Translations under genes and position numbers: made by a program
In this document: one piece after another, positions 1-64,000 of the stretch
Numbering within the stretch: the stretch's first letter is position 1
How the letters are laid out: every line of letters starts with the position of its first letter
Notes under the pieces: generated by a model
Databases searched by the model: none
What the model saw: only the letters and a program-made list of their open reading frames with translations
What the model was told of the DNA's origin: nothing
Source of the DNA: an uncultured Pseudomonadota bacterium
GTDB lineage: Bacteria > Pseudomonadota > Gammaproteobacteria > Natronospirales > REEB76
Length of the DNA stretch: 64,000 bases
Direction: 5' to 3'
Assembly: GCA_963774895.1 (NCBI GenBank)
Contig: CAVZGN010000004.1
Coordinates: 299,825 to 363,824, forward strand

Positions 1-2148
1 GTTCACGCTGTTTAGCTGCAGCTTTGGCAGGCTGGCCGCGGCAACGCTCACATCCTGAAGATGGGCGATGCATTCGAGGCGGTAAGTATCCAGATGCTCT
101 AGGGGTAATACCAGGTTCAGACTCACATCGCTGCGGCCTGTAGCTATAAGACTGTCGAGAGAATGACCGAAGTGATCTCTCAGGGCCTTGCTGCGCAGGA
201 ACTCCAGTGCTGCAGAAGCACTGCCACGGGCCGTTCCCTTGATTACCAGTATGCCCTGGCGCAAGTTGGCAATGCCGGCGGTAGTTCCACCGATGTCATC
301 GCCCAGATATGCGCCGCGCTGCACCACGACGCTCAAACCTTGATTTTTGAATTCCACGTCTGCTTCAAGCGACTGTACCCGCGGCCAGCCGGCGGCGTAA
401 TCCAGCACGCCATTGACCAGATGGAAGCGGATATCGAACAGACCCTGCCCCTTATCGTAGGGAAAGTCATGCAGTCGGCCCCGCAAAATCAGGCTGCCGG
501 AAGGTACTTGCCCACCGACGATCGAGCTATCCAGCCACGAGACTACTTCTTTGGGCATGATACCGACAGGTAGATACAGGGATTTACTCTTGGCGTTAAC
601 ATTCTGCGCGTTGGCCTGCAAATCGATGATGGGTGAACTGCCGTCGGCCGGCAGCAGCAACGTACCTTTCGCCTGCACATGCAGGTCCGGGTTGGCAGCG
701 GAAAAATCACCGGTGGAGATGTGCCAGCCCTGGGTATCGTGGAGGAACTGTACGTGGGCTCCCAGAGTGGTGGCGGATAGTGGGCTGCGGAACAATCGCG
801 AGAAGTTCGCAGACGCATTTTGACCCGTTAACTTCAGACTGCCGCTGTCTTGATTGACCGTGAGCTGACCCGTCAACCCGCCAAATCCCGGGATATTGCC
901 GTCCGCTCGCAGACCAAGATCGCTGAAACTGCCAGCCAGCGACCAGGTGTCGATGACTTTGCCATTCCATCGGGCTTGAAAATTCACATCGCGGATATCG
1001 CCGCTCGGTGCTAGACGCAGTAGACGCTGCCTGTCAGAGAAAAAATCCCCCGGCAGCCAAGAGGCCAGCGTGACTATGTCCTGCAAACGCAGGAAACTTG
1101 CATCCCCCCACCAGCTCACACTGGCATCCTCACCCTGGAGGAAACGTAGATTGAACCGGCTGGCCGGCCAGCTCTCCTGGCCTCGCTGCGCCTGCATATT
1201 GCTACCGGCCAGAACCCAGCCACTGGCGCTCCGGCTCCAGTTTACGGTGCCCGACAACAGATCGAATCCCTGTTGGCTGGCGCTATTAGCCGCGGGTGTC
1301 AACCGCTGGGCCTGCACATCAGCCTGCAGGTGTTTGATGCTTGCGCCCAGACCCGATAGGTCTGCACTCAGATCCAGTTGGCCGCTGCTGAAGCTGTTAT
1401 TAAAGACCGGCCAGTAGGCAAGCCATTGCGGTACATTGAGCGCGCTGCCCTGCACATCCGCCTGCCACTGCCAGGTTTCCGGTTGAGTTGCCTGTCCCTG
1501 AATATCGCCTGCGAAAGTCAGGCTGCGCCCTAGAACCGCTGGTAACTGCAGACGGCCCGAAACCTTATGCCTGTCGGCGCTATTCTCTACATTCAATCGG
1601 ATATTGCTGAATATCAGGGTTTCTGCAGACCTTTGTTTATCTATAAATGTTATTTCTCCGTCCCGCACCAGCACATCCGCGTCCTGTGCGAATAACTCCC
1701 CGGCTTCCTGTCGCCAGTTGGTTGGCACAGTTGAGGATTCGAGTCCGTGGATGCTGATGGTGCCGTTGGCGTCGCGGTCCAGACCCAGCTTTGGCTGTAT
1801 CAGGATGATGCGGTTGGGGCGCGAGAAGCGTCCGTGCAGCATCGCGCCGAGGGTATAACCGAGGCGGATCTCTTGCGCCGCTATCACTACACGCTGGCCG
1901 TCATGCGAGAGGATTTCGACGTTTTCCAGTGTGGCTTCCGGGCCATACAGGCCCCACTGAGCACCGACAGCGGCGATGCGCACCGGTCGGCCCAGTGCCT
2001 GGCTGGCGCCGGCTTGGACTTGTGCACGATAACCGGGTACCAGTGGCGTGAGCAGCCGGAATAATCCTACGAGGGTCGCGAACAACAGCAGCACCGCGGC
2101 GATTAAGCCCACGGTCATTTTCCAGGTGAGATGATGCCAACGCTGCAT
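1..2148 (-). CDS. yhdP: YhdP/AsmA-like phospholipid transport protein (partial, runs off window start)
   Basis: ATG at 2148 reads MQRWHHLTWKMTVGLIAAVLLLFATLVGLFRLLTPLVPGYRAQV...WGLYGPEATLENVEI, an N-terminal anchor typical of YhdP; directly downstream of rng; absent from the ORF track, consistent with no stop inside the window. Confidence 0.85.
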   Translation of the reverse strand, partial: MQRWHHLTWKMTVGLIAAVLLLFATLVGLFRLLTPLVPGYRAQVQAGASQALGRPVRIAAVGAQWGLYGPEATLENVEILSHDGQRVVIAAQEIRLGYTLGAMLHGRFSRPNRIILIQPKLGLDRDANGTISIHGLESSTVPTNWRQEAGELFAQDADVLVRDGEITFIDKQRSAETLIFSNIRLNVENSADRHKVSGRLQLPAVLGRSLTFAGDIQGQATQPETWQWQADVQGSALNVPQWLAYWPVFNNSFSSGQLDLSADLSGLGASIKHLQADVQAQRLTPAANSASQQGFDLLSGTVNWSRSASGWVLAGSNMQAQRGQESWPASRFNLRFLQGEDASVSWWGDASFLRLQDIVTLASWLPGDFFSDRQRLLRLAPSGDIRDVNFQARWNGKVIDTWSLAGSFSDLGLRADGNIPGFGGLTGQLTVNQDSGSLKLTGQNASANFSRLFRSPLSATTLGAHVQFLHDTQGWHISTGDFSAANPDLHVQAKGTLLLPADGSSPIIDLQANAQNVNAKSKSLYLPVGIMPKEVVSWLDSSIVGGQVPSGSLILRGRLHDFPYDKGQGLFDIRFHLVNGVLDYAAGWPRVQSLEADVEFKNQGLSVVVQRGAYLGDDIGGTTAGIANLRQGILVIKGTARGSASAALEFLRSKALRDHFGHSLDSLIATGRSDVSLNLVLPLEHLDTYRLECIAHLQDVSVAAASLPKLQLNSVN

Positions 2149-2174
2149 GTTTATCTAGCGACCTCGGTGTACTT

Positions 2175-3644
2175 TCACATCGGCACCACGTCAAATTGCT
2201 CCTGGTTATACAGGGCCTCGGCCTGAAGGCGTATGGGTTTGCCGATCTGGCTTTCCAGATCCGCAAGGCCGCTGGATTCCTCATCCAGCAGCAGACTGAT
2301 CACTTCCTGGGAAGCCAGCACGCGCAATTCCCTGGCCTCGAACTGGTGCGCTTCACGCAGGATCTCGCGGAAGATCTCATAACAAACGGTCTCCGGCGTC
2401 TTCAGCGAAGCGCGGCCCTGGCAGGTGGGACAAGGCATGCACAGCACATGTTCCAGGCTTTCGCGCGTGCGCTTGCGCGTCATCTCCACCAAACCCAGCG
2501 CCGAGATCTCGGTGACCTGGGTTTTGGCGCGGTCCGTGGCGAGCGCCTGCTGCAGCGCCTGCAAGACCAGTTGTCTGTGATTCGCATCGAGCATGTCGAT
2601 GAAATCGATGATGATTATGCCGCCCAGATTCCGCAGACGCAATTGACGGGCAATCGCTTTGGCCGCTTCCAGATTGGTATTGAGAATGGTCTCTTCCATA
2701 TTGCGATGCCCGACATAGGCGCCGGTATTCACGTCAATCGTGGTCATGGCCTCGGTTTGGTCGATGATGAGATAACCGCCGGATTGCAATGCTACGCTAC
2801 GTTCCAGAGCCTTGCGGATCTCTTCTTCGACGCCGTACACATCGAAGATGGGCCGCGTGCCTTGGTAGTGTTCGATACGGGAACTTAGCTCCGGCACGAA
2901 CATGCCAGCGAATTCGCACATGCGTGCATAGGCTTCTGCGGTATCCACTTGCACCTTGTGTATCTCGCCTCCGAATAGATCGCGCAGGATGCGCACCGAA
3001 AGCGGATGGTCTTCGTGCACCCGATTGCCGGCCGGGATATCCCCGGCCCGCGCGCGTATATTTTCCCAGAGTCTGTTCAGGAACAGCATGTCGGCGCGCA
3101 GGGCTTCTGCCGGTGCGTCCTCACCGGCAGTGCGCACAATGTAGCCACCTTTATCGACAGAGGCAGCGAAAGCCTGCAATAGATGCATGAGACGTTCGCG
3201 CTCTGCTACACCCTCGATGCGCGCTGACAGAGCCAGGCTCCCGCCCTCCGGCAGATACACCAGGTATCGGGAAGGAATGCTGATGTTGGTGGTGAGGCGT
3301 GCGCCCTTGGTACCGAGCGGATCCTTGAGCACCTGCACCAGTATCTCCTGGCCTTGGAGTAACAACGTACGGATGTCCACCGGCACTTCGCCCGGGTGAG
3401 CATCATCCGCATTAGCTGTCTTGGCGATGTCGGCGGCGTGCAAGAAGGCCGTGCGCTCCAGACCGATATCGACGAAGGCCGCTTGCATGCCCGGCAACAC
3501 CCGCGCTACCTTGCCCTTGTAGATGTTGCCCACCAGCCCACGGTGATGCACACGCTCGATGTAGAGTTCTTGCAGCACACCCGCATCGAGCAGCGCCACC
3601 CGCGTCTCGCGCGGTGTGACGTTAATCAGGATCTCCTCGTTCAT
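2175..3644 (-). CDS. rng: Ribonuclease G
   Basis: 489 aa; GNIYKGKVARVLPGMQAAFVDIG S1 domain, TIDVNTG and LRNLGGIIIIDFIDM motifs. Confidence 0.97.
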   Translation of the reverse strand: MNEEILINVTPRETRVALLDAGVLQELYIERVHHRGLVGNIYKGKVARVLPGMQAAFVDIGLERTAFLHAADIAKTANADDAHPGEVPVDIRTLLLQGQEILVQVLKDPLGTKGARLTTNISIPSRYLVYLPEGGSLALSARIEGVAERERLMHLLQAFAASVDKGGYIVRTAGEDAPAEALRADMLFLNRLWENIRARAGDIPAGNRVHEDHPLSVRILRDLFGGEIHKVQVDTAEAYARMCEFAGMFVPELSSRIEHYQGTRPIFDVYGVEEEIRKALERSVALQSGGYLIIDQTEAMTTIDVNTGAYVGHRNMEETILNTNLEAAKAIARQLRLRNLGGIIIIDFIDMLDANHRQLVLQALQQALATDRAKTQVTEISALGLVEMTRKRTRESLEHVLCMPCPTCQGRASLKTPETVCYEIFREILREAHQFEARELRVLASQEVISLLLDEESSGLADLESQIGKPIRLQAEALYNQEQFDVVPM

Positions 3645-3681
3645 GGCCTAATCGCGGCCGCGAGCGCCGCACCCTTGGTTT

Positions 3682-4266
3682 CTAGAGAATTCGTATGCCG
3701 GCGGCGCGCAGCAGCTCGCCGGTTTCAAACAATGGCAGTCCCATGACGCCGGCATAGCTGCCTTCGATGCGCTCGATGAACAGCGCACCGCGTCCCTGGA
3801 TGGCATAGCCACCGGCCTTGTCCTTGGGCTCGCCGCTCCGCCAGTAATTCGCGGCTTCCTCGGCTGTGATGGCGCGGAATTTGACCGTGCTCACGCTCAG
3901 GGCGCTATGCATGACACCGTCATGCCACAGCGTTACCGCCGATAATACCTGATGTCTGCGGTCCGACAGGCGCGCCAACATGGCTAGCCCTTCGGTCCGG
4001 TCTGCCGGCTTACCGAGAATTGTAGCGTCTACGCTCACCAGCGTATCGGCTGCGAGTATCGGTTGATTGATGCCGCTTCCCAAAACCAGCAGCGCCGCTC
4101 GCGCCTTGGCTTCCGCCAACCGCTGCACGCAAGCCGCGGGCTGTTCACCGCTGCCAACCGTTTCATCCACATGCACCTTCACCACCTGGAAGCGCACTCC
4201 CAATTGTCGCAGAAGATCTGCGCGACGCGGCGACTGGGAAACCAGATAGATGAAACGGTCCTGCAT
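3682..4266 (-). CDS. maf: Maf family nucleoside triphosphate pyrophosphatase
   Basis: SQSPRRADLL, ADTLV...ILGKP, EPKDKAGGYAIQG, VMGLPL motifs. Confidence 0.95.
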   Translation of the reverse strand: MQDRFIYLVSQSPRRADLLRQLGVRFQVVKVHVDETVGSGEQPAACVQRLAEAKARAALLVLGSGINQPILAADTLVSVDATILGKPADRTEGLAMLARLSDRRHQVLSAVTLWHDGVMHSALSVSTVKFRAITAEEAANYWRSGEPKDKAGGYAIQGRGALFIERIEGSYAGVMGLPLFETGELLRAAGIRIL

Positions 4267-4325
4267 AAACCCTCATCGATTGGTAGCGCACGGCTTCATG
4301 CCGCAATGGCGAATAAATAAAATGT

Positions 4326-4451
4326 GTAGGAGCGGTGGTATCCGCCGCGATACGTGACCGAGCAAACCATCGCGGCCGGGCTGCTTTCGGCATCCTGTAG
4401 GAGCGGTCGTCCCGACCGCGATAATTTCGCGGCGGATACCGCCGCTCCTAC
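4326..4451. repeat. GTAG-type REP cluster (three units, last inverted)
   Basis: GTAGGAGCGGTGGTATCCGCCGCGAT at 4326, GTAGGAGCGGTCGTCCCGACCGCGAT at 4397, inverted copy ending CCGCTCCTAC at 4451. Confidence 0.9.
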
Positions 4452-4456
4452 CTGTA

Positions 4457-4927
4457 TCATGTGCGATGATACGGATGGCCTTTCAATATTGTCCACGCGC
4501 GGTACAGCTGTTCAGCCACCACCACCCGCACCAAACCGTGGGGCATGGTCAGCGGTGACAGGGACCAGCTGAGCTCAGTGCGCTGCATACACTCCTCCGC
4601 CAGCCCGTCGGGTCCGCCGATCATTAACGCAAGATCACGGCCGTTCTTCAGCCAGCGGTCGAGCTGCCGCGCCAGCGCTTGGCTATTGAAACTTCGGCCA
4701 TCCACGTCTAGCGCGATCAGGCAGGCATCCATGGGCATAGCGGCCAACATACGCGTGCCTTCCTCGTTGATGGCTTTGACAACATCGCCGCCACGCCGTT
4801 TGGCGCTCAATGGAATTTCCTTCAATACCAGCCTGCATTCCTTTGGCAGGCGCTCGGCGTACTGATTGAAACCGGTATTTATCCAGGCTGGCAGGCGCGT
4901 ACCGGCGGCCAGTAGATGGATGCGCAT
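4457..4927 (-). CDS. rlmH: 23S rRNA pseudouridine-1915 N3-methyltransferase
   Basis: 156 aa SPOUT; IGGPDGL, WSLSPLTMPH, EQLYRAWTILKGHPYHR. Confidence 0.97.
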   Translation of the reverse strand: MRIHLLAAGTRLPAWINTGFNQYAERLPKECRLVLKEIPLSAKRRGGDVVKAINEEGTRMLAAMPMDACLIALDVDGRSFNSQALARQLDRWLKNGRDLALMIGGPDGLAEECMQRTELSWSLSPLTMPHGLVRVVVAEQLYRAWTILKGHPYHRT

Positions 4928-4930
4928 GGC

Positions 4931-5305
4931 TCAGCGGCGCTTGCGAGCGCTGGCAACAGGCAATGTTGTCTCTGCAGCCGGTGCATTCATACCCCAAAGT
5001 TTTTCCAAATTGTAGAAATCCCGCATCTGGGGACGCATGATGTGCGCCACCACGTCGCGCAGATCCACCAGTACCCACTCACCTTCCTGCTCACCCTCGA
5101 CGCCCATGGGTTTCACACCCGCAGAGCGTGCCTGATCCAACACGTTGCGAGCCAGGGATTTCACATGCCGGTCCGAGGTGCCACTGGCGACGACCATGAA
5201 ATCAGTGATCGCCGTCATGCCGCGCACATCCAGTGCATGGATGTCCATCCCCTTCATATCCTGTAATGCATCGATAACCAGGTCGCGCAGTTTTTCTGCT
5301 TGCAT
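4931..5305 (-). CDS. rsfS: Ribosome silencing factor
   Basis: ALQDMKGMDI, DFMVVASGTSDRHV, WVLVDL, RDFYNLEKLW; ATG at 5305 overlaps the nadD stop (TGATG). Confidence 0.95.
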   Translation of the reverse strand: MQAEKLRDLVIDALQDMKGMDIHALDVRGMTAITDFMVVASGTSDRHVKSLARNVLDQARSAGVKPMGVEGEQEGEWVLVDLRDVVAHIMRPQMRDFYNLEKLWGMNAPAAETTLPVASARKRR

Positions 5306-5952
5306 CAGTGCTCCGGGGGTTGCATATAACAATGTGAATTAATTATCAGTTCGCGCACCGGTTCGGGCACCAGGAACCGCGAATCACCACCCGCAGCGAT
5401 GGACGCGCGCACCTGTGTGGAAGATATCTCCAATTGCGTCACCGGCTGCAGCAGGATGCGTCCAGCAGATGCCGACCAAAGTTCCTTTACTGAACACGCC
5501 TGCCGCTGGTGGATGACCTCAAGCAATTCACCACCACTCTGCAAAACCCAACCCGGACGGTGTGCGACGATCACATGCGCATAGTCAAAAATCTTCCGCC
5601 ACTGGTGCCAGCCCGGAAACCCCAGGAATGCATCCATACCAACCAGCAGTGCCATCAGATCACCCGGAAACGCACGCTGCAGATCGGAGAGCGTGTCCAC
5701 TGTATAAGAAGGCGCGCTGCGTTTGATCTCACGGTCATCCACAATAAATCGTGGCTCTTTCTCTACGGCGACTTTGACCATCTGCAGGCGCAGGCTGGCG
5801 GAAGCTGTAGGAGCTTGTCTGAGGGGTGGCTGGCCCGCCGGTATGAAGCGGATTTCGTCCAGCGTGACTGCGTTCAGGATTTCCAGGGCTGGCCGCAAAT
5901 GGCCAAAGTGGATGGGGTCGAAGCTGCCCCCGAAGATACCGATTTTTCTCAT
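5305..5952 (-). CDS. nadD: Nicotinate-nucleotide adenylyltransferase
   Basis: GGSFDPIHFGH, SYTVDTL, ISSTQVR motifs. Confidence 0.97.
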   Translation of the reverse strand: MRKIGIFGGSFDPIHFGHLRPALEILNAVTLDEIRFIPAGQPPLRQAPTASASLRLQMVKVAVEKEPRFIVDDREIKRSAPSYTVDTLSDLQRAFPGDLMALLVGMDAFLGFPGWHQWRKIFDYAHVIVAHRPGWVLQSGGELLEVIHQRQACSVKELWSASAGRILLQPVTQLEISSTQVRASIAAGGDSRFLVPEPVRELIINSHCYMQPPEH

Positions 5953-5986
5953 GCGCGGTGGTGGCGCTCCCTGGGTTCCTGACTGT

Positions 5987-7009
5987 TCATGCCGGCTGCT
6001 TATGGCCCGCCAGGCTCTGCGACAAGTTTAACAGTTCATCCCAGGGCCGACCTGCCGCCTGACCCTTGAGCACCCTGTCGGCATAGGCCGCTAATGCCAA
6101 AAGCTTTTGCCAGTCCTGATACGGATGACGGCCCAGGGCTTTCTGGACCAGGGTACGACGTTTCTCCCAGACACTCGCCAGTGCTCGTTGCAGCGGCATC
6201 CCACCCCGGATATCCCAAGCCACGCAGGTAAGGCTGCGTATTTCTCGGGTCAGCGCCCACAGAATGAACGTGGGTTCGGTACCCTCTTCCTCAAGCCCCT
6301 TGAGGATATGCGCGGTACGGCGTGGATCGCCTGCCAGGGCTGCATCCACCAGTGCGTAGGGATCGTAGCGGGCGCTGTCGGCCACGGCTTCACGGGCGGC
6401 AGCCGCGTCCACCGGACCCGGTCCATGCAGCAACAACAGCTTTTCCACTTCCTGGGCGGCCGCCAGCAGATTGCCCTCGACACGCCCCGCGATCAACGCC
6501 ACCGCTTCGAGAGTGGGATCCAGGCCTGCACTCTTTAGGCGCTGCCCGATCCAGCCGGGGAGATTTTTGATATCAACCGGCCAGATGCTCAACAGCACTC
6601 CGCGTTGTTCCAGAGCCTCGGCCCAACGGCCGCCGCCGCGCTCCAGCTTGGCGCTGATCACCAATAACAGCATATCGGGCGCTGGATCTTTGGCATAAGC
6701 GATGAGCGCTTGAGCACCGTCATCGCCGGGTTTGCCGCTGGGCAGACGCACTTCCAGGATACGCCTGGAAGCGAATAAGGAGAGGTTGGCGCCGGCCGTG
6801 TTGAGCTGGTTCCAGTCGAAGCCACGTTCCGCAAACAGCACTTCGCGATCCGCATACCCGCGCGCACGTGCCGCAGCACGTATGGCGTCAGCGGCTTCCT
6901 CGCGTTGCAAAGGCTCATCGCCCGCGACCAGATACACGGATGCGAGCGTGTTCTTCAGATGGGATTCAAGCCGGTCAATCGTGAGCTTCAAGGTTTTTGA
7001 CCCATGCAT
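5987..7009 (-). CDS. holA: DNA polymerase III delta subunit (true start may be TTG at 6991)
   Basis: VYLVAGDEPL, SLFASRR, VEGNLLAAAQEVEKL; follows lptE. Confidence 0.95.
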   Translation of the reverse strand: MHGSKTLKLTIDRLESHLKNTLASVYLVAGDEPLQREEAADAIRAAARARGYADREVLFAERGFDWNQLNTAGANLSLFASRRILEVRLPSGKPGDDGAQALIAYAKDPAPDMLLLVISAKLERGGGRWAEALEQRGVLLSIWPVDIKNLPGWIGQRLKSAGLDPTLEAVALIAGRVEGNLLAAAQEVEKLLLLHGPGPVDAAAAREAVADSARYDPYALVDAALAGDPRRTAHILKGLEEEGTEPTFILWALTREIRSLTCVAWDIRGGMPLQRALASVWEKRRTLVQKALGRHPYQDWQKLLALAAYADRVLKGQAAGRPWDELLNLSQSLAGHKQPA

Positions 7010-7017
7010 AAATCATC

Positions 7018-7142
7018 GTAGGAGCGATCATCCGATGTACAAGGATTTTGACGTAGGAGCAATCGTCCGATATACAGGGCTTTAGGCGTAGGAGCGGTCG
7101 TCCCGACCGCGATGATTTCGCGGCGAATATCGCCGCTCCTAC
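7018..7142. repeat. GTAG-type REP cluster; three direct units at 35-bp period plus an inverted unit
   Basis: GTAGGAGC at 7018, 7053 and 7088; inverted CGCCGCTCCTAC ending at 7142. Confidence 0.9.
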
Positions 7143-7180
7143 AGAGAATCATATCAGGGCGAATGTGCCGCACCGCTTGC

Positions 7181-7693
7181 CTAATGCTTTCCAACCGCAT
7201 GTCTGTTGGCGGCGTCGATGCGGAACATGATCAGTTCCGCCATGTTGTCCTGGAGAGCCTTGTATAGCAAGTCAGCCTGTTCAGTATCACCGATAATGCT
7301 GGTGGTGCTGTAATTATAACTACGCGTTAGCGTGAGTTGCTGTGGTTCGATAAGCGTCTTGCCGCCGGCGGTGGTAAGCGAGAACAGCACTTGAAAGGCG
7401 ACCTGATATTCCAGCGGTTGACCGGTATTGCTGACTGATAACACCCGCTGGGAACGCTTGGAATCCAATATATTGAGTACCGCCGTAGCTGTGGTAGCAT
7501 CAATGGTCACTGAGGTGGTGGGCGTATGCAAACTGCGGCTCAGGGCACGCACCAGTTCGGTATTATTGCCGGCATTGGCGATATAAGTCCGCTGCATGAC
7601 CGCCGGCAACTTGGCGGGCTGACGCAACTGAAAACCACAGCCTGCCAGCAGCAAGCATAAAATTATAATTGGCGTTGGATTCAATCGACGCAT
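7181..7693 (-). CDS. lptE: LPS assembly lipoprotein
   Basis: Lipobox LAGC followed by GFQLR; between leuS and holA. Confidence 0.93.
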   Translation of the reverse strand: MRRLNPTPIIILCLLLAGCGFQLRQPAKLPAVMQRTYIANAGNNTELVRALSRSLHTPTTSVTIDATTATAVLNILDSKRSQRVLSVSNTGQPLEYQVAFQVLFSLTTAGGKTLIEPQQLTLTRSYNYSTTSIIGDTEQADLLYKALQDNMAELIMFRIDAANRHAVGKH

Positions 7694-10281
7694 CAGACCA
7701 CCACGTTCACAAGTTTGCCCGGAACCACGATTACTTTTTTTACCGCTTTACCATCCACGAACTTCCGTACATTGGTTTCTGAAAGTGCCGCCTGTTCGAG
7801 CTGAGCGCGCCCCGCATCTGTAGGCACAGATATCCGGCCGCGCAGCTTGCCGTTCACCTGCACCACCAATTCGATGCTGTCACGTAGCAGCGCGATCTCT
7901 TCCGGCTTGGGCCAGGGCATGGACATCACCGATGCCTCATGGCCAAGCTCACGCCAGAGTGTCTCACAAATATACGGAGCCATGGGCGCCAGCATCAAAG
8001 TGACAATCTCAAAACCTTCCTGCTTCAGCGCCCGATCCTGATCGGTGGCGCCGGTGCTGTGCGTCAGGGCATTTAACAGCTCCATGATGGCCGCCACCGC
8101 TGTATTGAAAGTATAGCGGCGACCGATATCGTCACCCACCTTGGATAGGGTCTCGTGGATTTGACGGCGCAAGGTACGCTGATCGTCATTGAGTGAGGCG
8201 ACTGCTAGTTTCGGTACAGGTCCAGCATTCACGTGCTCCGCCACTGCCCTCCACAGCCGCTTGAGGAAACGATGTGCGCCTTCCACTCCAGTGGCTGACC
8301 ATTCCAGAGTCTGTTCCGGTGGCGCCGCAAACAGCATGAATAGCCGTAGGGTGTCAGCTCCGTACTTGTCCACCAGCGGCTGCGGATCCACGCCATTGGC
8401 TTTGGATTTGGACATGGTGCCCATGCCGCCGTATTCCACCGGTTTGCCATCCTGTCTGAAAGTCGCCCCTGTGATTTGTCCATTAGTGTCGTAAGCCGGC
8501 GTGACTTCATCCGGGTCGAAATAGCTGAGCCCGCCGGCCGAGCCCTTTCGATAGTAGATGTGATTCAGCACCATGCCTTGGGTCAGCAGGTTGGTGAAAG
8601 GCTCATCGAACTGCACCAATTTGAGGTCGCGCATCACCCGCGTCCAGAAGCGCGAATACAGCAGATGCAGGATGGCATGTTCGATGCCGCCGATATATTG
8701 GTCCACCGGCAGCCAGTAATTGACGCGCGCATCCACCATGGCCCGGACGTTATCCGGACAGGCATAACGCATGTAGTACCAGGACGAATCCACGAAGGTA
8801 TCCATAGTGTCGGTTTCGCGGCGCGCTTTCGCGCCGCACATCGGGCAGATGCAGTCCACGAAAGCTGTGCATTTTGCCAACGGATTGCCGCTGCCGTCTG
8901 AGATCAGATCCTCCGGCAATACCACCGGCAGATCTTTATCCGGCACCGGCACATCGCCGCAGAGTTCGCAATGGATGATCGGAATGGGACATCCCCAGTA
9001 GCGTTGACGCGAGATGCCCCAGTCCCGCAGCCGGTACACGGTGCGTTTCTCGCCCAGCTTTTTGCTTCTGAGATCTGCCGCGATGGCATCGATGGCTGCG
9101 GCTGAAGTCAGGCCATCGTATTTAGCGGAATTCACCATGAGGCCGTAGTCGAGCAAGGCTGCCTGCATGGATACCGGATCCGGCGCCGAACCATCCTCTG
9201 GCCGCACCACGACTTTGATCGGCAGAGCATGCTTGCGGGCAAACTCGAAATCCCGCTGGTCATGGGCTGGCACCGCCATAACCGCGCCTTCGCCGTAGCC
9301 CATGAGTACGTAGTTCGCCACCCATACTGGAAGCTTGGCGTCCATCAGCGGATGGCGCACATACAGTCCTGTGGGCACACCCTTCTTCTCCTGGGTGGCG
9401 AGTTCGGCTTCGGTGATGCCTCCCTGGCGACATTCCTCGATGAAGACCGCGACTCGCGGATCATGGGCTGCGGCCTTTGCTGCCAGCGGATGCTCAGCCG
9501 CTATCGCGATATAGGTTGCGCCCATGAGGGTGTCGGCACGCGTCGTGAATACTTTGAGTACGCCGCCGTCGTAGGGGAAGCCGATCTCCACGCCCTCACT
9601 CCTGCCGATCCAGTTGGCCTGCATGGTCTTGACGCGCTCCGGCCAGCCGCTGAGCCCGTCGAGCGCGCTCAGCAGCTCCTCCGCGTAGGCGGTGATGCGC
9701 AGGTAATACATGGGGATTTCGCGCTTCTCCACCAGCGCGCCGGTGCGCCAGCCGCGGCCGTCGATTACCTGCTCGTTGGCCAACACCGTCTGGTCCACCG
9801 GATCCCAGTTCACGCTGCCGGTGGTCTTGTAGGCGATGCCCATCTCCAACATGCGCAGGAATAGCCACTGGTTCCACTCGTAGTAGTTCGGATCGCAGGT
9901 GGTGATCTCCCGCGACCAGTCGATGGCGAATCCCAACGATTGCAGCTGCTTGCGCATGTAGGCGATGTTGTCGTAGGTCCATCGGGCCGGCGGCACGCCG
10001 TTTTTGATGGCGGCATTTTCCGCCGGCAGGCCGAAGGCATCCCAGCCCATGGGCTGCAACACGCATTTGCCTTGCATGCGCTGGTAGCGGGTGATCACGT
10101 CACCGATGGTGTAATTGCGCACGTGACCCATGTGCAGCCGGCCGCTGGGGTAAGGCAGCATGCACAGGCAGTAATACTTAGCCTCGTGCTTGTGTTCCAC
10201 AGCGGCGAATGAATTGTTCTCCATCCATGTTTTACGGGCATCGGCTTCCAGGGATTGTGCGCTGTATTCTGTTCGCATCAT
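7693..10281 (-). CDS. leuS: Leucine--tRNA ligase
   Basis: 862 aa; [11 protein letters not shown] (HIGH), MSKS motif, [12 protein letters not shown]. Confidence 0.98.
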
Positions 10282-12017
10282 GCAACCGGTTTTGGATTTG
10301 CTTGCTGATCGGCCTGTGTATCCAACAACGCATAGAACAAAGCCATATAGATCACATACCAGGTGATCATCATGGAGTGTATAAAAATCGTGTCGGTCAG
10401 CGCATAGATTGCAAACCCGGCCACGGTCAATACACCCGCCATACCTATGGCATGCATCGCCTGAACCGGGCTGCGCGTCGCTTGCAGGAAACGCATTGCT
10501 GGAAACAAAAGTATAGCCAGCAATGCAATGAATCCAAGGATACCGCGGCTTGAGAGGGCTTCCAGATAATCATTGTGTGGATGGTCGTAAGATCCAACAA
10601 AGGGAGCGATCACACCTTTGTCTATCAGCTCATCGGTTTTAACCTGATACGCTCCTGTACCTACGCCTAATAGTGGATGACTAAGAAACAGCCGCCAAGC
10701 AGAACGCCACATTTCAAAGCGTTTACCCACTGATGTATCCGCAATGGATAAAGTATATTCACCAGGATAGTTTTCCAATGGAACTATCCAGATTTTCTCT
10801 TTGGCTGGTAAATATATTTTGACCAATGTTCCAGTTCTCCCCTTAGAGATAATTTCTTTCAAAATGTAATGTTGGGAATTGAAAACCGAACTCGTCGAAT
10901 TTTGCCCATTCAATGAAATTATTCCAACACCCCGCACTAGTAATTTGCTGAATTGAGCGCTTCCATCACTGGGGATACGTGGGAAATAATACCAATCTCC
11001 TTTAGAGGCATCATTATTTGCCAATTCAACGGCGTACGCTGCTTTGCAAAAACCACCTTGAAGTAACTCCGGGTCAATAACGGTATTTCCGACCAGTGAA
11101 GAATTGAGATTTTCAGGATACGTTTTCAACCAGGTCTCCAAGAAAGCGCTTTGATTATCACAACGCTCTTGCTGATCCCGCTGAGTATTTTGATAATTGA
11201 AGGCATTCAAGCCGATAAAATAATTCCGTGTGCTGCGGACAGCGTGTTTGATGCGCCCTTGTGTATCAGTGCCCGCTATAAAATAAGATGAAGAAAACAC
11301 GGCAATAATTACCGTTAATATGGCGAAGAGATACCGCCCTTTGAGAAACCCGCCTGCGGGTGTAGCCAACATAGGCATTAATATAATTATAGGCAGCCAT
11401 GCGCCCCGTGTTCCGGATAGCAATGTCGCTGTAATACCGCCAGCCAAGCATAAAATCAGCAATGGTACTGAGTATCTGCGTCTCGAAGCTGCCATCAAAC
11501 CAAAACCAGCCACTACACACAACACCATGGTGGTGGTTAGATCGCCAAAGATAATTGAAAGATTGGTTTGCGCATTCACCCTGATAGGTCCATGGGCCTG
11601 CATAAATTCCAAGCAAGCCATAATGCCGGCCGAAAGCGCCCCCACTGCCAGGCCGATGAATACCGTCTTTGCCGTAGGCGGGTACCGCCGGAAAGCCAGA
11701 TACACTGGCACGATGAACAGAAACCGCAGGTAGCGTCCCAGAAAATGGAACCCGGTTACAGTCTGATAGCCGGCTACATAGGACAGCACGGTCACCGCGA
11801 ACAGAACAGTGAAAGCCAGGCACAGTATTCCGCTATCCCGGTTCAGCCAGACATAGGCGCTATCCCGTATCCACACCCAGACACCGACGATCGCCAGCAA
11901 ACCAAGCGTATAGCTGTCGCCATGATTTATGAAAAGTGTGGCGGCTGGATACGCCAGCACTAAAACTGTGACAAACAGCCGTAGCAGCTGATCAGCGCGT
12001 GTACTGAATGTATTCAT
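10278..12017 (-). CDS. O-antigen ligase (WaaL-like) family membrane protein with large periplasmic domain
   Basis: Multiple TM helices; [20 protein letters not shown]...[16 protein letters not shown] motifs. Confidence 0.88.
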
Positions 12018-12025
12018 TGTTTTGT

Positions 12026-13627
12026 TTATATCGGGGTGCGCCGAACCATTGATATCTCAGATTGCCCTTTTAACCGCCACCTTGCCCATCCTGCGGCGAT
12101 CAGCAACAGCATACAGCCAATTACAACTGCTGCATTACCTATATATAGGTAAGGTGTGCCGCCTGCATACGGCACAAACACGCCCTGCAATGCGCCACGG
12201 GTATTGCGCGGCAAGCGGGATATAACTGCCCCGCTGTTGTTGATGATGCCCGTGATGCCGGTATTGGTATCCCGCAATAGATAACGCCCGGTTTCCAGGG
12301 CCCGCATGCGTGCGATCTCAAAGTGCTGTGGCAGGGCGATGGAGTCACCAAACCAGCCGTCATCACTGACATTCACCAGGAATGCGGCCTGCGGCAGGGC
12401 ACGCATGATCTCATTGCCATAGGCATCCTCGTAACAGATGGATACGCCCACCGGATACCCCGCCACCTGCAACAAGGTCTGATCGGCAGGACCGGGCGTG
12501 AAGGAGGAATACGGCAGATTCATGCTCTCCAGCCAGCGCTTGGCCCACGCCGGCAATGGGAAATATTCCGACAGCGGCACCAGATGCTGCTTACGATACA
12601 CGCCATCGTGACCGCCGAGAGCCACGACGCTGTTGTAGGCCTCGTCCTTAGCCGGATCCTCGATGGGCGCGCCGATCAGCAGCTCGGTGCCATGGGCACG
12701 CGCTAGTCTATCCAACGGTTCCAGATATCCGATCCATACCTGATCCGCATAGTCTGGCACTGCGGATTCCGGCCACACGATCAAGCGGCTGTCCCAGTGC
12801 TCCTCGGTCATCTGGCGGTACAGATCCAGGGTGGGCTGAAAGTTCTGTGGGTCCCATTTGATGGTCGAAGGGATATTGCCCTGCAACAGGCTGACTTGCA
12901 GTGGTTTGCCCGCAGGATGGGTCCAGGAGATGGGCGCCAGTAACCCGCCTGTCACCCACAGAGTGACTAATATCGCCAAAGAAACGAAGCGTGTACGCAG
13001 ATTCGCATCGGGCGCCAGCATATTCAGCAACAAACCGGCAGACAGCACTACGGCGAGCGTCACGCCGTAAACACCCAGAACGGGTGCATAGCCTTTCAAG
13101 AAATTGTCGATCTGACCATATCCAAGACTTAACCACGGGAATCCGGTCAATAACCAGCCGCGCAGCCATTCAAGCAAAGTCCATATCGCAGGCAGCACCA
13201 GTATCCAGCGCCGCCAGTCCGCGAGCGGCATGAGCCACACGCCGAGCGCGCAGGCGAGTCCGCTGTACAACGACATTATCGCTATCAACGCGCCGATGAT
13301 CAGCACCGTCAGCCACACCGGAGCGTCGGCGATACTGTGGATGCTGATGTACAGCCAATAGACCCCGAAGGCGAATTCGGCCACACCAAACAGGAAACCG
13401 CGCCACCATGCACGACGTACCGACGCGCCATTCACCAGCCAGAAGAGCGCAGCCAAGGTAAGAATCGCAAGCGGGAAAAGATTGAACGGCGCAAATGCCA
13501 GAACCGTAAGCGCGCCACAGATGAGCGCCAAACCGTCACCGATCAATCCGGCTTGCAATCGCTGATTAATGGCGCTCAGGATGCCGGAGAGATGCATGCG
13601 TGCGCCTGGGGCGGACGCGGCGCTCAT
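12026..13627 (-). CDS. lnt: Apolipoprotein N-acyltransferase
   Basis: TGFPWLSLGY, QGNIP, WPES, YRKQHLVP, ICYE catalytic motifs. Confidence 0.96.
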   Translation of the reverse strand: MSAASAPGARMHLSGILSAINQRLQAGLIGDGLALICGALTVLAFAPFNLFPLAILTLAALFWLVNGASVRRAWWRGFLFGVAEFAFGVYWLYISIHSIADAPVWLTVLIIGALIAIMSLYSGLACALGVWLMPLADWRRWILVLPAIWTLLEWLRGWLLTGFPWLSLGYGQIDNFLKGYAPVLGVYGVTLAVVLSAGLLLNMLAPDANLRTRFVSLAILVTLWVTGGLLAPISWTHPAGKPLQVSLLQGNIPSTIKWDPQNFQPTLDLYRQMTEEHWDSRLIVWPESAVPDYADQVWIGYLEPLDRLARAHGTELLIGAPIEDPAKDEAYNSVVALGGHDGVYRKQHLVPLSEYFPLPAWAKRWLESMNLPYSSFTPGPADQTLLQVAGYPVGVSICYEDAYGNEIMRALPQAAFLVNVSDDGWFGDSIALPQHFEIARMRALETGRYLLRDTNTGITGIINNSGAVISRLPRNTRGALQGVFVPYAGGTPYLYIGNAAVVIGCMLLLIAAGWARWRLKGQSEISMVRRTPI

Positions 13628-14514
13628 GCAGTCTTATCGGATGCCGATGAAGATCTTTTACCCTTGGTGACTTCCAGCAGATGTAGCCGGCGGCTGTCGG
13701 CGCGCAGCACCTTGAAGCGTAGCTTGCCGATCAGGATCTTTTCGCCCCGCTTGGGCATATGGCCGAAGGCATGCATCACCAGTCCGCCTAGCGTGTCGAA
13801 TTCGGCATCGCTGTAGGTGGTGCCGAAATAGGCGTTGAAGTCCTCGATGGGCACCAGGGCCTTCACCGTATAGCGCCGGTCGCTGTGCTTGAGAATGCGT
13901 GTTTCGTCGTCCACGTCGTATTCGTCGTCGATCTCGCCGACGATCTGCTCCAGCACATCTTCGATGGTGATCAGCCCTGCGACCCCGCCGTATTCATCCG
14001 CCACGATCGCCATATGATTGCGGCTGGCGCGGAAATTTTTAAGCAATACATTCAGGCGCATGCTTTCGGGTACGAATGGCGCGGGCCGCAAATACTCGCG
14101 CAGATTGAAAGCGGCGTCCGGATCCTCCAGAAAATGTTCCAGCAGGTCCTTGGCGAGCACGATGCCGATGATTTCGTCGCGGCTCTCGCCCACTACCGGA
14201 AAACGCGAATGGCCGGAATCCACTACCACCGCCATCACCTTCCGCAAGGACGCGTCCTTTTCCAACGCCACCATCTGGGCGCGTGGGATCATGATGTCGC
14301 GGGCCTGCATGTCCGCCACCTGCAATACGCCCTCCAGCATAGTCTGGGCGTCGCTATCGAACAGATTGCGGTTCTGGGCGTCGCGCAACAGTTCCAGGAG
14401 TTCACCACGGTCGCGGGGTTCACCGCTCAGCGCCTGGCGCAGATTCTCGAACCAGGCGCGCAGGCCGGGACTTCGGTCGGGGGAGGTGGTTTCGGAAGGC
14501 ATGGAATGGTTCAA
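13624..14514 (-). CDS. corC: CBS-domain Mg/Co efflux protein CorC (YbeX)
   Basis: MIPRAQM, GHSRFPV, DEYGGVAGLITIEDVLEQIVGEI. Confidence 0.94.
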   Translation of the reverse strand: MNHSMPSETTSPDRSPGLRAWFENLRQALSGEPRDRGELLELLRDAQNRNLFDSDAQTMLEGVLQVADMQARDIMIPRAQMVALEKDASLRKVMAVVVDSGHSRFPVVGESRDEIIGIVLAKDLLEHFLEDPDAAFNLREYLRPAPFVPESMRLNVLLKNFRASRNHMAIVADEYGGVAGLITIEDVLEQIVGEIDDEYDVDDETRILKHSDRRYTVKALVPIEDFNAYFGTTYSDAEFDTLGGLVMHAFGHMPKRGEKILIGKLRFKVLRADSRRLHLLEVTKGKRSSSASDKTA

Positions 14515-14578
14515 GTGTGTGGCAATGGAGTTAAGTTTACATGCTGCGGACCTAGGTCAAACATCCCGGCGGATTCCA

Positions 14579-15037
14579 TCACAAAGGATAGGGATCCGGA
14601 TACCCCAGCGAAGCAAGCATGGCGGTCTCCAACGATTCCATCTTGGCCGCCTGGCTGCCGGATTCATGCTCATAACCCAGCAGATGCAGTGTTCCATGGA
14701 TGGTGAGGTGCGCCCAGTGGGCTTGCGTCTGCTTGGCTTGCTGCTGCGCTTCCCGAATCACCACCGGTGCGCACATCACCAGATCGCCCAGCAATAGACT
14801 GGTAACACCTGCCGGCACCGATGCCGGGAATGACAACACATTGGTGACTGAATCCTTGTGGCGGTAACGCCGGTTGAGTTCGATGCCCTCGTCCTCGTCC
14901 ACGATGCGGATGGTTAATTCTGCTGGTTCACGCCTGCCCTCCAGGGCAATGCCTACCCAGCGATTGAAGTCCGCTATTGAAGGCAGGTTTTTCTCGCGCG
15001 TGGCTCGTTGCAAGGTCACCAGAATCCTGTCGGTCAT
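14579..15037 (-). CDS. ybeY: rRNA maturation endoribonuclease YbeY
   Basis: TNVLSF and [11 protein letters not shown] zinc motif. Confidence 0.96.
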
Positions 15038-15100
15038 TTGGTCATCCGGGCATTACCTGAATTGCGATTGTGACCGTTGCTACTACCAATCAGATTAATT

Positions 15101-15218
15101 GTAGGAGCGGTCGTACCGACCGCGATTCCCAAACCATCGCGACGGAGACCGTTCCTCCTACCAAATCTCCTACAAAAACATAAATTCTGATCATCGCGGT
15201 GGATACCACCGCTCCTAC
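15101..15218. repeat. GTAG-type REP cluster
   Basis: GTAGGAGCGGTCGTACCGACCGCGAT at 15101; inverted copies ending CCTAC, the last being ATCGCGGTGGATACCACCGCTCCTAC. Confidence 0.88.
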
Positions 15219-15225
15219 AACACCA

Positions 15226-16218
15226 TTATCGCTTCGATTCTTCCGGCAGATCGCGCTGTTCATACGCGGCGACGATGCGTTGCACCAGCGGGTGGCGCAC
15301 AACATCGGCTGCCGTAAAAAACGTGAAGCTCACACCGGGCATGCCACGCAGCAGCTCCACCGCGTCCCGCAACCCGGAACGCCGCGGCTGGGGGATATCG
15401 ACCTGGGTGATATCGCCGGTAACCACCGTATGCGAGCCGAAACCGATGCGGGTCAGAAACATCTTCATCTGGTCGATGGTGGTGTTCTGGGCTTCGTCCA
15501 GGATGATGAAGGCTTCGTTCAGAGTACGGCCGCGCATGAAAGCCAGCGGTGCCACCTCGATGATGCCGCGCTCCAGCAATTTGCCGACCCGCTCGAAGCC
15601 CAGCATCTCATAGAGCGCGTCGTAGATGGGGCGTAGATACGGGTCCACCTTCTCCGTCAGGTCGCCAGGCAGAAACCCCAGACGTTCGCCGGCTTCAACC
15701 GCCGGTCTTACCAGCACCAACCGCCGCACCTGGTCGCGGTTGAGCGCCGCCACGGCGCTGGCCACCGCCAGATAGGTCTTGCCGGTACCCGCCGGACCGA
15801 TGCCGAATGTCAGATCGCATGCGGCGATGTTCTGCAGATAATGCCGCTGGTTGGGGCCGCGTCCCCGCACTTGTCCTTCCTGGGTGGACACCACGATATC
15901 GTCCGATACATCTGCTTCCACCGGGTGCTCAAGCAAGGCCGCGATGCCGGATTCCTGCAGACTCATATGCACCGTCTCACGGCGGATACGCTCATGTGTT
16001 GTAGATGCGTAAAGCTGCTTGAGGATTATTGCCGCCGCCTGAGTCTGGCGCGGATCGCCGATGACGCGAAACTGGTTGCCGCGGTTATTGATCTCGACAC
16101 CCAGGCGCTGTTCGATCTGGCGCAGATGCTCGTCGAACTGGCCGCAGAGATTCGCCAACCGTTTGTTATCGGCTGGCTCCAGAGCCAGATCGATGGAAAC
16201 GGGCGTGGCTTCAGGCAA
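15226..16218 (-). CDS. ybeZ: PhoH-like ATPase (YbeZ); start uncertain, TTG at 16218 chosen
   Basis: [36 protein letters not shown]. Confidence 0.94.
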
Positions 16219-17605
16219 GGTTCTGACCAGCGACCATCGACGCTTGTGCGACACCCCACCGCGAGCCCGGATCCGGCAGCCGCCCACGCAGGGAATTCTG
16301 CTTTACCTCGGTGATCAGCACCTCCGCGAACCGGCCGATGAGGCGCGGATCGCCGGCGAAATTCACCCAGCGGTTACATTCTGTCCTGCCGGCCAGCTCG
16401 CGTGGGTTTTTGGTCGAGGGGCGCTCCACCAGTACCCGTTGTTTAGTAGCTAACAATCGCCGCATATAGGCCTGACCGAAATCATGAATTCGCGCCTGCA
16501 GGGTTTCCAGACGTCGTACTTTTTCCTCATGGGGTACATCATCCGCAAATGACGCCGCCGGCGTGCCGGGTCGCCGGCTGTAGATGAAGCTGAAGGCCTG
16601 ATCGAATCTGATTTCATCCACCAGTTTCAGGGTGGCTTCGAAATCCTTATCGGTCTCGCCCGGAAAGCCCACGATAATATCCGTGGACAGGCTGATGCCG
16701 GGACGCACCTCCCGCAATTTTCTGATCTTGGCCTTGTATTCCAGTACCGTGTGATTGCGTTTCATGGCGGCCAGGATCCGGTCCGAGCCGCTCTGCACCG
16801 GCAGGTGCAGGTAGTTGGCCAGCTTGGATACCGCTGCGAATGTGTCTATCAAGCGATCCGAAAATTCCAGTGGATGCGAGGTGGTGAAGCGGATGCGTTC
16901 GATATCCTCCATGACTGCGATATATTCGATCAGCATGGCCAAATCAGCGACCGAGCCATCATGCTTCAGACCGCGGTATCCGTTGACGTTCTGTCCCAGC
17001 AACGTGACTTCCTTGACGCCCTGTTCAGCTAGCCCGGCGATTTCAGCCAGCACGTCATCGAATGGCCGGCTGACTTCCTCGCCGCGGGTATAGGGCACCA
17101 CACAGAAAGTGCAGTATTTGCTGCAACCTTCCATGATGGAGACAAATGCGGTGGCGCCCAGCGCCCGCGCCGGCGGCAGATTGTCGAATTTCTCGATCTC
17201 GGGGAATGAAATATCCACCACCGGTCGGCGAGTGCGGCGGGATTCCTCCAGCATCTCCGGCAGGCGATGCAGCGTCTGAGGGCCGAACACCAGGTCCACG
17301 AACGGCGCGCGCTTCACGATACCCGCGCCTTCCTGGCTGGCCACGCAGCCGCCCACACCGATAATGACTTCCGGGTGCTGCTGCTTCAGTTCACGCCACC
17401 AGCCAAGTTGGGAGAACACCTTCTCCTCGGCCTTCTCGCGCACCGAACAGGTATTGAGCAGGATTACATCCGCTTCTTCCACCAGTTCGGTTAATTCATA
17501 ACCATGGGAAGCCCGCAACACGTCCGCCATTTTGGCAGAATCGTATTCGTTCATCTGGCAACCGAAGGTTTTGATATATAACTTACTGAACGCCATGCCG
17601 CTCAC
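16211..17605 (-). CDS. miaB: tRNA methylthiotransferase
   Basis: [18 protein letters not shown], radical [15 protein letters not shown] domain. Confidence 0.97.
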
Positions 17606-19494
17606 TTCACGACCTGAAGATGTGGACGCAGCTGGCGTTTGTCTTGATCTTCCGAAAACACACCATGTTGGTACTCTGGAACCATGGAACGCAATACATT
17701 CAAAGCCTGCTCTTGATCCGCAATACTTATCGCCTTCCTTAGTTGCTCAAGACCGTTGGACAGGCTACCAATAGCCGTTTCACGACAACCTGCGAGCATC
17801 AATTTTGGGTGCACCGTGGTACGCAGCGTCTCATGAGAATAAAAAAGCTCTTCGTGCAGCTTCTCTCCGGGACGCAATCCGATATAGGTGATTTTAATGT
17901 CACGGCCGGGTTGCAAACCTGAAAGCTGAATGAGTTTTTCAGCCAGATCGCGGATTCGGACCGGTTCCCCCATATCCAGAACGAATATTTCTCCACCTTT
18001 GCCAATAGCACTGGCTTGCAGTATCAAACTCGCGGCTTCAGGGATGGTCATGAAAAAACGCGTGATTTCCGGATGCGTAACCGTGACCGGACCACCAGTC
18101 TCAATTTGATGTTTAAAGAGCGGTACTACAGAACCCGCGGAGCCAAGCACGTTACCAAAACGTGTGGTAATAAAATGGGTGCTGCTGGATTCATTCTGCG
18201 CCTGACAATAAAGCTCGGCAACACGTTTGGTGGTTCCCATTACATTGGTTGGATTAACGGTCTTGTCGGTCGATATTAAAACGAAGGTCTCAGCGCCATG
18301 CCGTTTTGCCATGTCTGCGACAATTTGCGTGCCAAAGACGTTATTTCGTATACCTTCGATTACATTGTCTTCTACCAATGGTACGTGTTTATAAGCCGCT
18401 GCATGAAATACAACCTGAGGTTTGGATTTGGCAAACAGGGCATTGATAGCGTGTTCATCCCTAATATCGCCGAGAAGTGTATTGAACAACATACCGGGGA
18501 AAGCAGTGCTGATTTCCTGATCAATGCGATATAGATTGTATTCGCAACTATCCAATATGATCAGCAATCCTGGATTATGTTTGGCTATTTGCCGGCATAA
18601 TTCCGAACCAATGGAGCCGCCGCCGCCTGTGACCAATACGCGCTTGTCGCGCAGAAACACGTTAACGCTCTCTCGGTCCAGAATTACCGGGTCACGCCCC
18701 AGCAGGTCTTCGACTGTGACCGGACGCAACCGCGAAACCTCTACTCTGCCGTCGACCAGCTCACTTAACGACGGTAAAGTACGGCAGGTGACATCGGCCT
18801 CCGCACAGATGCTCACCACACGATTCATCACAGATCGGGATGCTGACGGCAACGCAATCAGTACCGCACTCACGTCCAGTGACCGAATGATAATGGAGAT
18901 ATCGTCCAGTGTTCCTCGCACGGTGACGCCATGAATGTCTTGACCCTGCTTGGATGGATCATCATCCACAAATGCAACAGGCTGAAATGGTCCGTGTCTT
19001 AACAGATCTCTGACCAGCATTTCACCACCGCGACCAGCACCAACAATCAAAGCGTTTACGCGAGTTGGGGCCACACGAAACAACACGGCGTGCTCTTTGA
19101 TTATGCGGTTGAGGATGCGTGTGCCCATCACACCGGTTACCAACAAAATCGGGTACAGCACTAGAACTGACCGGGGTATCCCCTGCAAGCGGATAAGCAG
19201 AAATACGCCTAACACTGTTGCAAGGGCACCCAGGCAGACGGCTTTGAGAATGCGAACAAAATCCGGGACTGAAGCAAACCGCCACACACCGCGGTAACAA
19301 CCAAAGAGCCAGAATGTGGCCGCATGGATCGGTACGGCAAAAGCCAGCAATACCAGCGCGGTTTCCAAATACCGCCGCTCTGGAAGCATGAGATTGAAAC
19401 GCAATAGATAAGCAAGTGCGATAGTCACGGGCACCCACAGCACATCATGTGCAAAGATCACCCATTGCCGCCTTAAGATCCGCAATACATCCAC
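17602..19494 (-). CDS. Membrane-bound UDP-GlcNAc 4,6-dehydratase (WbpM/CapD/PglF family)
   Basis: 4 N-terminal TM helices; [49 protein letters not shown]. Confidence 0.95.
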
Positions 19495-19515
19495 TTCAAT
19501 TCCCCAGTAAGTCCA

Positions 19516-20556
19516 CTATTGCGCTCGATTAGTGCCCCGGAACAAAAACGCAAACAAAAGATAAATTAAGCACCAGCTACTGATCACTAGCCATTGCAGC
19601 CATTCGCGCTGTGAATACAGCGCGATTATACCAGAGGCACTGCAAGCCAACATCACCGCTGATTCAGCAATTAGAATCGGAGCATGCCGGCCATTACATA
19701 AAATTACCAACTGCTGATAATAGTGATCTCGGTGAGCCAGCCAAATGTATTCTCCCCTAAACAGACGCCGAAACACGGTTATCGTCGCGTCAACCCAGAA
19801 CGGCGAAAATACCAAGGCTGGAAACCATAATGGTACCGCTGCGCGAACCGCGGCTTCCAGGCTCAAAGAGGCTGCAAGAAAGCCAAGCACGGTAGATCCC
19901 GTATCGCCCATAAATATTCGCGCTGGCGGTATATTCCATACAAGAAACCCACCGGTAGCCGCAGCAATTATCCATGCCTGTGCGCAGAGATCGTTTGCGC
20001 CTGTGCTGAGGCAGGCCAGACCTAATGCTCCAAATCCGATAACAGACATGCTGGCGGCCAAACCATCCATGCCGTCCATAAAATTGTACAGATTCGTCAT
20101 CCAAACGATGGCTATTATCAAGCAAACGACAGTCATCCATCCGCAGGTAACAGATACGTCCGGCGCGAATATCAGGGTGATGTTTATATATTGAATCGCG
20201 ACAAAGAATGCTGCCGCTGCATGTACGCACAATCTCAGTAATGGAGGTAACGAGCGTATGTCTTCAAATAGAGAGATGCCTGCTACCGGCAGCGCAAAAT
20301 AAAATAGCGGCAAGGTTGTCGTACCTGTCAGTGTGAGACAGGCGAGTCCGGCCATTAGACCTACAATTATCGCTACCCCACCCAGCCTCGGCGTCGGCTG
20401 CAGATGCAATGATCTGGCCCCAGGATGATCTATCGCCACTTTGGAGCCATGCCAGCGGGATAATAAACCAGTCAGTATCAACGATACAAAAAACGCGAAA
20501 GCCAGTGCTGCAATCTTGGTCACCCTGCACCCTCGGCCAATAGCTGCATAAATCAA
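19516..20556 (-). CDS. MraY/WecA-type undecaprenyl-phosphate HexNAc-1-phosphate transferase (WbpL-like)
   Basis: RSLHxxPTPRLGGVAI, NLYNFMDGMDGL, WNIPPARIFMGDTGS, AHRDHYYQ. Confidence 0.93.
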   Translation of the reverse strand: MIYAAIGRGCRVTKIAALAFAFFVSLILTGLLSRWHGSKVAIDHPGARSLHLQPTPRLGGVAIIVGLMAGLACLTLTGTTTLPLFYFALPVAGISLFEDIRSLPPLLRLCVHAAAAFFVAIQYINITLIFAPDVSVTCGWMTVVCLIIAIVWMTNLYNFMDGMDGLAASMSVIGFGALGLACLSTGANDLCAQAWIIAAATGGFLVWNIPPARIFMGDTGSTVLGFLAASLSLEAAVRAAVPLWFPALVFSPFWVDATITVFRRLFRGEYIWLAHRDHYYQQLVILCNGRHAPILIAESAVMLACSASGIIALYSQREWLQWLVISSWCLIYLLFAFLFRGTNRAQ

Positions 20557-20583
20557 TAAACTCTAGTAAGCCTTGCTTAATAC

Positions 20584-21798
20584 TTATGGATTCATTGAAC
20601 GAACATCCTCCAGCAGATGTTCCATACGTGCGGCAAGATCCGGGATAAGAAAGTGGGAAGATACGAATTGAGGTCCTGCACGTCCAAGTTCGTCGCGCTC
20701 CACGGATGACATTCTCGCCAGGCTGACTATGGCTTCAGCCAGTCGCATCGGTGATCCAGGAAGGATACGTATGCAGGCGCTGCAATCCTCATATGGATGA
20801 TAACGTCCATTGCCTACAAAAAGAATCGGATGCCCCATCGCCAAGTAATCGAAGAGTTTATTTGCACTAATACCGTATCGATACAATGGCACATCCTTGA
20901 ATAGAAGGATATAAGCATCGGCTTCCACGAGTATTCGTCTCACATCACGCTTGGCCACAGGCTTTTCAAAAGTCACACACGTCAGCCCCAATTCTTGTAC
21001 CAAATGCCGAAGACCGGCCTTATTGGCCCCTTCACCCACAAGACGGATGTGCACCGGTATCCCATCAAAATCTCGTTCCAATATCTTTGCGGCCTGTAGC
21101 AGGTCTTCGAGATTGTTGGCAAGACCATGGCTGCCACAATACATCAGCGTAAAACGCGCATTGTTTCCAAGTGTGAATTGGGGTGCCGAAGTCCCGGTCA
21201 CGCCGTTTGGCAACCATTCCACACGCACCGGGCGCACGGCGAGCTCATGGATATACTGCTCACTGTTTGGTAACACCGTTGCGACTGCGCATGCGCTACG
21301 GCACAAAGAGCGTTGCATCCTGGAAAGCAGCCATACCAGCGGATGTCTGCGGGATATCCTGCCCAGGTCCACAATGGACTCGGGCCATAGGTCCCGCACC
21401 TCAAACACGAAGGGCACATTCAGACGCCGTGCGAGTCGCTGCGCTCCAAAGGCCGCAAACGGGCTCGGGCTGGACCCAATAATCACATCTGGAATGTTGT
21501 CCACTTTAAGTCTCATCACCTTCCACATGAATTGCAGCATGTTAATGATGCGCGCCAGAGAATTGCCGCGATATGCAGAAGTGCGAAGCCACAAAAACTC
21601 TACGCCTTCAAACTGCTCGAGCAGCTTGTTCTCGCCATTTGCGAGATGCGCCTGATGGGAGGAAAAATGATCGAAACTTCCGGCAATGATGCGCACACTA
21701 TGCCCGCGCTCTGCCAGCGCCTTACAGTAATCAAAGGCGCGTGTCAGGCCCGCTTGTTGCGGGAGAGTCGCATATTGATGTACAAGCCAGATGCGCAT
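20584..21798 (-). CDS. GT4 glycosyltransferase (WbuB-like)
   Basis: FEVRDLWPES, YCGSHGLANNL, SANKLFDYLAMG. Confidence 0.9.
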   Translation of the reverse strand: MRIWLVHQYATLPQQAGLTRAFDYCKALAERGHSVRIIAGSFDHFSSHQAHLANGENKLLEQFEGVEFLWLRTSAYRGNSLARIINMLQFMWKVMRLKVDNIPDVIIGSSPSPFAAFGAQRLARRLNVPFVFEVRDLWPESIVDLGRISRRHPLVWLLSRMQRSLCRSACAVATVLPNSEQYIHELAVRPVRVEWLPNGVTGTSAPQFTLGNNARFTLMYCGSHGLANNLEDLLQAAKILERDFDGIPVHIRLVGEGANKAGLRHLVQELGLTCVTFEKPVAKRDVRRILVEADAYILLFKDVPLYRYGISANKLFDYLAMGHPILFVGNGRYHPYEDCSACIRILPGSPMRLAEAIVSLARMSSVERDELGRAGPQFVSSHFLIPDLAARMEHLLEDVRSMNP

Positions 21799-21815
21799 GG
21801 ATATAACCGGCGGCG

Positions 21816-22919
21816 TTAAAGCGCCTTGTAAAAGGACTTAAGAGTCGCGGCTTCTGTAGCCCAATTGGCATTGCGCATAACATATGCCCTCGCTTTTTTG
21901 CCCAGAATTTCGCGCTTATTCGCATCTGCGAGCAGCGTGGAAACCGCCGTATAGATTGCGTCTGCATCCGATGGGTCAACTTGAATGCCGGCGGATGATT
22001 GCTGCGCGATATCGCCCCAAAACGGAAAGTCGGATAGCACTGCGGGAATGCCGGCGGCAAAATATTCGAACAACTTGGTTGGCAAAGCGGTCAGGTAATT
22101 AGGTTGCGCCGAAAGCAGACACAGACCCACCGCAGCACCCGCCAGCGCATTCGGTATATCTCTGGCAGGCAGTTCGCCGCGGTAATCGACACCACTATCC
22201 CTAATTCCATGCTCAAGCAACGGAGCTGCCTCACGATCCACGCGGCCAACGAGTGTTATCGGTTCACCGAGCCGTTTTCCCAGTTCAATCATGATGGGCA
22301 GTCCACGGTCCAGGGAAATACGGCCGACATAGATCGCTCCCCTGCGCTGCGCGCCCGGAACCGTTATAGAAAAGCGTTCCACGATGGGATAATTTCTGAC
22401 CAACACAACATTATTCACCGTGCCGGCAAAGCGTTGTTGAATATCCGGCGTAGCCGCTACGATACCAGTCATGAAGCGCGACAAAGTGAGCTCCAGAAAT
22501 CCAGCGAGACGGGAAAATGGTCGCCGCAAAGCAGGAACAATCCACGGCTTAGCAGCAATTTGCCGTGGCAGGTGCTCATGGGCGTCGTACACCACGCGCA
22601 TGCCGCATATCCGGGCCAATAATCCCAACGGCAGCAGTTCCGGATCGTGGAGATGCACGATCCGCGGCCGCAAGCGTCTCAATATCAACAAGAACCGGTA
22701 ATTTCCAAGCCAGGCGCGTCGCCAGCGACCATGAGGCCTGGGCAATCCAAGGGTAAACCAGTGGTGTCCATGGCGCCGCTCATGTTTGTCACAATGCAAC
22801 CAGCACACCCGGTATCCCGCCATGATTATTGCCGGGATTTCCTTTTCCCAGATGCGTGGATCATGCATGGGATGTACGGAACTGGCAACGCAAACCAAAT
22901 TGCCGTGGTTTGCTGACAT
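21816..22919 (-). CDS. GT4 glycosyltransferase (WbpH-like)
   Basis: SSVHPMHDPRI, HLHDPELLP, YDAHE, PTKLFEYFAAGIP. Confidence 0.9.
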   Translation of the reverse strand: MSANHGNLVCVASSVHPMHDPRIWEKEIPAIIMAGYRVCWLHCDKHERRHGHHWFTLGLPRPHGRWRRAWLGNYRFLLILRRLRPRIVHLHDPELLPLGLLARICGMRVVYDAHEHLPRQIAAKPWIVPALRRPFSRLAGFLELTLSRFMTGIVAATPDIQQRFAGTVNNVVLVRNYPIVERFSITVPGAQRRGAIYVGRISLDRGLPIMIELGKRLGEPITLVGRVDREAAPLLEHGIRDSGVDYRGELPARDIPNALAGAAVGLCLLSAQPNYLTALPTKLFEYFAAGIPAVLSDFPFWGDIAQQSSAGIQVDPSDADAIYTAVSTLLADANKREILGKKARAYVMRNANWATEAATLKSFYKAL

Positions 22920-24646
22920 CAGAAGCCCAATGTCACATCAGTCGTTATCTCCGGGGTAACATCAATGGGCACCTCCGGCGCCTGGCTGCCAGGTTGCACA
23001 TTCAAGTCACTCACATTCTGTAGTTCAATTTCGCCGTTGTTCCAAGTAATTGCAATGGATTCCTGCATCACCACGCCACGGGAAATACCGTTTTTGTAGA
23101 CCACAATGGTTTTTGTATTTGTCGCCCAAGTCTCGAAATATTGCAACAGGTTTCTGTCTTTCCATACCTGGATAATGGTCGATTCTACACATACAACTAC
23201 AGAAGCTGGTGCTGATAAAAGCATTAAAAGTTGGAGCTCTGAAAAATTGTCATGAGTGAAGGTACGCCAGATATCTGTAGCAATAGGTTGATCGACTTTG
23301 CTCCATAGCTCTCCAATCAATGGCTGTATTGCTTTTAACAACTCAGGATCGAGTTCAGTGCGCTTGATTGCAGACGGCATATAATCAATCAGGGTCGAGC
23401 TTACCGGCACTCCTTCAAGAAATAAGGGAGGGTATCGGACTGAATAGAATATTCCATTGGACTTGCTGGCTATAAATCGGTACAGACCGGGAATGAACGA
23501 ATCTTGCATGTAAGATACTGGCATTACTCCCGCGCTCATCTTAGGGAGGCTGGCGATGAGCTCTCCAGCTCTTTGCTCCCATGGCCAAGATTTCAGTTCG
23601 CCCGAGAGCTTGGAGACCAGCATGAAATAATAATTGACGGGCTGGTAGAAGCGATTGAGACTCGTGATGCTCACCATAGTGCTTTTGAGGCTGGAATATG
23701 CGAAATTTGTAAGCAATACAAACAATACCACGTGATTAAGATCTATCTTTATGCCAATCAGCGCAGCTAATAAGAAAAGTGCTGCCACTATTGCGACAAA
23801 TGTAATGCCGGTCACGGCACGGCTGGTGGCAAAAATGGAATATATAGATATTCTGGCATCCAGATTTGTCCCAATTTCTCCCTCAGTAAAGGTGCGATTA
23901 ATCAAGGCTTCAGCGCTTGGGCTTTTTGCTGGATTTGGCGTCAATATATAATTCAAAACATTTCTGTACTGTTCCGTTGCTTTCTGAGCAGTATCTTCTT
24001 CGGTTCGGGTATCCCTCGCGGCTTTTATGCTGTTATACGCATGCAGCCACATGGATATGACAATAATTCCGCCAAGCAACAGTGTTAACCAGGGAAATAC
24101 GATCAACAGTATTACAGCGCATGCCAATAGTGTGAATACCGAGCGTACCGCACCCATGGTGATATAGGCTATGCGCTGAAGAAGAGCGCAATTTGTTGTC
24201 AGTACGCGGAGCAGCACTTCGCGCGCATTCTTCCCGGCCAGCACGCTGTCCAAGGATGGTGATCCAATACCTTTTGTAGCCAGTAACCATGAAAGTCTGC
24301 GCATACAAAATCGCTGGTATTCCACAGCCAGAATCGATTGCAATTTCTCGGCACGATACTGCGTCCAGCTCTGCAATAACAAGAGAATGACAATAACAAG
24401 GCCTACTGCTAACAGCCCCCATGGGGATGCTGGATTCCAATCGTGATGGTAGAAACGCATTGGAGAATGTTTCTGAAGACTTTCAGCGAACCGCTCTGCG
24501 ACTCCCACTGCCAGCAATCCCGCACCTATCCCAAAGAAGTAAAGACCGATCGCTGGCAGCGTTAGCTTAGCTTGATGCCATAACAGGTCCTTGACGACAA
24601 GGTTAACGGTCCGTGCATAGGCTGACAATTTCACGAAACCGAACAT
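22919..24646 (-). CDS. ABC-exporter-like membrane protein with degenerate nucleotide-binding domain
   Basis: 575 aa; about 6 TM helices spaced like a MsbA/PglK TMD in the first ~345 aa; soluble C-terminus lacks Walker A and LSGGQ. Confidence 0.55.
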   Translation of the reverse strand: MFGFVKLSAYARTVNLVVKDLLWHQAKLTLPAIGLYFFGIGAGLLAVGVAERFAESLQKHSPMRFYHHDWNPASPWGLLAVGLVIVILLLLQSWTQYRAEKLQSILAVEYQRFCMRRLSWLLATKGIGSPSLDSVLAGKNAREVLLRVLTTNCALLQRIAYITMGAVRSVFTLLACAVILLIVFPWLTLLLGGIIVISMWLHAYNSIKAARDTRTEEDTAQKATEQYRNVLNYILTPNPAKSPSAEALINRTFTEGEIGTNLDARISIYSIFATSRAVTGITFVAIVAALFLLAALIGIKIDLNHVVLFVLLTNFAYSSLKSTMVSITSLNRFYQPVNYYFMLVSKLSGELKSWPWEQRAGELIASLPKMSAGVMPVSYMQDSFIPGLYRFIASKSNGIFYSVRYPPLFLEGVPVSSTLIDYMPSAIKRTELDPELLKAIQPLIGELWSKVDQPIATDIWRTFTHDNFSELQLLMLLSAPASVVVCVESTIIQVWKDRNLLQYFETWATNTKTIVVYKNGISRGVVMQESIAITWNNGEIELQNVSDLNVQPGSQAPEVPIDVTPEITTDVTLGF

Positions 24647-24711
24647 TTAAAGCTCCTGCTTAATCGTCATGCAATCTAGCTGGCAGCGCCATCCCGATTT
24701 CAAGCGATTGA

Positions 24712-26808
24712 TTATTTATGCCTTCTAAACAGTAAAACTCGCAACCGGCTAAATATCTGCGAAAATAACCCGCGCTTCAAGGTTGATGAAATCACGCTTA
24801 CGGGATGTACGGTCTTGCCTGCATCCATGTCCTCATCAGCATTCGCGCCTCCTGTGCTCTCGCTAGGCTTTCCCTTTACCTCCTTTGTTTGCTTTAACAT
24901 TGACTGGACTGTTTTCCCCGTTTTCAGCACATCCCCAGCTATAGTTTCGAGTTGAGTTCCAACCCTGTTTACAACGCCGCCTGGCCGTGAGCGAACCATG
25001 ACAGAGATTTTATTTCTGCCCTCGTCGTACACGTCCCAGTGGCAAGGGTGATGCAATATCTGCAGAGACGTCACTATTGGTTGAGCTACGAATGCAGATA
25101 GCCGCTGCTTGAATTCCTCTTTAGTCATAGGTGGCGCGAGCGTGCCCTTAGGAGCGCCCGCCATAAGCTCGGCAAGCCAGCGGCTGCCGGTGTCCGCAAT
25201 ATCCGAATTTCGATATACAAAATAGACTTCGTACTTGAAACCGAAATCCGCTAGCCGAAGTCTATGCAATTTAACGCGCCAATTGCGGTATTCGATGCTT
25301 CGACCAATCTGATCGGGTGTTATGCGCTTCCGAATACAATCAGAGAATATCTCGTAGTTGGAATATTTCAGCTTACGTCCGAGAGGATTGCCGTGTGCGG
25401 CGGTGCCAATGAGCGGTACTCCGCTATCTGCGAAGAAATCCACTTCCCGGCGCAGTATCTCCTCCGGGTTTTTCTGCAGCATCAGGGAGAGCGAAACGAC
25501 ATCATTATGCAAACCGATTTCATGTCCTAGGCCGATGAATCGCCGGCATTTTTCTATCAAGTCGGGTTGATGTACGATCAGACCGCTCTCAAGTGCGCCA
25601 TAGTAGTTGGATTTTTCGCCATAGCTGCCCGGTGTCAGCAAGAAATAGGTGGATTTGTAGCCTCGCTGCGCCTCCGCTTCAGCGATAAGCAACGCGGTAT
25701 CAATGTCGTGATCCACATCATGACGTATGAAATACCTTGGTGGGACCTTTTCTCTTAACTCCGATATGTGAACCAGCGGGAGATTAACCAGATCAAGAAA
25801 ATCATTGAAATAATCTATTCCGTCATCTCGTTTGATGACTTTCAGTGTTCTGAGTGTATGTGTCAATGTCGATTTCTTGGGTAAATTCCCTGCCCTGATA
25901 TCTCTAACAGAGAGTGGTCTTTCGATGGGTGATATTTTGATTCCTGCCTCATCGAACACATCCCAATGACATGGATTCACTTGAATTTGTAAGCTATGGA
26001 TATCCGCTGAATCAAGCCAAGTAAGCATTTCGCAAAATTTTTCTTTACCGAACGAATCACCTAGATAATCTTTAATCCTTCTTTCACCAATCTTGCCCAC
26101 CCATTGACTACCGAAATCAGAGATGCGCGCATCTTTCTGCAGCGAAGATGCCTCATAATGAAAGCCATAATCGATTAGCTTTAGACTATGAAGTCTGATC
26201 TGCCAGCCCTCATATTCCACAATTCTGCCGCGCTCCCATCCCGGCTTGAAACAATCCTCAAATATCTCTAAATTCATGTATTCCAGCTCGTGCGCCAAAC
26301 TGCTTTCATGTGATGCCGTACCGACCAGCGGAATGCCGTTTTGTACAAAGAATTCCGTTTCACGTTTCAGTATGTCGGCGGGACTTTGTTTGAATCGAAA
26401 TGCGAGAGATAACACTTCATTTAGAAAACCAATTTCATGTCCTAGATCGATAAAGCGTCTGCATTTGTGAACTAGCTCCGGGTCATGTGCGATCATGCCA
26501 TCCCGTAGAGTGCCATAGTAGTTAGTCTCCCCGCCGTAACTACCCGGGGTAAGCAAATAATAAGTCGATTTGTAACCGCGCTGTGACTCGGCTTCTGCCA
26601 TGAGCAGAGCCGCATTGATATCATGGATAACATCGTGACGGATGGCATAGCATTGCTGAGAAGCATTCTTCATCTCCGACATGTAAATTAGCGGTAGTTT
26701 CACCAGATCAAGAAAATCATTGAAATAATCTATTCCGTCATCTCGCTTGATGACTTTCAATGTTCTAAGTTTGGACAGCATGATTATTTCCCTGAATGCA
26801 ATCGTCAA
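24712..26808 (-). CDS. Protein with two tandem polysaccharide deacetylase-like domains (start may be 26781)
   Basis: Internal repeat LRTLKVIKRDDGIDYFNDFLDLV; RHDV(I/D)HD, STY(Y/F)LL and PCHW motifs each occur twice. Confidence 0.8.
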   Translation of the reverse strand: MTIAFREIIMLSKLRTLKVIKRDDGIDYFNDFLDLVKLPLIYMSEMKNASQQCYAIRHDVIHDINAALLMAEAESQRGYKSTYYLLTPGSYGGETNYYGTLRDGMIAHDPELVHKCRRFIDLGHEIGFLNEVLSLAFRFKQSPADILKRETEFFVQNGIPLVGTASHESSLAHELEYMNLEIFEDCFKPGWERGRIVEYEGWQIRLHSLKLIDYGFHYEASSLQKDARISDFGSQWVGKIGERRIKDYLGDSFGKEKFCEMLTWLDSADIHSLQIQVNPCHWDVFDEAGIKISPIERPLSVRDIRAGNLPKKSTLTHTLRTLKVIKRDDGIDYFNDFLDLVNLPLVHISELREKVPPRYFIRHDVDHDIDTALLIAEAEAQRGYKSTYFLLTPGSYGEKSNYYGALESGLIVHQPDLIEKCRRFIGLGHEIGLHNDVVSLSLMLQKNPEEILRREVDFFADSGVPLIGTAAHGNPLGRKLKYSNYEIFSDCIRKRITPDQIGRSIEYRNWRVKLHRLRLADFGFKYEVYFVYRNSDIADTGSRWLAELMAGAPKGTLAPPMTKEEFKQRLSAFVAQPIVTSLQILHHPCHWDVYDEGRNKISVMVRSRPGGVVNRVGTQLETIAGDVLKTGKTVQSMLKQTKEVKGKPSESTGGANADEDMDAGKTVHPVSVISSTLKRGLFSQIFSRLRVLLFRRHK
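25787..25830. repeat. 44-bp exact direct repeat, copy 1
   Basis: ACCAGATCAAGAAAATCATTGAAATAATCTATTCCGTCATCTCG, identical to 26702-26745. Confidence 0.95.
26702..26745. repeat. 44-bp exact direct repeat, copy 2
   Basis: Identical to 25787-25830; spacing 915 bp. Confidence 0.95.
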
Positions 26809-27704
26809 TCTGTCTTCGCAACGGGCGTCGATCGGACTATGGATGATATTTTAATCCCCGCTTCATCATAGACGTCCCAATGACAGGGGTGCATAAGGAT
26901 TTGTAAAGAATAGACTTTCCCGAGAACAAGATTGGCAAGCCTTTCGAGAAATTTATCTTTACTGAACGAACCATTAAGCTCAGCGTTTAGTTTTATACGA
27001 TAAATCCTGCCACCCCATTGACCGCCGGAATCGGATATACGCGCATCTTTCGGCAATGAGTAGGCTTCATAATGAAAACCGAAATCGATTAATTTCAGGC
27101 TATTAAGTTTCACCTGCCAGCCTTTATATTCTATAGTTCTACCGTACACCAGTTTTTTTCTGAAACAATCCTCAAATATCTCCATATTTATATAATTCAA
27201 TTGGTTCGCTAAAGGACTACCATGGGCAGCTGTACCGATTAGTGGTATGCCGTTGTCCGAAAAATAATCGACTTCGCGTTTCAGGATGTCAGCAGGATGT
27301 TTTCTGAAACGTAATGCGAGGGATATTACGTCGTTATGAAACCCGATATCATGGCCGAGTTCAATGAAGCATCTGCATTTTTCAATAAGCTGCGGATTAT
27401 GAGTTATGACACCATCTTTGATGGTGCCATAATAATTCGTTTCCTCACCATAACTTCCGGGTGTGAGCAGAAAATAGGTTGATTTGTATCCGCGATTCGC
27501 CTCCGCTTCGGCAACCAGGAGTGCCGTATCGATATCATGGTCCACATCATGGCGAATGGCATACCGTGGTGGTGGTGTGGTCGCAACTTCAGAAAGACGA
27601 ACGAGTGGCAACTTAATAAGATCGAGATAATCCGAGAAATAATCAATACCGTCATCAGATTTGACAACTCTAAGTTTCCGATCAAGATTTTTCATTTCAT
27701 GCAT
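26805..27704 (-). CDS. Polysaccharide deacetylase-like protein
   Basis: IRHDVDHD, GFHNDV, GTAAHGS, HPCHW; paralog of both domains in 24712-26808. Confidence 0.8.
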   Translation of the reverse strand: MHEMKNLDRKLRVVKSDDGIDYFSDYLDLIKLPLVRLSEVATTPPPRYAIRHDVDHDIDTALLVAEAEANRGYKSTYFLLTPGSYGEETNYYGTIKDGVITHNPQLIEKCRCFIELGHDIGFHNDVISLALRFRKHPADILKREVDYFSDNGIPLIGTAAHGSPLANQLNYINMEIFEDCFRKKLVYGRTIEYKGWQVKLNSLKLIDFGFHYEAYSLPKDARISDSGGQWGGRIYRIKLNAELNGSFSKDKFLERLANLVLGKVYSLQILMHPCHWDVYDEAGIKISSIVRSTPVAKTD

Positions 27705-27799
27705 ATGGAACTTTGCAGTGTGCTTCGTTCCATATGGATATGGTAGTATCTATGTGTGCTGATTGCTGCATATGGATGTCGACCCTATATCTATTTAGA

Positions 27800-28783
27800 T
27801 CATGAGCCAGCTGCAAGCTGATTGCCGCGATCCAACGATAGTTGATCAATTAACAGCCAGGCGGGTCTGAACTGAGCACGTTTCTTCCATAATTTCAATC
27901 CATCTAGGCCATCTTTAAAGCCACCATAAATCAAGGTATTAACGCCGCGCGCAGCCGGATGCTCGCCTTTAAGCATCCATTCGACTATGGCAAGATGCAG
28001 ACGATACATAATGCCATCACGCAGATAATCACCATGCCCGAGTATCATGCTGTAGATTCCGTAATTGCCATTTCGCCGCAGTGCCACGTACCCAAGCAGA
28101 CGCCTATCCACTTGAACTGCACCCTGCATGTGTCCCGGTTCAGGCTTGAAAATCCCCCAGTACATGGAGTAATGCAAAGGGCATTCGGGCCAGCAAAATC
28201 CGATGAATCTGCCTGGAGCCCCGCCCATCTCCTCAACTGATCTCTGATAGCTTTCCCCCATCGGCCTGCCGGTACGCATGGCCTTCGAATGATTTATTTC
28301 GACCAGATCAGGTATGTACAGCCGGTGCTTAAAAGGGCCGCATACATACCCGGCTCGATCGGATTTGCGGGCTTCCCTGAATGCATTACCACTGTGTATG
28401 CGCTTGAACGCAGCAAAATATGAATCGTATGTGTATTCATGCAAAGGTAACTGTGCTGCGACGATCTGTGCCTTATCGGGATTATTGAGCATGATGTAAG
28501 TCCCGACCAGTTTATCCCGCATTGTCCTAAACTGTTCTAGGCAACCGGGCAGGCCCTTGCAGTCTGAGTGACCTGCCATCGGATCCAATTTTACGATTCC
28601 AGGTTCAATCACCTGAACCGAAGAATGTAAATACTTAGTGTTCGACAGTTCGTCCGTTGTAGACTTGGCATCAGCAGCAATAGGCTTGCGAGTCGGTATC
28701 ACGGGTATAAGGAATGATTTTAATGACACGCGCACCGTGCGTGAAACTGCACCAACTATCTTATGAGTCCATGCAATTACCAT
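27800..28783 (-). CDS. Hypothetical protein, possible GNAT/FemAB-like acyl or aminoacyl transferase
   Basis: 327 aa; C-terminal LLGYVALRR...SMILGHGDYLRDGIMYRL...YGG...DGLKLWKKRAQF resembles a GNAT fold end. Confidence 0.5.
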   Translation of the reverse strand: MVIAWTHKIVGAVSRTVRVSLKSFLIPVIPTRKPIAADAKSTTDELSNTKYLHSSVQVIEPGIVKLDPMAGHSDCKGLPGCLEQFRTMRDKLVGTYIMLNNPDKAQIVAAQLPLHEYTYDSYFAAFKRIHSGNAFREARKSDRAGYVCGPFKHRLYIPDLVEINHSKAMRTGRPMGESYQRSVEEMGGAPGRFIGFCWPECPLHYSMYWGIFKPEPGHMQGAVQVDRRLLGYVALRRNGNYGIYSMILGHGDYLRDGIMYRLHLAIVEWMLKGEHPAARGVNTLIYGGFKDGLDGLKLWKKRAQFRPAWLLIDQLSLDRGNQLAAGS

Positions 28784-29398
28784 ACAATTGCTTTATCCAG
28801 CACGTTATTGAAATGGATTGATCTTAAATACAGCAAGCTGCAAGTCAGGTCGATCACATATCAGGCATTCTGTTAATGGTATATCCAATCAAAAAGCTGA
28901 TTTTGTTATGTTAACACTCATGGCGATTTCAAAACAGATTATTTATACCAATTAAAGATATAAACATATCGTGAAGGTGTTTCTCAGTTATTCGGTTTGT
29001 GATCTGGTATTAGGGTATTTATAGCTAGTGGTCATACTTTCGATCCAATAATCCCTAGATCCGGTCTGACCTGCTGACTTCATATAATCCTACCTGTAAT
29101 CCTACCTGACGAATATATTTAGAAACAGCGCACTGTCGGATGGAGCTTGTGTATGATGTGCTCGAAATTGCATAACGGCCCTATGTGGACTTTTAGCCGT
29201 AAGGCCATAGATCTATGGTTTTCTTGAACAGCAAGATGAATCCAGGCAAAGGTGTTACTTGACACAACGAGTCATCTCCGCACTACATATTCATAAAAAT
29301 CATATCGTACGGTCGTCGTCGGTTATCAATAGCCAAGATGGTGACAGAAAATGCTCTTTCACAACAACTTATCATTGCTTTTCGTGTAGTAGTTTTGA

Positions 29399-30823
29399 AT
29401 GCGGATGATTCCAGTCATTCTTGCCGGCGGTTCAGGCATGCGCCTATGGCCGTTGTCGCGTGAAGCTTTTCCAAAGCAATTTCTGCCACTCCTTGGTTCA
29501 GATGTATCCCTGCTGGAACAGACTGTTGCACGAATTTCAGGTCTCTGCGATACGGGAAAACTCGTAGTAGTGTGTAACGAAAAGCACCGTTTCATAGTTG
29601 GTGAACAGCTACATAAAACCGGATTGACCTCACCGCACATATTGCTGGAACCGGAGGGCCGCAATACGGCTCCCGCGATCGCCCTGGCGGCTATGGAGGC
29701 CCAAAGACTGATGCCCGACGCTATCTTGCTAGTACTGCCGGCGGACCACCATATAAGTAACATTCCTGCTTTTCACGTAGCTGTACGTACGGGCATTCCA
29801 CCGGCCCAGGCCGGCGAGCTGGTCGTATTCGGTATCCCGCCGACACGGCCGGAAACAGGATATGGGTATATACGTACTAAAAAGATCGATAAGGCAAAAG
29901 TCAGTCCGGTACTACAATTTGTCGAGAAGCCGGACGTTGCGCATGCTGCACAGTATCTCAATGACGGTGGCTACCTTTGGAACAGTGGCATATTCTTGTT
30001 CCGTGCCGAAGCGTATTTACAGGCTTTACAAACGTATGCAAGCGATATCCTCAGATCCTGCCGGTCCGCATTTGAGTCCGCGCAGCGGGACATGGATTTC
30101 ATCCGCCCCGGACGTGACGCCTTTCTTTCCTGCCGTGCTGATTCCATCGATTACGCAGTAATGGAACACACCGACCACGCTAAAGTCGTCATATTGCAAG
30201 CTGGATGGAGTGACCTGGGAACCTGGGAGGCTTTGCAGCAGGTAAGTGCGAAAGACGAAAACGGCAATGCTTTGATGGGCGATGTGCTGGAGGTGGACTG
30301 CGAAAACAGTTATATCCGCAGTGAGTCCCGGCTGGTGGCGGCATTGGGATTGAAAAATCACCTGGTGGTGGAAACACCCGATGCAGTTCTCGTGGCAGAT
30401 CGCGATTATGCCCAGGCAGTCAAGGAATTGGTGGAGCAACTCAGAACATCGGGCCGCGTAGAGGGCAAGTTGCACCGGCGCATTTTTCGTCCCTGGGGAT
30501 GGTTCGAGACCATCGCAGAAGGTGCACGTTTCTGTGTAAAGCGGCTGCATGTCAAACCAGGCGCTAGTCTATCGCTACAAATGCACTGGTATCGCGCCGA
30601 ACACTGGGTGGTGGTATCCGGTGAGGCCGACATAGTCCGCGATAATGAACAACTGCGTCTGAGTGTGGGCCAATCTACTTACATTCCGCTTGGAGTGAAG
30701 CACCGTCTCGGTAATTCAGGCGATCAACCATTGGAAATCGTGGAAATTCAGACGGGCAGCCAGATCAGCGAAGAGGATATTGTCCGTTTCGAGGATCATT
30801 ATGGCCGTATCGAGAATCCTTAG
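29399..30823 (+). CDS. manC: Mannose-1-phosphate guanylyltransferase / mannose-6-phosphate isomerase
   Basis: ILAGGSGMRLWPLSR, EPEGRNTAPA, FVEKP, WNSG, C-terminal cupin RPWG...SLQMH. Confidence 0.96.
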   Translation: MRMIPVILAGGSGMRLWPLSREAFPKQFLPLLGSDVSLLEQTVARISGLCDTGKLVVVCNEKHRFIVGEQLHKTGLTSPHILLEPEGRNTAPAIALAAMEAQRLMPDAILLVLPADHHISNIPAFHVAVRTGIPPAQAGELVVFGIPPTRPETGYGYIRTKKIDKAKVSPVLQFVEKPDVAHAAQYLNDGGYLWNSGIFLFRAEAYLQALQTYASDILRSCRSAFESAQRDMDFIRPGRDAFLSCRADSIDYAVMEHTDHAKVVILQAGWSDLGTWEALQQVSAKDENGNALMGDVLEVDCENSYIRSESRLVAALGLKNHLVVETPDAVLVADRDYAQAVKELVEQLRTSGRVEGKLHRRIFRPWGWFETIAEGARFCVKRLHVKPGASLSLQMHWYRAEHWVVVSGEADIVRDNEQLRLSVGQSTYIPLGVKHRLGNSGDQPLEIVEIQTGSQISEEDIVRFEDHYGRIENP

Positions 30824-30834
30824 ACACTATCGCA

Positions 30835-32205
30835 ATGCAACACATGGGTAATACCCGCTGTTTCAAGGCTTACGACATACGCGGCCGTATTCCCGACGAA
30901 TTGGATGCGGATTTGACGCGCCGCATTGGTGCCGGGTTTGCGGAACTATTCAATGCACGACAAGTAGTGATCGGGCGGGATGTGCGGCCATCCAGTGCCA
31001 TGCTTGCGGACGCATTAACGCAGGGATTGCGTACAGCGGGAGTCGAGGTGCTGGATATCGGGCTGTGCGGCTCGGAAGAAATTTACTTCGCTACGGCACA
31101 CCTGGGTACTGATGGCGGCATCATGATCACTGCCAGCCATAATCCGCCCGATTACAACGGATTGAAGTTCGTTCGTAGAGACGCGCGACCCATCAATGCC
31201 GAGAGTGGATTGAATGAGCTTGCACGCTGGGTGAAGGCAAACCCACACGCGGGTAACGGGCCTCTACATGGGTCACAACATGAAGTAAATGTACGCGCTC
31301 ATTATATACAGCGGATACTCGGGCTTATTAACCCAGACATCATTAAGCCGGCTCGCATCGTAGTTAATGCGGGTAATGGCTGTGCCGGATCTGTGTTTGA
31401 TGCGCTGGCGCTCAATCTGCCATTGGACGTCATTCGATTGCAGCATTCGCCTGACGGGACCTTTCCGAATGGCGTGCCGAACCCCCTGTTGCCGAAAAAC
31501 CGGTCAGTAACAGCCAAGGCCGTAACGGAATCACAAGCGGATTTTGGTATTGCCTGGGATGGGGATTTCGATCGCTGTTTCTTTTTTGATGCACATGGAC
31601 ATTTTATCGAAGGTTATTATCTCGTGGGACTGTTAGCTGCGGTGATATTGGACCGACACCCGGGTGCCGCTGTAGTCCATGACCCGCGACTTATCTGGAA
31701 TACACAGGAAGTGGTTACCGACCATGGAGGTAAATCCATAGCCAGCCAATGTGGTCATGCTTACATCAAGGAAAAAATGCGTGATACCGATGCGGTTTAC
31801 GGGGGCGAGATGAGCGCGCATCATTATTTTCGCGATTTCGCGTATTCTGACAGCGGCATGATCCCATGGCTGCTGGTGCTCGAATTATTAAGCAAGAGTA
31901 ATCGGTCGTTGTCTTCTCTGATCGCAGAAATGATGATGCGTTATCCAATCAGTGGCGAAATCAATAGGCGCGTGAGTGACATCACTGCTGTATTGCGAAG
32001 TGTTGAATCCAATTACACGACTGCAAGCACGGCAATTTCACACCTTGACGGGTTAAGTATGGAATTCTATAAATGGCGTTTCAATTTGCGTGCGTCAAAC
32101 ACCGAGCCACTGATACGACTAAACGTGGAGGCTCAACATGATCGTGCGCTCATGGAGCAAAAACGCGATGAAATTCTTGCCCTTGTTGGTGGCGAAGAAG
32201 GATGA
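30835..32205 (+). CDS. manB: Phosphomannomutase
   Basis: FKAYDIRG, TASHNP, DGDFDR, GEMSAHHYF, RASNTEP. Confidence 0.96.
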   Translation: MQHMGNTRCFKAYDIRGRIPDELDADLTRRIGAGFAELFNARQVVIGRDVRPSSAMLADALTQGLRTAGVEVLDIGLCGSEEIYFATAHLGTDGGIMITASHNPPDYNGLKFVRRDARPINAESGLNELARWVKANPHAGNGPLHGSQHEVNVRAHYIQRILGLINPDIIKPARIVVNAGNGCAGSVFDALALNLPLDVIRLQHSPDGTFPNGVPNPLLPKNRSVTAKAVTESQADFGIAWDGDFDRCFFFDAHGHFIEGYYLVGLLAAVILDRHPGAAVVHDPRLIWNTQEVVTDHGGKSIASQCGHAYIKEKMRDTDAVYGGEMSAHHYFRDFAYSDSGMIPWLLVLELLSKSNRSLSSLIAEMMMRYPISGEINRRVSDITAVLRSVESNYTTASTAISHLDGLSMEFYKWRFNLRASNTEPLIRLNVEAQHDRALMEQKRDEILALVGGEEG

Positions 32206-32417
32206 CAATATGACGACGGTCTTTGATAAGAACTGGTAACACACATTCAAATAAAAATTACATTTTGAATGGCGTGGCAATTTCAGGCACAATCGTTAAG
32301 TAGAAATCCTACAAACACGGCACAGGTTATACCGCTCGTACAATATTGGTAACCCCGCTTTTGATTTGTGCAATCGGCACTCTTGACAAAATGCGCCAAA
32401 CAATGCGATGAAATCCA

Positions 32418-33551
32418 ATGAACGTAGGCATAGTCAGTCACTGGTTTAACCGTGGGCAGGCGACTGTTGCCCGACACATCCGATCGATCTTTGATGGACT
32501 GGGGCATAAGACATTCGTGCTGGCTAGACCAACCACCGAAAGCTTTGTGTTCCCCACTTATACCTCAGATAACGATATCTGGGAGCAACAGGGTGTGACA
32601 AAGGCGAGTGCCTATAACATCAGTGAGACTGAGTATCTGGCATGGAGCAGGAAATGCAATATAGACGTTGCGTTTTTTGACCAGAACTATCAGTTTGACT
32701 GCATCAGAAAATTGCGTCAGCAGGGTCTCGTTACAATTGGGCGGTTTGTTTGGGAAAGCTTTGCTGAAAAACACGCCAAAGAAGCGCGCGAAGCATTTTC
32801 TATCATTTATTCCCTCACACTCTGCGAAAGAGAGCGGTATCATAGTTTTGGGATAGATAGCCCTTACCTGCTTTGGGGATGTCATCCGGAATTGTTATCT
32901 TTTACTCAACATCGCAGCAATCAAGGCCGTAACTTTTTCTATGCTGGCGGCTATCTGTCAGCCAGAAAACCCACCGGTGCGGTCATCAAGGCATTTGCAG
33001 ATGTACCTGATGCTGCACTGCGGCTCTTGATAAAAACCCAATGTCCACTTAGTCCGTCAGATCTCACATGTCCAGCAACACTTGATGAATTGAAAGCTAT
33101 ACGTAAACTGGACCGCGGGCAGCCAGCACCCCCCATAGATGATCCGAGGGTTACTGTTCAGGATAAGGACGTTTCAATGGAGGACTACTACTGCCTGTTT
33201 TCTTCCAGCAATGTATCCATGGCGCCTAGCAGGTGGGAAGGCTTGGGACTTCATCTTTATGAGGCTCTGGCCTTTGGCATCCCGACCATCAGTCTGGACA
33301 TCCAGCCTATAAATGAAGTGATAACCCATGGAGTAGACGGTCTGCTTGTAAAGAGTCGGCCAATCGGTGAAACCCCATCTGGTATCACTGCTTATGAGCC
33401 GGATGTCGGCGATCTTGCTAACGCAATTAGAAGTCTCACCGACCCCGTAAACGCTCAAAAGTTTGCCGACGGCACACGCCACGGCAGAAAATATCGCGAT
33501 TGGGCCAAGACAGTCAGCGCATACGCACAATTGCTCGCTCACGTCACGTAG
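32418..33551 (+). CDS. GT4 glycosyltransferase
   Basis: PSRWEGLGLHLYEALAFGIP (EX7E motif). Confidence 0.88.
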   Translation: MNVGIVSHWFNRGQATVARHIRSIFDGLGHKTFVLARPTTESFVFPTYTSDNDIWEQQGVTKASAYNISETEYLAWSRKCNIDVAFFDQNYQFDCIRKLRQQGLVTIGRFVWESFAEKHAKEAREAFSIIYSLTLCERERYHSFGIDSPYLLWGCHPELLSFTQHRSNQGRNFFYAGGYLSARKPTGAVIKAFADVPDAALRLLIKTQCPLSPSDLTCPATLDELKAIRKLDRGQPAPPIDDPRVTVQDKDVSMEDYYCLFSSSNVSMAPSRWEGLGLHLYEALAFGIPTISLDIQPINEVITHGVDGLLVKSRPIGETPSGITAYEPDVGDLANAIRSLTDPVNAQKFADGTRHGRKYRDWAKTVSAYAQLLAHVT

Positions 33552-33556
33552 CTGCT

Positions 33557-34489
33557 ATGGCGAACGAAGAAAAGCTTCTAACAGTTTTCGCCCAGGGCAT
33601 GCGTCGCTCAGGCACGACAATCTGGTTTGACCTGATGATGGAAGATGGAACCTATGAATGTTTCTATGAGCCCTTGGCTGCGGGAAAAACGACCTTAGGA
33701 GGCGGCAGCAGTGCGCATGCTAATAAAGACCTGTTCGCCAACCTGCGTCTGGCCCGGGAGCGATTTCTAAAAGAAAACCCCCAATTACTAAAGAACTTCC
33801 CAGGATTCGTGTCAGAAAATCTTCTGAACTACGGCGCTCCGAGAAAACCCGAGTTGGAATTTGAAACCGAATTGCCGGGATATTGCAAGGAATATATCTT
33901 GTTTCTCATCAGGAGCGCGCCGAAGACTTTTCTAAAATTCACGCGCATGTATTCTAAGGTTGCTGTTCTAAAAGAACTTGTGCCAGATGCCAGGCTTCTG
34001 CATCTGGTTCGGGATCCCAGGCATGTCACCACGTCGTATATGTTTGGGAAAAACGGTAAATATAAGGACAGGTTTCCTGACGCGGATACTTTCTTTTCCA
34101 AAACATCGGCATATACCGCGTGGTCAAGCCGGGCGTTTTCTGACCTTATTCTCAAACAACCGCAATACCGGCATCTTGCCGGCTGTCCTGACTTTATGAG
34201 CATCCTGCTTATCTGGAAATATGCTTTCGAACAAACTCATGTCACAGGAAAGAAACTATTCGGTGATAATTACCTGCTTTTGCGTCATGAAGACTTGCTG
34301 ATTGAGCCACATAATACCGTGAGTAAACTTGGTGCTTTCATAGGTTCACCTTTGAATCCGCGGGCCACGAATTGGGTTAAAGAAAATCTACGATCACTCT
34401 CCACCCCTTTTGCTAAGTCCGATCCCCGGTGGGAGTTGGCTTTCAAGCAATTGAAAATGTCCGATACTCTCTTGGCCGCAGGCTACTAA
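33557..34489 (+). CDS. PAPS-dependent sulfotransferase
   Basis: 5'-PSB loop GMRRSGTT, FYEP, 3'-PB motif LHLVRDPRHVTTS, LRHEDL. Confidence 0.9.
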   Translation: MANEEKLLTVFAQGMRRSGTTIWFDLMMEDGTYECFYEPLAAGKTTLGGGSSAHANKDLFANLRLARERFLKENPQLLKNFPGFVSENLLNYGAPRKPELEFETELPGYCKEYILFLIRSAPKTFLKFTRMYSKVAVLKELVPDARLLHLVRDPRHVTTSYMFGKNGKYKDRFPDADTFFSKTSAYTAWSSRAFSDLILKQPQYRHLAGCPDFMSILLIWKYAFEQTHVTGKKLFGDNYLLLRHEDLLIEPHNTVSKLGAFIGSPLNPRATNWVKENLRSLSTPFAKSDPRWELAFKQLKMSDTLLAAGY

Positions 34490-34509
34490 AAGCAGATATA
34501 TCGAAAGCC

Positions 34510-34665
34510 ATGGTCATATCGCATAAGTACAAATTTATTCTTATTAAGACTGTCAAGACTGCCGGTACGAGCATCGAAGTCTTTCTATCCCAGCACTTTC
34601 GCCGACCGCTAGCGGCAACCATTCCATTATACGCACGTATTCAAAATCCACAGCCACCCATCTAA
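34510..34665 (+). pseudogene. Truncated sulfotransferase (N-terminal fragment)
   Basis: MVISHKYKFILIKTVKTAGTSIEVFLSQH is a typical sulfotransferase N-terminus with KTAGTS loop; stop after 51 codons followed by AT-rich DNA. Confidence 0.8.
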
Positions 34666-34768
34666 TAGCTACTGATTTAATAAAAGATATTCAATTTATA
34701 TCTTTAAAGTTAAGTAATTGGAATCAGACTTATGCGTATAAAATTCATACATTTGGCTCAAATCGTAT

Positions 34769-35491
34769 CTATTTACGGATAAGAACTAGACATCGTCTCA
34801 ATTTTAAGTTTGGTTTACTCGGATTTAAGTTTACAACCTGCATTTTATTCAGTCTCGTTGCATAGTCGTCAAATCTCCAGTATTTTTTATAATGCTTGTT
34901 CTCATCCACCAGTTTCCCAAGTTCTTCGTGATCCTGATCATTATAGATCGGGCAAATAATGCATAAATCACTACAACTCTCGATTTGCTTGATCGCATGC
35001 GTCAGCCCGTCCTCAGTGACCACGTGCTGAAACATCTCCATTGCGGTGCAGATATTAAAACGTTTACGCCAGAAGGCATTCTTTCTGGGCAGGTATCTCC
35101 TGCCAAGAGAATCCCTGCTAATATCATACTTAAGGATATTTATATCGCTATACTTTGCCTTTACAAATTCCAGCGGAGCTGAAGAAATATCGGTGGCAAG
35201 AATATTCACTGGCGAGAGTCCGTAATTCTTTATAAAGAAATCGATCCAATAGCCTGTACCGCAACCCATTTCCACGAAGCTCTTTGGGCTAATCTTAAGT
35301 GCATTTATAGTCTTATGAATAAATTTTTCAAGACCTTCGTATTTCTCTTTGGCATTTGCTATATCTTCCTCAGTAACTTCTTTTGAGGTGTTATGTGCTG
35401 CCTGTGTATGGCGATCAGCATCTTTGAACTTGTTAAGTTCATTCCAGCGTTTATCCCAGAACTCCTCCGATTTATTTTTCTCATCAACCAT
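34769..35491 (-). CDS. Class I SAM-dependent methyltransferase (AT-rich)
   Basis: EEFWDKRW, VEMGCGTG, ATDIS, EMFQHV. Confidence 0.85.
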   Translation of the reverse strand: MVDEKNKSEEFWDKRWNELNKFKDADRHTQAAHNTSKEVTEEDIANAKEKYEGLEKFIHKTINALKISPKSFVEMGCGTGYWIDFFIKNYGLSPVNILATDISSAPLEFVKAKYSDINILKYDISRDSLGRRYLPRKNAFWRKRFNICTAMEMFQHVVTEDGLTHAIKQIESCSDLCIICPIYNDQDHEELGKLVDENKHYKKYWRFDDYATRLNKMQVVNLNPSKPNLKLRRCLVLIRK

Positions 35492-35650
35492 TGAGATCAC
35501 CCCACTAAGCACAATCAATAATATATATAATAAGTTTTCCGGTACAACCGTCTAAGTTCTTAACAAGCATTGGTAATCAGAAAAGACCTTATGCATTTCC
35601 CCTGATCGTCCGCTCCAGGCCGGATGCTGACCGGTACGACGAGGTTCTTA

Positions 35651-36364
35651 TTATTCTTGTCCTTGATCAGCCATTTCCTGAGCCTTCAAACGAGTTATCA
35701 AGAAATGCAGGTTTTCAAAAAACGAATAGCGAATGATCTTGACGTTGCCGGCCTTCCAGAAAGGTACCAGGAACGACTGCACTGAATGGTGGTATTTCCC
35801 TCCGCGAAAATCCACGCTCTCGGTCTTGCGCGGACTACGGTTGAAGGGCAATTTCGCATCCTCCATGCTGGTATAGGTCCCCATAAGCCTCGGTTCTGAA
35901 GAGAATATCGAATAAAAGAGTCCTTGTAGCGAAAGTTTGCTATGCCAAGATTCGATCACCGCGATGCTTCCCGGGCGATCCATATCATGCTGGTTATAGA
36001 GTCCCGGTCCGCGGGCAAAAATCACGTCAAAATAACCATCATCAAAAGGCAAATGCTTTTCCGCATCAACCACAAGAAAATGCCCGACATCGGTATGCAG
36101 CAGTCGGCGCGCCTTTTCAATGCCGCCTTTGGAGATGTCGACACCGAATAATTCCAGGTCAGGATTAATGAGTTGCATGCCTCGCGACCAGATTCCATCG
36201 CCGCAACACAAGTCGAGTACGCGGCCACCTGCCGGCAGCTTCACGTGTGCTCGTAGCCATTTAACCACATACTCCTCTGTGTATTCGAAACCCTGTTCGG
36301 ACTCGTAAAAGCGATCTGTGGCCTCAAGAGCAATTGACGGATCGCTGTATGTCTCGTGACTCAT
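35651..36364 (-). CDS. Class I SAM-dependent methyltransferase
   Basis: VLDLCCGDG, GVDIS, LPFDDGYFDVI. Confidence 0.88.
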   Translation of the reverse strand: MSHETYSDPSIALEATDRFYESEQGFEYTEEYVVKWLRAHVKLPAGGRVLDLCCGDGIWSRGMQLINPDLELFGVDISKGGIEKARRLLHTDVGHFLVVDAEKHLPFDDGYFDVIFARGPGLYNQHDMDRPGSIAVIESWHSKLSLQGLFYSIFSSEPRLMGTYTSMEDAKLPFNRSPRKTESVDFRGGKYHHSVQSFLVPFWKAGNVKIIRYSFFENLHFLITRLKAQEMADQGQE

Positions 36365-36368
36365 GGCG

Positions 36369-38450
36369 TTAGCCTCGCCCAACAAGACTACGCTCGATTA
36401 ACCGGAAGCCTTTCAAATTCACACTCAATTGCGGCTGATCCTTTTGAAGGTAAATTGCGAAATCGATTCGCGAAATGCCTTCCGGTGCCCGATATGAAAC
36501 TGGGTGCGTGACGCTGTGCGGTCGTAGATAAGCCAGGTTTTTCTTCATTCGCAATTCGAAGTCGTTCCCAAAGCATAACGCAATGACACGCGCCTCTCCT
36601 CGCCCTAGAACTTCTGCATCAATTAACAGCTCATAATAACGTCCAGGGTTTACTGGCCAACCCTGTTTAGAATTTATTCTGCGCCACGGACAGTGTCCTA
36701 ACGTCATATATCCATGTTGACTAGGATTTACGAGCGTTAGCAGTAAAGCCTCGTCGCTTTTCTTTGCATTTAGATTAGAAATACGCAAATTGCTGTCGTT
36801 ATTATTATTAAATTGCACTTCTACCAAAATAACTCCTGGCACATCTAATACGGAATTTATTGATACACCGCCAACGATTGCAGTCTTTCTGAGTATCCTG
36901 GTTGCAAACCGTAGTGGATACTGGAGAAACCGTATAATGTAATCACGCCAAGTTAAGCGCCATCGGTCATCGCTATAGAATTGATCCACCACGAACCCGC
37001 AGACCTGCCAGAAACGCCAACGCTGATAAACGTTCCACTTATTTAAAGCTGACATCTGGTTTATCTGTCCATTATTTATAGATGTTCTATGCACCGGCTC
37101 AGCAAGACGTGGGTAGAAAGCGATTCCCACACTCTGTAGTGACTTTTTAAGTTGCTCCTTGTTGGTCGCGATGTCTTCAAGGCGTATAACTACTGGACAT
37201 GCAACCGATAAACGCAACATCACGTCGGCAACATAAATGCAGCATTTATCGAACTGCGGTAACCATTTCCATGTGGGTCTATTGATTTTGGGATGAAGAT
37301 TATCATCCGGAGTCGTGTACCAATCCCGATTCATGATTGATCTGACTATATCGGCGGGATGACGCGCAAGTTGCACCAAGGTCGCTTCGGGGAAAAGCTG
37401 CTTTAATTCTGGGATAAACTGTTCCAGATATACATTCACCTCGGCATAGTCGCGCTTATTATGTTCGATATCCATGCGGAGATCTGCCAGCAAACTCACA
37501 ACCTTTTCACGCTGTTCCAGCAGTTGTGTGAATCCGGCGCCTGTTTCCTTGCGGGTTAACATCTGTATTCCGTCAAAATAATGATTCAGCGCATATTCAT
37601 GACGGGCATGCACGGAACTTGCTTCATCGAGTACTCTTGCAAGCCAAGTACTGCCAGAGCGCGCAGTGGACAGAAAGAAGTACTGGCGTGCTTTACCCAG
37701 CCAGTGCACCGGATGAAATAGGACTTGATGCCGGCCGCTCTTTAAAGTGGCGGTCATAGGGTCAGGACTGCGCAACCAGCTGCCCCCGCTATCCGTGAAA
37801 TAATCATCAAATGGTACATGCATGGCATCGTATACCAGCCCGCACTCCTTCAATCCGATGCTCCACAGAGGAAAAGTTGCGCCATCTGCGCGTTGCAGTT
37901 GGTGTGAGGCAGGGTATTGCAAGGCATGCTTGGGGTCTTCGGGTGAAATGCCTTCGGCTGAAAGACCAGTCTCCCGCAAGGCAGGATCGGCCGGCTTTAA
38001 GTCGCGAAAACACCAATAATTGCTGAACTGGTATTTATAACAGGCGCGATCGCCATGCGCAGATACACCGGTGATTCGTACTCCTTGTTGTTTCAGTGGC
38101 TTAACCAGAGAGGTAATCGCATCAGCCACATCGTCAATCTCGCCTGTAAACCAGCGAGTCAACATATTGAGGTGCAGTCCTACTTCATGCCCGAAATCCT
38201 GCAACTGCAGGCATTTATCGATAAAACGAGAGTCGTTCCAGTAATCGGCAGAATGCAGAAGAAAATAGGTGGCGCGATAGCCGTATTCTGCTTCCCAATA
38301 TGCCATCTCAAGCCCAATATCAAGATCATGGTCCACGTCATGCCGCAAAACCACGAGATTGGGGGCATCTTTTTTGCTGTGTAATGCGGAGACCGGCTCG
38401 GTATTTCCCAGATGGCGTAGATACTCGAAATATTCCTTGCGAATGGTCAT
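36369..38450 (-). CDS. Fusion of polysaccharide deacetylase-like domain, sulfotransferase and C-terminal beta-sandwich
   Basis: LRHDVDHD, GLH, SAHG, HPVHW, then STARSGST and LARHPADIVRS; ATG overlaps the upstream stop (ATGA). Confidence 0.8.
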   Translation of the reverse strand: MTIRKEYFEYLRHLGNTEPVSALHSKKDAPNLVVLRHDVDHDLDIGLEMAYWEAEYGYRATYFLLHSADYWNDSRFIDKCLQLQDFGHEVGLHLNMLTRWFTGEIDDVADAITSLVKPLKQQGVRITGVSAHGDRACYKYQFSNYWCFRDLKPADPALRETGLSAEGISPEDPKHALQYPASHQLQRADGATFPLWSIGLKECGLVYDAMHVPFDDYFTDSGGSWLRSPDPMTATLKSGRHQVLFHPVHWLGKARQYFFLSTARSGSTWLARVLDEASSVHARHEYALNHYFDGIQMLTRKETGAGFTQLLEQREKVVSLLADLRMDIEHNKRDYAEVNVYLEQFIPELKQLFPEATLVQLARHPADIVRSIMNRDWYTTPDDNLHPKINRPTWKWLPQFDKCCIYVADVMLRLSVACPVVIRLEDIATNKEQLKKSLQSVGIAFYPRLAEPVHRTSINNGQINQMSALNKWNVYQRWRFWQVCGFVVDQFYSDDRWRLTWRDYIIRFLQYPLRFATRILRKTAIVGGVSINSVLDVPGVILVEVQFNNNNDSNLRISNLNAKKSDEALLLTLVNPSQHGYMTLGHCPWRRINSKQGWPVNPGRYYELLIDAEVLGRGEARVIALCFGNDFELRMKKNLAYLRPHSVTHPVSYRAPEGISRIDFAIYLQKDQPQLSVNLKGFRLIERSLVGRG

Positions 38451-40090
38451 GGAGACCCCATCAATTCCCGATAATATTCCGTCAGTTTTGTAGCCTCGAT
38501 TTCCCAATTGAAATCTGTTGCTGCGCGCTTCATGTTACGACGAACATGTTCAAGAATGGCAGGATCATCGAGAACAGCACGCGCAGCGCGCGCGATATTC
38601 TCTGGCTCATCTGGGTTGAATGTCATGCCAATGCCGTAGTCTTCAACGACTTTCCTCAATTCAGGGAAATCACTAGCTATAACGGGTATGCCAGCCAATA
38701 CATACTCATACACCTTGTTTGGCGAGCAGTAGTAGTAACTCAGGCATTTATTTTCAATTGGGGCGACACCAATATCCGCGCAGGCCGCATACGTAGTGAC
38801 AAGATCAGAACGTACTGCTTCCAAAATATAAAGACGGTGGACAATACCTAGTAAATCTGCATGCTTCAAGAGTTCTTTCTTGTACGTCTCGCTTCCTGGT
38901 CCCATAAATACCAAAACGCACTCTGGCAGCAGTTGCATAGCAGAAATCAATTGCTTCAATCCACGATTGAAGGTAATGGCGCCCACATATATTAAAATCT
39001 TTATTTTCGCATCGATTTTAAGAATCTCACGTAATGGATCTCCGACCGGCGCATCGACAGGTCGCTGGAGTGAAGGGGTATTGCGGATAACCTTTAGCGG
39101 CGCAATATCGTAACGTTTACCAATAGCCTCAGCTATAGATTCATTGACAGTAATAGCAAGCTGGCAACGCCTTAGCAGGAAACCTTCGAGCTTGAGCCTC
39201 CACCATCTAGAAAACCGTCCGTAAGGCTTTTGCATATTGCGCTCAAGATAGTACTCGTGTGAGTCATATACGAGCTTGGCTCCGGTAGCACGCGCCATCC
39301 ACCATGCTAGTGGTAAGGTATTGAGATCGTGCGCATGGTAAACGTCGAAATGTCTTTTTGTGAGCGCCCTTCTGGCTCGTAGATAATAGTCGGAAAAGCA
39401 TAACGGCCGATGATACTTGAGCAACACCTTCAACAATAGCGTGTATATCCATCCTTTCAAAATCCTTAATGTGATTTTGAATCCCCTTTTCATCCTGCGC
39501 CATCCATGCACCATTGTTCGGATAAAAAAGCGCAAGACAGACATCGTGATTCGTGCGTAGAATTTAACCTGCCATGGAGAGTTGTACTCCACATCAGATC
39601 TCGGTTCTACGAAATAATAGATGCCAATCTCCCAAAACATCACTGGTATGCTTATTGGAAAAACCAGGATAAGCAATGGCCAATACCAAACTGGAAAACG
39701 CGGCTGAGTGTCGGTATTTACATTCTGTTTACCTCGTGACCTTCGAAACAATCTTCCTACAGTTGCATGCATGAGAGAATTTATCCGCAACAGCGTCCAT
39801 AGTTTGATTACGGGAGTCAACAAGGCTGTCGTGCGAAAAATTCGCAAGAATCTCAAATGCACTGGATCCTTTATCACGCGTAGCACTTCAATCTCACCCA
39901 ACATCTGTCTTTCCGGCAACGTTCCTTCTCGCAACGCTACTACCGTTACCGACCAACCATCAGCCAACAGCGTCTCGGCCTCTTTACGGACACGCGCATC
40001 ATGGGTAAAGGTGTTGTAAACAAACATGCACACGCTGCCGCGGTGGATCGGTGCCAGCGGTGGCGTATCATGTTCCGGCACAATAGACAC
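38447..40090 (-). CDS. GT4 glycosyltransferase with large hydrophobic/basic insertion
   Basis: DARVRKEA, HAHDLNTL, YDSHE, SPNKVYEYVLAGIP; 547 aa. Confidence 0.88.
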   Translation of the reverse strand: MSIVPEHDTPPLAPIHRGSVCMFVYNTFTHDARVRKEAETLLADGWSVTVVALREGTLPERQMLGEIEVLRVIKDPVHLRFLRIFRTTALLTPVIKLWTLLRINSLMHATVGRLFRRSRGKQNVNTDTQPRFPVWYWPLLILVFPISIPVMFWEIGIYYFVEPRSDVEYNSPWQVKFYARITMSVLRFFIRTMVHGWRRMKRGFKITLRILKGWIYTLLLKVLLKYHRPLCFSDYYLRARRALTKRHFDVYHAHDLNTLPLAWWMARATGAKLVYDSHEYYLERNMQKPYGRFSRWWRLKLEGFLLRRCQLAITVNESIAEAIGKRYDIAPLKVIRNTPSLQRPVDAPVGDPLREILKIDAKIKILIYVGAITFNRGLKQLISAMQLLPECVLVFMGPGSETYKKELLKHADLLGIVHRLYILEAVRSDLVTTYAACADIGVAPIENKCLSYYYCSPNKVYEYVLAGIPVIASDFPELRKVVEDYGIGMTFNPDEPENIARAARAVLDDPAILEHVRRNMKRAATDFNWEIEATKLTEYYRELMGSP

Positions 40091-40095
40091 AGCGT

Positions 40096-41253
40096 TTACA
40101 TCACTGACGCAAACGCGCTCACAAGATGTTGTTGATCCTCTATACGCAAATAGGGACCGGACGGTAAACTCATCACTTCATGACAGGCCTGCTCGGAGAC
40201 CGGGAAATCGTCAGGTTTATATTCAAGACCGCTGTAGGCACTCAGTAAATGTAACGGTTTTGGATAATAGACAGCTGTTGGTATCCCTTGCGATTTCAGT
40301 TTCTGTTGCACGCTATCGCGTTTACCGGGAACACGTACGGTATATTGTGCCCAAGCTGACAAACAGTCTTTTGGAACACGCGGTAAAACCTTCGACAATC
40401 CAACGGCTGTAAATAATTCCGCATACCGGTCTGCCACTTGCTGTCGAAGCTGCAGCTCGCCTTCGAATTGAGGCCACTTCGCCAGCAAGATTGCCGCCTG
40501 CAATGTGTCCATGCGTGCGTTCAGTCCAATACGTACATTGTCGTATTTGTCCTCGCCCTTGCCATGTATGCGAATGGAAAGCATGGCTGCGGCCAGTGCC
40601 TCATCGTCTGTAAACACCATACCGCCGTCACCGTAACATCCAAGCGGCTTTGCCGGGAAGAAACTGGTGGTGGAAACATCGCCAAAACAACATGCAGGGC
40701 GGCCACGATATTTCGCTCCAAAAGATTGGGCTGCGTCTTCAATAAGAAATAGTCCTTCTTTCCGGCAAATGGCGGCTATGGATTCATAATTGGCCGGGAC
40801 ACCGAAAATATCCACGGCGATCACGGCGGCACAATTGAGTGGCTGATTCAGCCTTGGCAAGGGATAAATCGTGGAATCGTTCTCGCGCACTGCACGAATC
40901 GCAAGGCGCAATTGCTCGGGGTTTATGTTGAAAGTTTCTGGTACAACATCCACGAAGATCGGCGTTGCCCCCACAAGCGATATCATTTCGGCGGTGGCAA
41001 AAAACGTAAACGGCGTGGTAAACACGGCATCCCCGTGTCCGATTTCGCGCGCCATCAGCGGCATGAGCAGTGCGTCAGTACCGGAAGAGCAGGAAATCGC
41101 ATGCCGCTTCCCCGTATATTCTGACAACGTGCGTTCCAGTTCCTCGATTTCCGGCCCCATGATGAACTTTCCATGTTCAAGCACATGTTTTATTCGTTCA
41201 AGTATGGCCTTGTGCGACAGTTCATACTGAGTTCTAAGATCGATGAATTCCAT
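40096..41253 (-). CDS. wbpE: DegT/DnrJ family aminotransferase (WbpE-like)
   Basis: MEFIDL, IEDAAQSFGA, SFFPAKPLGCYGDGG; follows wbpA-B-D. Confidence 0.88.
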   Translation of the reverse strand: MEFIDLRTQYELSHKAILERIKHVLEHGKFIMGPEIEELERTLSEYTGKRHAISCSSGTDALLMPLMAREIGHGDAVFTTPFTFFATAEMISLVGATPIFVDVVPETFNINPEQLRLAIRAVRENDSTIYPLPRLNQPLNCAAVIAVDIFGVPANYESIAAICRKEGLFLIEDAAQSFGAKYRGRPACCFGDVSTTSFFPAKPLGCYGDGGMVFTDDEALAAAMLSIRIHGKGEDKYDNVRIGLNARMDTLQAAILLAKWPQFEGELQLRQQVADRYAELFTAVGLSKVLPRVPKDCLSAWAQYTVRVPGKRDSVQQKLKSQGIPTAVYYPKPLHLLSAYSGLEYKPDDFPVSEQACHEVMSLPSGPYLRIEDQQHLVSAFASVM

Positions 41254-41274
41254 CTATATTTCCGATTTTGGGCA

Positions 41275-41850
41275 TCAGACGCCAGACAACCGGCCGTCAC
41301 GCAATATATACACCTCACCGGTCTGCGGACACAATGCTTGTCCCGTACCCTGAACTGGCAGATCTAGCCTGTTTCCAGCGCGGCTCATCCAACCGATATG
41401 ACGCGCTGGCACACCCACCATCAACGCGAAATCCATGACATTACTGGTGATAACTGCGCCAGCACCTACAAATGCGTATTGGCCGATGGTTACACCACAT
41501 ATGATGGTGCAGTTAGCGCCCAGTGACGCACCGCGACGAACAAGCGTATCACGGTACTCGTCTTTGCGAATAACCGCGGCGCGCGGATTATAGACATTGG
41601 TGAACACCATACTAGGGCCGCAAAACACGTCATCTTCCAGCGTCACATTGTCGTATACCGATACATTATTTTGGATCTTGACGTTATTGCCGATGAGCAC
41701 GCGATTTCCCACAAACACGTTTTGACCGAGCGAGCAGCGCTCGCCGATCACTGCGCCACCGCATACATGAACCCAATGCCAGATACGCGTACCTTCCCCG
41801 ATTCTGGCGCCGGCATCGACGATGGCAGTTTCATGTGCGGAATAACCCAT
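41275..41850 (-). CDS. wbpD: Hexapeptide-repeat N-acetyltransferase (WbpD-like)
   Basis: 191 aa; [29 protein letters not shown]. Confidence 0.92.
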
Positions 41851-41867
41851 GTCACGGCATTCCTTGA

Positions 41868-42947
41868 TCAATAGTCCAGCGGCAGGGATACTCTGCGACC
41901 ATCGCGCGCCGAGATGTATATGGCAACCAGCAGCTCCAAGGAGCGCAATCCCTCGCGGCCGTCGGTCTCAGCCTCGGCTTCACCCCGCAGTGTTTTGATG
42001 ACGTTCTCATAATAGAGAGCATGCCCGAAACCATAGACTGAGGTGGTGTCGTAATTGGCTTTTCTGACAAGCTCGTCGTCGGCATCAGAGTCAGCAAACT
42101 GCCAGTGTTGGATCTCATTGACTGCGACGCCCCCAACTCTCACCGTGCCTTTCTCTCCCAGTATCGTAATGGAGCCCTCAAGATTTTTGGGGTATGTAAG
42201 CATGGTGACGTTCATGGAACCCAGTGCGCCGGAGCGCCATTTGATACTCACCACACCGCTGTCTTCCACCTCGATGTTGCGTGCCAGGGTGGCTGTGAAG
42301 GCCTGAACACATTCCACCGGCCCGACCAGCCAGTCCAGCAAATCCACATAATGGCTTGCCTGGTTCATGAAGGCACCTCCATCGAATTCCCAGGTGCCAC
42401 GCCATTTAGCGCTATCGTAATAGGCTTGGGGGCGGTTCCATAAGACGTTAACATTGACCATATAGATACGTCCGAAGCGCTTTTTTTCGATGGCACGCTT
42501 CAATAACTGGATGGTGGCATTGCGGCGATTCTGCTTGACGACGAATAACATCACGCCCGCTTCATCGCAGGCTTTGACGAAATCCTTGCCGTCTTCCCAG
42601 CGTGTGGCCATGGGTTTCTCCGACACCACGTGAAACCCGGCTTTGGCAATTTGTATGCCCTGGCTGGCATGTAGGCCGCTCGGTGTGGCCAGTATGACGG
42701 CATCGAAGCCCCCGGCCCCGAGCATAGATTTCAGGTCAGGGTGGCCTTTGACTTCAGTATTGCCACAAGCCGCCTTCAGAGCAGTCGCATCGGTATCACA
42801 CACAGCTACCAACTCGGCATGTTCCGCGTGTTTTTGCAGGGATTCGAAGTGCTTCGCAGAAATGCGCCCACAACCCACGAGGGCAAATCGGATTTTCCGA
42901 TCGCATATTGGTTTGTAATTACCAGTCATATTCATCGCATCCTTCAA
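41868..42947 (-). CDS. wbpB: UDP-GlcNAcA 3-dehydrogenase, Gfo/Idh/MocA family (WbpB/WlbA-like)
   Basis: [42 protein letters not shown]. Confidence 0.9.
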
Positions 42948-44281
42948 GCCTTGACGACATTGTCATACTGATCGCGGTAGACACCACGACTATCCACGAT
43001 CAGTTTTGCATACTTGCGAATTTTGTCATAATCAAAATCGGTATGATCTGTAGCCACCAGCACGCAATCGAAGCGCGTAAGCGACTCATCGGTCAATGCA
43101 ATGCTCTTGAGGTCAAAACTATGGTCGCGCATCTTTGGGAATGACGGTACGTAAGGATCGGAGTACTCCACATGGACACCCTTGCTTCGCAGTATTTCCA
43201 TAATATGCACCGAGGGTGATTCGCGCATATCGTCCACGTTTTTCTTGTATGCAATCCCCAATACTAGGATATGGCTGCCATTCAGGGCCTTACCCCGCTT
43301 GTTCAGGCCATCCACGATTTTTGATACTACCCAATCCGGCATAGCGCTGTTGACCTCACCCGCGAGTTCTATGAAGCGGGTATGCACGCCGTATTCGCGC
43401 GCCTTCCAGGTAAGGTAGAACGGATCAATGGGAATGCAATGCCCGCCCAAGCCCGGGCCCGGATAATACGGCACGAAGCCGAAGGGTTTGCTGGCAGCTG
43501 CATCAATGACTTCACGGATATCGATACCCATGCGGTCGGCAACGATTTTCATCTCATTCACCAATCCGATGTTCACAGCCCGGTGTATGTTCTCCAACAG
43601 CTTGGTCATCTCGGCCGCACGGGTGGAACTGACCGGTATTATCTTATTAACCACCTGCTCGTAAAGTGCTACGCCGATGTCACGGCAAGCTGGCGTATAA
43701 CCGCCGCACACTTTTGGAATGTTGGAGGTGGTGAAATTCATATTGCCTGGATCCTCGCGCTCGGGCGAGAACACTAGAAATACATCCTTGCCAACGCGTA
43801 GACCACGACTTTCAATACGCGGTTTGAGTTCCTCGTCGGTAGTCCCGGGATAAGTAGTACTTTCCAGTGAAACTACCTGGCTGGAGCGCAGATGCGGTAC
43901 CAGTGCATCCATGGTGTCGGTGACGAATGAGAGATCCGGCTCGCGATGCGAATTCAGTGGTGTAGGTACACAGATAATCAGTGCATCCGCCTCTTTGGCG
44001 CGCGCGAAATCCGTGGTGGGTTGGAATCCCGCTTTGATGGCTGCGCCGATTTTCGGATCAGCGATATGTTTAATATAGCTGCGGCCTTGCTGCAACGTCT
44101 TCACTTTGTCCGGATCGATGTCGAAACCGATGACTTTGTAACCGACTTCGGTGAAACGCAGCATCAGCGGCAATCCGACATAGCCGAGACCCACGATGCC
44201 GATCACCGCCTGGCGATCATGCAGCTTCTGTAGAAGCGCTTCTTGATGATTGTGCTTGGAATCGTTCATTTCCGACTGCAT
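42944..44281 (-). CDS. wbpA: UDP-GlcNAc 6-dehydrogenase (WbpA-like)
   Basis: [40 protein letters not shown]. Confidence 0.92.
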
Positions 44282-44342
44282 CCTGATCTCGCTAAATCTG
44301 TAAGGAATCTACACTGTCTATCTGCAACTGCCTCGCTGAATT

Positions 44343-44586
44343 GCGACGGAGTCCGCCGCGCCTACCACGCAATTCCATGTAGGAGTGGCCGGCGGACCAC
44401 TGGTCCGCGCCGCGATTCTCAATCCCAAACCATCGCGGTGGAGACCATCGCTCGTACCAATCACATTTCTTGTAGGAGCGATCCTCCGGGTCGCGATTCT
44501 GGTTCAAAATAATCGTGGCGAGAGCAGATTATTGCTCCTGCAAAATCTGCATTTCCGCCGTCCATGGCGGTCATCGCCGCTCCTAC
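44343..44586. repeat. Degenerate GTAG-type REP cluster
   Basis: GTAGGAG at 44379 and 44472; inverted units ending CCTAC at 44365 and 44586; spacer CCCAAACCATCGCG shared with the 15101 cluster. Confidence 0.85.
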
Positions 44587-44596
44587 CATAACAGCG

Positions 44597-46309
44597 CTAT
44601 TCAAGAAAACCGGCCGACTTGATGAGCTGCATGACCCGTTCCGCCTCTTCCTCGACCGTACCCTGGCCCGTGTCCAGTATAAGTTCAGGTTTCTCCGGCG
44701 CTTCATACGGATCACTGATACCGGTAAATTCCTTGAGAACGCCGGCACGTGCTTTGGCGTAAAGCCCCTTGCGATCGCGTTGCTCGCAGATCTCAATGGG
44801 AGTCGAAATGTAGATTTCGAAAAATCCGCCTAAAGGTTGGATCATATGACGCACATCCAAGCGGGTCGCGGCATACGGCGCAATAGGGGCACAAATTGCC
44901 ACGCCGCCGTTCTTGGTAATTTCGCTGGCTACATAGCCGATGCGACGAATATTGATGTCGCGATGTTCTTTTGAAAAACCTAACTCGCTGGATAAGTGCT
45001 TGCGCACCAAATCACCATCCAGCATGGTCACTGGACGGCCACCGATCTCCAGCAGCTTGACCATCAGCGCATTTGCGATGGTGGATTTTCCGGAGCCTGA
45101 CAATCCGGTGAAGAACACCGTGAAGCCCTGCCGGTTGCGCGGCGGATGAGTCTTGCGCAGTTCCGCCACCACTTCCGGGTAGGAAAACCATTCAGGGATT
45201 TCTAAACCCTTCTGCAGCCGCTCACGCAAATCGGTACCGGAGATATTCATGACGGTTTCGCCGGGCTTGATCTCGTCTTCGGGCGCATAACCGCCGCGTT
45301 CCTTGACGTAGACCATCATCTGGAAAGGTACCATCTGTATACCGATTTCATTCTCATATTTTTTCAACATTTCCTGAGCATCATAGGGACCATAGAAAGG
45401 TTTGCCGCGGCTGTCCTTGCCAGGACCAGCGTGATCGCGGCCCACGATGAAATGCGTGCAGCCGTGGTTCTTGCGGATGATGGCATGCCACACCGCTTCC
45501 CTCGGTCCACCCATGCGCATGGCCAGGGGCAGCAAAGCCAGCAGCGCCGAATGTTCGGGATAATGATCGATCAGGTGTTCGTAGCAACGCACCCGGGTAT
45601 AGTGGTCAATATCGCCCGGCTTGGTCATGCCCACCACCGGATTGAGTAACAGTTTGGCACCCACCTGTTCGGCTGCACGGTGCGTCAGTTCCAAATGTGC
45701 CCGGTGCATAGGATTACGAGTCTGGAATGCCACTACCTTGCTCCACCCACGTTGCTTGAACTGCTCGCGCACTTCTTGCGGTGTGAGCCGCAGTTGACGG
45801 AAATCATAATGCGTGGGTAACTCGATACCTTCGATACGCCCACCTAAATATACAGGGTTTGATATATGCAGCAGATGAGCGACACCTGGGTGCATCTCGT
45901 CTTCTGTACCAAAAACTACACGTGCTTCGCGGCGTAGGTCCGGTTCCCAGATGTCCTCCACCGTAAACAGTGCCAGTGGCACACCTTCTGCATCCCGCAG
46001 GGCGATTTTAGTTTCGGTTTTTAGCTTGCTGGCAAATTCCCGGCTCACGTCCAATGTGACAGGCATAGGCCAAAGACGGCCGTCAGTCAGACGCATCTCC
46101 TCCACCACGCGTTCGTAATCTGCGCGGTTCATGAAACTTTCGAGTGGTGAAAAACCCCCGTTGAGAAGAAGCTCGATGTCACAGAGTTGACGTTGGGTCA
46201 GATCCCACGACTGGAAGCCGATGGCATCTTGTTTAATTCGAGCTGCTGTGACGTCATCGACGTGAAGTCCATTCAATGGTTTTCCGTGCTGCTGGACAGA
46301 TTTATTCAT
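44597..46309 (-). CDS. sat/cysC: Bifunctional sulfate adenylyltransferase / adenylylsulfate kinase (PAPS synthesis)
   Basis: FQTRNPMHRAH and VGRDHAG (ATP sulfurylase), then [29 protein letters not shown] (APS kinase). Confidence 0.96.
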   Translation of the reverse strand: MNKSVQQHGKPLNGLHVDDVTAARIKQDAIGFQSWDLTQRQLCDIELLLNGGFSPLESFMNRADYERVVEEMRLTDGRLWPMPVTLDVSREFASKLKTETKIALRDAEGVPLALFTVEDIWEPDLRREARVVFGTEDEMHPGVAHLLHISNPVYLGGRIEGIELPTHYDFRQLRLTPQEVREQFKQRGWSKVVAFQTRNPMHRAHLELTHRAAEQVGAKLLLNPVVGMTKPGDIDHYTRVRCYEHLIDHYPEHSALLALLPLAMRMGGPREAVWHAIIRKNHGCTHFIVGRDHAGPGKDSRGKPFYGPYDAQEMLKKYENEIGIQMVPFQMMVYVKERGGYAPEDEIKPGETVMNISGTDLRERLQKGLEIPEWFSYPEVVAELRKTHPPRNRQGFTVFFTGLSGSGKSTIANALMVKLLEIGGRPVTMLDGDLVRKHLSSELGFSKEHRDINIRRIGYVASEITKNGGVAICAPIAPYAATRLDVRHMIQPLGGFFEIYISTPIEICEQRDRKGLYAKARAGVLKEFTGISDPYEAPEKPELILDTGQGTVEEEAERVMQLIKSAGFLE

Positions 46310-46410
46310 CGGTACATGTTAATAGGATGAGTAGAGTCCGCATCTTTAATCTGCCGGACGTAAGAAATTTTTATTCGGTTAGACGATACCTACTACAGGC
46401 AATACATCAT

Positions 46411-46860
46411 CTAAAAAGGTATATCGTCGTCGCTGAAATCCGCACTCTTGGGTTCCGTGGCGGTCGTTTTAGGTGCTGGGTTCCGGGCGCTCTCTTCAGG
46501 AACTCGGTCCGGGTTGCCGGCACCGGCGCGTGAACCCAGCATCTGCATGTTGTCGGCGATGATCTCGGTCGAATAATGGGTCTGGCCTTCCTTCTCGTAG
46601 GTGCGGGTACGCAGCTTGCCTTCGATATAGACCTGCGAGCCCTTCTTCAGGAATTCGCCGGCGACTTCCGCCAGCCGGTTATAGAAGGTGACGCGGTGCC
46701 ACTCGGTGCGCTCCTTCTGCTCGCCGCTCTCCTTGTCCTTCCAGGCCTCGCTGGTAGCAATACGGATATTGGTGACCGCGCTGCCGCTGGGCATATAACG
46801 GGTCTCCGGGTCAGCGCCCAGATTACCCACCAGAATGACTTTGTTTACGCCGCGTGCCAT
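46411..46860 (-). CDS. ssb: Single-stranded DNA-binding protein
   Basis: [15 protein letters not shown]...DDDIPF. Confidence 0.98.
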
Positions 46861-47010
46861 GACTGAATCCTCTTGAATTTTGTGATTTCGGGCCTGCCTT
46901 ATCCTTAACAAGCCGGTATGCCATTTTACGGGTTCAGGCTTCCTGGGTCACGTATAACGCCTGTTTAAGCACATAACCCACCCCGGAAACACCACCGCCA
47001 CAACGACTGA

Positions 47011-48033
47011 CTAAACCGGCGTCCCGGCCGATCCGTTTTTACTCAGATACCAGTTTACCGTGCGCTGCAGACCGAGATCGAGCTTGACCCGCGGTTTCCA
47101 CCCCAGTTGGGTGTTGATCTTGGTTATATTCATCGCATAACGCCGGTCGTGTCCTGGGCGATCGTTGACAAATTCGATCAGCGATTTGTAGCCGCCTGAA
47201 CGCTTCATTGGTCGCATCTTAGTCAATATCTCACAAATACGGCCAACCAGTTCGATGTTATTGATCTCCGATTCGCCGCCGATGTTATAAGTCTCGCCAA
47301 TTTTGCCATCCTGTGAGATACGGTCGAGCGCCTGACAATGGTCTTCCACATACAGCCAATCGCGGACATTCTTGCCGTCGCCGTAAACAGGAATGGCCCG
47401 GCCGGCGAGCGCTTGGTTGATCACTACCGGTATCAGCTTCTCCGGGTATTGATAAGGGCCGTAGTTATTGGAGCAATTGCTCAAGGTAACTGGCAGGCCA
47501 TAGGTTCTGTGATAGGCGCGCACCAGATGATCGGAGGCCGCCTTGCTCGCAGAATACGGCGAGCTCGGATCATAGGGGGTGGTTTCAGTGAAGGCCGGTT
47601 CGTCCATGCTGAGCGAGCCATAGACCTCATCGGTGGATACGTGGTGAAAACGCGCTGGGCGTGACCAGCCTTTGTCATCCAGCCAGGCGCGCTTTGCGGC
47701 TTTCAGCAAGATGTGTGTTCCGACAATGTTGGTCTGAATGAAAGCATGCGGGCCGGATATGGAGCGGTCCACATGGGTTTCCGCCGCGAAATGCACGATG
47801 GTGTCGAATTGCTCTTCCTCAAACAGTTTATTCACCAGTAAATCGTCACAGATATTCCCATGCACGAAGCGGAACGTGGGATGCGTCTTGACTGGATCGA
47901 GGTTTTTGATATCGCCCGCATAGGTGAGCGCATCCAGCACAACGATACGATCCTGCGGGTACTGTTTGACCCAGTAGTGTACGAAATTGGTACCGATGAA
48001 TCCGGCGCCGCCGGTGACCAGCAACTTACGCAT
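47011..48033 (-). CDS. rfbB: dTDP-glucose 4,6-dehydratase
   Basis: TGGAGFIG, HFAAETHVDRSI, STDEVYG, YSASK, DRPGHDRRY. Confidence 0.96.
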   Translation of the reverse strand: MRKLLVTGGAGFIGTNFVHYWVKQYPQDRIVVLDALTYAGDIKNLDPVKTHPTFRFVHGNICDDLLVNKLFEEEQFDTIVHFAAETHVDRSISGPHAFIQTNIVGTHILLKAAKRAWLDDKGWSRPARFHHVSTDEVYGSLSMDEPAFTETTPYDPSSPYSASKAASDHLVRAYHRTYGLPVTLSNCSNNYGPYQYPEKLIPVVINQALAGRAIPVYGDGKNVRDWLYVEDHCQALDRISQDGKIGETYNIGGESEINNIELVGRICEILTKMRPMKRSGGYKSLIEFVNDRPGHDRRYAMNITKINTQLGWKPRVKLDLGLQRTVNWYLSKNGSAGTPV

Positions 48034-48892
48034 GTACCAGTTCCTTCAACATGGCTCTCAGATTGACGCGCCAGTGTGCCGGAGTGATACCTGTTTCTGT
48101 CATGGTGGCGTGCTTGTCCAGTACGCTGTAAGCAGGGCGTGCGGCGGGCAATGGATACTCTTCGGTGGCAATGGGCCGGATAGGGATGGACTTGTTGAGC
48201 AGCCCCAACGCCATGGCTTCCTCCTGGATGGCTACGGCAAAATCGTACCAGCTCGCTACCCCCGCATCGCTCCAGTGATAGGTACCCTTGATGGCGGGAT
48301 TCCGGGTGATTTTCCAGATCAACTTTGCCAACGACACTGCCCAGGTCGGCGTGCCCACTTGATCAGCAATCACGCTCAGGCTGTCCTTCTCGGCCATCAG
48401 ATGTAGCATGGTCTTGACGAAATTGTGGCCCTCGGCGGCATACAGCCAGCCGGTGCGCAGGATTACCGCGGTGTTCCCCATCAAGGCTCGCAAGCGGATT
48501 TCACCTTCCGCCTTGCTGGCGGCGTACACCCCCAGGGGATGCATCGCGTCCTCGGGCAGGTAAGGCGAGGATTTCTTGCCGTCGAAAACGAAGTCCGTGG
48601 ATATATGTATCAGGCGTGCTCCACATTCAAGCGCCACCCGGGCAAGATTTTCTGTACCGCTGGCATTAATCGCAAACGCCGGCTCGCGCTCACTCTCAGC
48701 CCGGTCCACGGCCGTGTAAGCCGCGGCATTCAAGATCACAGCCGGCCGGAATGCATGCACGGCCTTTCTCAGTGCCGCCTGATCACGGATATCCAGCTCG
48801 GTATCCTTAGCCTGGATCTCGCTATCGCCAGGCGCGGTCTTCAACAGCGAAGTACCCAGTTGGCCCGCCGCCCCTGTGATCAGAAATTTCAC
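48026..48892 (-). CDS. rfbD: dTDP-4-dehydrorhamnose reductase
   Basis: GTG start overlapping the rfbC stop; TGAAGQLG, NAAAYTAVD, STDFVFDG, YAASK. Confidence 0.95.
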   Translation of the reverse strand: MKFLITGAAGQLGTSLLKTAPGDSEIQAKDTELDIRDQAALRKAVHAFRPAVILNAAAYTAVDRAESEREPAFAINASGTENLARVALECGARLIHISTDFVFDGKKSSPYLPEDAMHPLGVYAASKAEGEIRLRALMGNTAVILRTGWLYAAEGHNFVKTMLHLMAEKDSLSVIADQVGTPTWAVSLAKLIWKITRNPAIKGTYHWSDAGVASWYDFAVAIQEEAMALGLLNKSIPIRPIATEEYPLPAARPAYSVLDKHATMTETGITPAHWRVNLRAMLKELVHA

Positions 48893-49437
48893 GGGTAGGT
48901 CTGCGCCATCCGCAGCGGCTCGCCGGCCTTGTCCTTGTCTGACAGCACCGGTGTCTGGCCCGGGGGTAACGGCCAACTGATGTTGAGGTCGGCATCGTTC
49001 CATACCAGCGTACGCTCGTGCCGAGGCGCATAGTAATCGGTACACTTGTAAACCAGATCCGCAGTCTCGCTCAGCGCCAGAAACCCATGCGCAAATCCCG
49101 GGGGTACCCACAACTGCTGTTGGTTTTCGGCGGACAGTGTGGTGCCAACCCACTGGCTGAAGGTGCGGGAACTGCGTCGCAGATCGACCACCACATCGAA
49201 TACTTCACCCACGATCACCCGCACCAGCTTACCCTGGGGTTGCATGATCTGGTAATGCAGGCCCCGCAGGGTATGTTGAGCGGACCGGCTATGGTTATCC
49301 TGTACAAACTGCCACGGCAGTCCGACCTCGGCGAACTTGCGCTGCTCCCAGGTCTCCATGAAAAAACCGCGCGCATCGCCGAACACGTGGGGCTTGATCA
49401 TGATTACGTCCGGGATGGCCGTAGGAATGAATTTCAT
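48889..49437 (-). CDS. rfbC: dTDP-4-dehydrorhamnose 3,5-epimerase
   Basis: FGDARGFFME, QDNHS, LRGLHYQ, GFAHGF. Confidence 0.96.
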   Translation of the reverse strand: MKFIPTAIPDVIMIKPHVFGDARGFFMETWEQRKFAEVGLPWQFVQDNHSRSAQHTLRGLHYQIMQPQGKLVRVIVGEVFDVVVDLRRSSRTFSQWVGTTLSAENQQQLWVPPGFAHGFLALSETADLVYKCTDYYAPRHERTLVWNDADLNISWPLPPGQTPVLSDKDKAGEPLRMAQTYP

Positions 49438-50318
49438 CACCGTTTGCGCTCGTTGAGCAGGCGCAACAGATAATCGCCGTAAGCAGTGTTCTTCAGGGAT
49501 TCCGCCAGATGCCGCAGTTGCCCGGCATCGATGAACCCATTTCCGAAAGCGATCTCTTCCGGGCAGGCCACCTTGAGACCCTGGCGGTTCTCGATGGTCT
49601 CGATAAAGTTCGAGGCTTGCAGCAGCGATTCGTGGGTGCCGGTATCCAACCATGCCACACCGCGGCCCAATAGCTCGACGCGCAAATCACCGCGCTGGAG
49701 ATAGGCCTGATTAACATCCGTGATCTCCAGTTCGCCACGCGCCGAAGGGCGGATGCGCTTGGCGATGCCAACCACGTCGTTGTCATAAAAATACAGTCCG
49801 GTGACCGCATAATGGGATTTCGGTTTGGCGGGTTTTTCCTCAATCCCTTGAGCCACGCCCTGTTGATCGAAATGCACGACGCCGTAGCGCTCGGGATCTT
49901 TCACGTAATAGGCGAATACCGTGGCGCCCTGCCCGCGTCCGGCAGCCGTCTTCAACTGCCCTGACATGCCCTGGCCATAAAATATGTTGTCGCCCAACAC
50001 CAATGCGACCGGATCATGGCCAATGAAGCGTTCGCCGATGATGAATGCCTGGGCGAGACCCTCCGGCTTGGGTTGCGGTGCATAACTGAATGCCATACCC
50101 CACTGGTCGCCATCGCCCAGCAGTTCCTGATAGCGCGGCAGATCCTGGGGCGTGGAGATGACCAAGACTTCGCGTACACCTGCCAGCATGAGCGTGGACA
50201 GTGGGTAGTAGATCATTGGCTTGTCGTAAACAGGCAGCAGCTGTTTGCTGATGGAACGGGTTATCGGGTACAGCCGTGTGCCCGATCCGCCTGCAAGAAT
50301 GATGCCTTTATAGTGCAT
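49437..50318 (-). CDS. rfbA: Glucose-1-phosphate thymidylyltransferase
   Basis: [38 protein letters not shown]. Confidence 0.97.
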
Positions 50319-50475
50319 TGACCTGGCGCTCCCGGTTATCGTGGCGCATGGCGCACCTGACAGGCAGGCGACTCGCGGATTGCAAGTTAAAAAGGCGCCT
50401 TGTCAGTTGACTAAACCATAGCAGATTACTGTCATTCCCCTGCTTGCAAGATCATACAGGTGTAGGGTTTGGCAT

Positions 50476-51672
50476 TCAGGATAATTTTACCTGCTGAGCG
50501 AGTGGCGGTCGCATGGCGATCGCCACCAGCAACCACAAACCGGCCAGCGACGCGCACAGGCCAAACACACCGCTGATTCCCCAGACGCCTTGCAGCCAGC
50601 CGCCCAGGGCGCCGCCCACGAAGATGCCGAAGAACTGGGAGCTGGAGTAGATGCCGAGGGCCGTGCCCTTGGCTTCGGCCGGCGCCACCCGCGAGATCAG
50701 CGACGGCAGGCTGGCTTCCAGCAGGTTGAAAGCCGTGAAGAACACCAGCAGGGCTGCGATGACCAGCAGCAACTCATCATGCCCTAGAAGCAACAGCAGC
50801 TGTGAAACACACAGCGTCGCCACGCTTGCCAGAAATATAGGTTTCATGCGGCCGCGCTCGGCCGTGATGATGAGTGGCAGCATGCAGATTACCGACACCA
50901 CCAACACCGGTAGATACACGAACCACTGATCATGCAGACTGACACCCGCGCGCTTGAGTACCAACGGCACGCTCAGGAAACTGGCGGTGAGGATGGCGTG
51001 CTGCACAAAGATACCAAAATCCAAGCGCAGGAGTTCTCGGTCTGTCAGCACGCGTTTGAAAAGCGACGCTACCGGTTCTGCGTCTGCATGCACACTGCTC
51101 ATGGCCGGCTTGGGTACCAGCCCATACAACACACCGATACCCAGCAATGCCAGCATTGCCGTCAGCCAGAAAATCCCCGGCACACCGATCCAGCGATTCA
51201 AAACCGGCCCGGCCACCAGTGCCAGGCTGAAGGACACGCCGATGGTCATACCGATGATGGCCATGGCCTTGGTGCGGTTATGCTCACTGGTAAGGTCCGC
51301 CGCCAGTGCCAGGGTTGCCGAGCCCACCGCGCCCGCGCCCTGCAGCAAACGGCCAAGGATGATACCGTCGATGGAATGGGAGAGCGCCGCCACTACACTG
51401 CCGGCGGCGAACACCAGAAGTCCAGAGGCGATGACACGTTTGCGTCCCAGGCGGTCAGACAGAAATCCCAGGGGTATCTGGAATAGCGCTTGGGTCAGTC
51501 CATACACACCCAATGCCAGGCCGATGGTGAACTCGCTGGCATCCGGCAGGCGCCGTGCCCACAGGGCGAACACCGGGTAGATCATAAACAGCCCCAGCAT
51601 GCGCAGGGAGAAAATCCCCGCCAGTGCTATGGAGGCACGGCGTTCATCGCCGGTCATGGAATCGGTTTTCAT
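50476..51672 (-). CDS. MFS transporter (YajR-like)
   Basis: [17 protein letters not shown] motif [17 protein letters not shown]; about 12 TM helices; divergent from uvrA. Confidence 0.9.
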
Positions 51673-51696
51673 CAGCGGATTGGCGCCTTGATGCTT

Positions 51697-51735
51697 GTAG
51701 GAGATGCGCCGTCGGGCCAAGCCCGGAGACGCGAT
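51697..51735 (+). repeat. Single variant GTAG-type REP
   Basis: GTAGGAGATGCGCCGTCGGGCCAAGCCCGGAGACGCGAT; same GTAGGAG...GCGAT frame as other units, with an inner hairpin. Confidence 0.6.
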
Positions 51736-51865
51736 TGATATTAAAGGCGCGGATTTTATCATGGTGCAGGCTTTGGCTTGTTCATCAAACCGGGTGGTCA
51801 GGTGTTTTGCACCGGACTCGTATGCCGGCGTATAGTTAACGGTTCGCAATTTTTTCAGGGTTTCA

Positions 51866-54739
<2,874 letters not shown>

Positions 54740-54756
54740 CCGCGATCCCTGGATGT

Positions 54757-54968
54757 ATCGTGGCGAAGACAAATTAAAGCTCCTGCATTGCTGCATTTCC
54801 GCCTTTCAAGCCGCACTTCCTGCGCGGCTTGAAAGTCCAGGACTGCCATCCCTGGCAGCCCTTTCATCACTTTGTAATAAGAGCCTGGCGGTCATCGCCG
54901 CGACATTATCGCGGTCGGGACGACCGCTCCTACATCAAAATCCTTGTACATCGGACGACCGCTCTAAC
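54757..54968. repeat. Composite REP/hairpin repeat cluster
   Basis: Inverted REP ATCGCGGTCGGGACGACCGCTCCTAC followed by ATCAAAATCCTTGTACATCGGA (reverse complement of the 7018 unit); left part matches 44512-44580. Confidence 0.85.
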
Positions 54969-54991
54969 ATATTCATCTTTGCCACAGGATT

Positions 54992-55019
54992 AAAAAAGCC
55001 GGGCTCGGCCCGGCTTTTT
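54992..55019. terminator. Bidirectional Rho-independent terminator
   Basis: AAAAAAGCCGGGC-TCG-GCCCGGCTTTTT between convergent rplQ and uvrA. Confidence 0.9.
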
Positions 55020-55040
55020 GTAACTGTCTCACTGTAGCGG

Positions 55041-55652
55041 TCAGTCTTTGGCCTTGGCTTTCTTGGCCGCCTTGGTGGCCTTCTTGGCGGTTTTCTTCTC
55101 GGCTTTGTCCGCCGAAGCTTTGGCCTTTTTGGCGGACTTCGCTGCCTTCTTTTCAGCCTTGTCAGGTTTGGCGGGCTTGTCTGCTTTGGCTTTCTTGGGC
55201 GCCTTGGCAGGTTTGTCTGCTGCTTCGGTTTCCGGCTGCGCCGTTTTGGTCTTCCTGGCCTTGGCTTGTTCATCGGCGATCACCGCCATCTGCGCTTCCC
55301 GGTCCACCAGCTGCATCACGGCCATGGGTGCTTTGTCCCCGGGCCGGAAACCGTGTTTCAGGATGCGCGTGTAGCCGCCGGGACGCGCCTGATAATGGGG
55401 GCCGAGGTCGGTGAACAGCTTGACCACGATGGCGTCATCGCGCAGGCGTGCGAATGCCAGACGGCGTTTGTGCAGGCCATCCTGCTTCGCGAGCGTGATG
55501 AGCGGCTCGACAAAACGCCGTAATTCCTTGGCCTTGGGCAGGGTGGTGTGAATAGTTTCGTAGCGCAGCAATGCCGTCGCCATGTTGTGCATCAGCGCTT
55601 CGCGGTGTGCGCTGTTGCGGCTCAGCTGCCGGCCGGTATTCTGGTGACGCAT
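55041..55652 (-). CDS. rplQ: 50S ribosomal protein L17 with Lys/Ala-rich C-terminal extension
   Basis: MRH...[28 protein letters not shown]; 203 aa. Confidence 0.97.
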
Positions 55653-55664
55653 GGCAAAGTGTCC

Positions 55665-56651
55665 TTAGGCGGTTTTATTGAGGCTCGCCGGCGGCCAGTT
55701 CTCGATCTTCATTCCTAGTGTCAGACCGTGCTGGGCAAGCACGTCCTTGATCTCGGTGAGGGATTTCTTGCCCAAGTTCGGGGTCTTGAGCAGCTCCACC
55801 TCGGATTTCAATACCAGGTCACCGATGTAGTTGATGTTCTCGGCCTTGAGGCAGTTGGCGGAACGCACCGTCAACTCCAGTTCCTCCACCGGCTTGAGCA
55901 ATACCGGATCGAAGCGCGATTCGCTGCCGGCGTGTGTTTGGTCGCGGCCTTTGAGATCCACGAACGCGGCCAGTTGTTCGCTCAGGATGGTGGCCGCGCG
56001 GCGTATGGACTCTTCCGGGTCGATGGTGCCGTTGGTCTCGATCTCCAGGATCAGTTTGTCCAGATCGGTGCGCTGTTCGACACGTGCACTCTCCACCGTG
56101 TAGGTGACGCGCCGTACCGGACTGAATGAGGCATCCAGTTGCAGCCGGCCGATGGGCCGGCTCTCCTCTTCGAAGCTCAGGCGCTGATTGGAAGGCTGAT
56201 AGCCGCGGCCGCGCTTGATCTTGAGCTTCATGTTGAGAGAACCGGCGCTGTTCAGATGTGCGATCACCAGATCCTTGTTGACGATCTCCACATCGTGGTC
56301 CAGCTGGATGTCGCCGGCGGTGACAGCACCCGGCCCTTTCTTGGAAAGCGTGAGCGTGGCTTCATCGCGCGCGTGCATGCGGATGGCCAGTTGCTTGAGG
56401 CTCAGTAGGATATCGACCACGTCTTCCTGCACGCCTTCGATGGTGGTGTACTCGTGGAGCACGCCTTCGATCTCCACCTCGACTACAGCCGAGCCGGGCA
56501 TGGAGGACAACAGGATACGGCGCAAGGCATTGCCGAGCGTGTGGCCGAATCCGCGTTCCAGCGGTTCCAGCACCACACGCGCCTGATGATCCGACTGCGC
56601 CTGCACGCCGACCAGGCGTGGCTTCAAAAATTCCGTAACTGAACCCTGCAT
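55665..56651 (-). CDS. rpoA: RNA polymerase alpha subunit
   Basis: [40 protein letters not shown]. Confidence 0.99.
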
Positions 56652-56690
56652 GGGAGATATCCCTCGCGATTATGACCGTGACATGAATAT

Positions 56691-57311
56691 TTACTTGGAG
56701 TAAAGCTCGACTACCAGATTCTCGTTGATCTCGGGCAGAATCTCGGTGCGTTCCGGTACTGCCTTGAACTTGCCGCTCATCTTCTGCTCATCCACCTCGA
56801 CCCATTCCGGCAGGCCGACCTGCTTGGCAATGCCGATAGCTGCCTGGATGCGCAACTGTTTCTTGGCGCGCTCGCGCACCGCGATCAGGTCGTCGGCCTT
56901 CACTGGATAGGACGGGATGTTGACGACCATGCCATTCACCTCGATGGCCTTATGACCCACGAGCTGGCGCGCCTCGGCACGGGTGGCGGCGAAACCCATG
57001 CGGTACACCACATTGTCGAGACGGCATTCGAGAATCTGCAGCAGTGTCTGGCCGGTGGCGCCTTTACGGCGCGAAGCCTCCTTGTAATAACGGCGGAACT
57101 GCCGTTCCAGCACGCCGTACATGCGGCGCAGCTTCTGCTTCTCGCGCAGCTGTATGCCGTAATCCGACAGGCGGTTGCGCTTGGCACCGTGCTGACCAGG
57201 CTGGGATTCGAGTTTGCACTTGGATTCCAGCGGGCGCACGCTGCTCTTCAGGAACAGATCTGTGCCCTCACGCCGTGAGAGTTTGCATTTGGGTCCGAGA
57301 TAACGAGCCAT
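56691..57311 (-). CDS. rpsD: 30S ribosomal protein S4
   Basis: [29 protein letters not shown]. Confidence 0.99.
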
Positions 57312-57312
57312 G

Positions 57313-57771
57313 TTAAACCCTGCGCTTCTTGGGCGGACGGCAGCCGTTGTGGGGGATCGGCGTCACGTCCGAGATATTCGCGATCTTGAAACCGATGTTG
57401 TGCAGTGAGCGCACCGCGGATTCGCGCCCCGGACCGGGGCCTTTCACCTGGACTTCCAGGTTCTTGACGCCGAATTCCTGCGCGGCAGTGCCGGCTTTCT
57501 CCGCGGCCACCTGCGCCGCAAACGGCGTGCTCTTGCGCGAGCCACGAAAACCGGAGCCACCCGAGGTAGCCCAGCACAGCACGTTGCCCTGGCGATCAGT
57601 GATGGTGACGATGGTGTTATTGAAAGACGCATGCACGTGGGCGATGGCGTCCACCACGGTCTTCTTGGGGCGCTTGCGTACTGCAGCTGCTGGCGCGGCA
57701 ACCGTGCCTTCGGCTACTGCCGTTACCGGAGCTTCTTGAGTTTCTTTGGTATCTTTGGCTTCTTCCGCCAT
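57313..57771 (-). CDS. rpsK: 30S ribosomal protein S11
   Basis: [40 protein letters not shown]. Confidence 0.98.
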
Positions 57772-57797
57772 GTTATATCCTGCTACTGTTAATCCGG

Positions 57798-58154
57798 TTA
57801 TTTAACTGCTTGCTTGCGGCGGCCCTTGCGGGTACGCGCGTTGGTGCGGGTACGCTGGCCGCGTACCGGCAAGCCGCGACGGTGGCGCAAGCCGCGATAG
57901 CAGCCGAGATCCATGAGGCGCTTGATGCTCATGGACACTTCGCGGCGCAGATCGCCTTCCACACTGAACTTGGTGACGTTCACACGCAGTGTTTCCACTT
58001 CGGCGTCGGTCAGGTCCTTCACCTTGGTCTCGGGCTTGATACCCGCGACCTGGCAGATCAACTTGGCACGGCTACGGCCGATGCCATAGATATTCTGCAA
58101 ACCGATGACGGCATGCTGGTTGGATGGGATGTTGATGCCGGCGATGCGCGCCAT
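57798..58154 (-). CDS. rpsM: 30S ribosomal protein S13
   Basis: [28 protein letters not shown]. Confidence 0.99.
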
Positions 58155-58202
58155 CTTGTAGCTCTCCTCATGAGCGCCGCCTGGGGCGCGTCAAAACAGG
58201 TA

Positions 58203-58231
58203 ATTTTGCCTACTTTTCCTAATTAAATCAA
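58203..58231 (-). promoter_or_regulatory. Candidate sigma70 promoter of the alpha operon
   Basis: Minus strand TTGATT-N17-CAAAAT in the AT-rich rpmJ-rpsM gap, where the alpha promoter lies in E. coli. Confidence 0.6.
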
Positions 58232-58245
58232 TTTATAACCGCTGT

Positions 58246-58359
58246 TCAGCCCTGGCGCTGCTTGTGCCGGGCATCGCTGCAGATGACCCGCACTACGCCG
58301 CCACGCCGCACGATCTTACAGTTGCGGCAGATTTTCTTGACCGATGTCCGTACTTTCAT
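58246..58359 (-). CDS. rpmJ: 50S ribosomal protein L36 (zinc-motif form)
   Basis: Hand-translated [37 protein letters not shown]; not in the ORF track (37 aa). Confidence 0.97.
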
Positions 58360-58405
58360 GTTTCCACTCCCGCGACGCTCAGGCGTCGCCCGTCATATTG
58401 AATAT

Positions 58406-59755
58406 TCAGCGGATGCTGGTGCCGCCGTAGCCCTTCAGGTTGGCCTTGCGCAACAGACCTTCGTACTGATGCGACATCAGGTGCGCCTGCAACTGCGCCA
58501 TGAAATCCATGACCACTACCACGATGATCAGCAGCGAGGTGCCGCCGAAATAGAACGGTACGTTCCAGTACAGGATCAGGAATTCAGGCAGCAGGCACAC
58601 GCCAGTCACGTAGATTGCGCCCCAGAATGTCAGCTTGGTGAGCACGCTGTCCACATAGGAAGCGGTCTGTTGTCCGGGGCGGATGCCGGGGATGAAGGCG
58701 CCGGATTTCTTCAGGTTCTCCGCGGTCTCCTTGGAATTGAACACCAAGGCGGTGTAGAAGAAACAGAAGAAGATGATCAAGCCGCCGTAAAAAATCACGT
58801 AGATCGGTTGACCCGGTGACATGGCAGCGGCGAAACGCTGCAAGGCCGTCGCCAGCCAGCCACCGGACTGCTGTCCGAACCAGTTACCGACGGTGGCCGG
58901 AAACAGGATGATCGAAGACGCAAAAATCGGCGGAATGACGCCCGACATGTTGAGCTTTAGTGGCAAATGGCTGGTCTGGGCTGCATACATGCGCCGGCCC
59001 TGCTGGCGCTTGGCGTAATTCACGGTGATGCGGCGTTGGCCGCGCTCCACGAAGATCACGAAGGCGGTCACACCCAGCACCAGCACCACAATCACGATGG
59101 CGATCAGCGGGTTCATCTGGCCGGTGCGCACCAGGTCCAGGGTGCCGCCGAAGGCTGCCGGTAGACCGGCGACGATGCCGGCGAAAATCAGCATGGAGAT
59201 GCCGTTACCGATACCGCGTTCGGTCACCTGTTCGCCGAGCCACATCAGAAACAGGGTGCCGGTCACAAGGCTGACGGTGGCGGTGAATACGAAGGTGAAT
59301 CCCGGCTGGATCGCCACGCCCTGGCTCTCGAGCGCCAGCGCCGCACCTAGGGACTGGAACATGGCCAGCACCACCGTACCCCAGCGCGTGTATTTGGTGA
59401 TGATGCGCTGGCCGGACTGGCCTTCCTTGCGCAGTTTTTCCAGGCTCGGCACCACCACCGCCAGCATCTGCATGATGATGGAGGCCGAAATATAGGGCAT
59501 GACCCCCAGCGCAAAGATGGACAGGCGCTTGAGGGCGCCGCCGGAAAACATGTTGAACATGTCCAGCAGGCCGCCGGAATGCTGGCCGAACAAGCGTTCC
59601 AGCGCCGCGGGATCGATGCCCGGCACCGGGATATGCGTGCCCACGCGGAACACCACCAGGGCGCCCACCAGGAACAGCACGCGTTTGCGTAAATCGGTGA
59701 GCTTCCCGATCTGCGACAGGGAAGACATCATGTTGTTGCCGCCGGTGCGGGACAC
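58406..59755 (-). CDS. secY: Preprotein translocase subunit SecY
   Basis: [39 protein letters not shown]. Confidence 0.98.
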
Positions 59756-60190
59756 TTAGTCCTCCACCTTGCCGCCAGCCGCTTGTATGGCTGCCAAAGC
59801 TCCCTTGGTGGCCTGCACGCCTTTGAGGGTGACTTTCTTCTTGAGCTCGCCCGCCAGGATGACCTTCACCTTGTCGGTCTGCAGCGGAACCAGCCCGGCG
59901 GCCTTGAGGGCGAGTATGTCGATGACCTCTGCCTCGACACGCGCCAACGCATCCAGACGCACTTCCGCGCGGCTGCGCTTTAGATGTGAACGAAAACCAA
60001 CCTTCGGCAAACGGCGCTGCAGCGGCATTTGACCGCCCTCGAATCCCACCTTGTGATAGCCGCCCTTGCGCGCGTACTGACCCTTGTGGCCCTTGCCCGA
60101 TGTTTTGCCCAGTCCGGAACCGATGCCGCGTCCCAGGCGCTTCTTGACAGTCTTGCTGCCGACCGCCGGCGAAAGCGTGTTAAGACGCAT
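59756..60190 (-). CDS. rplO: 50S ribosomal protein L15
   Basis: [25 protein letters not shown]. Confidence 0.98.
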
Positions 60191-60386
60191 GCTCACCCTC
60201 CTCGACCCGCAGCAGGTACGATACCTTCTCGATCAGACCGCGCACCTGCGGCGTGTCTTCGAGGCTGACGCTGTGATGCAGGCGGCGCAACCCCAGGCCA
60301 CGCACACACGCGCGGTGCTTGGGCAATCGTCCGAAGGTACTGTGCACCAAGGTGATCTTGAGTTGTTTGTTCTTGCTCTTGGCCAT
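60180..60386 (-). CDS. rpmD: 50S ribosomal protein L30
   Basis: LKITLVHS...GLGLRR...[16 protein letters not shown]. Confidence 0.96.
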
Positions 60387-60390
60387 GGTG

Positions 60391-60903
60391 TTAGTCCCGT
60401 ATCTCTTCCAATGTCTTGCCGCGTTTTGCGGCCACCTCATGCGGGGAACGCTGACCGGTGAGCGCATTCATGGTAGCGCGCACCACGTTGATGGGATTGC
60501 GCGAACCATAGCTCTTAGCCAGCACATTCTTGACGCCCGCGACCTCCAATATGGCGCGCATGGCGCCACCGGCGATGATGCCGGTACCTTCGGAAGCCGG
60601 CTGCATATACACGCGCGTGGCGCCGTGGTGTGCATGGATGGCGTAATACAGGGTGCCTTCATGCAACTGCACTTGCTTCAGGTTTTTGCGTGCATGCTCC
60701 ATGGCCTTGGAGACAGCGTTCGGAACTTCGCGTGCCTTGCCGTAACCGAAGCCCACCTTGCCGGCACCATCGCCAACCACTGTGAGCGCCGTGAAACCGA
60801 ACTGGCGGCCGCCTTTCACCACCTTGGCCACGCGATTGACCGACACCAGCTTTTCCTGCATGCCGTCGTTACTGGTCGGTAGGTTTTCAATCTTTTTTGC
60901 CAT
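60391..60903 (-). CDS. rpsE: 30S ribosomal protein S5
   Basis: [27 protein letters not shown]. Confidence 0.98.
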
Positions 60904-60911
60904 GCTGCACC

Positions 60912-61280
60912 TTAGAATTGCAAGCCGTTTTCACGCGCGGCATCTGCCAGTGCCTTGACGCGCCCGTGGTAACGGAATCCGGATCGATCGAACGCCACCG
61001 TCGTAATGCCGGCCTGTTTGGCCTTCTCGGCGATGGCCTTGCCAACGGCGGCGGCCGCGGTGATGTTGCCGGTGTGTTTCAAACCCTTCTTGACGGCGCT
61101 CTCCAGCGTGGAAGCGGCGGCCACCACCTTGTCGCCCCCGGGGGCGAGTATCTGCGCATAGATATGGCTGGGGGTGCGATGCACACACAGGCGATAGGCG
61201 CGCACTTCCCGGATCCTGGCGCGCGCGCGGCGCGCGCGCCGCAGGCGCGCGAGTTTCTTTTCCATCGGCTTCTTGTCCAT
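60912..61280 (-). CDS. rplR: 50S ribosomal protein L18
   Basis: [26 protein letters not shown]. Confidence 0.98.
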
Positions 61281-61295
61281 TGCTCAAACCACCTG

Positions 61296-61829
61296 TTATT
61301 TCTTCTTGGCCTCTTTGAGGACCACGCGCTCATTGGTGTAGCGCACACCCTTGCCCTTGTAGGGCTCCGGCGGCCGGAAGCCGCGGATATCGGCAGCCAC
61401 TTGGCCGACTTTCTGGCGATCACTGCCTTTGATGACGATCTCCGTCTGGCTCGGGGTTTCGACGTGGATGCCATCCGGCACCTTGTAGTTCACCGCATGC
61501 GAAAACCCGAGCGTCAGATTCAGCGTCTTGCCCTGGGTCTGGGCACGGTAGCCAACGCCTACCAGTTCGAGTTTCTTCTCGTAGCCCTTGGTCACGCCCT
61601 TCACGGCGTTGTTCAGAAGCGCGCGCATGGTGCCGGCGCTGGCGTCCGCCTCAGGGTGTCCTTCCTTGACGGCCACGCGCAGCACACCGTTGTCGTTTTT
61701 CACCACCACACTCGGATGCATCGCCAGTGTCAGGCTGGATTTCGCGGCTTTGATGGTCACCGCACTGCCGGACACCAAGGCTTCAACGCCCTTGGGTAAG
61801 GTTATCGGTAGATTGGCGATTCGAGACAT
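61296..61829 (-). CDS. rplF: 50S ribosomal protein L6
   Basis: MSRIA, GVGYRA, LGFSH, RPPEPYKGKG. Confidence 0.98.
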   Translation of the reverse strand: MSRIANLPITLPKGVEALVSGSAVTIKAAKSSLTLAMHPSVVVKNDNGVLRVAVKEGHPEADASAGTMRALLNNAVKGVTKGYEKKLELVGVGYRAQTQGKTLNLTLGFSHAVNYKVPDGIHVETPSQTEIVIKGSDRQKVGQVAADIRGFRPPEPYKGKGVRYTNERVVLKEAKKK

Positions 61830-61851
61830 GGCAAAAGTCCTTGATAACCCG

Positions 61852-62247
61852 TTATGAGACCAAGCACAGTACTTCGCCGCCCTGGCCGGCGGCACGCGCG
61901 GCGCGGTCGCTCATCACGCCCTTGGGCGTGGAGACGATGGCAATGCCCAAGCCACCCAGAACCTTGGGCAGCTGGTCCTTGCGCTTGTAAACCCGCAGAC
62001 CTGGGCGGCTGACGCGGCGCATATGGTCAATGACCGGGCGTCCCTGATGATACTTGAGGGTCACTACAAGCTCGGACTTGCCGTCCTGTTCGCGGCGCAC
62101 GAATTCCTCAATATAGCCCTCGTCCTTCAAGACGCGCGCGATCTCGCATTTGATGTTAGAGGCGGGCATGCTCACCTCCACGCGCCCCACGAGCTGGGCG
62201 TTGCGGATGCGTGTGAACATGTCGGCAATGGGATCAGTCATACTCAT
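61852..62247 (-). CDS. rpsH: 30S ribosomal protein S8
   Basis: [27 protein letters not shown]. Confidence 0.98.
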
Positions 62248-62272
62248 GTTATCGATATCCCTCGATTAAAGT

Positions 62273-62578
62273 TTACCAGCTGGCCTTGTGCAGCCCAGGT
62301 ACGTCGCCACGCATGGCGGCTTCGCGCAATTTGCTGCGGCCCAGTCCGAATTTCCGATAGTTGCCTCGCGAGCGGCCGGTGATCGCGCAGCGGTTGCGCT
62401 GGCGACTTGGACTTGAATCGCGCGGCAGCTTAGTGAGCTTGATAACCGCGACCTGGCGTTCTTCGTCGCTGGCCTCCAAATCGCGAATCACGCGTTTCAG
62501 CTCGGCGCGCTGCTTGGCATAGCGCTTCACCTGCTTCGCGCGTTTCACTTCGCGGTTCACCATGGATGTCTTGGCCAT
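62273..62578 (-). CDS. rpsN: 30S ribosomal protein S14
   Basis: 101 aa; [24 protein letters not shown]. Confidence 0.98.
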
Positions 62579-62588
62579 ATGCTTGTCC

Positions 62589-63128
62589 TCAGTTCCTGAA
62601 CGGAAAGTGGAAGGCTTCCAGAAGCGCCCGGGCTTCTACATCGGATTTGGCATTGGTGGTGATGGTGATGTCCATGCCACGCAACGCATCGATTTGATCG
62701 TACTGGATTTCAGGAAATATGATCTGTTCCTTCACACCAATGCTGAAATTGCCACGGCCGTCGAATGAGCGTGCACTCACACCGCGAAAATCCCTGACGC
62801 GCGGCAGCGCAATGCTAATCAGGCGGTCGAGAAACTCATACATCCGCGCACGCCGCAGGGTCACCTTGCAGCCCACCGGATAATCCTCGCGGATCTTGAA
62901 GGTGGCGATGGATTTTTTGGCCTTGGTGACTATAGGCTTTTGACCCGCGATCTTGGTCATGTCGGCGACCGCGTTTTCCATGACCTTCTTGTCAGCGGTA
63001 GTTTCCCCCACGCCCATGTTGAGCGTGATCTTGGTGATATGCGGCACTTCCATGCTGTTCTTGTAATGGAACTTCTGGGTGAGTTGCGGCACCACCGTTT
63101 CGCGATAGAATTTTTGCAGTCTTGCCAT
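62589..63128 (-). CDS. rplE: 50S ribosomal protein L5
   Basis: [29 protein letters not shown]. Confidence 0.98.
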
Positions 63129-63139
63129 GTGCACCGCCC

Positions 63140-63457
63140 TCAGACGTCCACCACTTCTTTATTGGACCGGAAGAAGCGCACTTTGCGGCCGTCTTCCAGC
63201 TTGCGGAACCCCGCGCGGTCACCTTTCTTGGTGACCGGATTGAACAGCATTACCTTGGAGATGTGGATCGGCATCTCCTTATCCACGATGCCGCCGGTGA
63301 CACCGGCGTTCGGGTTCGGACGCACATGCCGCTTGGCCATGTTCACGTTCTCGACTATCACCCGGTCATTCTCCAGCACTTTGAGGATGGCGCCGCGCCG
63401 GCCCTTGTCCTTGCCGCCGGTCACCACCACTTCATCGCCTTTCTTGATCTTGCTCAT
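63140..63457 (-). CDS. rplX: 50S ribosomal protein L24
   Basis: KOW motif [23 protein letters not shown]. Confidence 0.98.
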
Positions 63458-63476
63458 AGTCTCGTACTCCCGGCGC

Positions 63477-63845
63477 TCACAGCACTTCCGGCGCCAGCGA
63501 AATGATGCGCATGAAACGTTCGGTGCGCAGCTCGCGCGTCACCGGCCCGAAGATACGGGTGCCGATGGGCTCCAGCTTGTTGTTGAGCAGTACCGCCGCG
63601 TTGCTGTCGAAGCGGATCACCGAGCCATCCGGGCGGCGCACGCCTTTGCGGGTACGCACCACGACCGCATCGTAGACCTCGCCCTTCTTGACTTTGCCGC
63701 GCGGGATGGCGTCACCGATGCTCACCTTGATGACATCACCGATGCGCGCATAGCGGCGCTTCGAGCCGCCCAGCACCTTGATGCACTTCAGGCTGCGTGC
63801 GCCGCTGTTGTCGGCGGCATTCAGTACGGTTCGCATCTGGATCAT
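63477..63845 (-). CDS. rplN: 50S ribosomal protein L14
   Basis: [21 protein letters not shown]. Confidence 0.99.
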
Positions 63846-63866
63846 GACTGCACTTCCACAGTTGCG

Positions 63867-64000
63867 TTATTCGATCGGCGTGGGGGCCACGCCCGCGCGC
63901 GCGACAATTTCCACCAGCATCCAGGACTTGTGCCGGGAAAGCGGGCGGCATTGTGTTATGACCACGGTATCGCCTTCCTGGCAGGTATTCTGTTCATCGT
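63867..64000 (-). CDS. rpsQ: 30S ribosomal protein S17 (C-terminal part; start outside window)
   Basis: Hand-translated [32 protein letters not shown]. Confidence 0.93.

Follow-up and report, generated by a model that had tools for sequence, protein, structure and literature searches.

The locus studied here (17602..46309) is a gene cluster of 29 kb from an uncultured bacterium, within the 64,000-nucleotide stretch of DNA that was analysed (the window). It fills the slot between ssb and miaB, a hypervariable surface-glycan site of the order that looks like an O-antigen locus, with rml genes and WbpM/WbpL. The GC content of the locus is 46-53%, compared with 57-61% in its flanks. A minus-strand run from 46309 to 34769 encodes Sat-CysC, a WbpA-type protein, WbpB, a hexapeptide acetyltransferase, a DegT aminotransferase, a GT4 glycosyltransferase, a 693-aa PF13469 protein and two SAM methyltransferases, and a plus-strand insert carries manC, manB, another GT4, a second PF13469 sulfotransferase and a 51-codon relic. 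The gene list of the initial annotation (sat-cysC, wbpA-B-D-E, four GT4s, two sulfotransferases plus a relic, methyltransferases, ManCB and WbpL/WbpM) was recovered in full, with every gene where it had been placed. The modules are not adjacent in this genome only: both ends of the locus occur in the same gene order in G026, a genome from a different family within the order, and the core is found again in different phyla. The description of the locus as self-contained did not hold, given that it has no flippase of a known kind, no polymerase or ligase and no WbpI.

Four adjacent minus-strand genes complete, by family assignment, the pathway to UDP-GlcNAc3NAcA, whose chemistry (WbpA-B-E-D) is established in P. 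aeruginosa. They encode a WbpA-type UDP-GlcNAc 6-dehydrogenase (42944..44281; PF03721/PF00984/PF03720 and TIGR03026, with the ortholog name taken from gene context), the UDP-GlcNAcA 3-dehydrogenase WbpB/WlbA (41868..42947), a WbpE-type aminotransferase (40096..41253; PF01041, E 2e-105) and, between wbpB and wbpE, a WbpD-type N-acetyltransferase (41275..41871, likely start 41847; three PF00132 matches). WbpB matched PDB 3Q2I (E 4e-180) and 3Q2K (E 2.5e-167), which we take to be WlbA; the next unrelated PDB match reached only 4e-25. There was no PF02350 match, i.e., no WbpI/WlbD 2-epimerase of the UDP-ManNAc3NAcA route that P. aeruginosa O5 and Bordetella band A use, in the 96% complete genome, and the gluco form of the diamino-uronate is therefore expected. 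At the other end of the locus, also on the minus strand, are a WbpM/WlbL-type membrane UDP-GlcNAc 4,6-dehydratase (17602..19494; PF02719, E 8e-120), a WbpL/WecA-type initiating phosphoglycosyltransferase (19516..20556; PF00953) and a GT4 pair (21816-22919 and the WcaI-like 20584-21798) that G026 has in the same order. No reductase or aminotransferase acting on the WbpM product was found in the locus.

Sulfate would be activated by Sat-CysC (44597..46309, minus strand), a bifunctional sulfate adenylyltransferase/APS kinase (PAPS synthase; NCBIfam PRK05537, 951 bits against a cut-off of 669) that is present in a single copy in the genome. Neither CysH/CysD nor AprA nor sulfite reductase was found in the 96% complete genome, so that Sat-CysC can feed sulfotransferases only. 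This supports the earlier proposal that the surface glycan contains a 2,3-diamino-uronate and is both sulfated and tailored. In this order, Sat-CysC belongs to the ssb slot: ssb lies directly upstream in 10 of the 14 relatives' regions fetched, and in relatives the enzyme heads unrelated glycan loci. Five other sulfotransferases (TPR) elsewhere in the genome are possible clients.

The plus-strand block comprises manC (29399-30823) and manB (30835-32205), which would supply GDP-mannose (TIGR01479 above cut-off; manC is single-copy in the genome), the glycosyltransferase GT4c (32418..33551; PF00534), the stand-alone sulfotransferase ST329 paired with it (33500..34489; PF13469, E 7e-13) and the relic, the first 51 codons of a sulfotransferase (34510..34665). 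The matches of the relic are 'sulfotransferase family 2' proteins (58% identity over 36 aa, E 7e-5), and its stop is not an assembly error, because an independent contig spans it (34405-34718) with zero differences. It is possible, though we consider it rather doubtful, that the locus is a patchwork, with one glycan made by the minus-strand genes and with manCB-GT4c-ST329 and Sat-CysC working mainly for other products. The opposite strand, the relic, the 280-616 bp gaps at the block edges and the TPR sulfotransferases elsewhere would fit this, as would the absence of ManCB beside the core in all 46 other fusion loci (0/46; it lies outside the conserved module) and the presence of sat/cysC in only 5/46. 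However, GT4c and ST329 adjoin the fusion in 6/46 loci from unrelated groups, and the core module stands either way. Partners ~50% identical to GT4c occur in L032, L033, L035, L038, L042 and L055.

The core finding is the 693-aa PF13469 protein (36369..38450, minus strand; the open reading frame runs to 38507), for which no description was found in the literature searched. Its structure model (pLDDT 93) comprises a deacetylase domain (residues 1-250), a sulfotransferase domain (253-495) and a C-terminal CBM-like beta-sandwich (537-689) with CBM22/29 as fold matches (Z 12-13). The deacetylase domain is a distorted (beta/alpha)7 barrel whose best fold match was WbmS, an O-antigen protein of Bordetella (3HFT; Z 10.8, rmsd 3.0, 164 residues aligned), tied with PplD (Z 10.0). 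The top 17 VIA rows were all CE4-type (Z 8.5-10.8), and the top Foldseek match was 2J13. For the sulfotransferase domain, the matches were TPST (Z 14.7), CurM/OLS (Z 14.6) and NDST (Z 11.4). The domain scored above the PF13469 cut-off and carries the PAPS signature, with a 5'-PSB loop (S-T-A-R-S-G-S) and R363 and S371 for the 3'-phosphate.

Both catalytic motif sets are intact in 116/116 aligned homologs, with D38, D40, H93, H132, D220, H246, R264, E285, R363 and S371 invariant. From the alignment, D38, D40, H93, H132, H246 and D220 are predicted to provide the catalytic Asp, the Asp-His-His metal triad and the His acid. The deacetylase motifs depart from canonical CE4 (DxD, with the second His 39 residues further along), one local deacetylase copy is degenerate, and WbmS is only 'putative' in its own PDB title. 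This could suggest that the deacetylase-like domains are scaffolds that bind sugar without catalysis and that the fusion is a plain sulfotransferase. We regard this as very improbable considering that the six polar site residues are invariant in 116/116 homologs and near-invariant in 72 diverse domains, and that D38 and H93 align with PgdA motifs in a profile comparison (E 0.08).

In its domain order the protein resembles human NDST1, a heparan-sulfate enzyme in which a single chain carries a CE4-like metal deacetylase, then a PAPS sulfotransferase, and also a third, non-catalytic domain. Residues 30-502 of the whole model aligned with 311-882 of NDST1 (9F6Z; 369 aligned, Z 11.6), and the comparison with 8CCY (NDST1) covered 640 columns, with both domains in the same order. 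However, identity is ~10%, the orientation of the domains differs (rmsd 21), the extra domain of the fusion is C-terminal and of jelly-roll type, and the substrate predicted for the fusion is a diamino-uronate. The deacetylase site is D319/D320/H389/H393/H529 in NDST1 and D38/D40/H93/H132/H246 in the fusion; NDST1 has DD, HxxxH and K614 motifs (PMC10864358), where the fusion has DxD, H93..H132 and an Arg-type 5'-PSB (R264) in 116/116 homologs. No NDST chain was matched at E<=10 in two profile searches, and there was no Pfam match to an NDST model. The fusion is most likely an independent assembly, NDST-like in domain order and outside the NDST family.

The fusion occurs in at least 9 phyla, and its holders include the anammox organism Brocadia as well as monoderm and archaeal ones (Desulfuribacillus, Tindallia and a Woesearchaeota bin). 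Its GT4 partner GT4d (38447..40090, minus strand; PF00534), which likely transfers the diacetamido-glucuronate, was detected in 38/46 fusion loci, lies within 400 bp of the fusion or is fused to it in 32/46, and in L072 forms one chain with it. A WbpD ortholog was present in 41/45 carrier genomes vs 8/66 genomes of this order (two of those 8 being carriers), a comparison in which the controls are not phylum-matched and the carriers include close kin. The SAM methyltransferase MT244 (35651..36385, minus strand; PF13649) travels with the fusion, at >=45% identity in 10/46 loci; the second one (34769..35518, minus strand; PF13649, E 3e-7; 40% GC) had no match in the 46 loci. Further sulfotransferases occur in 24/46 fusion loci and more deacetylases in many, which makes the assignment of enzymes to steps ambiguous.

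Three more deacetylase-like domains had been noted previously and are present, in an RHDVD protein of 299 aa (26805..27704) with an intact site and in a tandem two-domain protein of 698 aa (24712..26808), both on the minus strand. They share 59-62% protein and 68-74% DNA identity with one another, by which the tandem protein is a local duplication of the 299-aa gene. Its second domain is intact; its first, in which three conserved residues are replaced (D40->I, H93->L and H246->N), is probably inactive. The gene for the GNAT-like protein (27800..28783, minus strand) is likewise present, at the same position in G026. Its GNAT assignment is weak: the protein itself had no Pfam or PDB match; it has 31 homologs, and PF00583 was matched by 5/30 (best E 0.002). 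It is a putative GNAT-fold protein and a candidate re-acylating enzyme. Homologs in Desulfuribacillus and Tindallia lie six accessions from the fusion, and the gene is near the fusion in 1/46 loci only.

In a 2,3-diacetamido-uronate, an uncommon amino-sugar acid, O4 is the single free hydroxyl, and it is free only when the residue ends the chain. This leaves a sulfotransferase tied to a deacetylase the choice between the amine and O4. A possible but less favoured reading is that the same glycan is O-sulfated by the fusion, either on a neighbouring sugar or at O4 of the last diamino-uronate, where the sulfate would be a cap that stops the chain, with the amine left free, methylated or GNAT-re-acylated as in the Bordetella cap or the Wbp/Vim pathway. 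This would be consistent with the O-sulfotransferases as closest folds, the PF13469 membership, an Arg/Glu pair in place of the Lys of NDST, the methyltransferases and GNAT-like protein in the locus, and the CBM-like domain, which would fit a chain-end enzyme. Sulfate esters are also found in Vibrio capsule and archaeal glycan structures, as far as the accounts drawn on here describe them (PMC11641403, PMC11407970). Nonetheless, O-sulfation leaves unexplained why both domains are fused and intact in 116/116 homologs with a GNAT-like gene so rarely nearby, and the acceptor atom cannot be read from the fold neighbours, given that NDST scores like 3-O-sulfotransferases (Z 11.3-11.4). Judged from sequences and structure models, N-sulfation by the fusion would have slightly less than an even chance and O-sulfation an appreciably smaller one.

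The Wbp/Vim pathway of P. gingivalis and T. forsythia, as outlined in PMC7468200, counts for N-sulfation by the fusion as a precedent for de-N-acetylation and then re-substitution of the same sugar: a putative CE4 deacetylase frees one nitrogen of the WbpABED sugar and a second enzyme re-substitutes it. In that outline the partner is the acyltransferase VimA, which adds Ser/Gly, whereas in the present protein the deacetylase is joined directly to a sulfotransferase. To our knowledge, no sulfation is known for the variable wbm region and the wlb band-A locus of Bordetella. A role in tailoring the diamino-uronate at the chain end is predicted for genes of the wbm region, and the likeness extends to WbmS, the WlbA-type dehydrogenase and the WlbL-type dehydratase; the Bordetella polymer is an L-galacturonate homopolymer (PMC3849452, PMC2615507). 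Our locus lacks Wzm/Wzt, WbpI and formyltransferases. The capsule locus of Vibrio sp. KMM 8419 likewise combines PAPS synthesis with sulfotransferases within a glycan cluster, which its description calls a hallmark of sulfated polysaccharides, but it has kps ABC export, a Rha/Glc backbone and CysDN-CysC and no deacetylase, a word that does not occur in the paper (PMC11641403). Cobetia marina KMM 1449 is reported to have another marine sulfated capsule locus (PMC11766843).

With regard to export, no wzx or wzy and no Wzm/Wzt or Kps-type ABC-2 membrane/ATPase genes were found in the locus; the one PF01943 gene of the genome sits in another cluster, and of its 8 PF01061 genes, the 4 inspected have no glycan neighbours. 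The glycosaminoglycan-like polymer proposed earlier lacks support, since no Wzy, Wzm/Wzt or polymerizing glycosyltransferase was seen in the locus, and a short chain is therefore likelier than a long polymer. A 575-aa half-transporter gene (22919-24646) had been overlooked in the initial annotation.

This minus-strand gene (22919..24646) encodes an MsbA/BmrA-fold ABC protein with a degenerate nucleotide-binding domain, a candidate translocase. It has a six-helix exporter membrane domain, and its family profile (746 representatives at E<=1e-30) matched BmrA (E 4e-12) and MsbA (E 4e-9) over both domains. The family thus aligns with type IV ABC exporters (MsbA, BmrA, Sav1866) over the membrane domain and nucleotide-binding region, but it has lost the Walker A and signature motifs: among 135 members, LSGGQ/E occurred in 0/135, and there were two chance-like Walker A strings and two Walker B-like ones. 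Some members have nothing beyond the membrane domain except an acidic tail. Without ATPase motifs, the half-transporter cannot power flipping alone. It is present in 33/46 carrier genomes; in two of them, those of L034 and L039, it occurs alongside an intact ABC exporter.

Outside the locus, an O-antigen ligase-like (WaaL-like) protein (10278..12017, minus strand; PF04932) is a candidate for glycan attachment. It is the sole PF04932 copy above cut-off in the genome, and G005 has a 54% ortholog in the corresponding position. An unlikely alternative to LPS is that the tailored glycan goes onto protein (pilin, flagellin or S-layer) or another lipid. The ligase-like protein matches TfpM weakly (27.5 bits, cut-off 600), the MsbA-fold half-transporter resembles PglK, itself a type IV ABC exporter, and the module also occurs in the monoderm and archaeal holders, where LPS cannot be the carrier. 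However, no STT3/PglB was found, a separate Wzx-type glycan locus adjoining pilB/pilD is a better pilin candidate, and the slot behaves like an O-antigen locus.

We favour, at a little below even confidence, a locus that makes a short glycan linked to Und-PP and probably meant for LPS, in which one polypeptide de-N-acetylates and N-sulfates the diacetamido-glucuronate. Sat-CysC would provide PAPS and WbpA-B-E-D the UDP-GlcNAc3NAcA; WbpM/WbpL would start the chain on Und-P, the three minus-strand GT4s would extend it, and GT4d would add the diamino-uronate. By fold and motifs, the Asp-His-His metal site of the fusion would then hydrolyse one acetamide, and its sulfotransferase domain would cap the freed amine with sulfate. 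The stand-alone deacetylases, GNAT-like protein and methyltransferases may modify O4, the second nitrogen or further residues, and the plus-strand block (manCB, GT4c, ST329), a later insert in this reading, may add an O-sulfated branch. In the weakest steps, the lipid-linked glycan might be moved or handed over by the ATPase-dead half-transporter and attached by the WaaL-like ligase, a single one, encoded 5.6 kb downstream.

More broadly, and more tentatively, prokaryotes could have an N-deacetylase/N-sulfotransferase of their own in the fusion, which would have arisen independently of animal NDST when a WbmS-type deacetylase was joined to a TPST-type sulfotransferase. It would then produce N-sulfo-diamino-uronate glycans in at least nine phyla, with Brocadia among the producers, and travel with a family of ATPase-dead half-transporters. 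If so, such half-transporters would represent an undescribed kind of lipid-linked glycan translocase, and the fusion would offer a first candidate for the origin of the N-sulfated, glycosaminoglycan-like polymers that have been described in granular sludge.

A 693-aa fusion protein (36369-38450, minus strand; predicted deacetylase, PAPS sulfotransferase and CBM-like domains) had 279 homologs at E<=0.001 that, where named, were called only 'hypothetical' or 'sulfotransferase'; the best 120 of the 279 shared 43-51% identity across the first 500 residues. In a structure model made from 116 sequences (pLDDT 93), fold searches matched residues 253-495 to tyrosylprotein and CurM-type sulfotransferases (Z 14.4-14.7) and residues 537-689 to CBM jelly-rolls (Z 12-13). 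The same model aligned collinearly with human NDST1, an animal N-deacetylase/N-sulfotransferase, over the two catalytic domains (369 residues, Z 11.6, rmsd 21). Folded alone, residues 1-252 (pLDDT 97) matched CE4 deacetylases. WbmS of the Bordetella O-antigen locus (Z 10.8) came first, level with PplD and IcaB; NDST1 fell outside the top 50 folds for this domain, which is no proof of difference. A direct PDB search with a 299-aa deacetylase gave no match. Residues D38, D40, H93, H132, D220 and H246 of the fusion, together with the PAPS residues R264, E285, R363 and S371, were kept in 116/116 aligned homologs. The NDST1 site, as described in the available part of the source, consists of D319/D320/H389/H393/H529 with K614 (PMC10864358), and because the spacing of the fusion's residues differs, the two share the same logic but belong to different families. 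No signal peptide was evident when the sequence was judged by eye, which would fit a cytoplasmic PAPS-using enzyme.

Our genome scan yielded 78 loci. Forty-five of these held the fusion (L031-L075) and, with the relative G026, make up 46 fusion loci; 24 loci with a stand-alone deacetylase (L085-L108) formed the control set, and nine partial or intermediate matches (L076-L084) lie outside both counts. Within about 10 kb of the fusion, its glycosyltransferase partner GT4d was present in 38/46 loci (adjacent or fused in 32), an additional sulfotransferase in 24, the 575-aa-type membrane protein in 23, a second deacetylase type in 16, a stand-alone RHDVD deacetylase in 13, two methyltransferase families in 15 and 10, wbpD in 12, the glycosyltransferase GT4c with the stand-alone sulfotransferase ST329 in six, sat/cysC in five and GNAT in one. 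The module's sulfotransferases were found in 0/24 control loci. Since wbpD occurred in 14/24 of these, the distribution of this deacetylase family in general tracks the diamino-uronate (2,3-diacetamido-glucuronate) pathway. WbpD was present in 41/45 carrier genomes vs. 8/66 genomes of the order, a comparison set that is not phylum-matched. In G026, ssb is followed by sat-wbpABDE-GT4d-fusion and the methyltransferase MT244, while miaB is preceded by sulfotransferase-GNAT-membrane protein-GT4-GT4-wbpL-wbpM; the two parts lie on two contig ends. The initial annotation had allowed that the modules might be adjacent only in this genome; our locus comparison showed both minus-strand blocks recurring in G026, and the core module in the other fusion loci, so their adjacency is not peculiar to this genome, but that of manCB found no parallel (0/46). 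The fusion module is real and conserved. A second conserved deacetylase-like family with a QHDVD motif and no Pfam match (L039:12266-13330 and 15 other loci) accompanies the fusion elsewhere and is absent from the window genome.

Carriers of the fusion belong to nine phyla in the rows of our tree, plus Bacillota by name, and several are close kin. They include the cultured Halochromatium glycolicum DSM 11080, Anaerohalosphaera lusitana, Desulfuribacillus alkaliarsenatis, Tindallia magadiensis, Halofilum ochraceum and Methylophilaceae LSUCC0665, as well as Ca. Brocadia (L032, P0046). Within the order, the fusion was present in 3/66 genomes and in 0/20 congeners, and it was not found in plasmids. 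A quick-version tree left the window fusion unplaced and did not group it with the G026 copy (37% identity). A Woesearchaeota bin (L044) holds wbpABDE-GT4d-fusion and the half-transporter discussed below; its fusion groups with those of Halochromatium and Halofilum, either by transfer or by mis-binning. In an Acidobacteriota bin, GT4, deacetylase and sulfotransferase form one 1350-aa chain (L072:7961-12010).

In the window, ORF calling and family scans bore out the earlier gene inventory of the locus, which is bounded by miaB (16211-17605) at one end and ssb (46411-46911) at the other. Three blocks were distinguished: a minus-strand 5' block (sat-cysC, wbpA, B, D, E, GT4d, the fusion and two methyltransferases), a plus-strand insert (manC, manB, GT4c, ST329 and a relic) and a minus-strand 3' block (a GNAT-like gene, two deacetylase-like genes, the 575-aa membrane protein, two GT4s, wbpL and wbpM). 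GC content is 46-53% in the locus vs. 57-61% in its flanks. The relic corresponds to codons 1-51 of a family-2 sulfotransferase gene; it had no match by Pfam or in the fetched loci, and its stop is also present in an independent contig. Near-identical DNA was held by soil metagenomes of three studies, one possibly being the source, and no RNA data were listed among the holders of near-identical sequence. Promoter, terminator and ops scans gave chance-level hits only. At 24712-27704 a deacetylase domain is triplicated (68-74% DNA identity), and one of the three copies, with three site residues changed, is probably a recent pseudo-enzyme domain.

Among relatives, ssb lies directly upstream of Sat-CysC in 10/14 fetched regions, while the genes that follow vary by genome (wbp, rml or others); in G005, the slot closes with wbpM-miaB-phoH and the same ligase-like gene. 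This recurrence of Sat-CysC behind ssb with differing genes after it identifies the slot as a hypervariable surface-glycan locus of the order, of which the PAPS synthase is a resident. Sat-CysC as a gene specific to the fusion module was ruled out, as it is full-length in 9/18 congeners sampled but rare in the fusion loci. An rmlA-C-D-B cluster (dTDP-rhamnose; 47011-50318) lies between an MFS gene and ssb, and in relatives the rml genes are found on one or the other flank of MFS, ssb or sat. No GT2 that would be expected to use dTDP-rhamnose lies in the locus.

No PAPS reductase/CysD, AprA above cut-off or sulfite reductase was found in the 96.4% complete genome, which leaves sulfotransferases as the sole outlet for PAPS and rules out a role of Sat-CysC in sulfur metabolism. 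The consumers are the two sulfotransferases in the locus and five TPR-containing ones elsewhere (two of the five confirmed by Pfam). These five form two tandem groups (G000:C1:786789-792453 and C2:8198-11792), each adjoining a TonB-dependent receptor gene. Judged by gene content, sulfate activation in this organism appears to serve sulfation alone, and reduced sulfur would have to come from outside.

With regard to the product, no polymerase or co-polymerase was found in the locus, and genome searches found neither WbpI nor STT3. A single ligase-like gene is located 5.6 kb downstream, and beside pilB/pilD there is a distinct Wzx locus. The simplest reading is a short LPS-linked oligosaccharide with a gluco-configured diamino-uronate. 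This sugar can take sulfate only at O4 (chain end) or at a freed nitrogen. The constant deacetylase-sulfotransferase fusion favours nitrogen, and we tentatively give N-sulfation by the fusion a little under an even chance; O-sulfotransferase-like fold neighbours favour oxygen, a site that we consider rather doubtful. The Wzx locus (G000:C4:106000-123500) also encodes three DegT aminotransferases, two GNATs, three methyltransferases, two GTs and two 660-680 aa proteins without Pfam match, and is a candidate pilin glycosylation system. An arn-type cluster for lipid A modification (ArnT, DegT aminotransferase, GT2, formyltransferase) lies at G000:C3:132900-139700.

The 575-aa membrane protein (22919-24646, minus strand), overlooked in the initial annotation, had no Pfam match and no close homolog, a direct search returning only itself. 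A profile built from distant relatives in fusion loci aligned with BmrA and MsbA across the membrane domain and NBD and recovered 746 representatives at E<=1e-30; Walker A and signature are gone throughout this half-transporter family. Although its seeding favours carriers, the profile matched 33/46 carrier genomes (23 in view, 5/5, strong matches in 4/17, and G026) vs. strong matches in 0/24 control genomes, and 4/66 genomes of the order. Wzx was found in 1/46 fusion loci and intact ABC exporters in two, and in none of these three was the half-transporter in view. The idea that it strictly replaces known flippases, suggestive within loci, failed genome-wide for L034 and L039. Specificity to the fusion was ruled out, the family being broader than the module: 36 metagenome loci found by its motif (20 of them <10 kb) held the fusion in none and the module's sulfotransferase in seven, and most of the scanned neighbours were glycan genes of different types. 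Lacking Wzx and Wzm/Wzt, the locus offers no candidate translocase other than the half-transporter; the window genome has two intact exporters. The half-transporter may move lipid-linked glycan, either passively or with an active partner. More broadly, this large MsbA-fold family without ATPase motifs (P0122-P0270, L136-L174) has acidic C-terminal tails, some members lack the NBD altogether, and its glycan loci vary widely in type (sulfate, phosphonate, methyl, CDP-alcohol). Two other genomes in the order (G029, G043; L131-L133) have it alongside Stealth/LicD genes and neighbours that resemble phosphonate biosynthesis genes.

The module is a variation on known surface-glycan systems. According to the available parts of the sources, the Wbp/Vim pathway frees and then re-acylates one nitrogen of the same diamino-uronate (PMC7468200), Bordetella wbmO-Z, including wbmS, is predicted to act on a diacetamido-uronate chain by modifying its terminal sugar (PMC3849452, PMC2615507), and sulfated capsule loci are marked by PAPS genes and sulfotransferases (PMC11641403). 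We found no bacterial deacetylase-sulfotransferase fusion, Wbp cluster with a sulfotransferase or ATPase-dead glycan half-transporter in full-text literature covering few subscription journals. The fusion family is apparently undescribed and NDST-like in design. N-sulfated, glycosaminoglycan-like polymers have been reported from granular sludge and Pontiella using dye and nitrous-acid assays, in papers whose available parts call the producing enzymes or pathways unknown (PMC7356697, PMC10483923, PMC10788855). The fusion gene occurs in Ca. Brocadia, and it might be a candidate source of such polymers. Active NDST is described, in the part of the source available, as hard to express in microbes (PMC11069525); a soluble bacterial N-deacetylase/N-sulfotransferase, if true, would be of interest to heparin bioengineering, although heparosan is probably not its substrate. 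The family of half-transporters with dead ATPase domains raises a question of its own in glycan export. If sulfate goes on oxygen, the locus would be a more elaborate form of the sulfated surface-glycan clusters already known. The fusion family is a concrete candidate enzyme for N-sulfated polymers, and its cultured carriers make direct testing possible.

Follow-up and report, generated by a model that had tools for sequence, protein, structure and literature searches.

The window, by which we mean the whole 64,000-nucleotide stretch of DNA that was analysed, holds a glycan gene cluster in which one minus-strand gene joins a predicted deacylase, a PAPS sulfotransferase and a third domain in a single chain. 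The gene, its parts and its neighbours are as follows:

36369..38450 (-): whole fusion gene, deacylase plus sulfotransferase plus CBM-like domain, 693 aa
37695..38450 (-): NodB-type (WbmS-like) beta/alpha barrel, predicted metal-dependent de-N-acylase; residues 1-252, with D38, D40, H93, H132 and H246 invariant
36960..37694 (-): PAPS sulfotransferase (Sulfotransfer_3); residues 253-497, with S261-x-A-R264-S-G-S267, E285, R363 and S371
36876..36950 (-): cationic amphipathic helices, predicted membrane-surface anchor; residues 501-525, poorly conserved in the family
36384..36842 (-): beta-sandwich jelly roll like CBM22/29/16/4, putative carbohydrate binder; residues 537-689
38447..40090 (-): GT4 glycosyltransferase, its stop overlapping the fusion start; conserved partner
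40096..44281 (-): four WbpE/WbpD/WbpB/WbpA-type genes, which would make UDP-2,3-diacetamido-2,3-dideoxy-glucuronate
44597..46309 (-): bifunctional sulfate adenylyltransferase/APS kinase (PAPS supply), NF004040 above cut-off
34769..36385 (-): two SAM methyltransferases; neighbours 48-64% identical to the first lie in 9/43 related loci
32418..34489 (+): GT4 and a second, stand-alone sulfotransferase, a pair that recurs in 6/43 related loci
24712..27704 (-): three extra deacylase-domain copies, a single one and a tandem pair whose first member lacks D40, H93 and H246
17602..24646 (-): nucleotide-sugar dehydratase, WecA-like initiating transferase, two GT4s and an unannotated membrane protein, the rest of the lipid-linked glycan cluster

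Translation of 36369-38450 (-) gave 693 amino acids with no internal stops, bearing out the single open frame of the preliminary description, and all ten of the motifs quoted there sit where it placed them: LRHDVDHD, EVGLH, GVSAHG and HPVHW begin at residues 35, 89, 128 and 246 of the deacylase part, STARSGST, LARHPADIVRS and IRLED at 261, 361 and 422 of the sulfotransferase part, and WPVNPGRYYEL, YRAPEG and IDFAI at 598, 653 and 662 of the C-terminal part. Upstream lies the GT4 gene, whose stop codon overlaps the ATG of the fusion. No RNA data set holding the gene was listed. Contigs from public runs, possibly including the source sample itself, bridge both junctions with 0 differences (deacylase/sulfotransferase in run X1, sulfotransferase/C-domain in run X3), and together with homologues that span the full length they rule out a chance fusion or the assembly artefact that the preliminary description had held open. 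The only Pfam match on the protein was Sulfotransfer_3 (residues 258-375, E 2.6e-8, above cut-off), and no NCBIfam family matched it. The full AlphaFold model (pLDDT 93.7, pTM 0.92) shows three domains, and both the fold searches and residue conservation support these domains and their order as first proposed. GC content is 47% in the cluster and 56-58% across the genome's contigs; the fusion gene was found in 0/20 same-genus genomes and 1/40 relatives, a patchy presence that suggests a variable locus, probably acquired.

Folded alone, the N-terminal domain reached a pLDDT of 97 and best matched Bordetella WbmS (3hft; Z 10.8, rmsd 3.4, 169 aligned, 19% identity), with a lead of <1 Z unit over the next fold match. 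PplD, IcaB, PgaB and other NodB-type enzymes followed, with ArnD at Z 8.6 and ChbG at Z 7.3, such that nearly all top matches were NodB-type deacetylases and the distorted beta/alpha barrel expected of a deacetylase was recovered as a NodB-type barrel with WbmS on top. Foldseek went in the same NodB-type direction with weak E-values, and sequence profiles and the Atlas gave weak matches only, pointing the same way. WbmS, whose entry title places it in an O-antigen cluster, differs in being a single 242-residue chain. It is described as uncharacterised and divergent NodB1-like in the available text of one paper (PMC10967932) and given no function in that of another (PMC3849452); as neither text assigns a function to any WbmS-like member, the acyl group removed by the barrel is only putatively acetyl.

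Residues R36, H37, D38, D40, H88, E89, H93, H132, D220 and H246 are kept in 120/120 aligned proteins. Position 97, four after H93, is L/I/M/V in all 120, so the canonical HxxxH of CE4 and NDST1 is absent; the third histidine is H132, and the aspartate pair is D38-x-D40 rather than a tandem DD. The canonical CE4 family PF01522 left the fusion protein unmatched and weakly matched 9/53 family members (best E 0.0047). In ChbG, according to the accessible part of its description, D11, H61 and H125 bind the metal, D10 is the base, H206 is the acid, and a strand further along supplies the third ligand (PMC9402603). The fusion resembles it in carrying its third putative metal histidine on a later strand, and a mapping by residue pattern rather than superposition would make D40, H93 and H132 the metal ligands, D38 the base and H246 the acid. 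ChbG differs in its lower fold score, and its YdjC family, PF04794, was rejected as an assignment, being unmatched throughout the genome (96% complete). From the putative roles of this Asp-His-His set and histidine acid, the N-terminal domain is predicted to be a metal-dependent de-N-acylase.

Residues 253-497 are a PAPS sulfotransferase, with Sulfotransfer_3 (PF13469) scoring 34.8 bits against a cut-off of 27 and both PAPS-binding motifs conserved (R264, S267, R363, S371). R264, E285 and S371 are kept in 120/120 proteins and R363 in 119, and E285 aligns with the glutamate of the CurM PPEL motif. Against 48,161 solved chains, residues 253-500 matched TPST1 at Z 14.7 (rmsd 4.1, 208 aligned), an olefin-synthase sulfotransferase at Z 14.5 and TPST2 at Z 14.4, while the NDST domain 1nst reached Z 11.8. 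CurM was the best profile match (E 8e-5), and 1nst was absent among the 16 profile matches up to E 10. The domain thus appears to be of the tyrosylprotein/CurM type, sharing with the TPST and CurM/olefin-synthase enzymes its best fold (Z 14.2-14.7) and an R-S-G-S/T loop, but differing from them in identity (12-15%) and in its deacylase partner, which they lack. TPST1/2 and the olefin-synthase and CurM sulfotransferase domains are O-sulfotransferases, with TPST and CurM-type enzymes sulfating tyrosine or beta-hydroxy acyl oxygens.

Between sulfotransferase and C-terminal domain, an amphipathic cationic helix lies at residues 503-524, in a linker region of which >60% is covered in just 32/119 relatives. 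No hydrophobic leader or membrane-spanning stretch was seen in the fusion protein, whose one strongly hydrophobic peak, at 404, falls within the sulfotransferase fold. Residues 537-689 matched CBM22, CBM29, CBM16 and CBM4 at Z 11-13, a shared jelly-roll fold at 6-17% identity and with no Pfam match. The model accordingly agrees with the carbohydrate-binding-like jelly roll first suggested here, as a CBM-like beta-sandwich, but jelly rolls outside the CBMs, among them an Eph receptor and a phage tailspike, reach similar scores.

A protein search returned 157 matches among 8000 candidates, and the best 120 of the 157 are 36-50% identical, nearly all covering 87-100% of the query and a few ~70%. 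The search for other proteins of this architecture that had been proposed thus yielded >100 full-length relatives in at least 6 bacterial phyla, and those with names are annotated solely as sulfotransferase or hypothetical. Named carriers include Anaerohalosphaera lusitana (AQT69608.1), Desulfuribacillus alkaliarsenatis (OEF96825.1) and Desulfobotulus pelophilus (MCW7755283.1). A genome scan kept 78 loci, and 43 of these match the fusion over a long stretch: 18 in Planctomycetota, 15 in Pseudomonadota, 2 each in Acidobacteriota and Verrucomicrobiota, and 1 each in Nitrospirota, Cyanobacteriota, Actinomycetota and a Woesearchaeota bin, the remaining 2 having no phylum label. The fusion is rare, being present among 201 sampled Planctomycetota in just two already-known carriers. 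In two bins, one labelled Planctomycetota (L023) and the other Verrucomicrobia (L034), the locus has the same genes and an identical deacylase domain, which likely reflects misbinning or recent transfer. The Woesearchaeota locus (L035), archaeal by bin label only, holds the full pathway and both the fusion and a reversed form of it described below. We conclude that the fusion is a real, conserved and apparently uncharacterised family. The WbmS-like family to which its barrel relates counts 6846 proteins at 50% clustering.

With only the sulfotransferase as seed, a metagenome scan found 45 loci, 38 of them strong; 36 of the 38 carry an in-frame deacylase upstream with all five residues, the other 2 end at a contig edge, and no deacylase substitution occurs in the 38. 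The 7 weak loci comprise one truncated fusion and six remote sulfotransferases with no deacylase, and L081 and L082 are likewise distant sulfotransferases of the fusion's type without one. A search for short stand-alone sulfotransferases gave 2 matches in 228 candidates, both with deacylase sequence attached. Across 287 partly redundant sequences, most of them found via deacylase-containing queries, so that the 38 alone form the unbiased test, both sites are present in 260, and an intact sulfotransferase beside a substituted deacylase in none. A further 22 have the deacylase with an incomplete or altered sulfotransferase, truncations counted in, and in ~14 of these, judged by eye, the sulfotransferase is decayed or replaced and the deacylase intact. 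At three loci (L033, L040, L043) the PAPS motifs are lost or the sulfotransferase replaced, and an intact deacylase and a WbpD-type gene are kept. Another locus (L126) shows a frameshift within the sulfotransferase.

The deacylase tree holds, beside the fusion's own clade A (support 100/100), a sister clade B (100/97) in which a sulfotransferase is fused to, or directly before, the deacylase in 13/13 loci. With one clade-B protein as query, 118 of the best 120 matches were ordered sulfotransferase-deacylase with catalytic residues conserved. The clade-B sulfotransferase is just 24-28% identical to that of the clade-A fusion, and since the order is also opposite, two separate fusion events are implied; the grouping of A with B has support 83/79, and the gene pairing may be older than both fusions. 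The two systems are joined in 3 proteins. The reverse-order proteins, ~600 aa long, share loci with the fusion (L013:15666-17522, L025:17112-18926, L035:11560-13413, L039:13815-15836 and others); Halochromatium glycolicum (L039) is thus a carrier of both fusions. The window's own extra deacylase copies (24712-26808 and 26805-27704) are a recent three-copy expansion, which falls in a third group of the tree, outside clades A and B. In the tandem protein 24712-26808 the second copy is intact, and the joint loss of D40, H93 and H246 from the first would be as expected of a dead enzyme copy. More distant deacylase relatives are fused to GNAT (P0216, P0243), hexapeptide acyltransferase (L068) or methyltransferase (L048, L050) domains, a pattern to be expected of a domain that exposes an amine for another modification. 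The last two are TPR-methyltransferase-deacylase proteins in Sterolibacterium and Accumulibacter bins (L048:8615-11524, L050:12648-15659).

Evaluating the neighbourhood further, a GT4 like 38447-40090 is adjacent or fused in 30/43 loci, nearby in 7 more, and present in 23/38 of the shorter metagenome loci. Two proteins have a GT4 domain fused ahead of the entire three-domain protein (L020:7961-12010 and P0197). The four upstream genes encode a nucleotide-sugar dehydrogenase, a Gfo/Idh/MocA oxidoreductase, a hexapeptide acetyltransferase and a DegT aminotransferase, a set that we label WbpA, WbpB, WbpD and WbpE by type. These four gene types, and the co-occurrence of WbpD-type genes with the fusion, are in keeping with the adjacent diacetamido-uronate pathway named in the preliminary description. 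A WbpD-type N-acetyltransferase is found in 40/43 carrier genomes versus 62/199 non-carrier Planctomycetota, under cut-offs that differed, each carrier's best match clearing the stricter one; the Fisher p of 1e-7 overstates the association, as some carriers are related and one pair (L023, L034) is a duplicate. Within Planctomycetota, 17/18 carriers, related genomes included, have the gene. Several WbpD matches lie in 530-570-residue frames, by their length putative dehydrogenase fusions, and a close WbpB match occurs in just 8/43 carriers. The 2-epimerase PF02350 has no match in this genome (96% complete) and is above cut-off in 23/43 carriers, so a gluco sugar is likely here and a manno form possible elsewhere.

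Given its initiating transferase, dehydratase, GT4s, PAPS synthase and, farther along, a ligase-like gene, the cluster probably makes an O-antigen-like glycan or one linked to protein. The ligase-like membrane protein (10278-12017) weakly matches TfpM, an O-linking oligosaccharyltransferase, at E 1.5e-6, far below cut-off. The 575-aa membrane protein at 22919-24646 has no Pfam or NCBIfam match and is possibly an ABC-exporter-like flippase; related proteins turn up repeatedly close to the fusion, in one case (L017:10001-13933) joined to it in a single chain. An unannotated 327-aa protein (27800-28783) has a 46% identical relative fused behind a sulfotransferase (L026:5283-7151). Other sulfotransferases and methyltransferases often number several per carrier locus, so partner assignments could be crossed. 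One Planctomycetota locus has an O-antigen-ligase/TPR gene and five more sulfotransferases downstream of the fusion (L007:13151-21492), and elsewhere in the window's own genome are six further strong Sulfotransfer_3 genes, clustered, in frames of ~550-620 residues (G000 C1:786939-798044 and C2:8345-10751).

Animal heparan sulfate NDST enzymes, which form N-sulfoglucosamine on heparosan, carry an N-deacetylase and then an N-sulfotransferase in one chain, and the fusion has the same order, a metal-type deacetylase barrel followed directly by a PAPS sulfotransferase. NDST1 309-882 aligned to residues 28-504 of the model at Z 11.4 (376 aligned, 9% identity), with an rmsd of 21 A over both domains, as the relative geometry differs. 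According to the accessible part of its structural description, NDST1 has a metal triad of D320, H389 and H393 after a tandem DD and a non-catalytic N-terminal Rossmann-like domain ahead of the deacetylase (PMC10864358). The fusion, in contrast, lacks the HxxxH (H389/H393 in NDST1), has DxD in place of DD, begins at the barrel with no Rossmann-like domain before it, adds a C-terminal jelly roll, has a sulfotransferase nearer TPST, and is predicted to be cytoplasmic within a lipid-linked glycan cluster. Direct homology was rejected, with no NDST among the PDB sequence matches or the 50 N-domain fold rows, and remote kinship is possible. The earlier term NDST-like consequently stands as an analogy of domain order and falls as a family assignment, given the missing HxxxH and N-terminal domain, the TPST/CurM-type sulfotransferase and the added jelly roll; the protein likely works like NDST through convergence and not through family membership.

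The reading that we favour, and on which our judgement is evenly poised, is that the fusion acts on the 2,3-diacetamido-uronate of a surface glycan carried on lipid, de-N-acetylating it and then N-sulfating the freed amine, as animals do when they begin heparin. The barrel would remove the N-acetyl group from the amino sugar in a metal-dependent step, the sulfotransferase would pass sulfate from PAPS to that same amine with E285 as base, and the jelly roll would hold the glycan chain. The acceptor would be 2,3-diacetamido-2,3-dideoxy-glucuronate, a product of the four upstream genes that the adjacent GT4 would transfer, and the site would be an undecaprenyl-linked glycan at the inner membrane face, as the missing leader and transmembrane stretch and the helix at 501-525 suggest. 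Placing the sulfate on nitrogen is the least certain of these steps; the one-way dependence of sulfotransferase on deacylase and the second, reversed fusion lend it indirect support. A broader proposal, which we put forward more tentatively, at slightly below even, is that bacteria arrived at an NDST equivalent independently and twice within one gene cluster, with two deacylase-sulfotransferase pairs of opposite order N-sulfating one or both amines of a 2,3-diamino-uronic acid to give heparin-like sulfamates on cell-surface glycans in many phyla.

The main rival, which we think rather unlikely, is that the two domains act separately on the same glycan, with the barrel leaving a free amine and the sulfotransferase adding an O-sulfate to give a zwitterionic sugar; the fusion would then merely co-localise two tailoring steps, or the O-sulfotransferase would recognise the free amine. 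The closest solved sulfotransferases, which act on oxygen, speak for this and against N-sulfation, as does the lower score of the NDST domain 1nst (Z 11.8 vs 14.7). The three unfused deacylase copies in the window and the persistence of the deacylase despite a decayed sulfotransferase (L033, L040, L043) favour it too, as do the distant sulfotransferases without deacylase (L081, L082), which together with the six weak loci count against the favoured reading. On the other hand, O-sulfation sits poorly with two separate, opposite-order fusions that involve different sulfotransferase subfamilies, with the 13/13 arrangement of clade B, and with the lack of an intact clade-A sulfotransferase beside a substituted deacylase; one-way dependence would equally be expected if deacetylation were needed by itself and sulfation were an optional O-linked extra, so it does not discriminate.

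More improbable still is that the barrel frees the amine for another enzyme, the neighbouring methyltransferase or an acyltransferase, or takes off something other than acetyl, for instance formyl as ArnD does, with the sulfotransferase acting elsewhere on the chain, for example as a terminal cap. Close methyltransferase relatives in 9/43 and 8/38 loci and the methyltransferase and GNAT fusions of distant relatives are in its favour, as is ArnD among the fold matches; however, only about a fifth of loci have the methyltransferase, against a fused sulfotransferase in most of them, a scan of 22 + 20 proteins of the window and of 88 neighbours showed no formyltransferase, and carriers track an N-acetyltransferase. 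We give very little weight to deacetylation and sulfation of a UDP-sugar or of a different residue (e.g. GlcNAc) in place of the lipid-linked diamino-uronate, for although 3/43 carriers have no WbpD-type match and the membrane helix is poorly conserved, the strong coupling to WbpD and GT4 argues otherwise, and the CBM-like domain, like the fusions to GT4 (L020, P0197) or membrane protein (L017), suggests that the substrate is an oligosaccharide.

Among the mostly open-access papers listed, we found no natural bacterial deacetylase-sulfotransferase fusion. Polymers of Pontiella have 75-80% N-sulfation deduced from nitrous-acid assays, and the available text states that such N-sulfotransferases are not known in prokaryotes (PMC7356697); N-linked sulfate in bacterial polymers is likewise described in a text whose available part calls the pathways not well known (PMC10483923). 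In what was available of an anammox glycoproteomics preprint (10.1101/2020.12.03.409086) there is no diacetamido or sulfated sugar to link to the fusion. In 15N spectra a signal near 93 ppm is the mark of an N-sulfate, against about 30 ppm for a free amine and 115-125 ppm for an amide (PMC9912281). NDST activity in bacteria is named as a bottleneck in heparin biomanufacture, for which artificial fusions have been used so far (PMC13353177, in its accessible part), and a natural bacterial NDST-like scaffold would be useful there even with a different acceptor. The fusion family is a concrete candidate, with cultured carriers, for bacterial N-sulfation, and may perhaps be present in the organisms for which such polymers are reported. 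If the broader proposal is true, these proteins would be candidate enzymes for the N-sulfated polymers reported from bacterial cultures and sludge; the fusion would also provide the first function for the large WbmS-like family.
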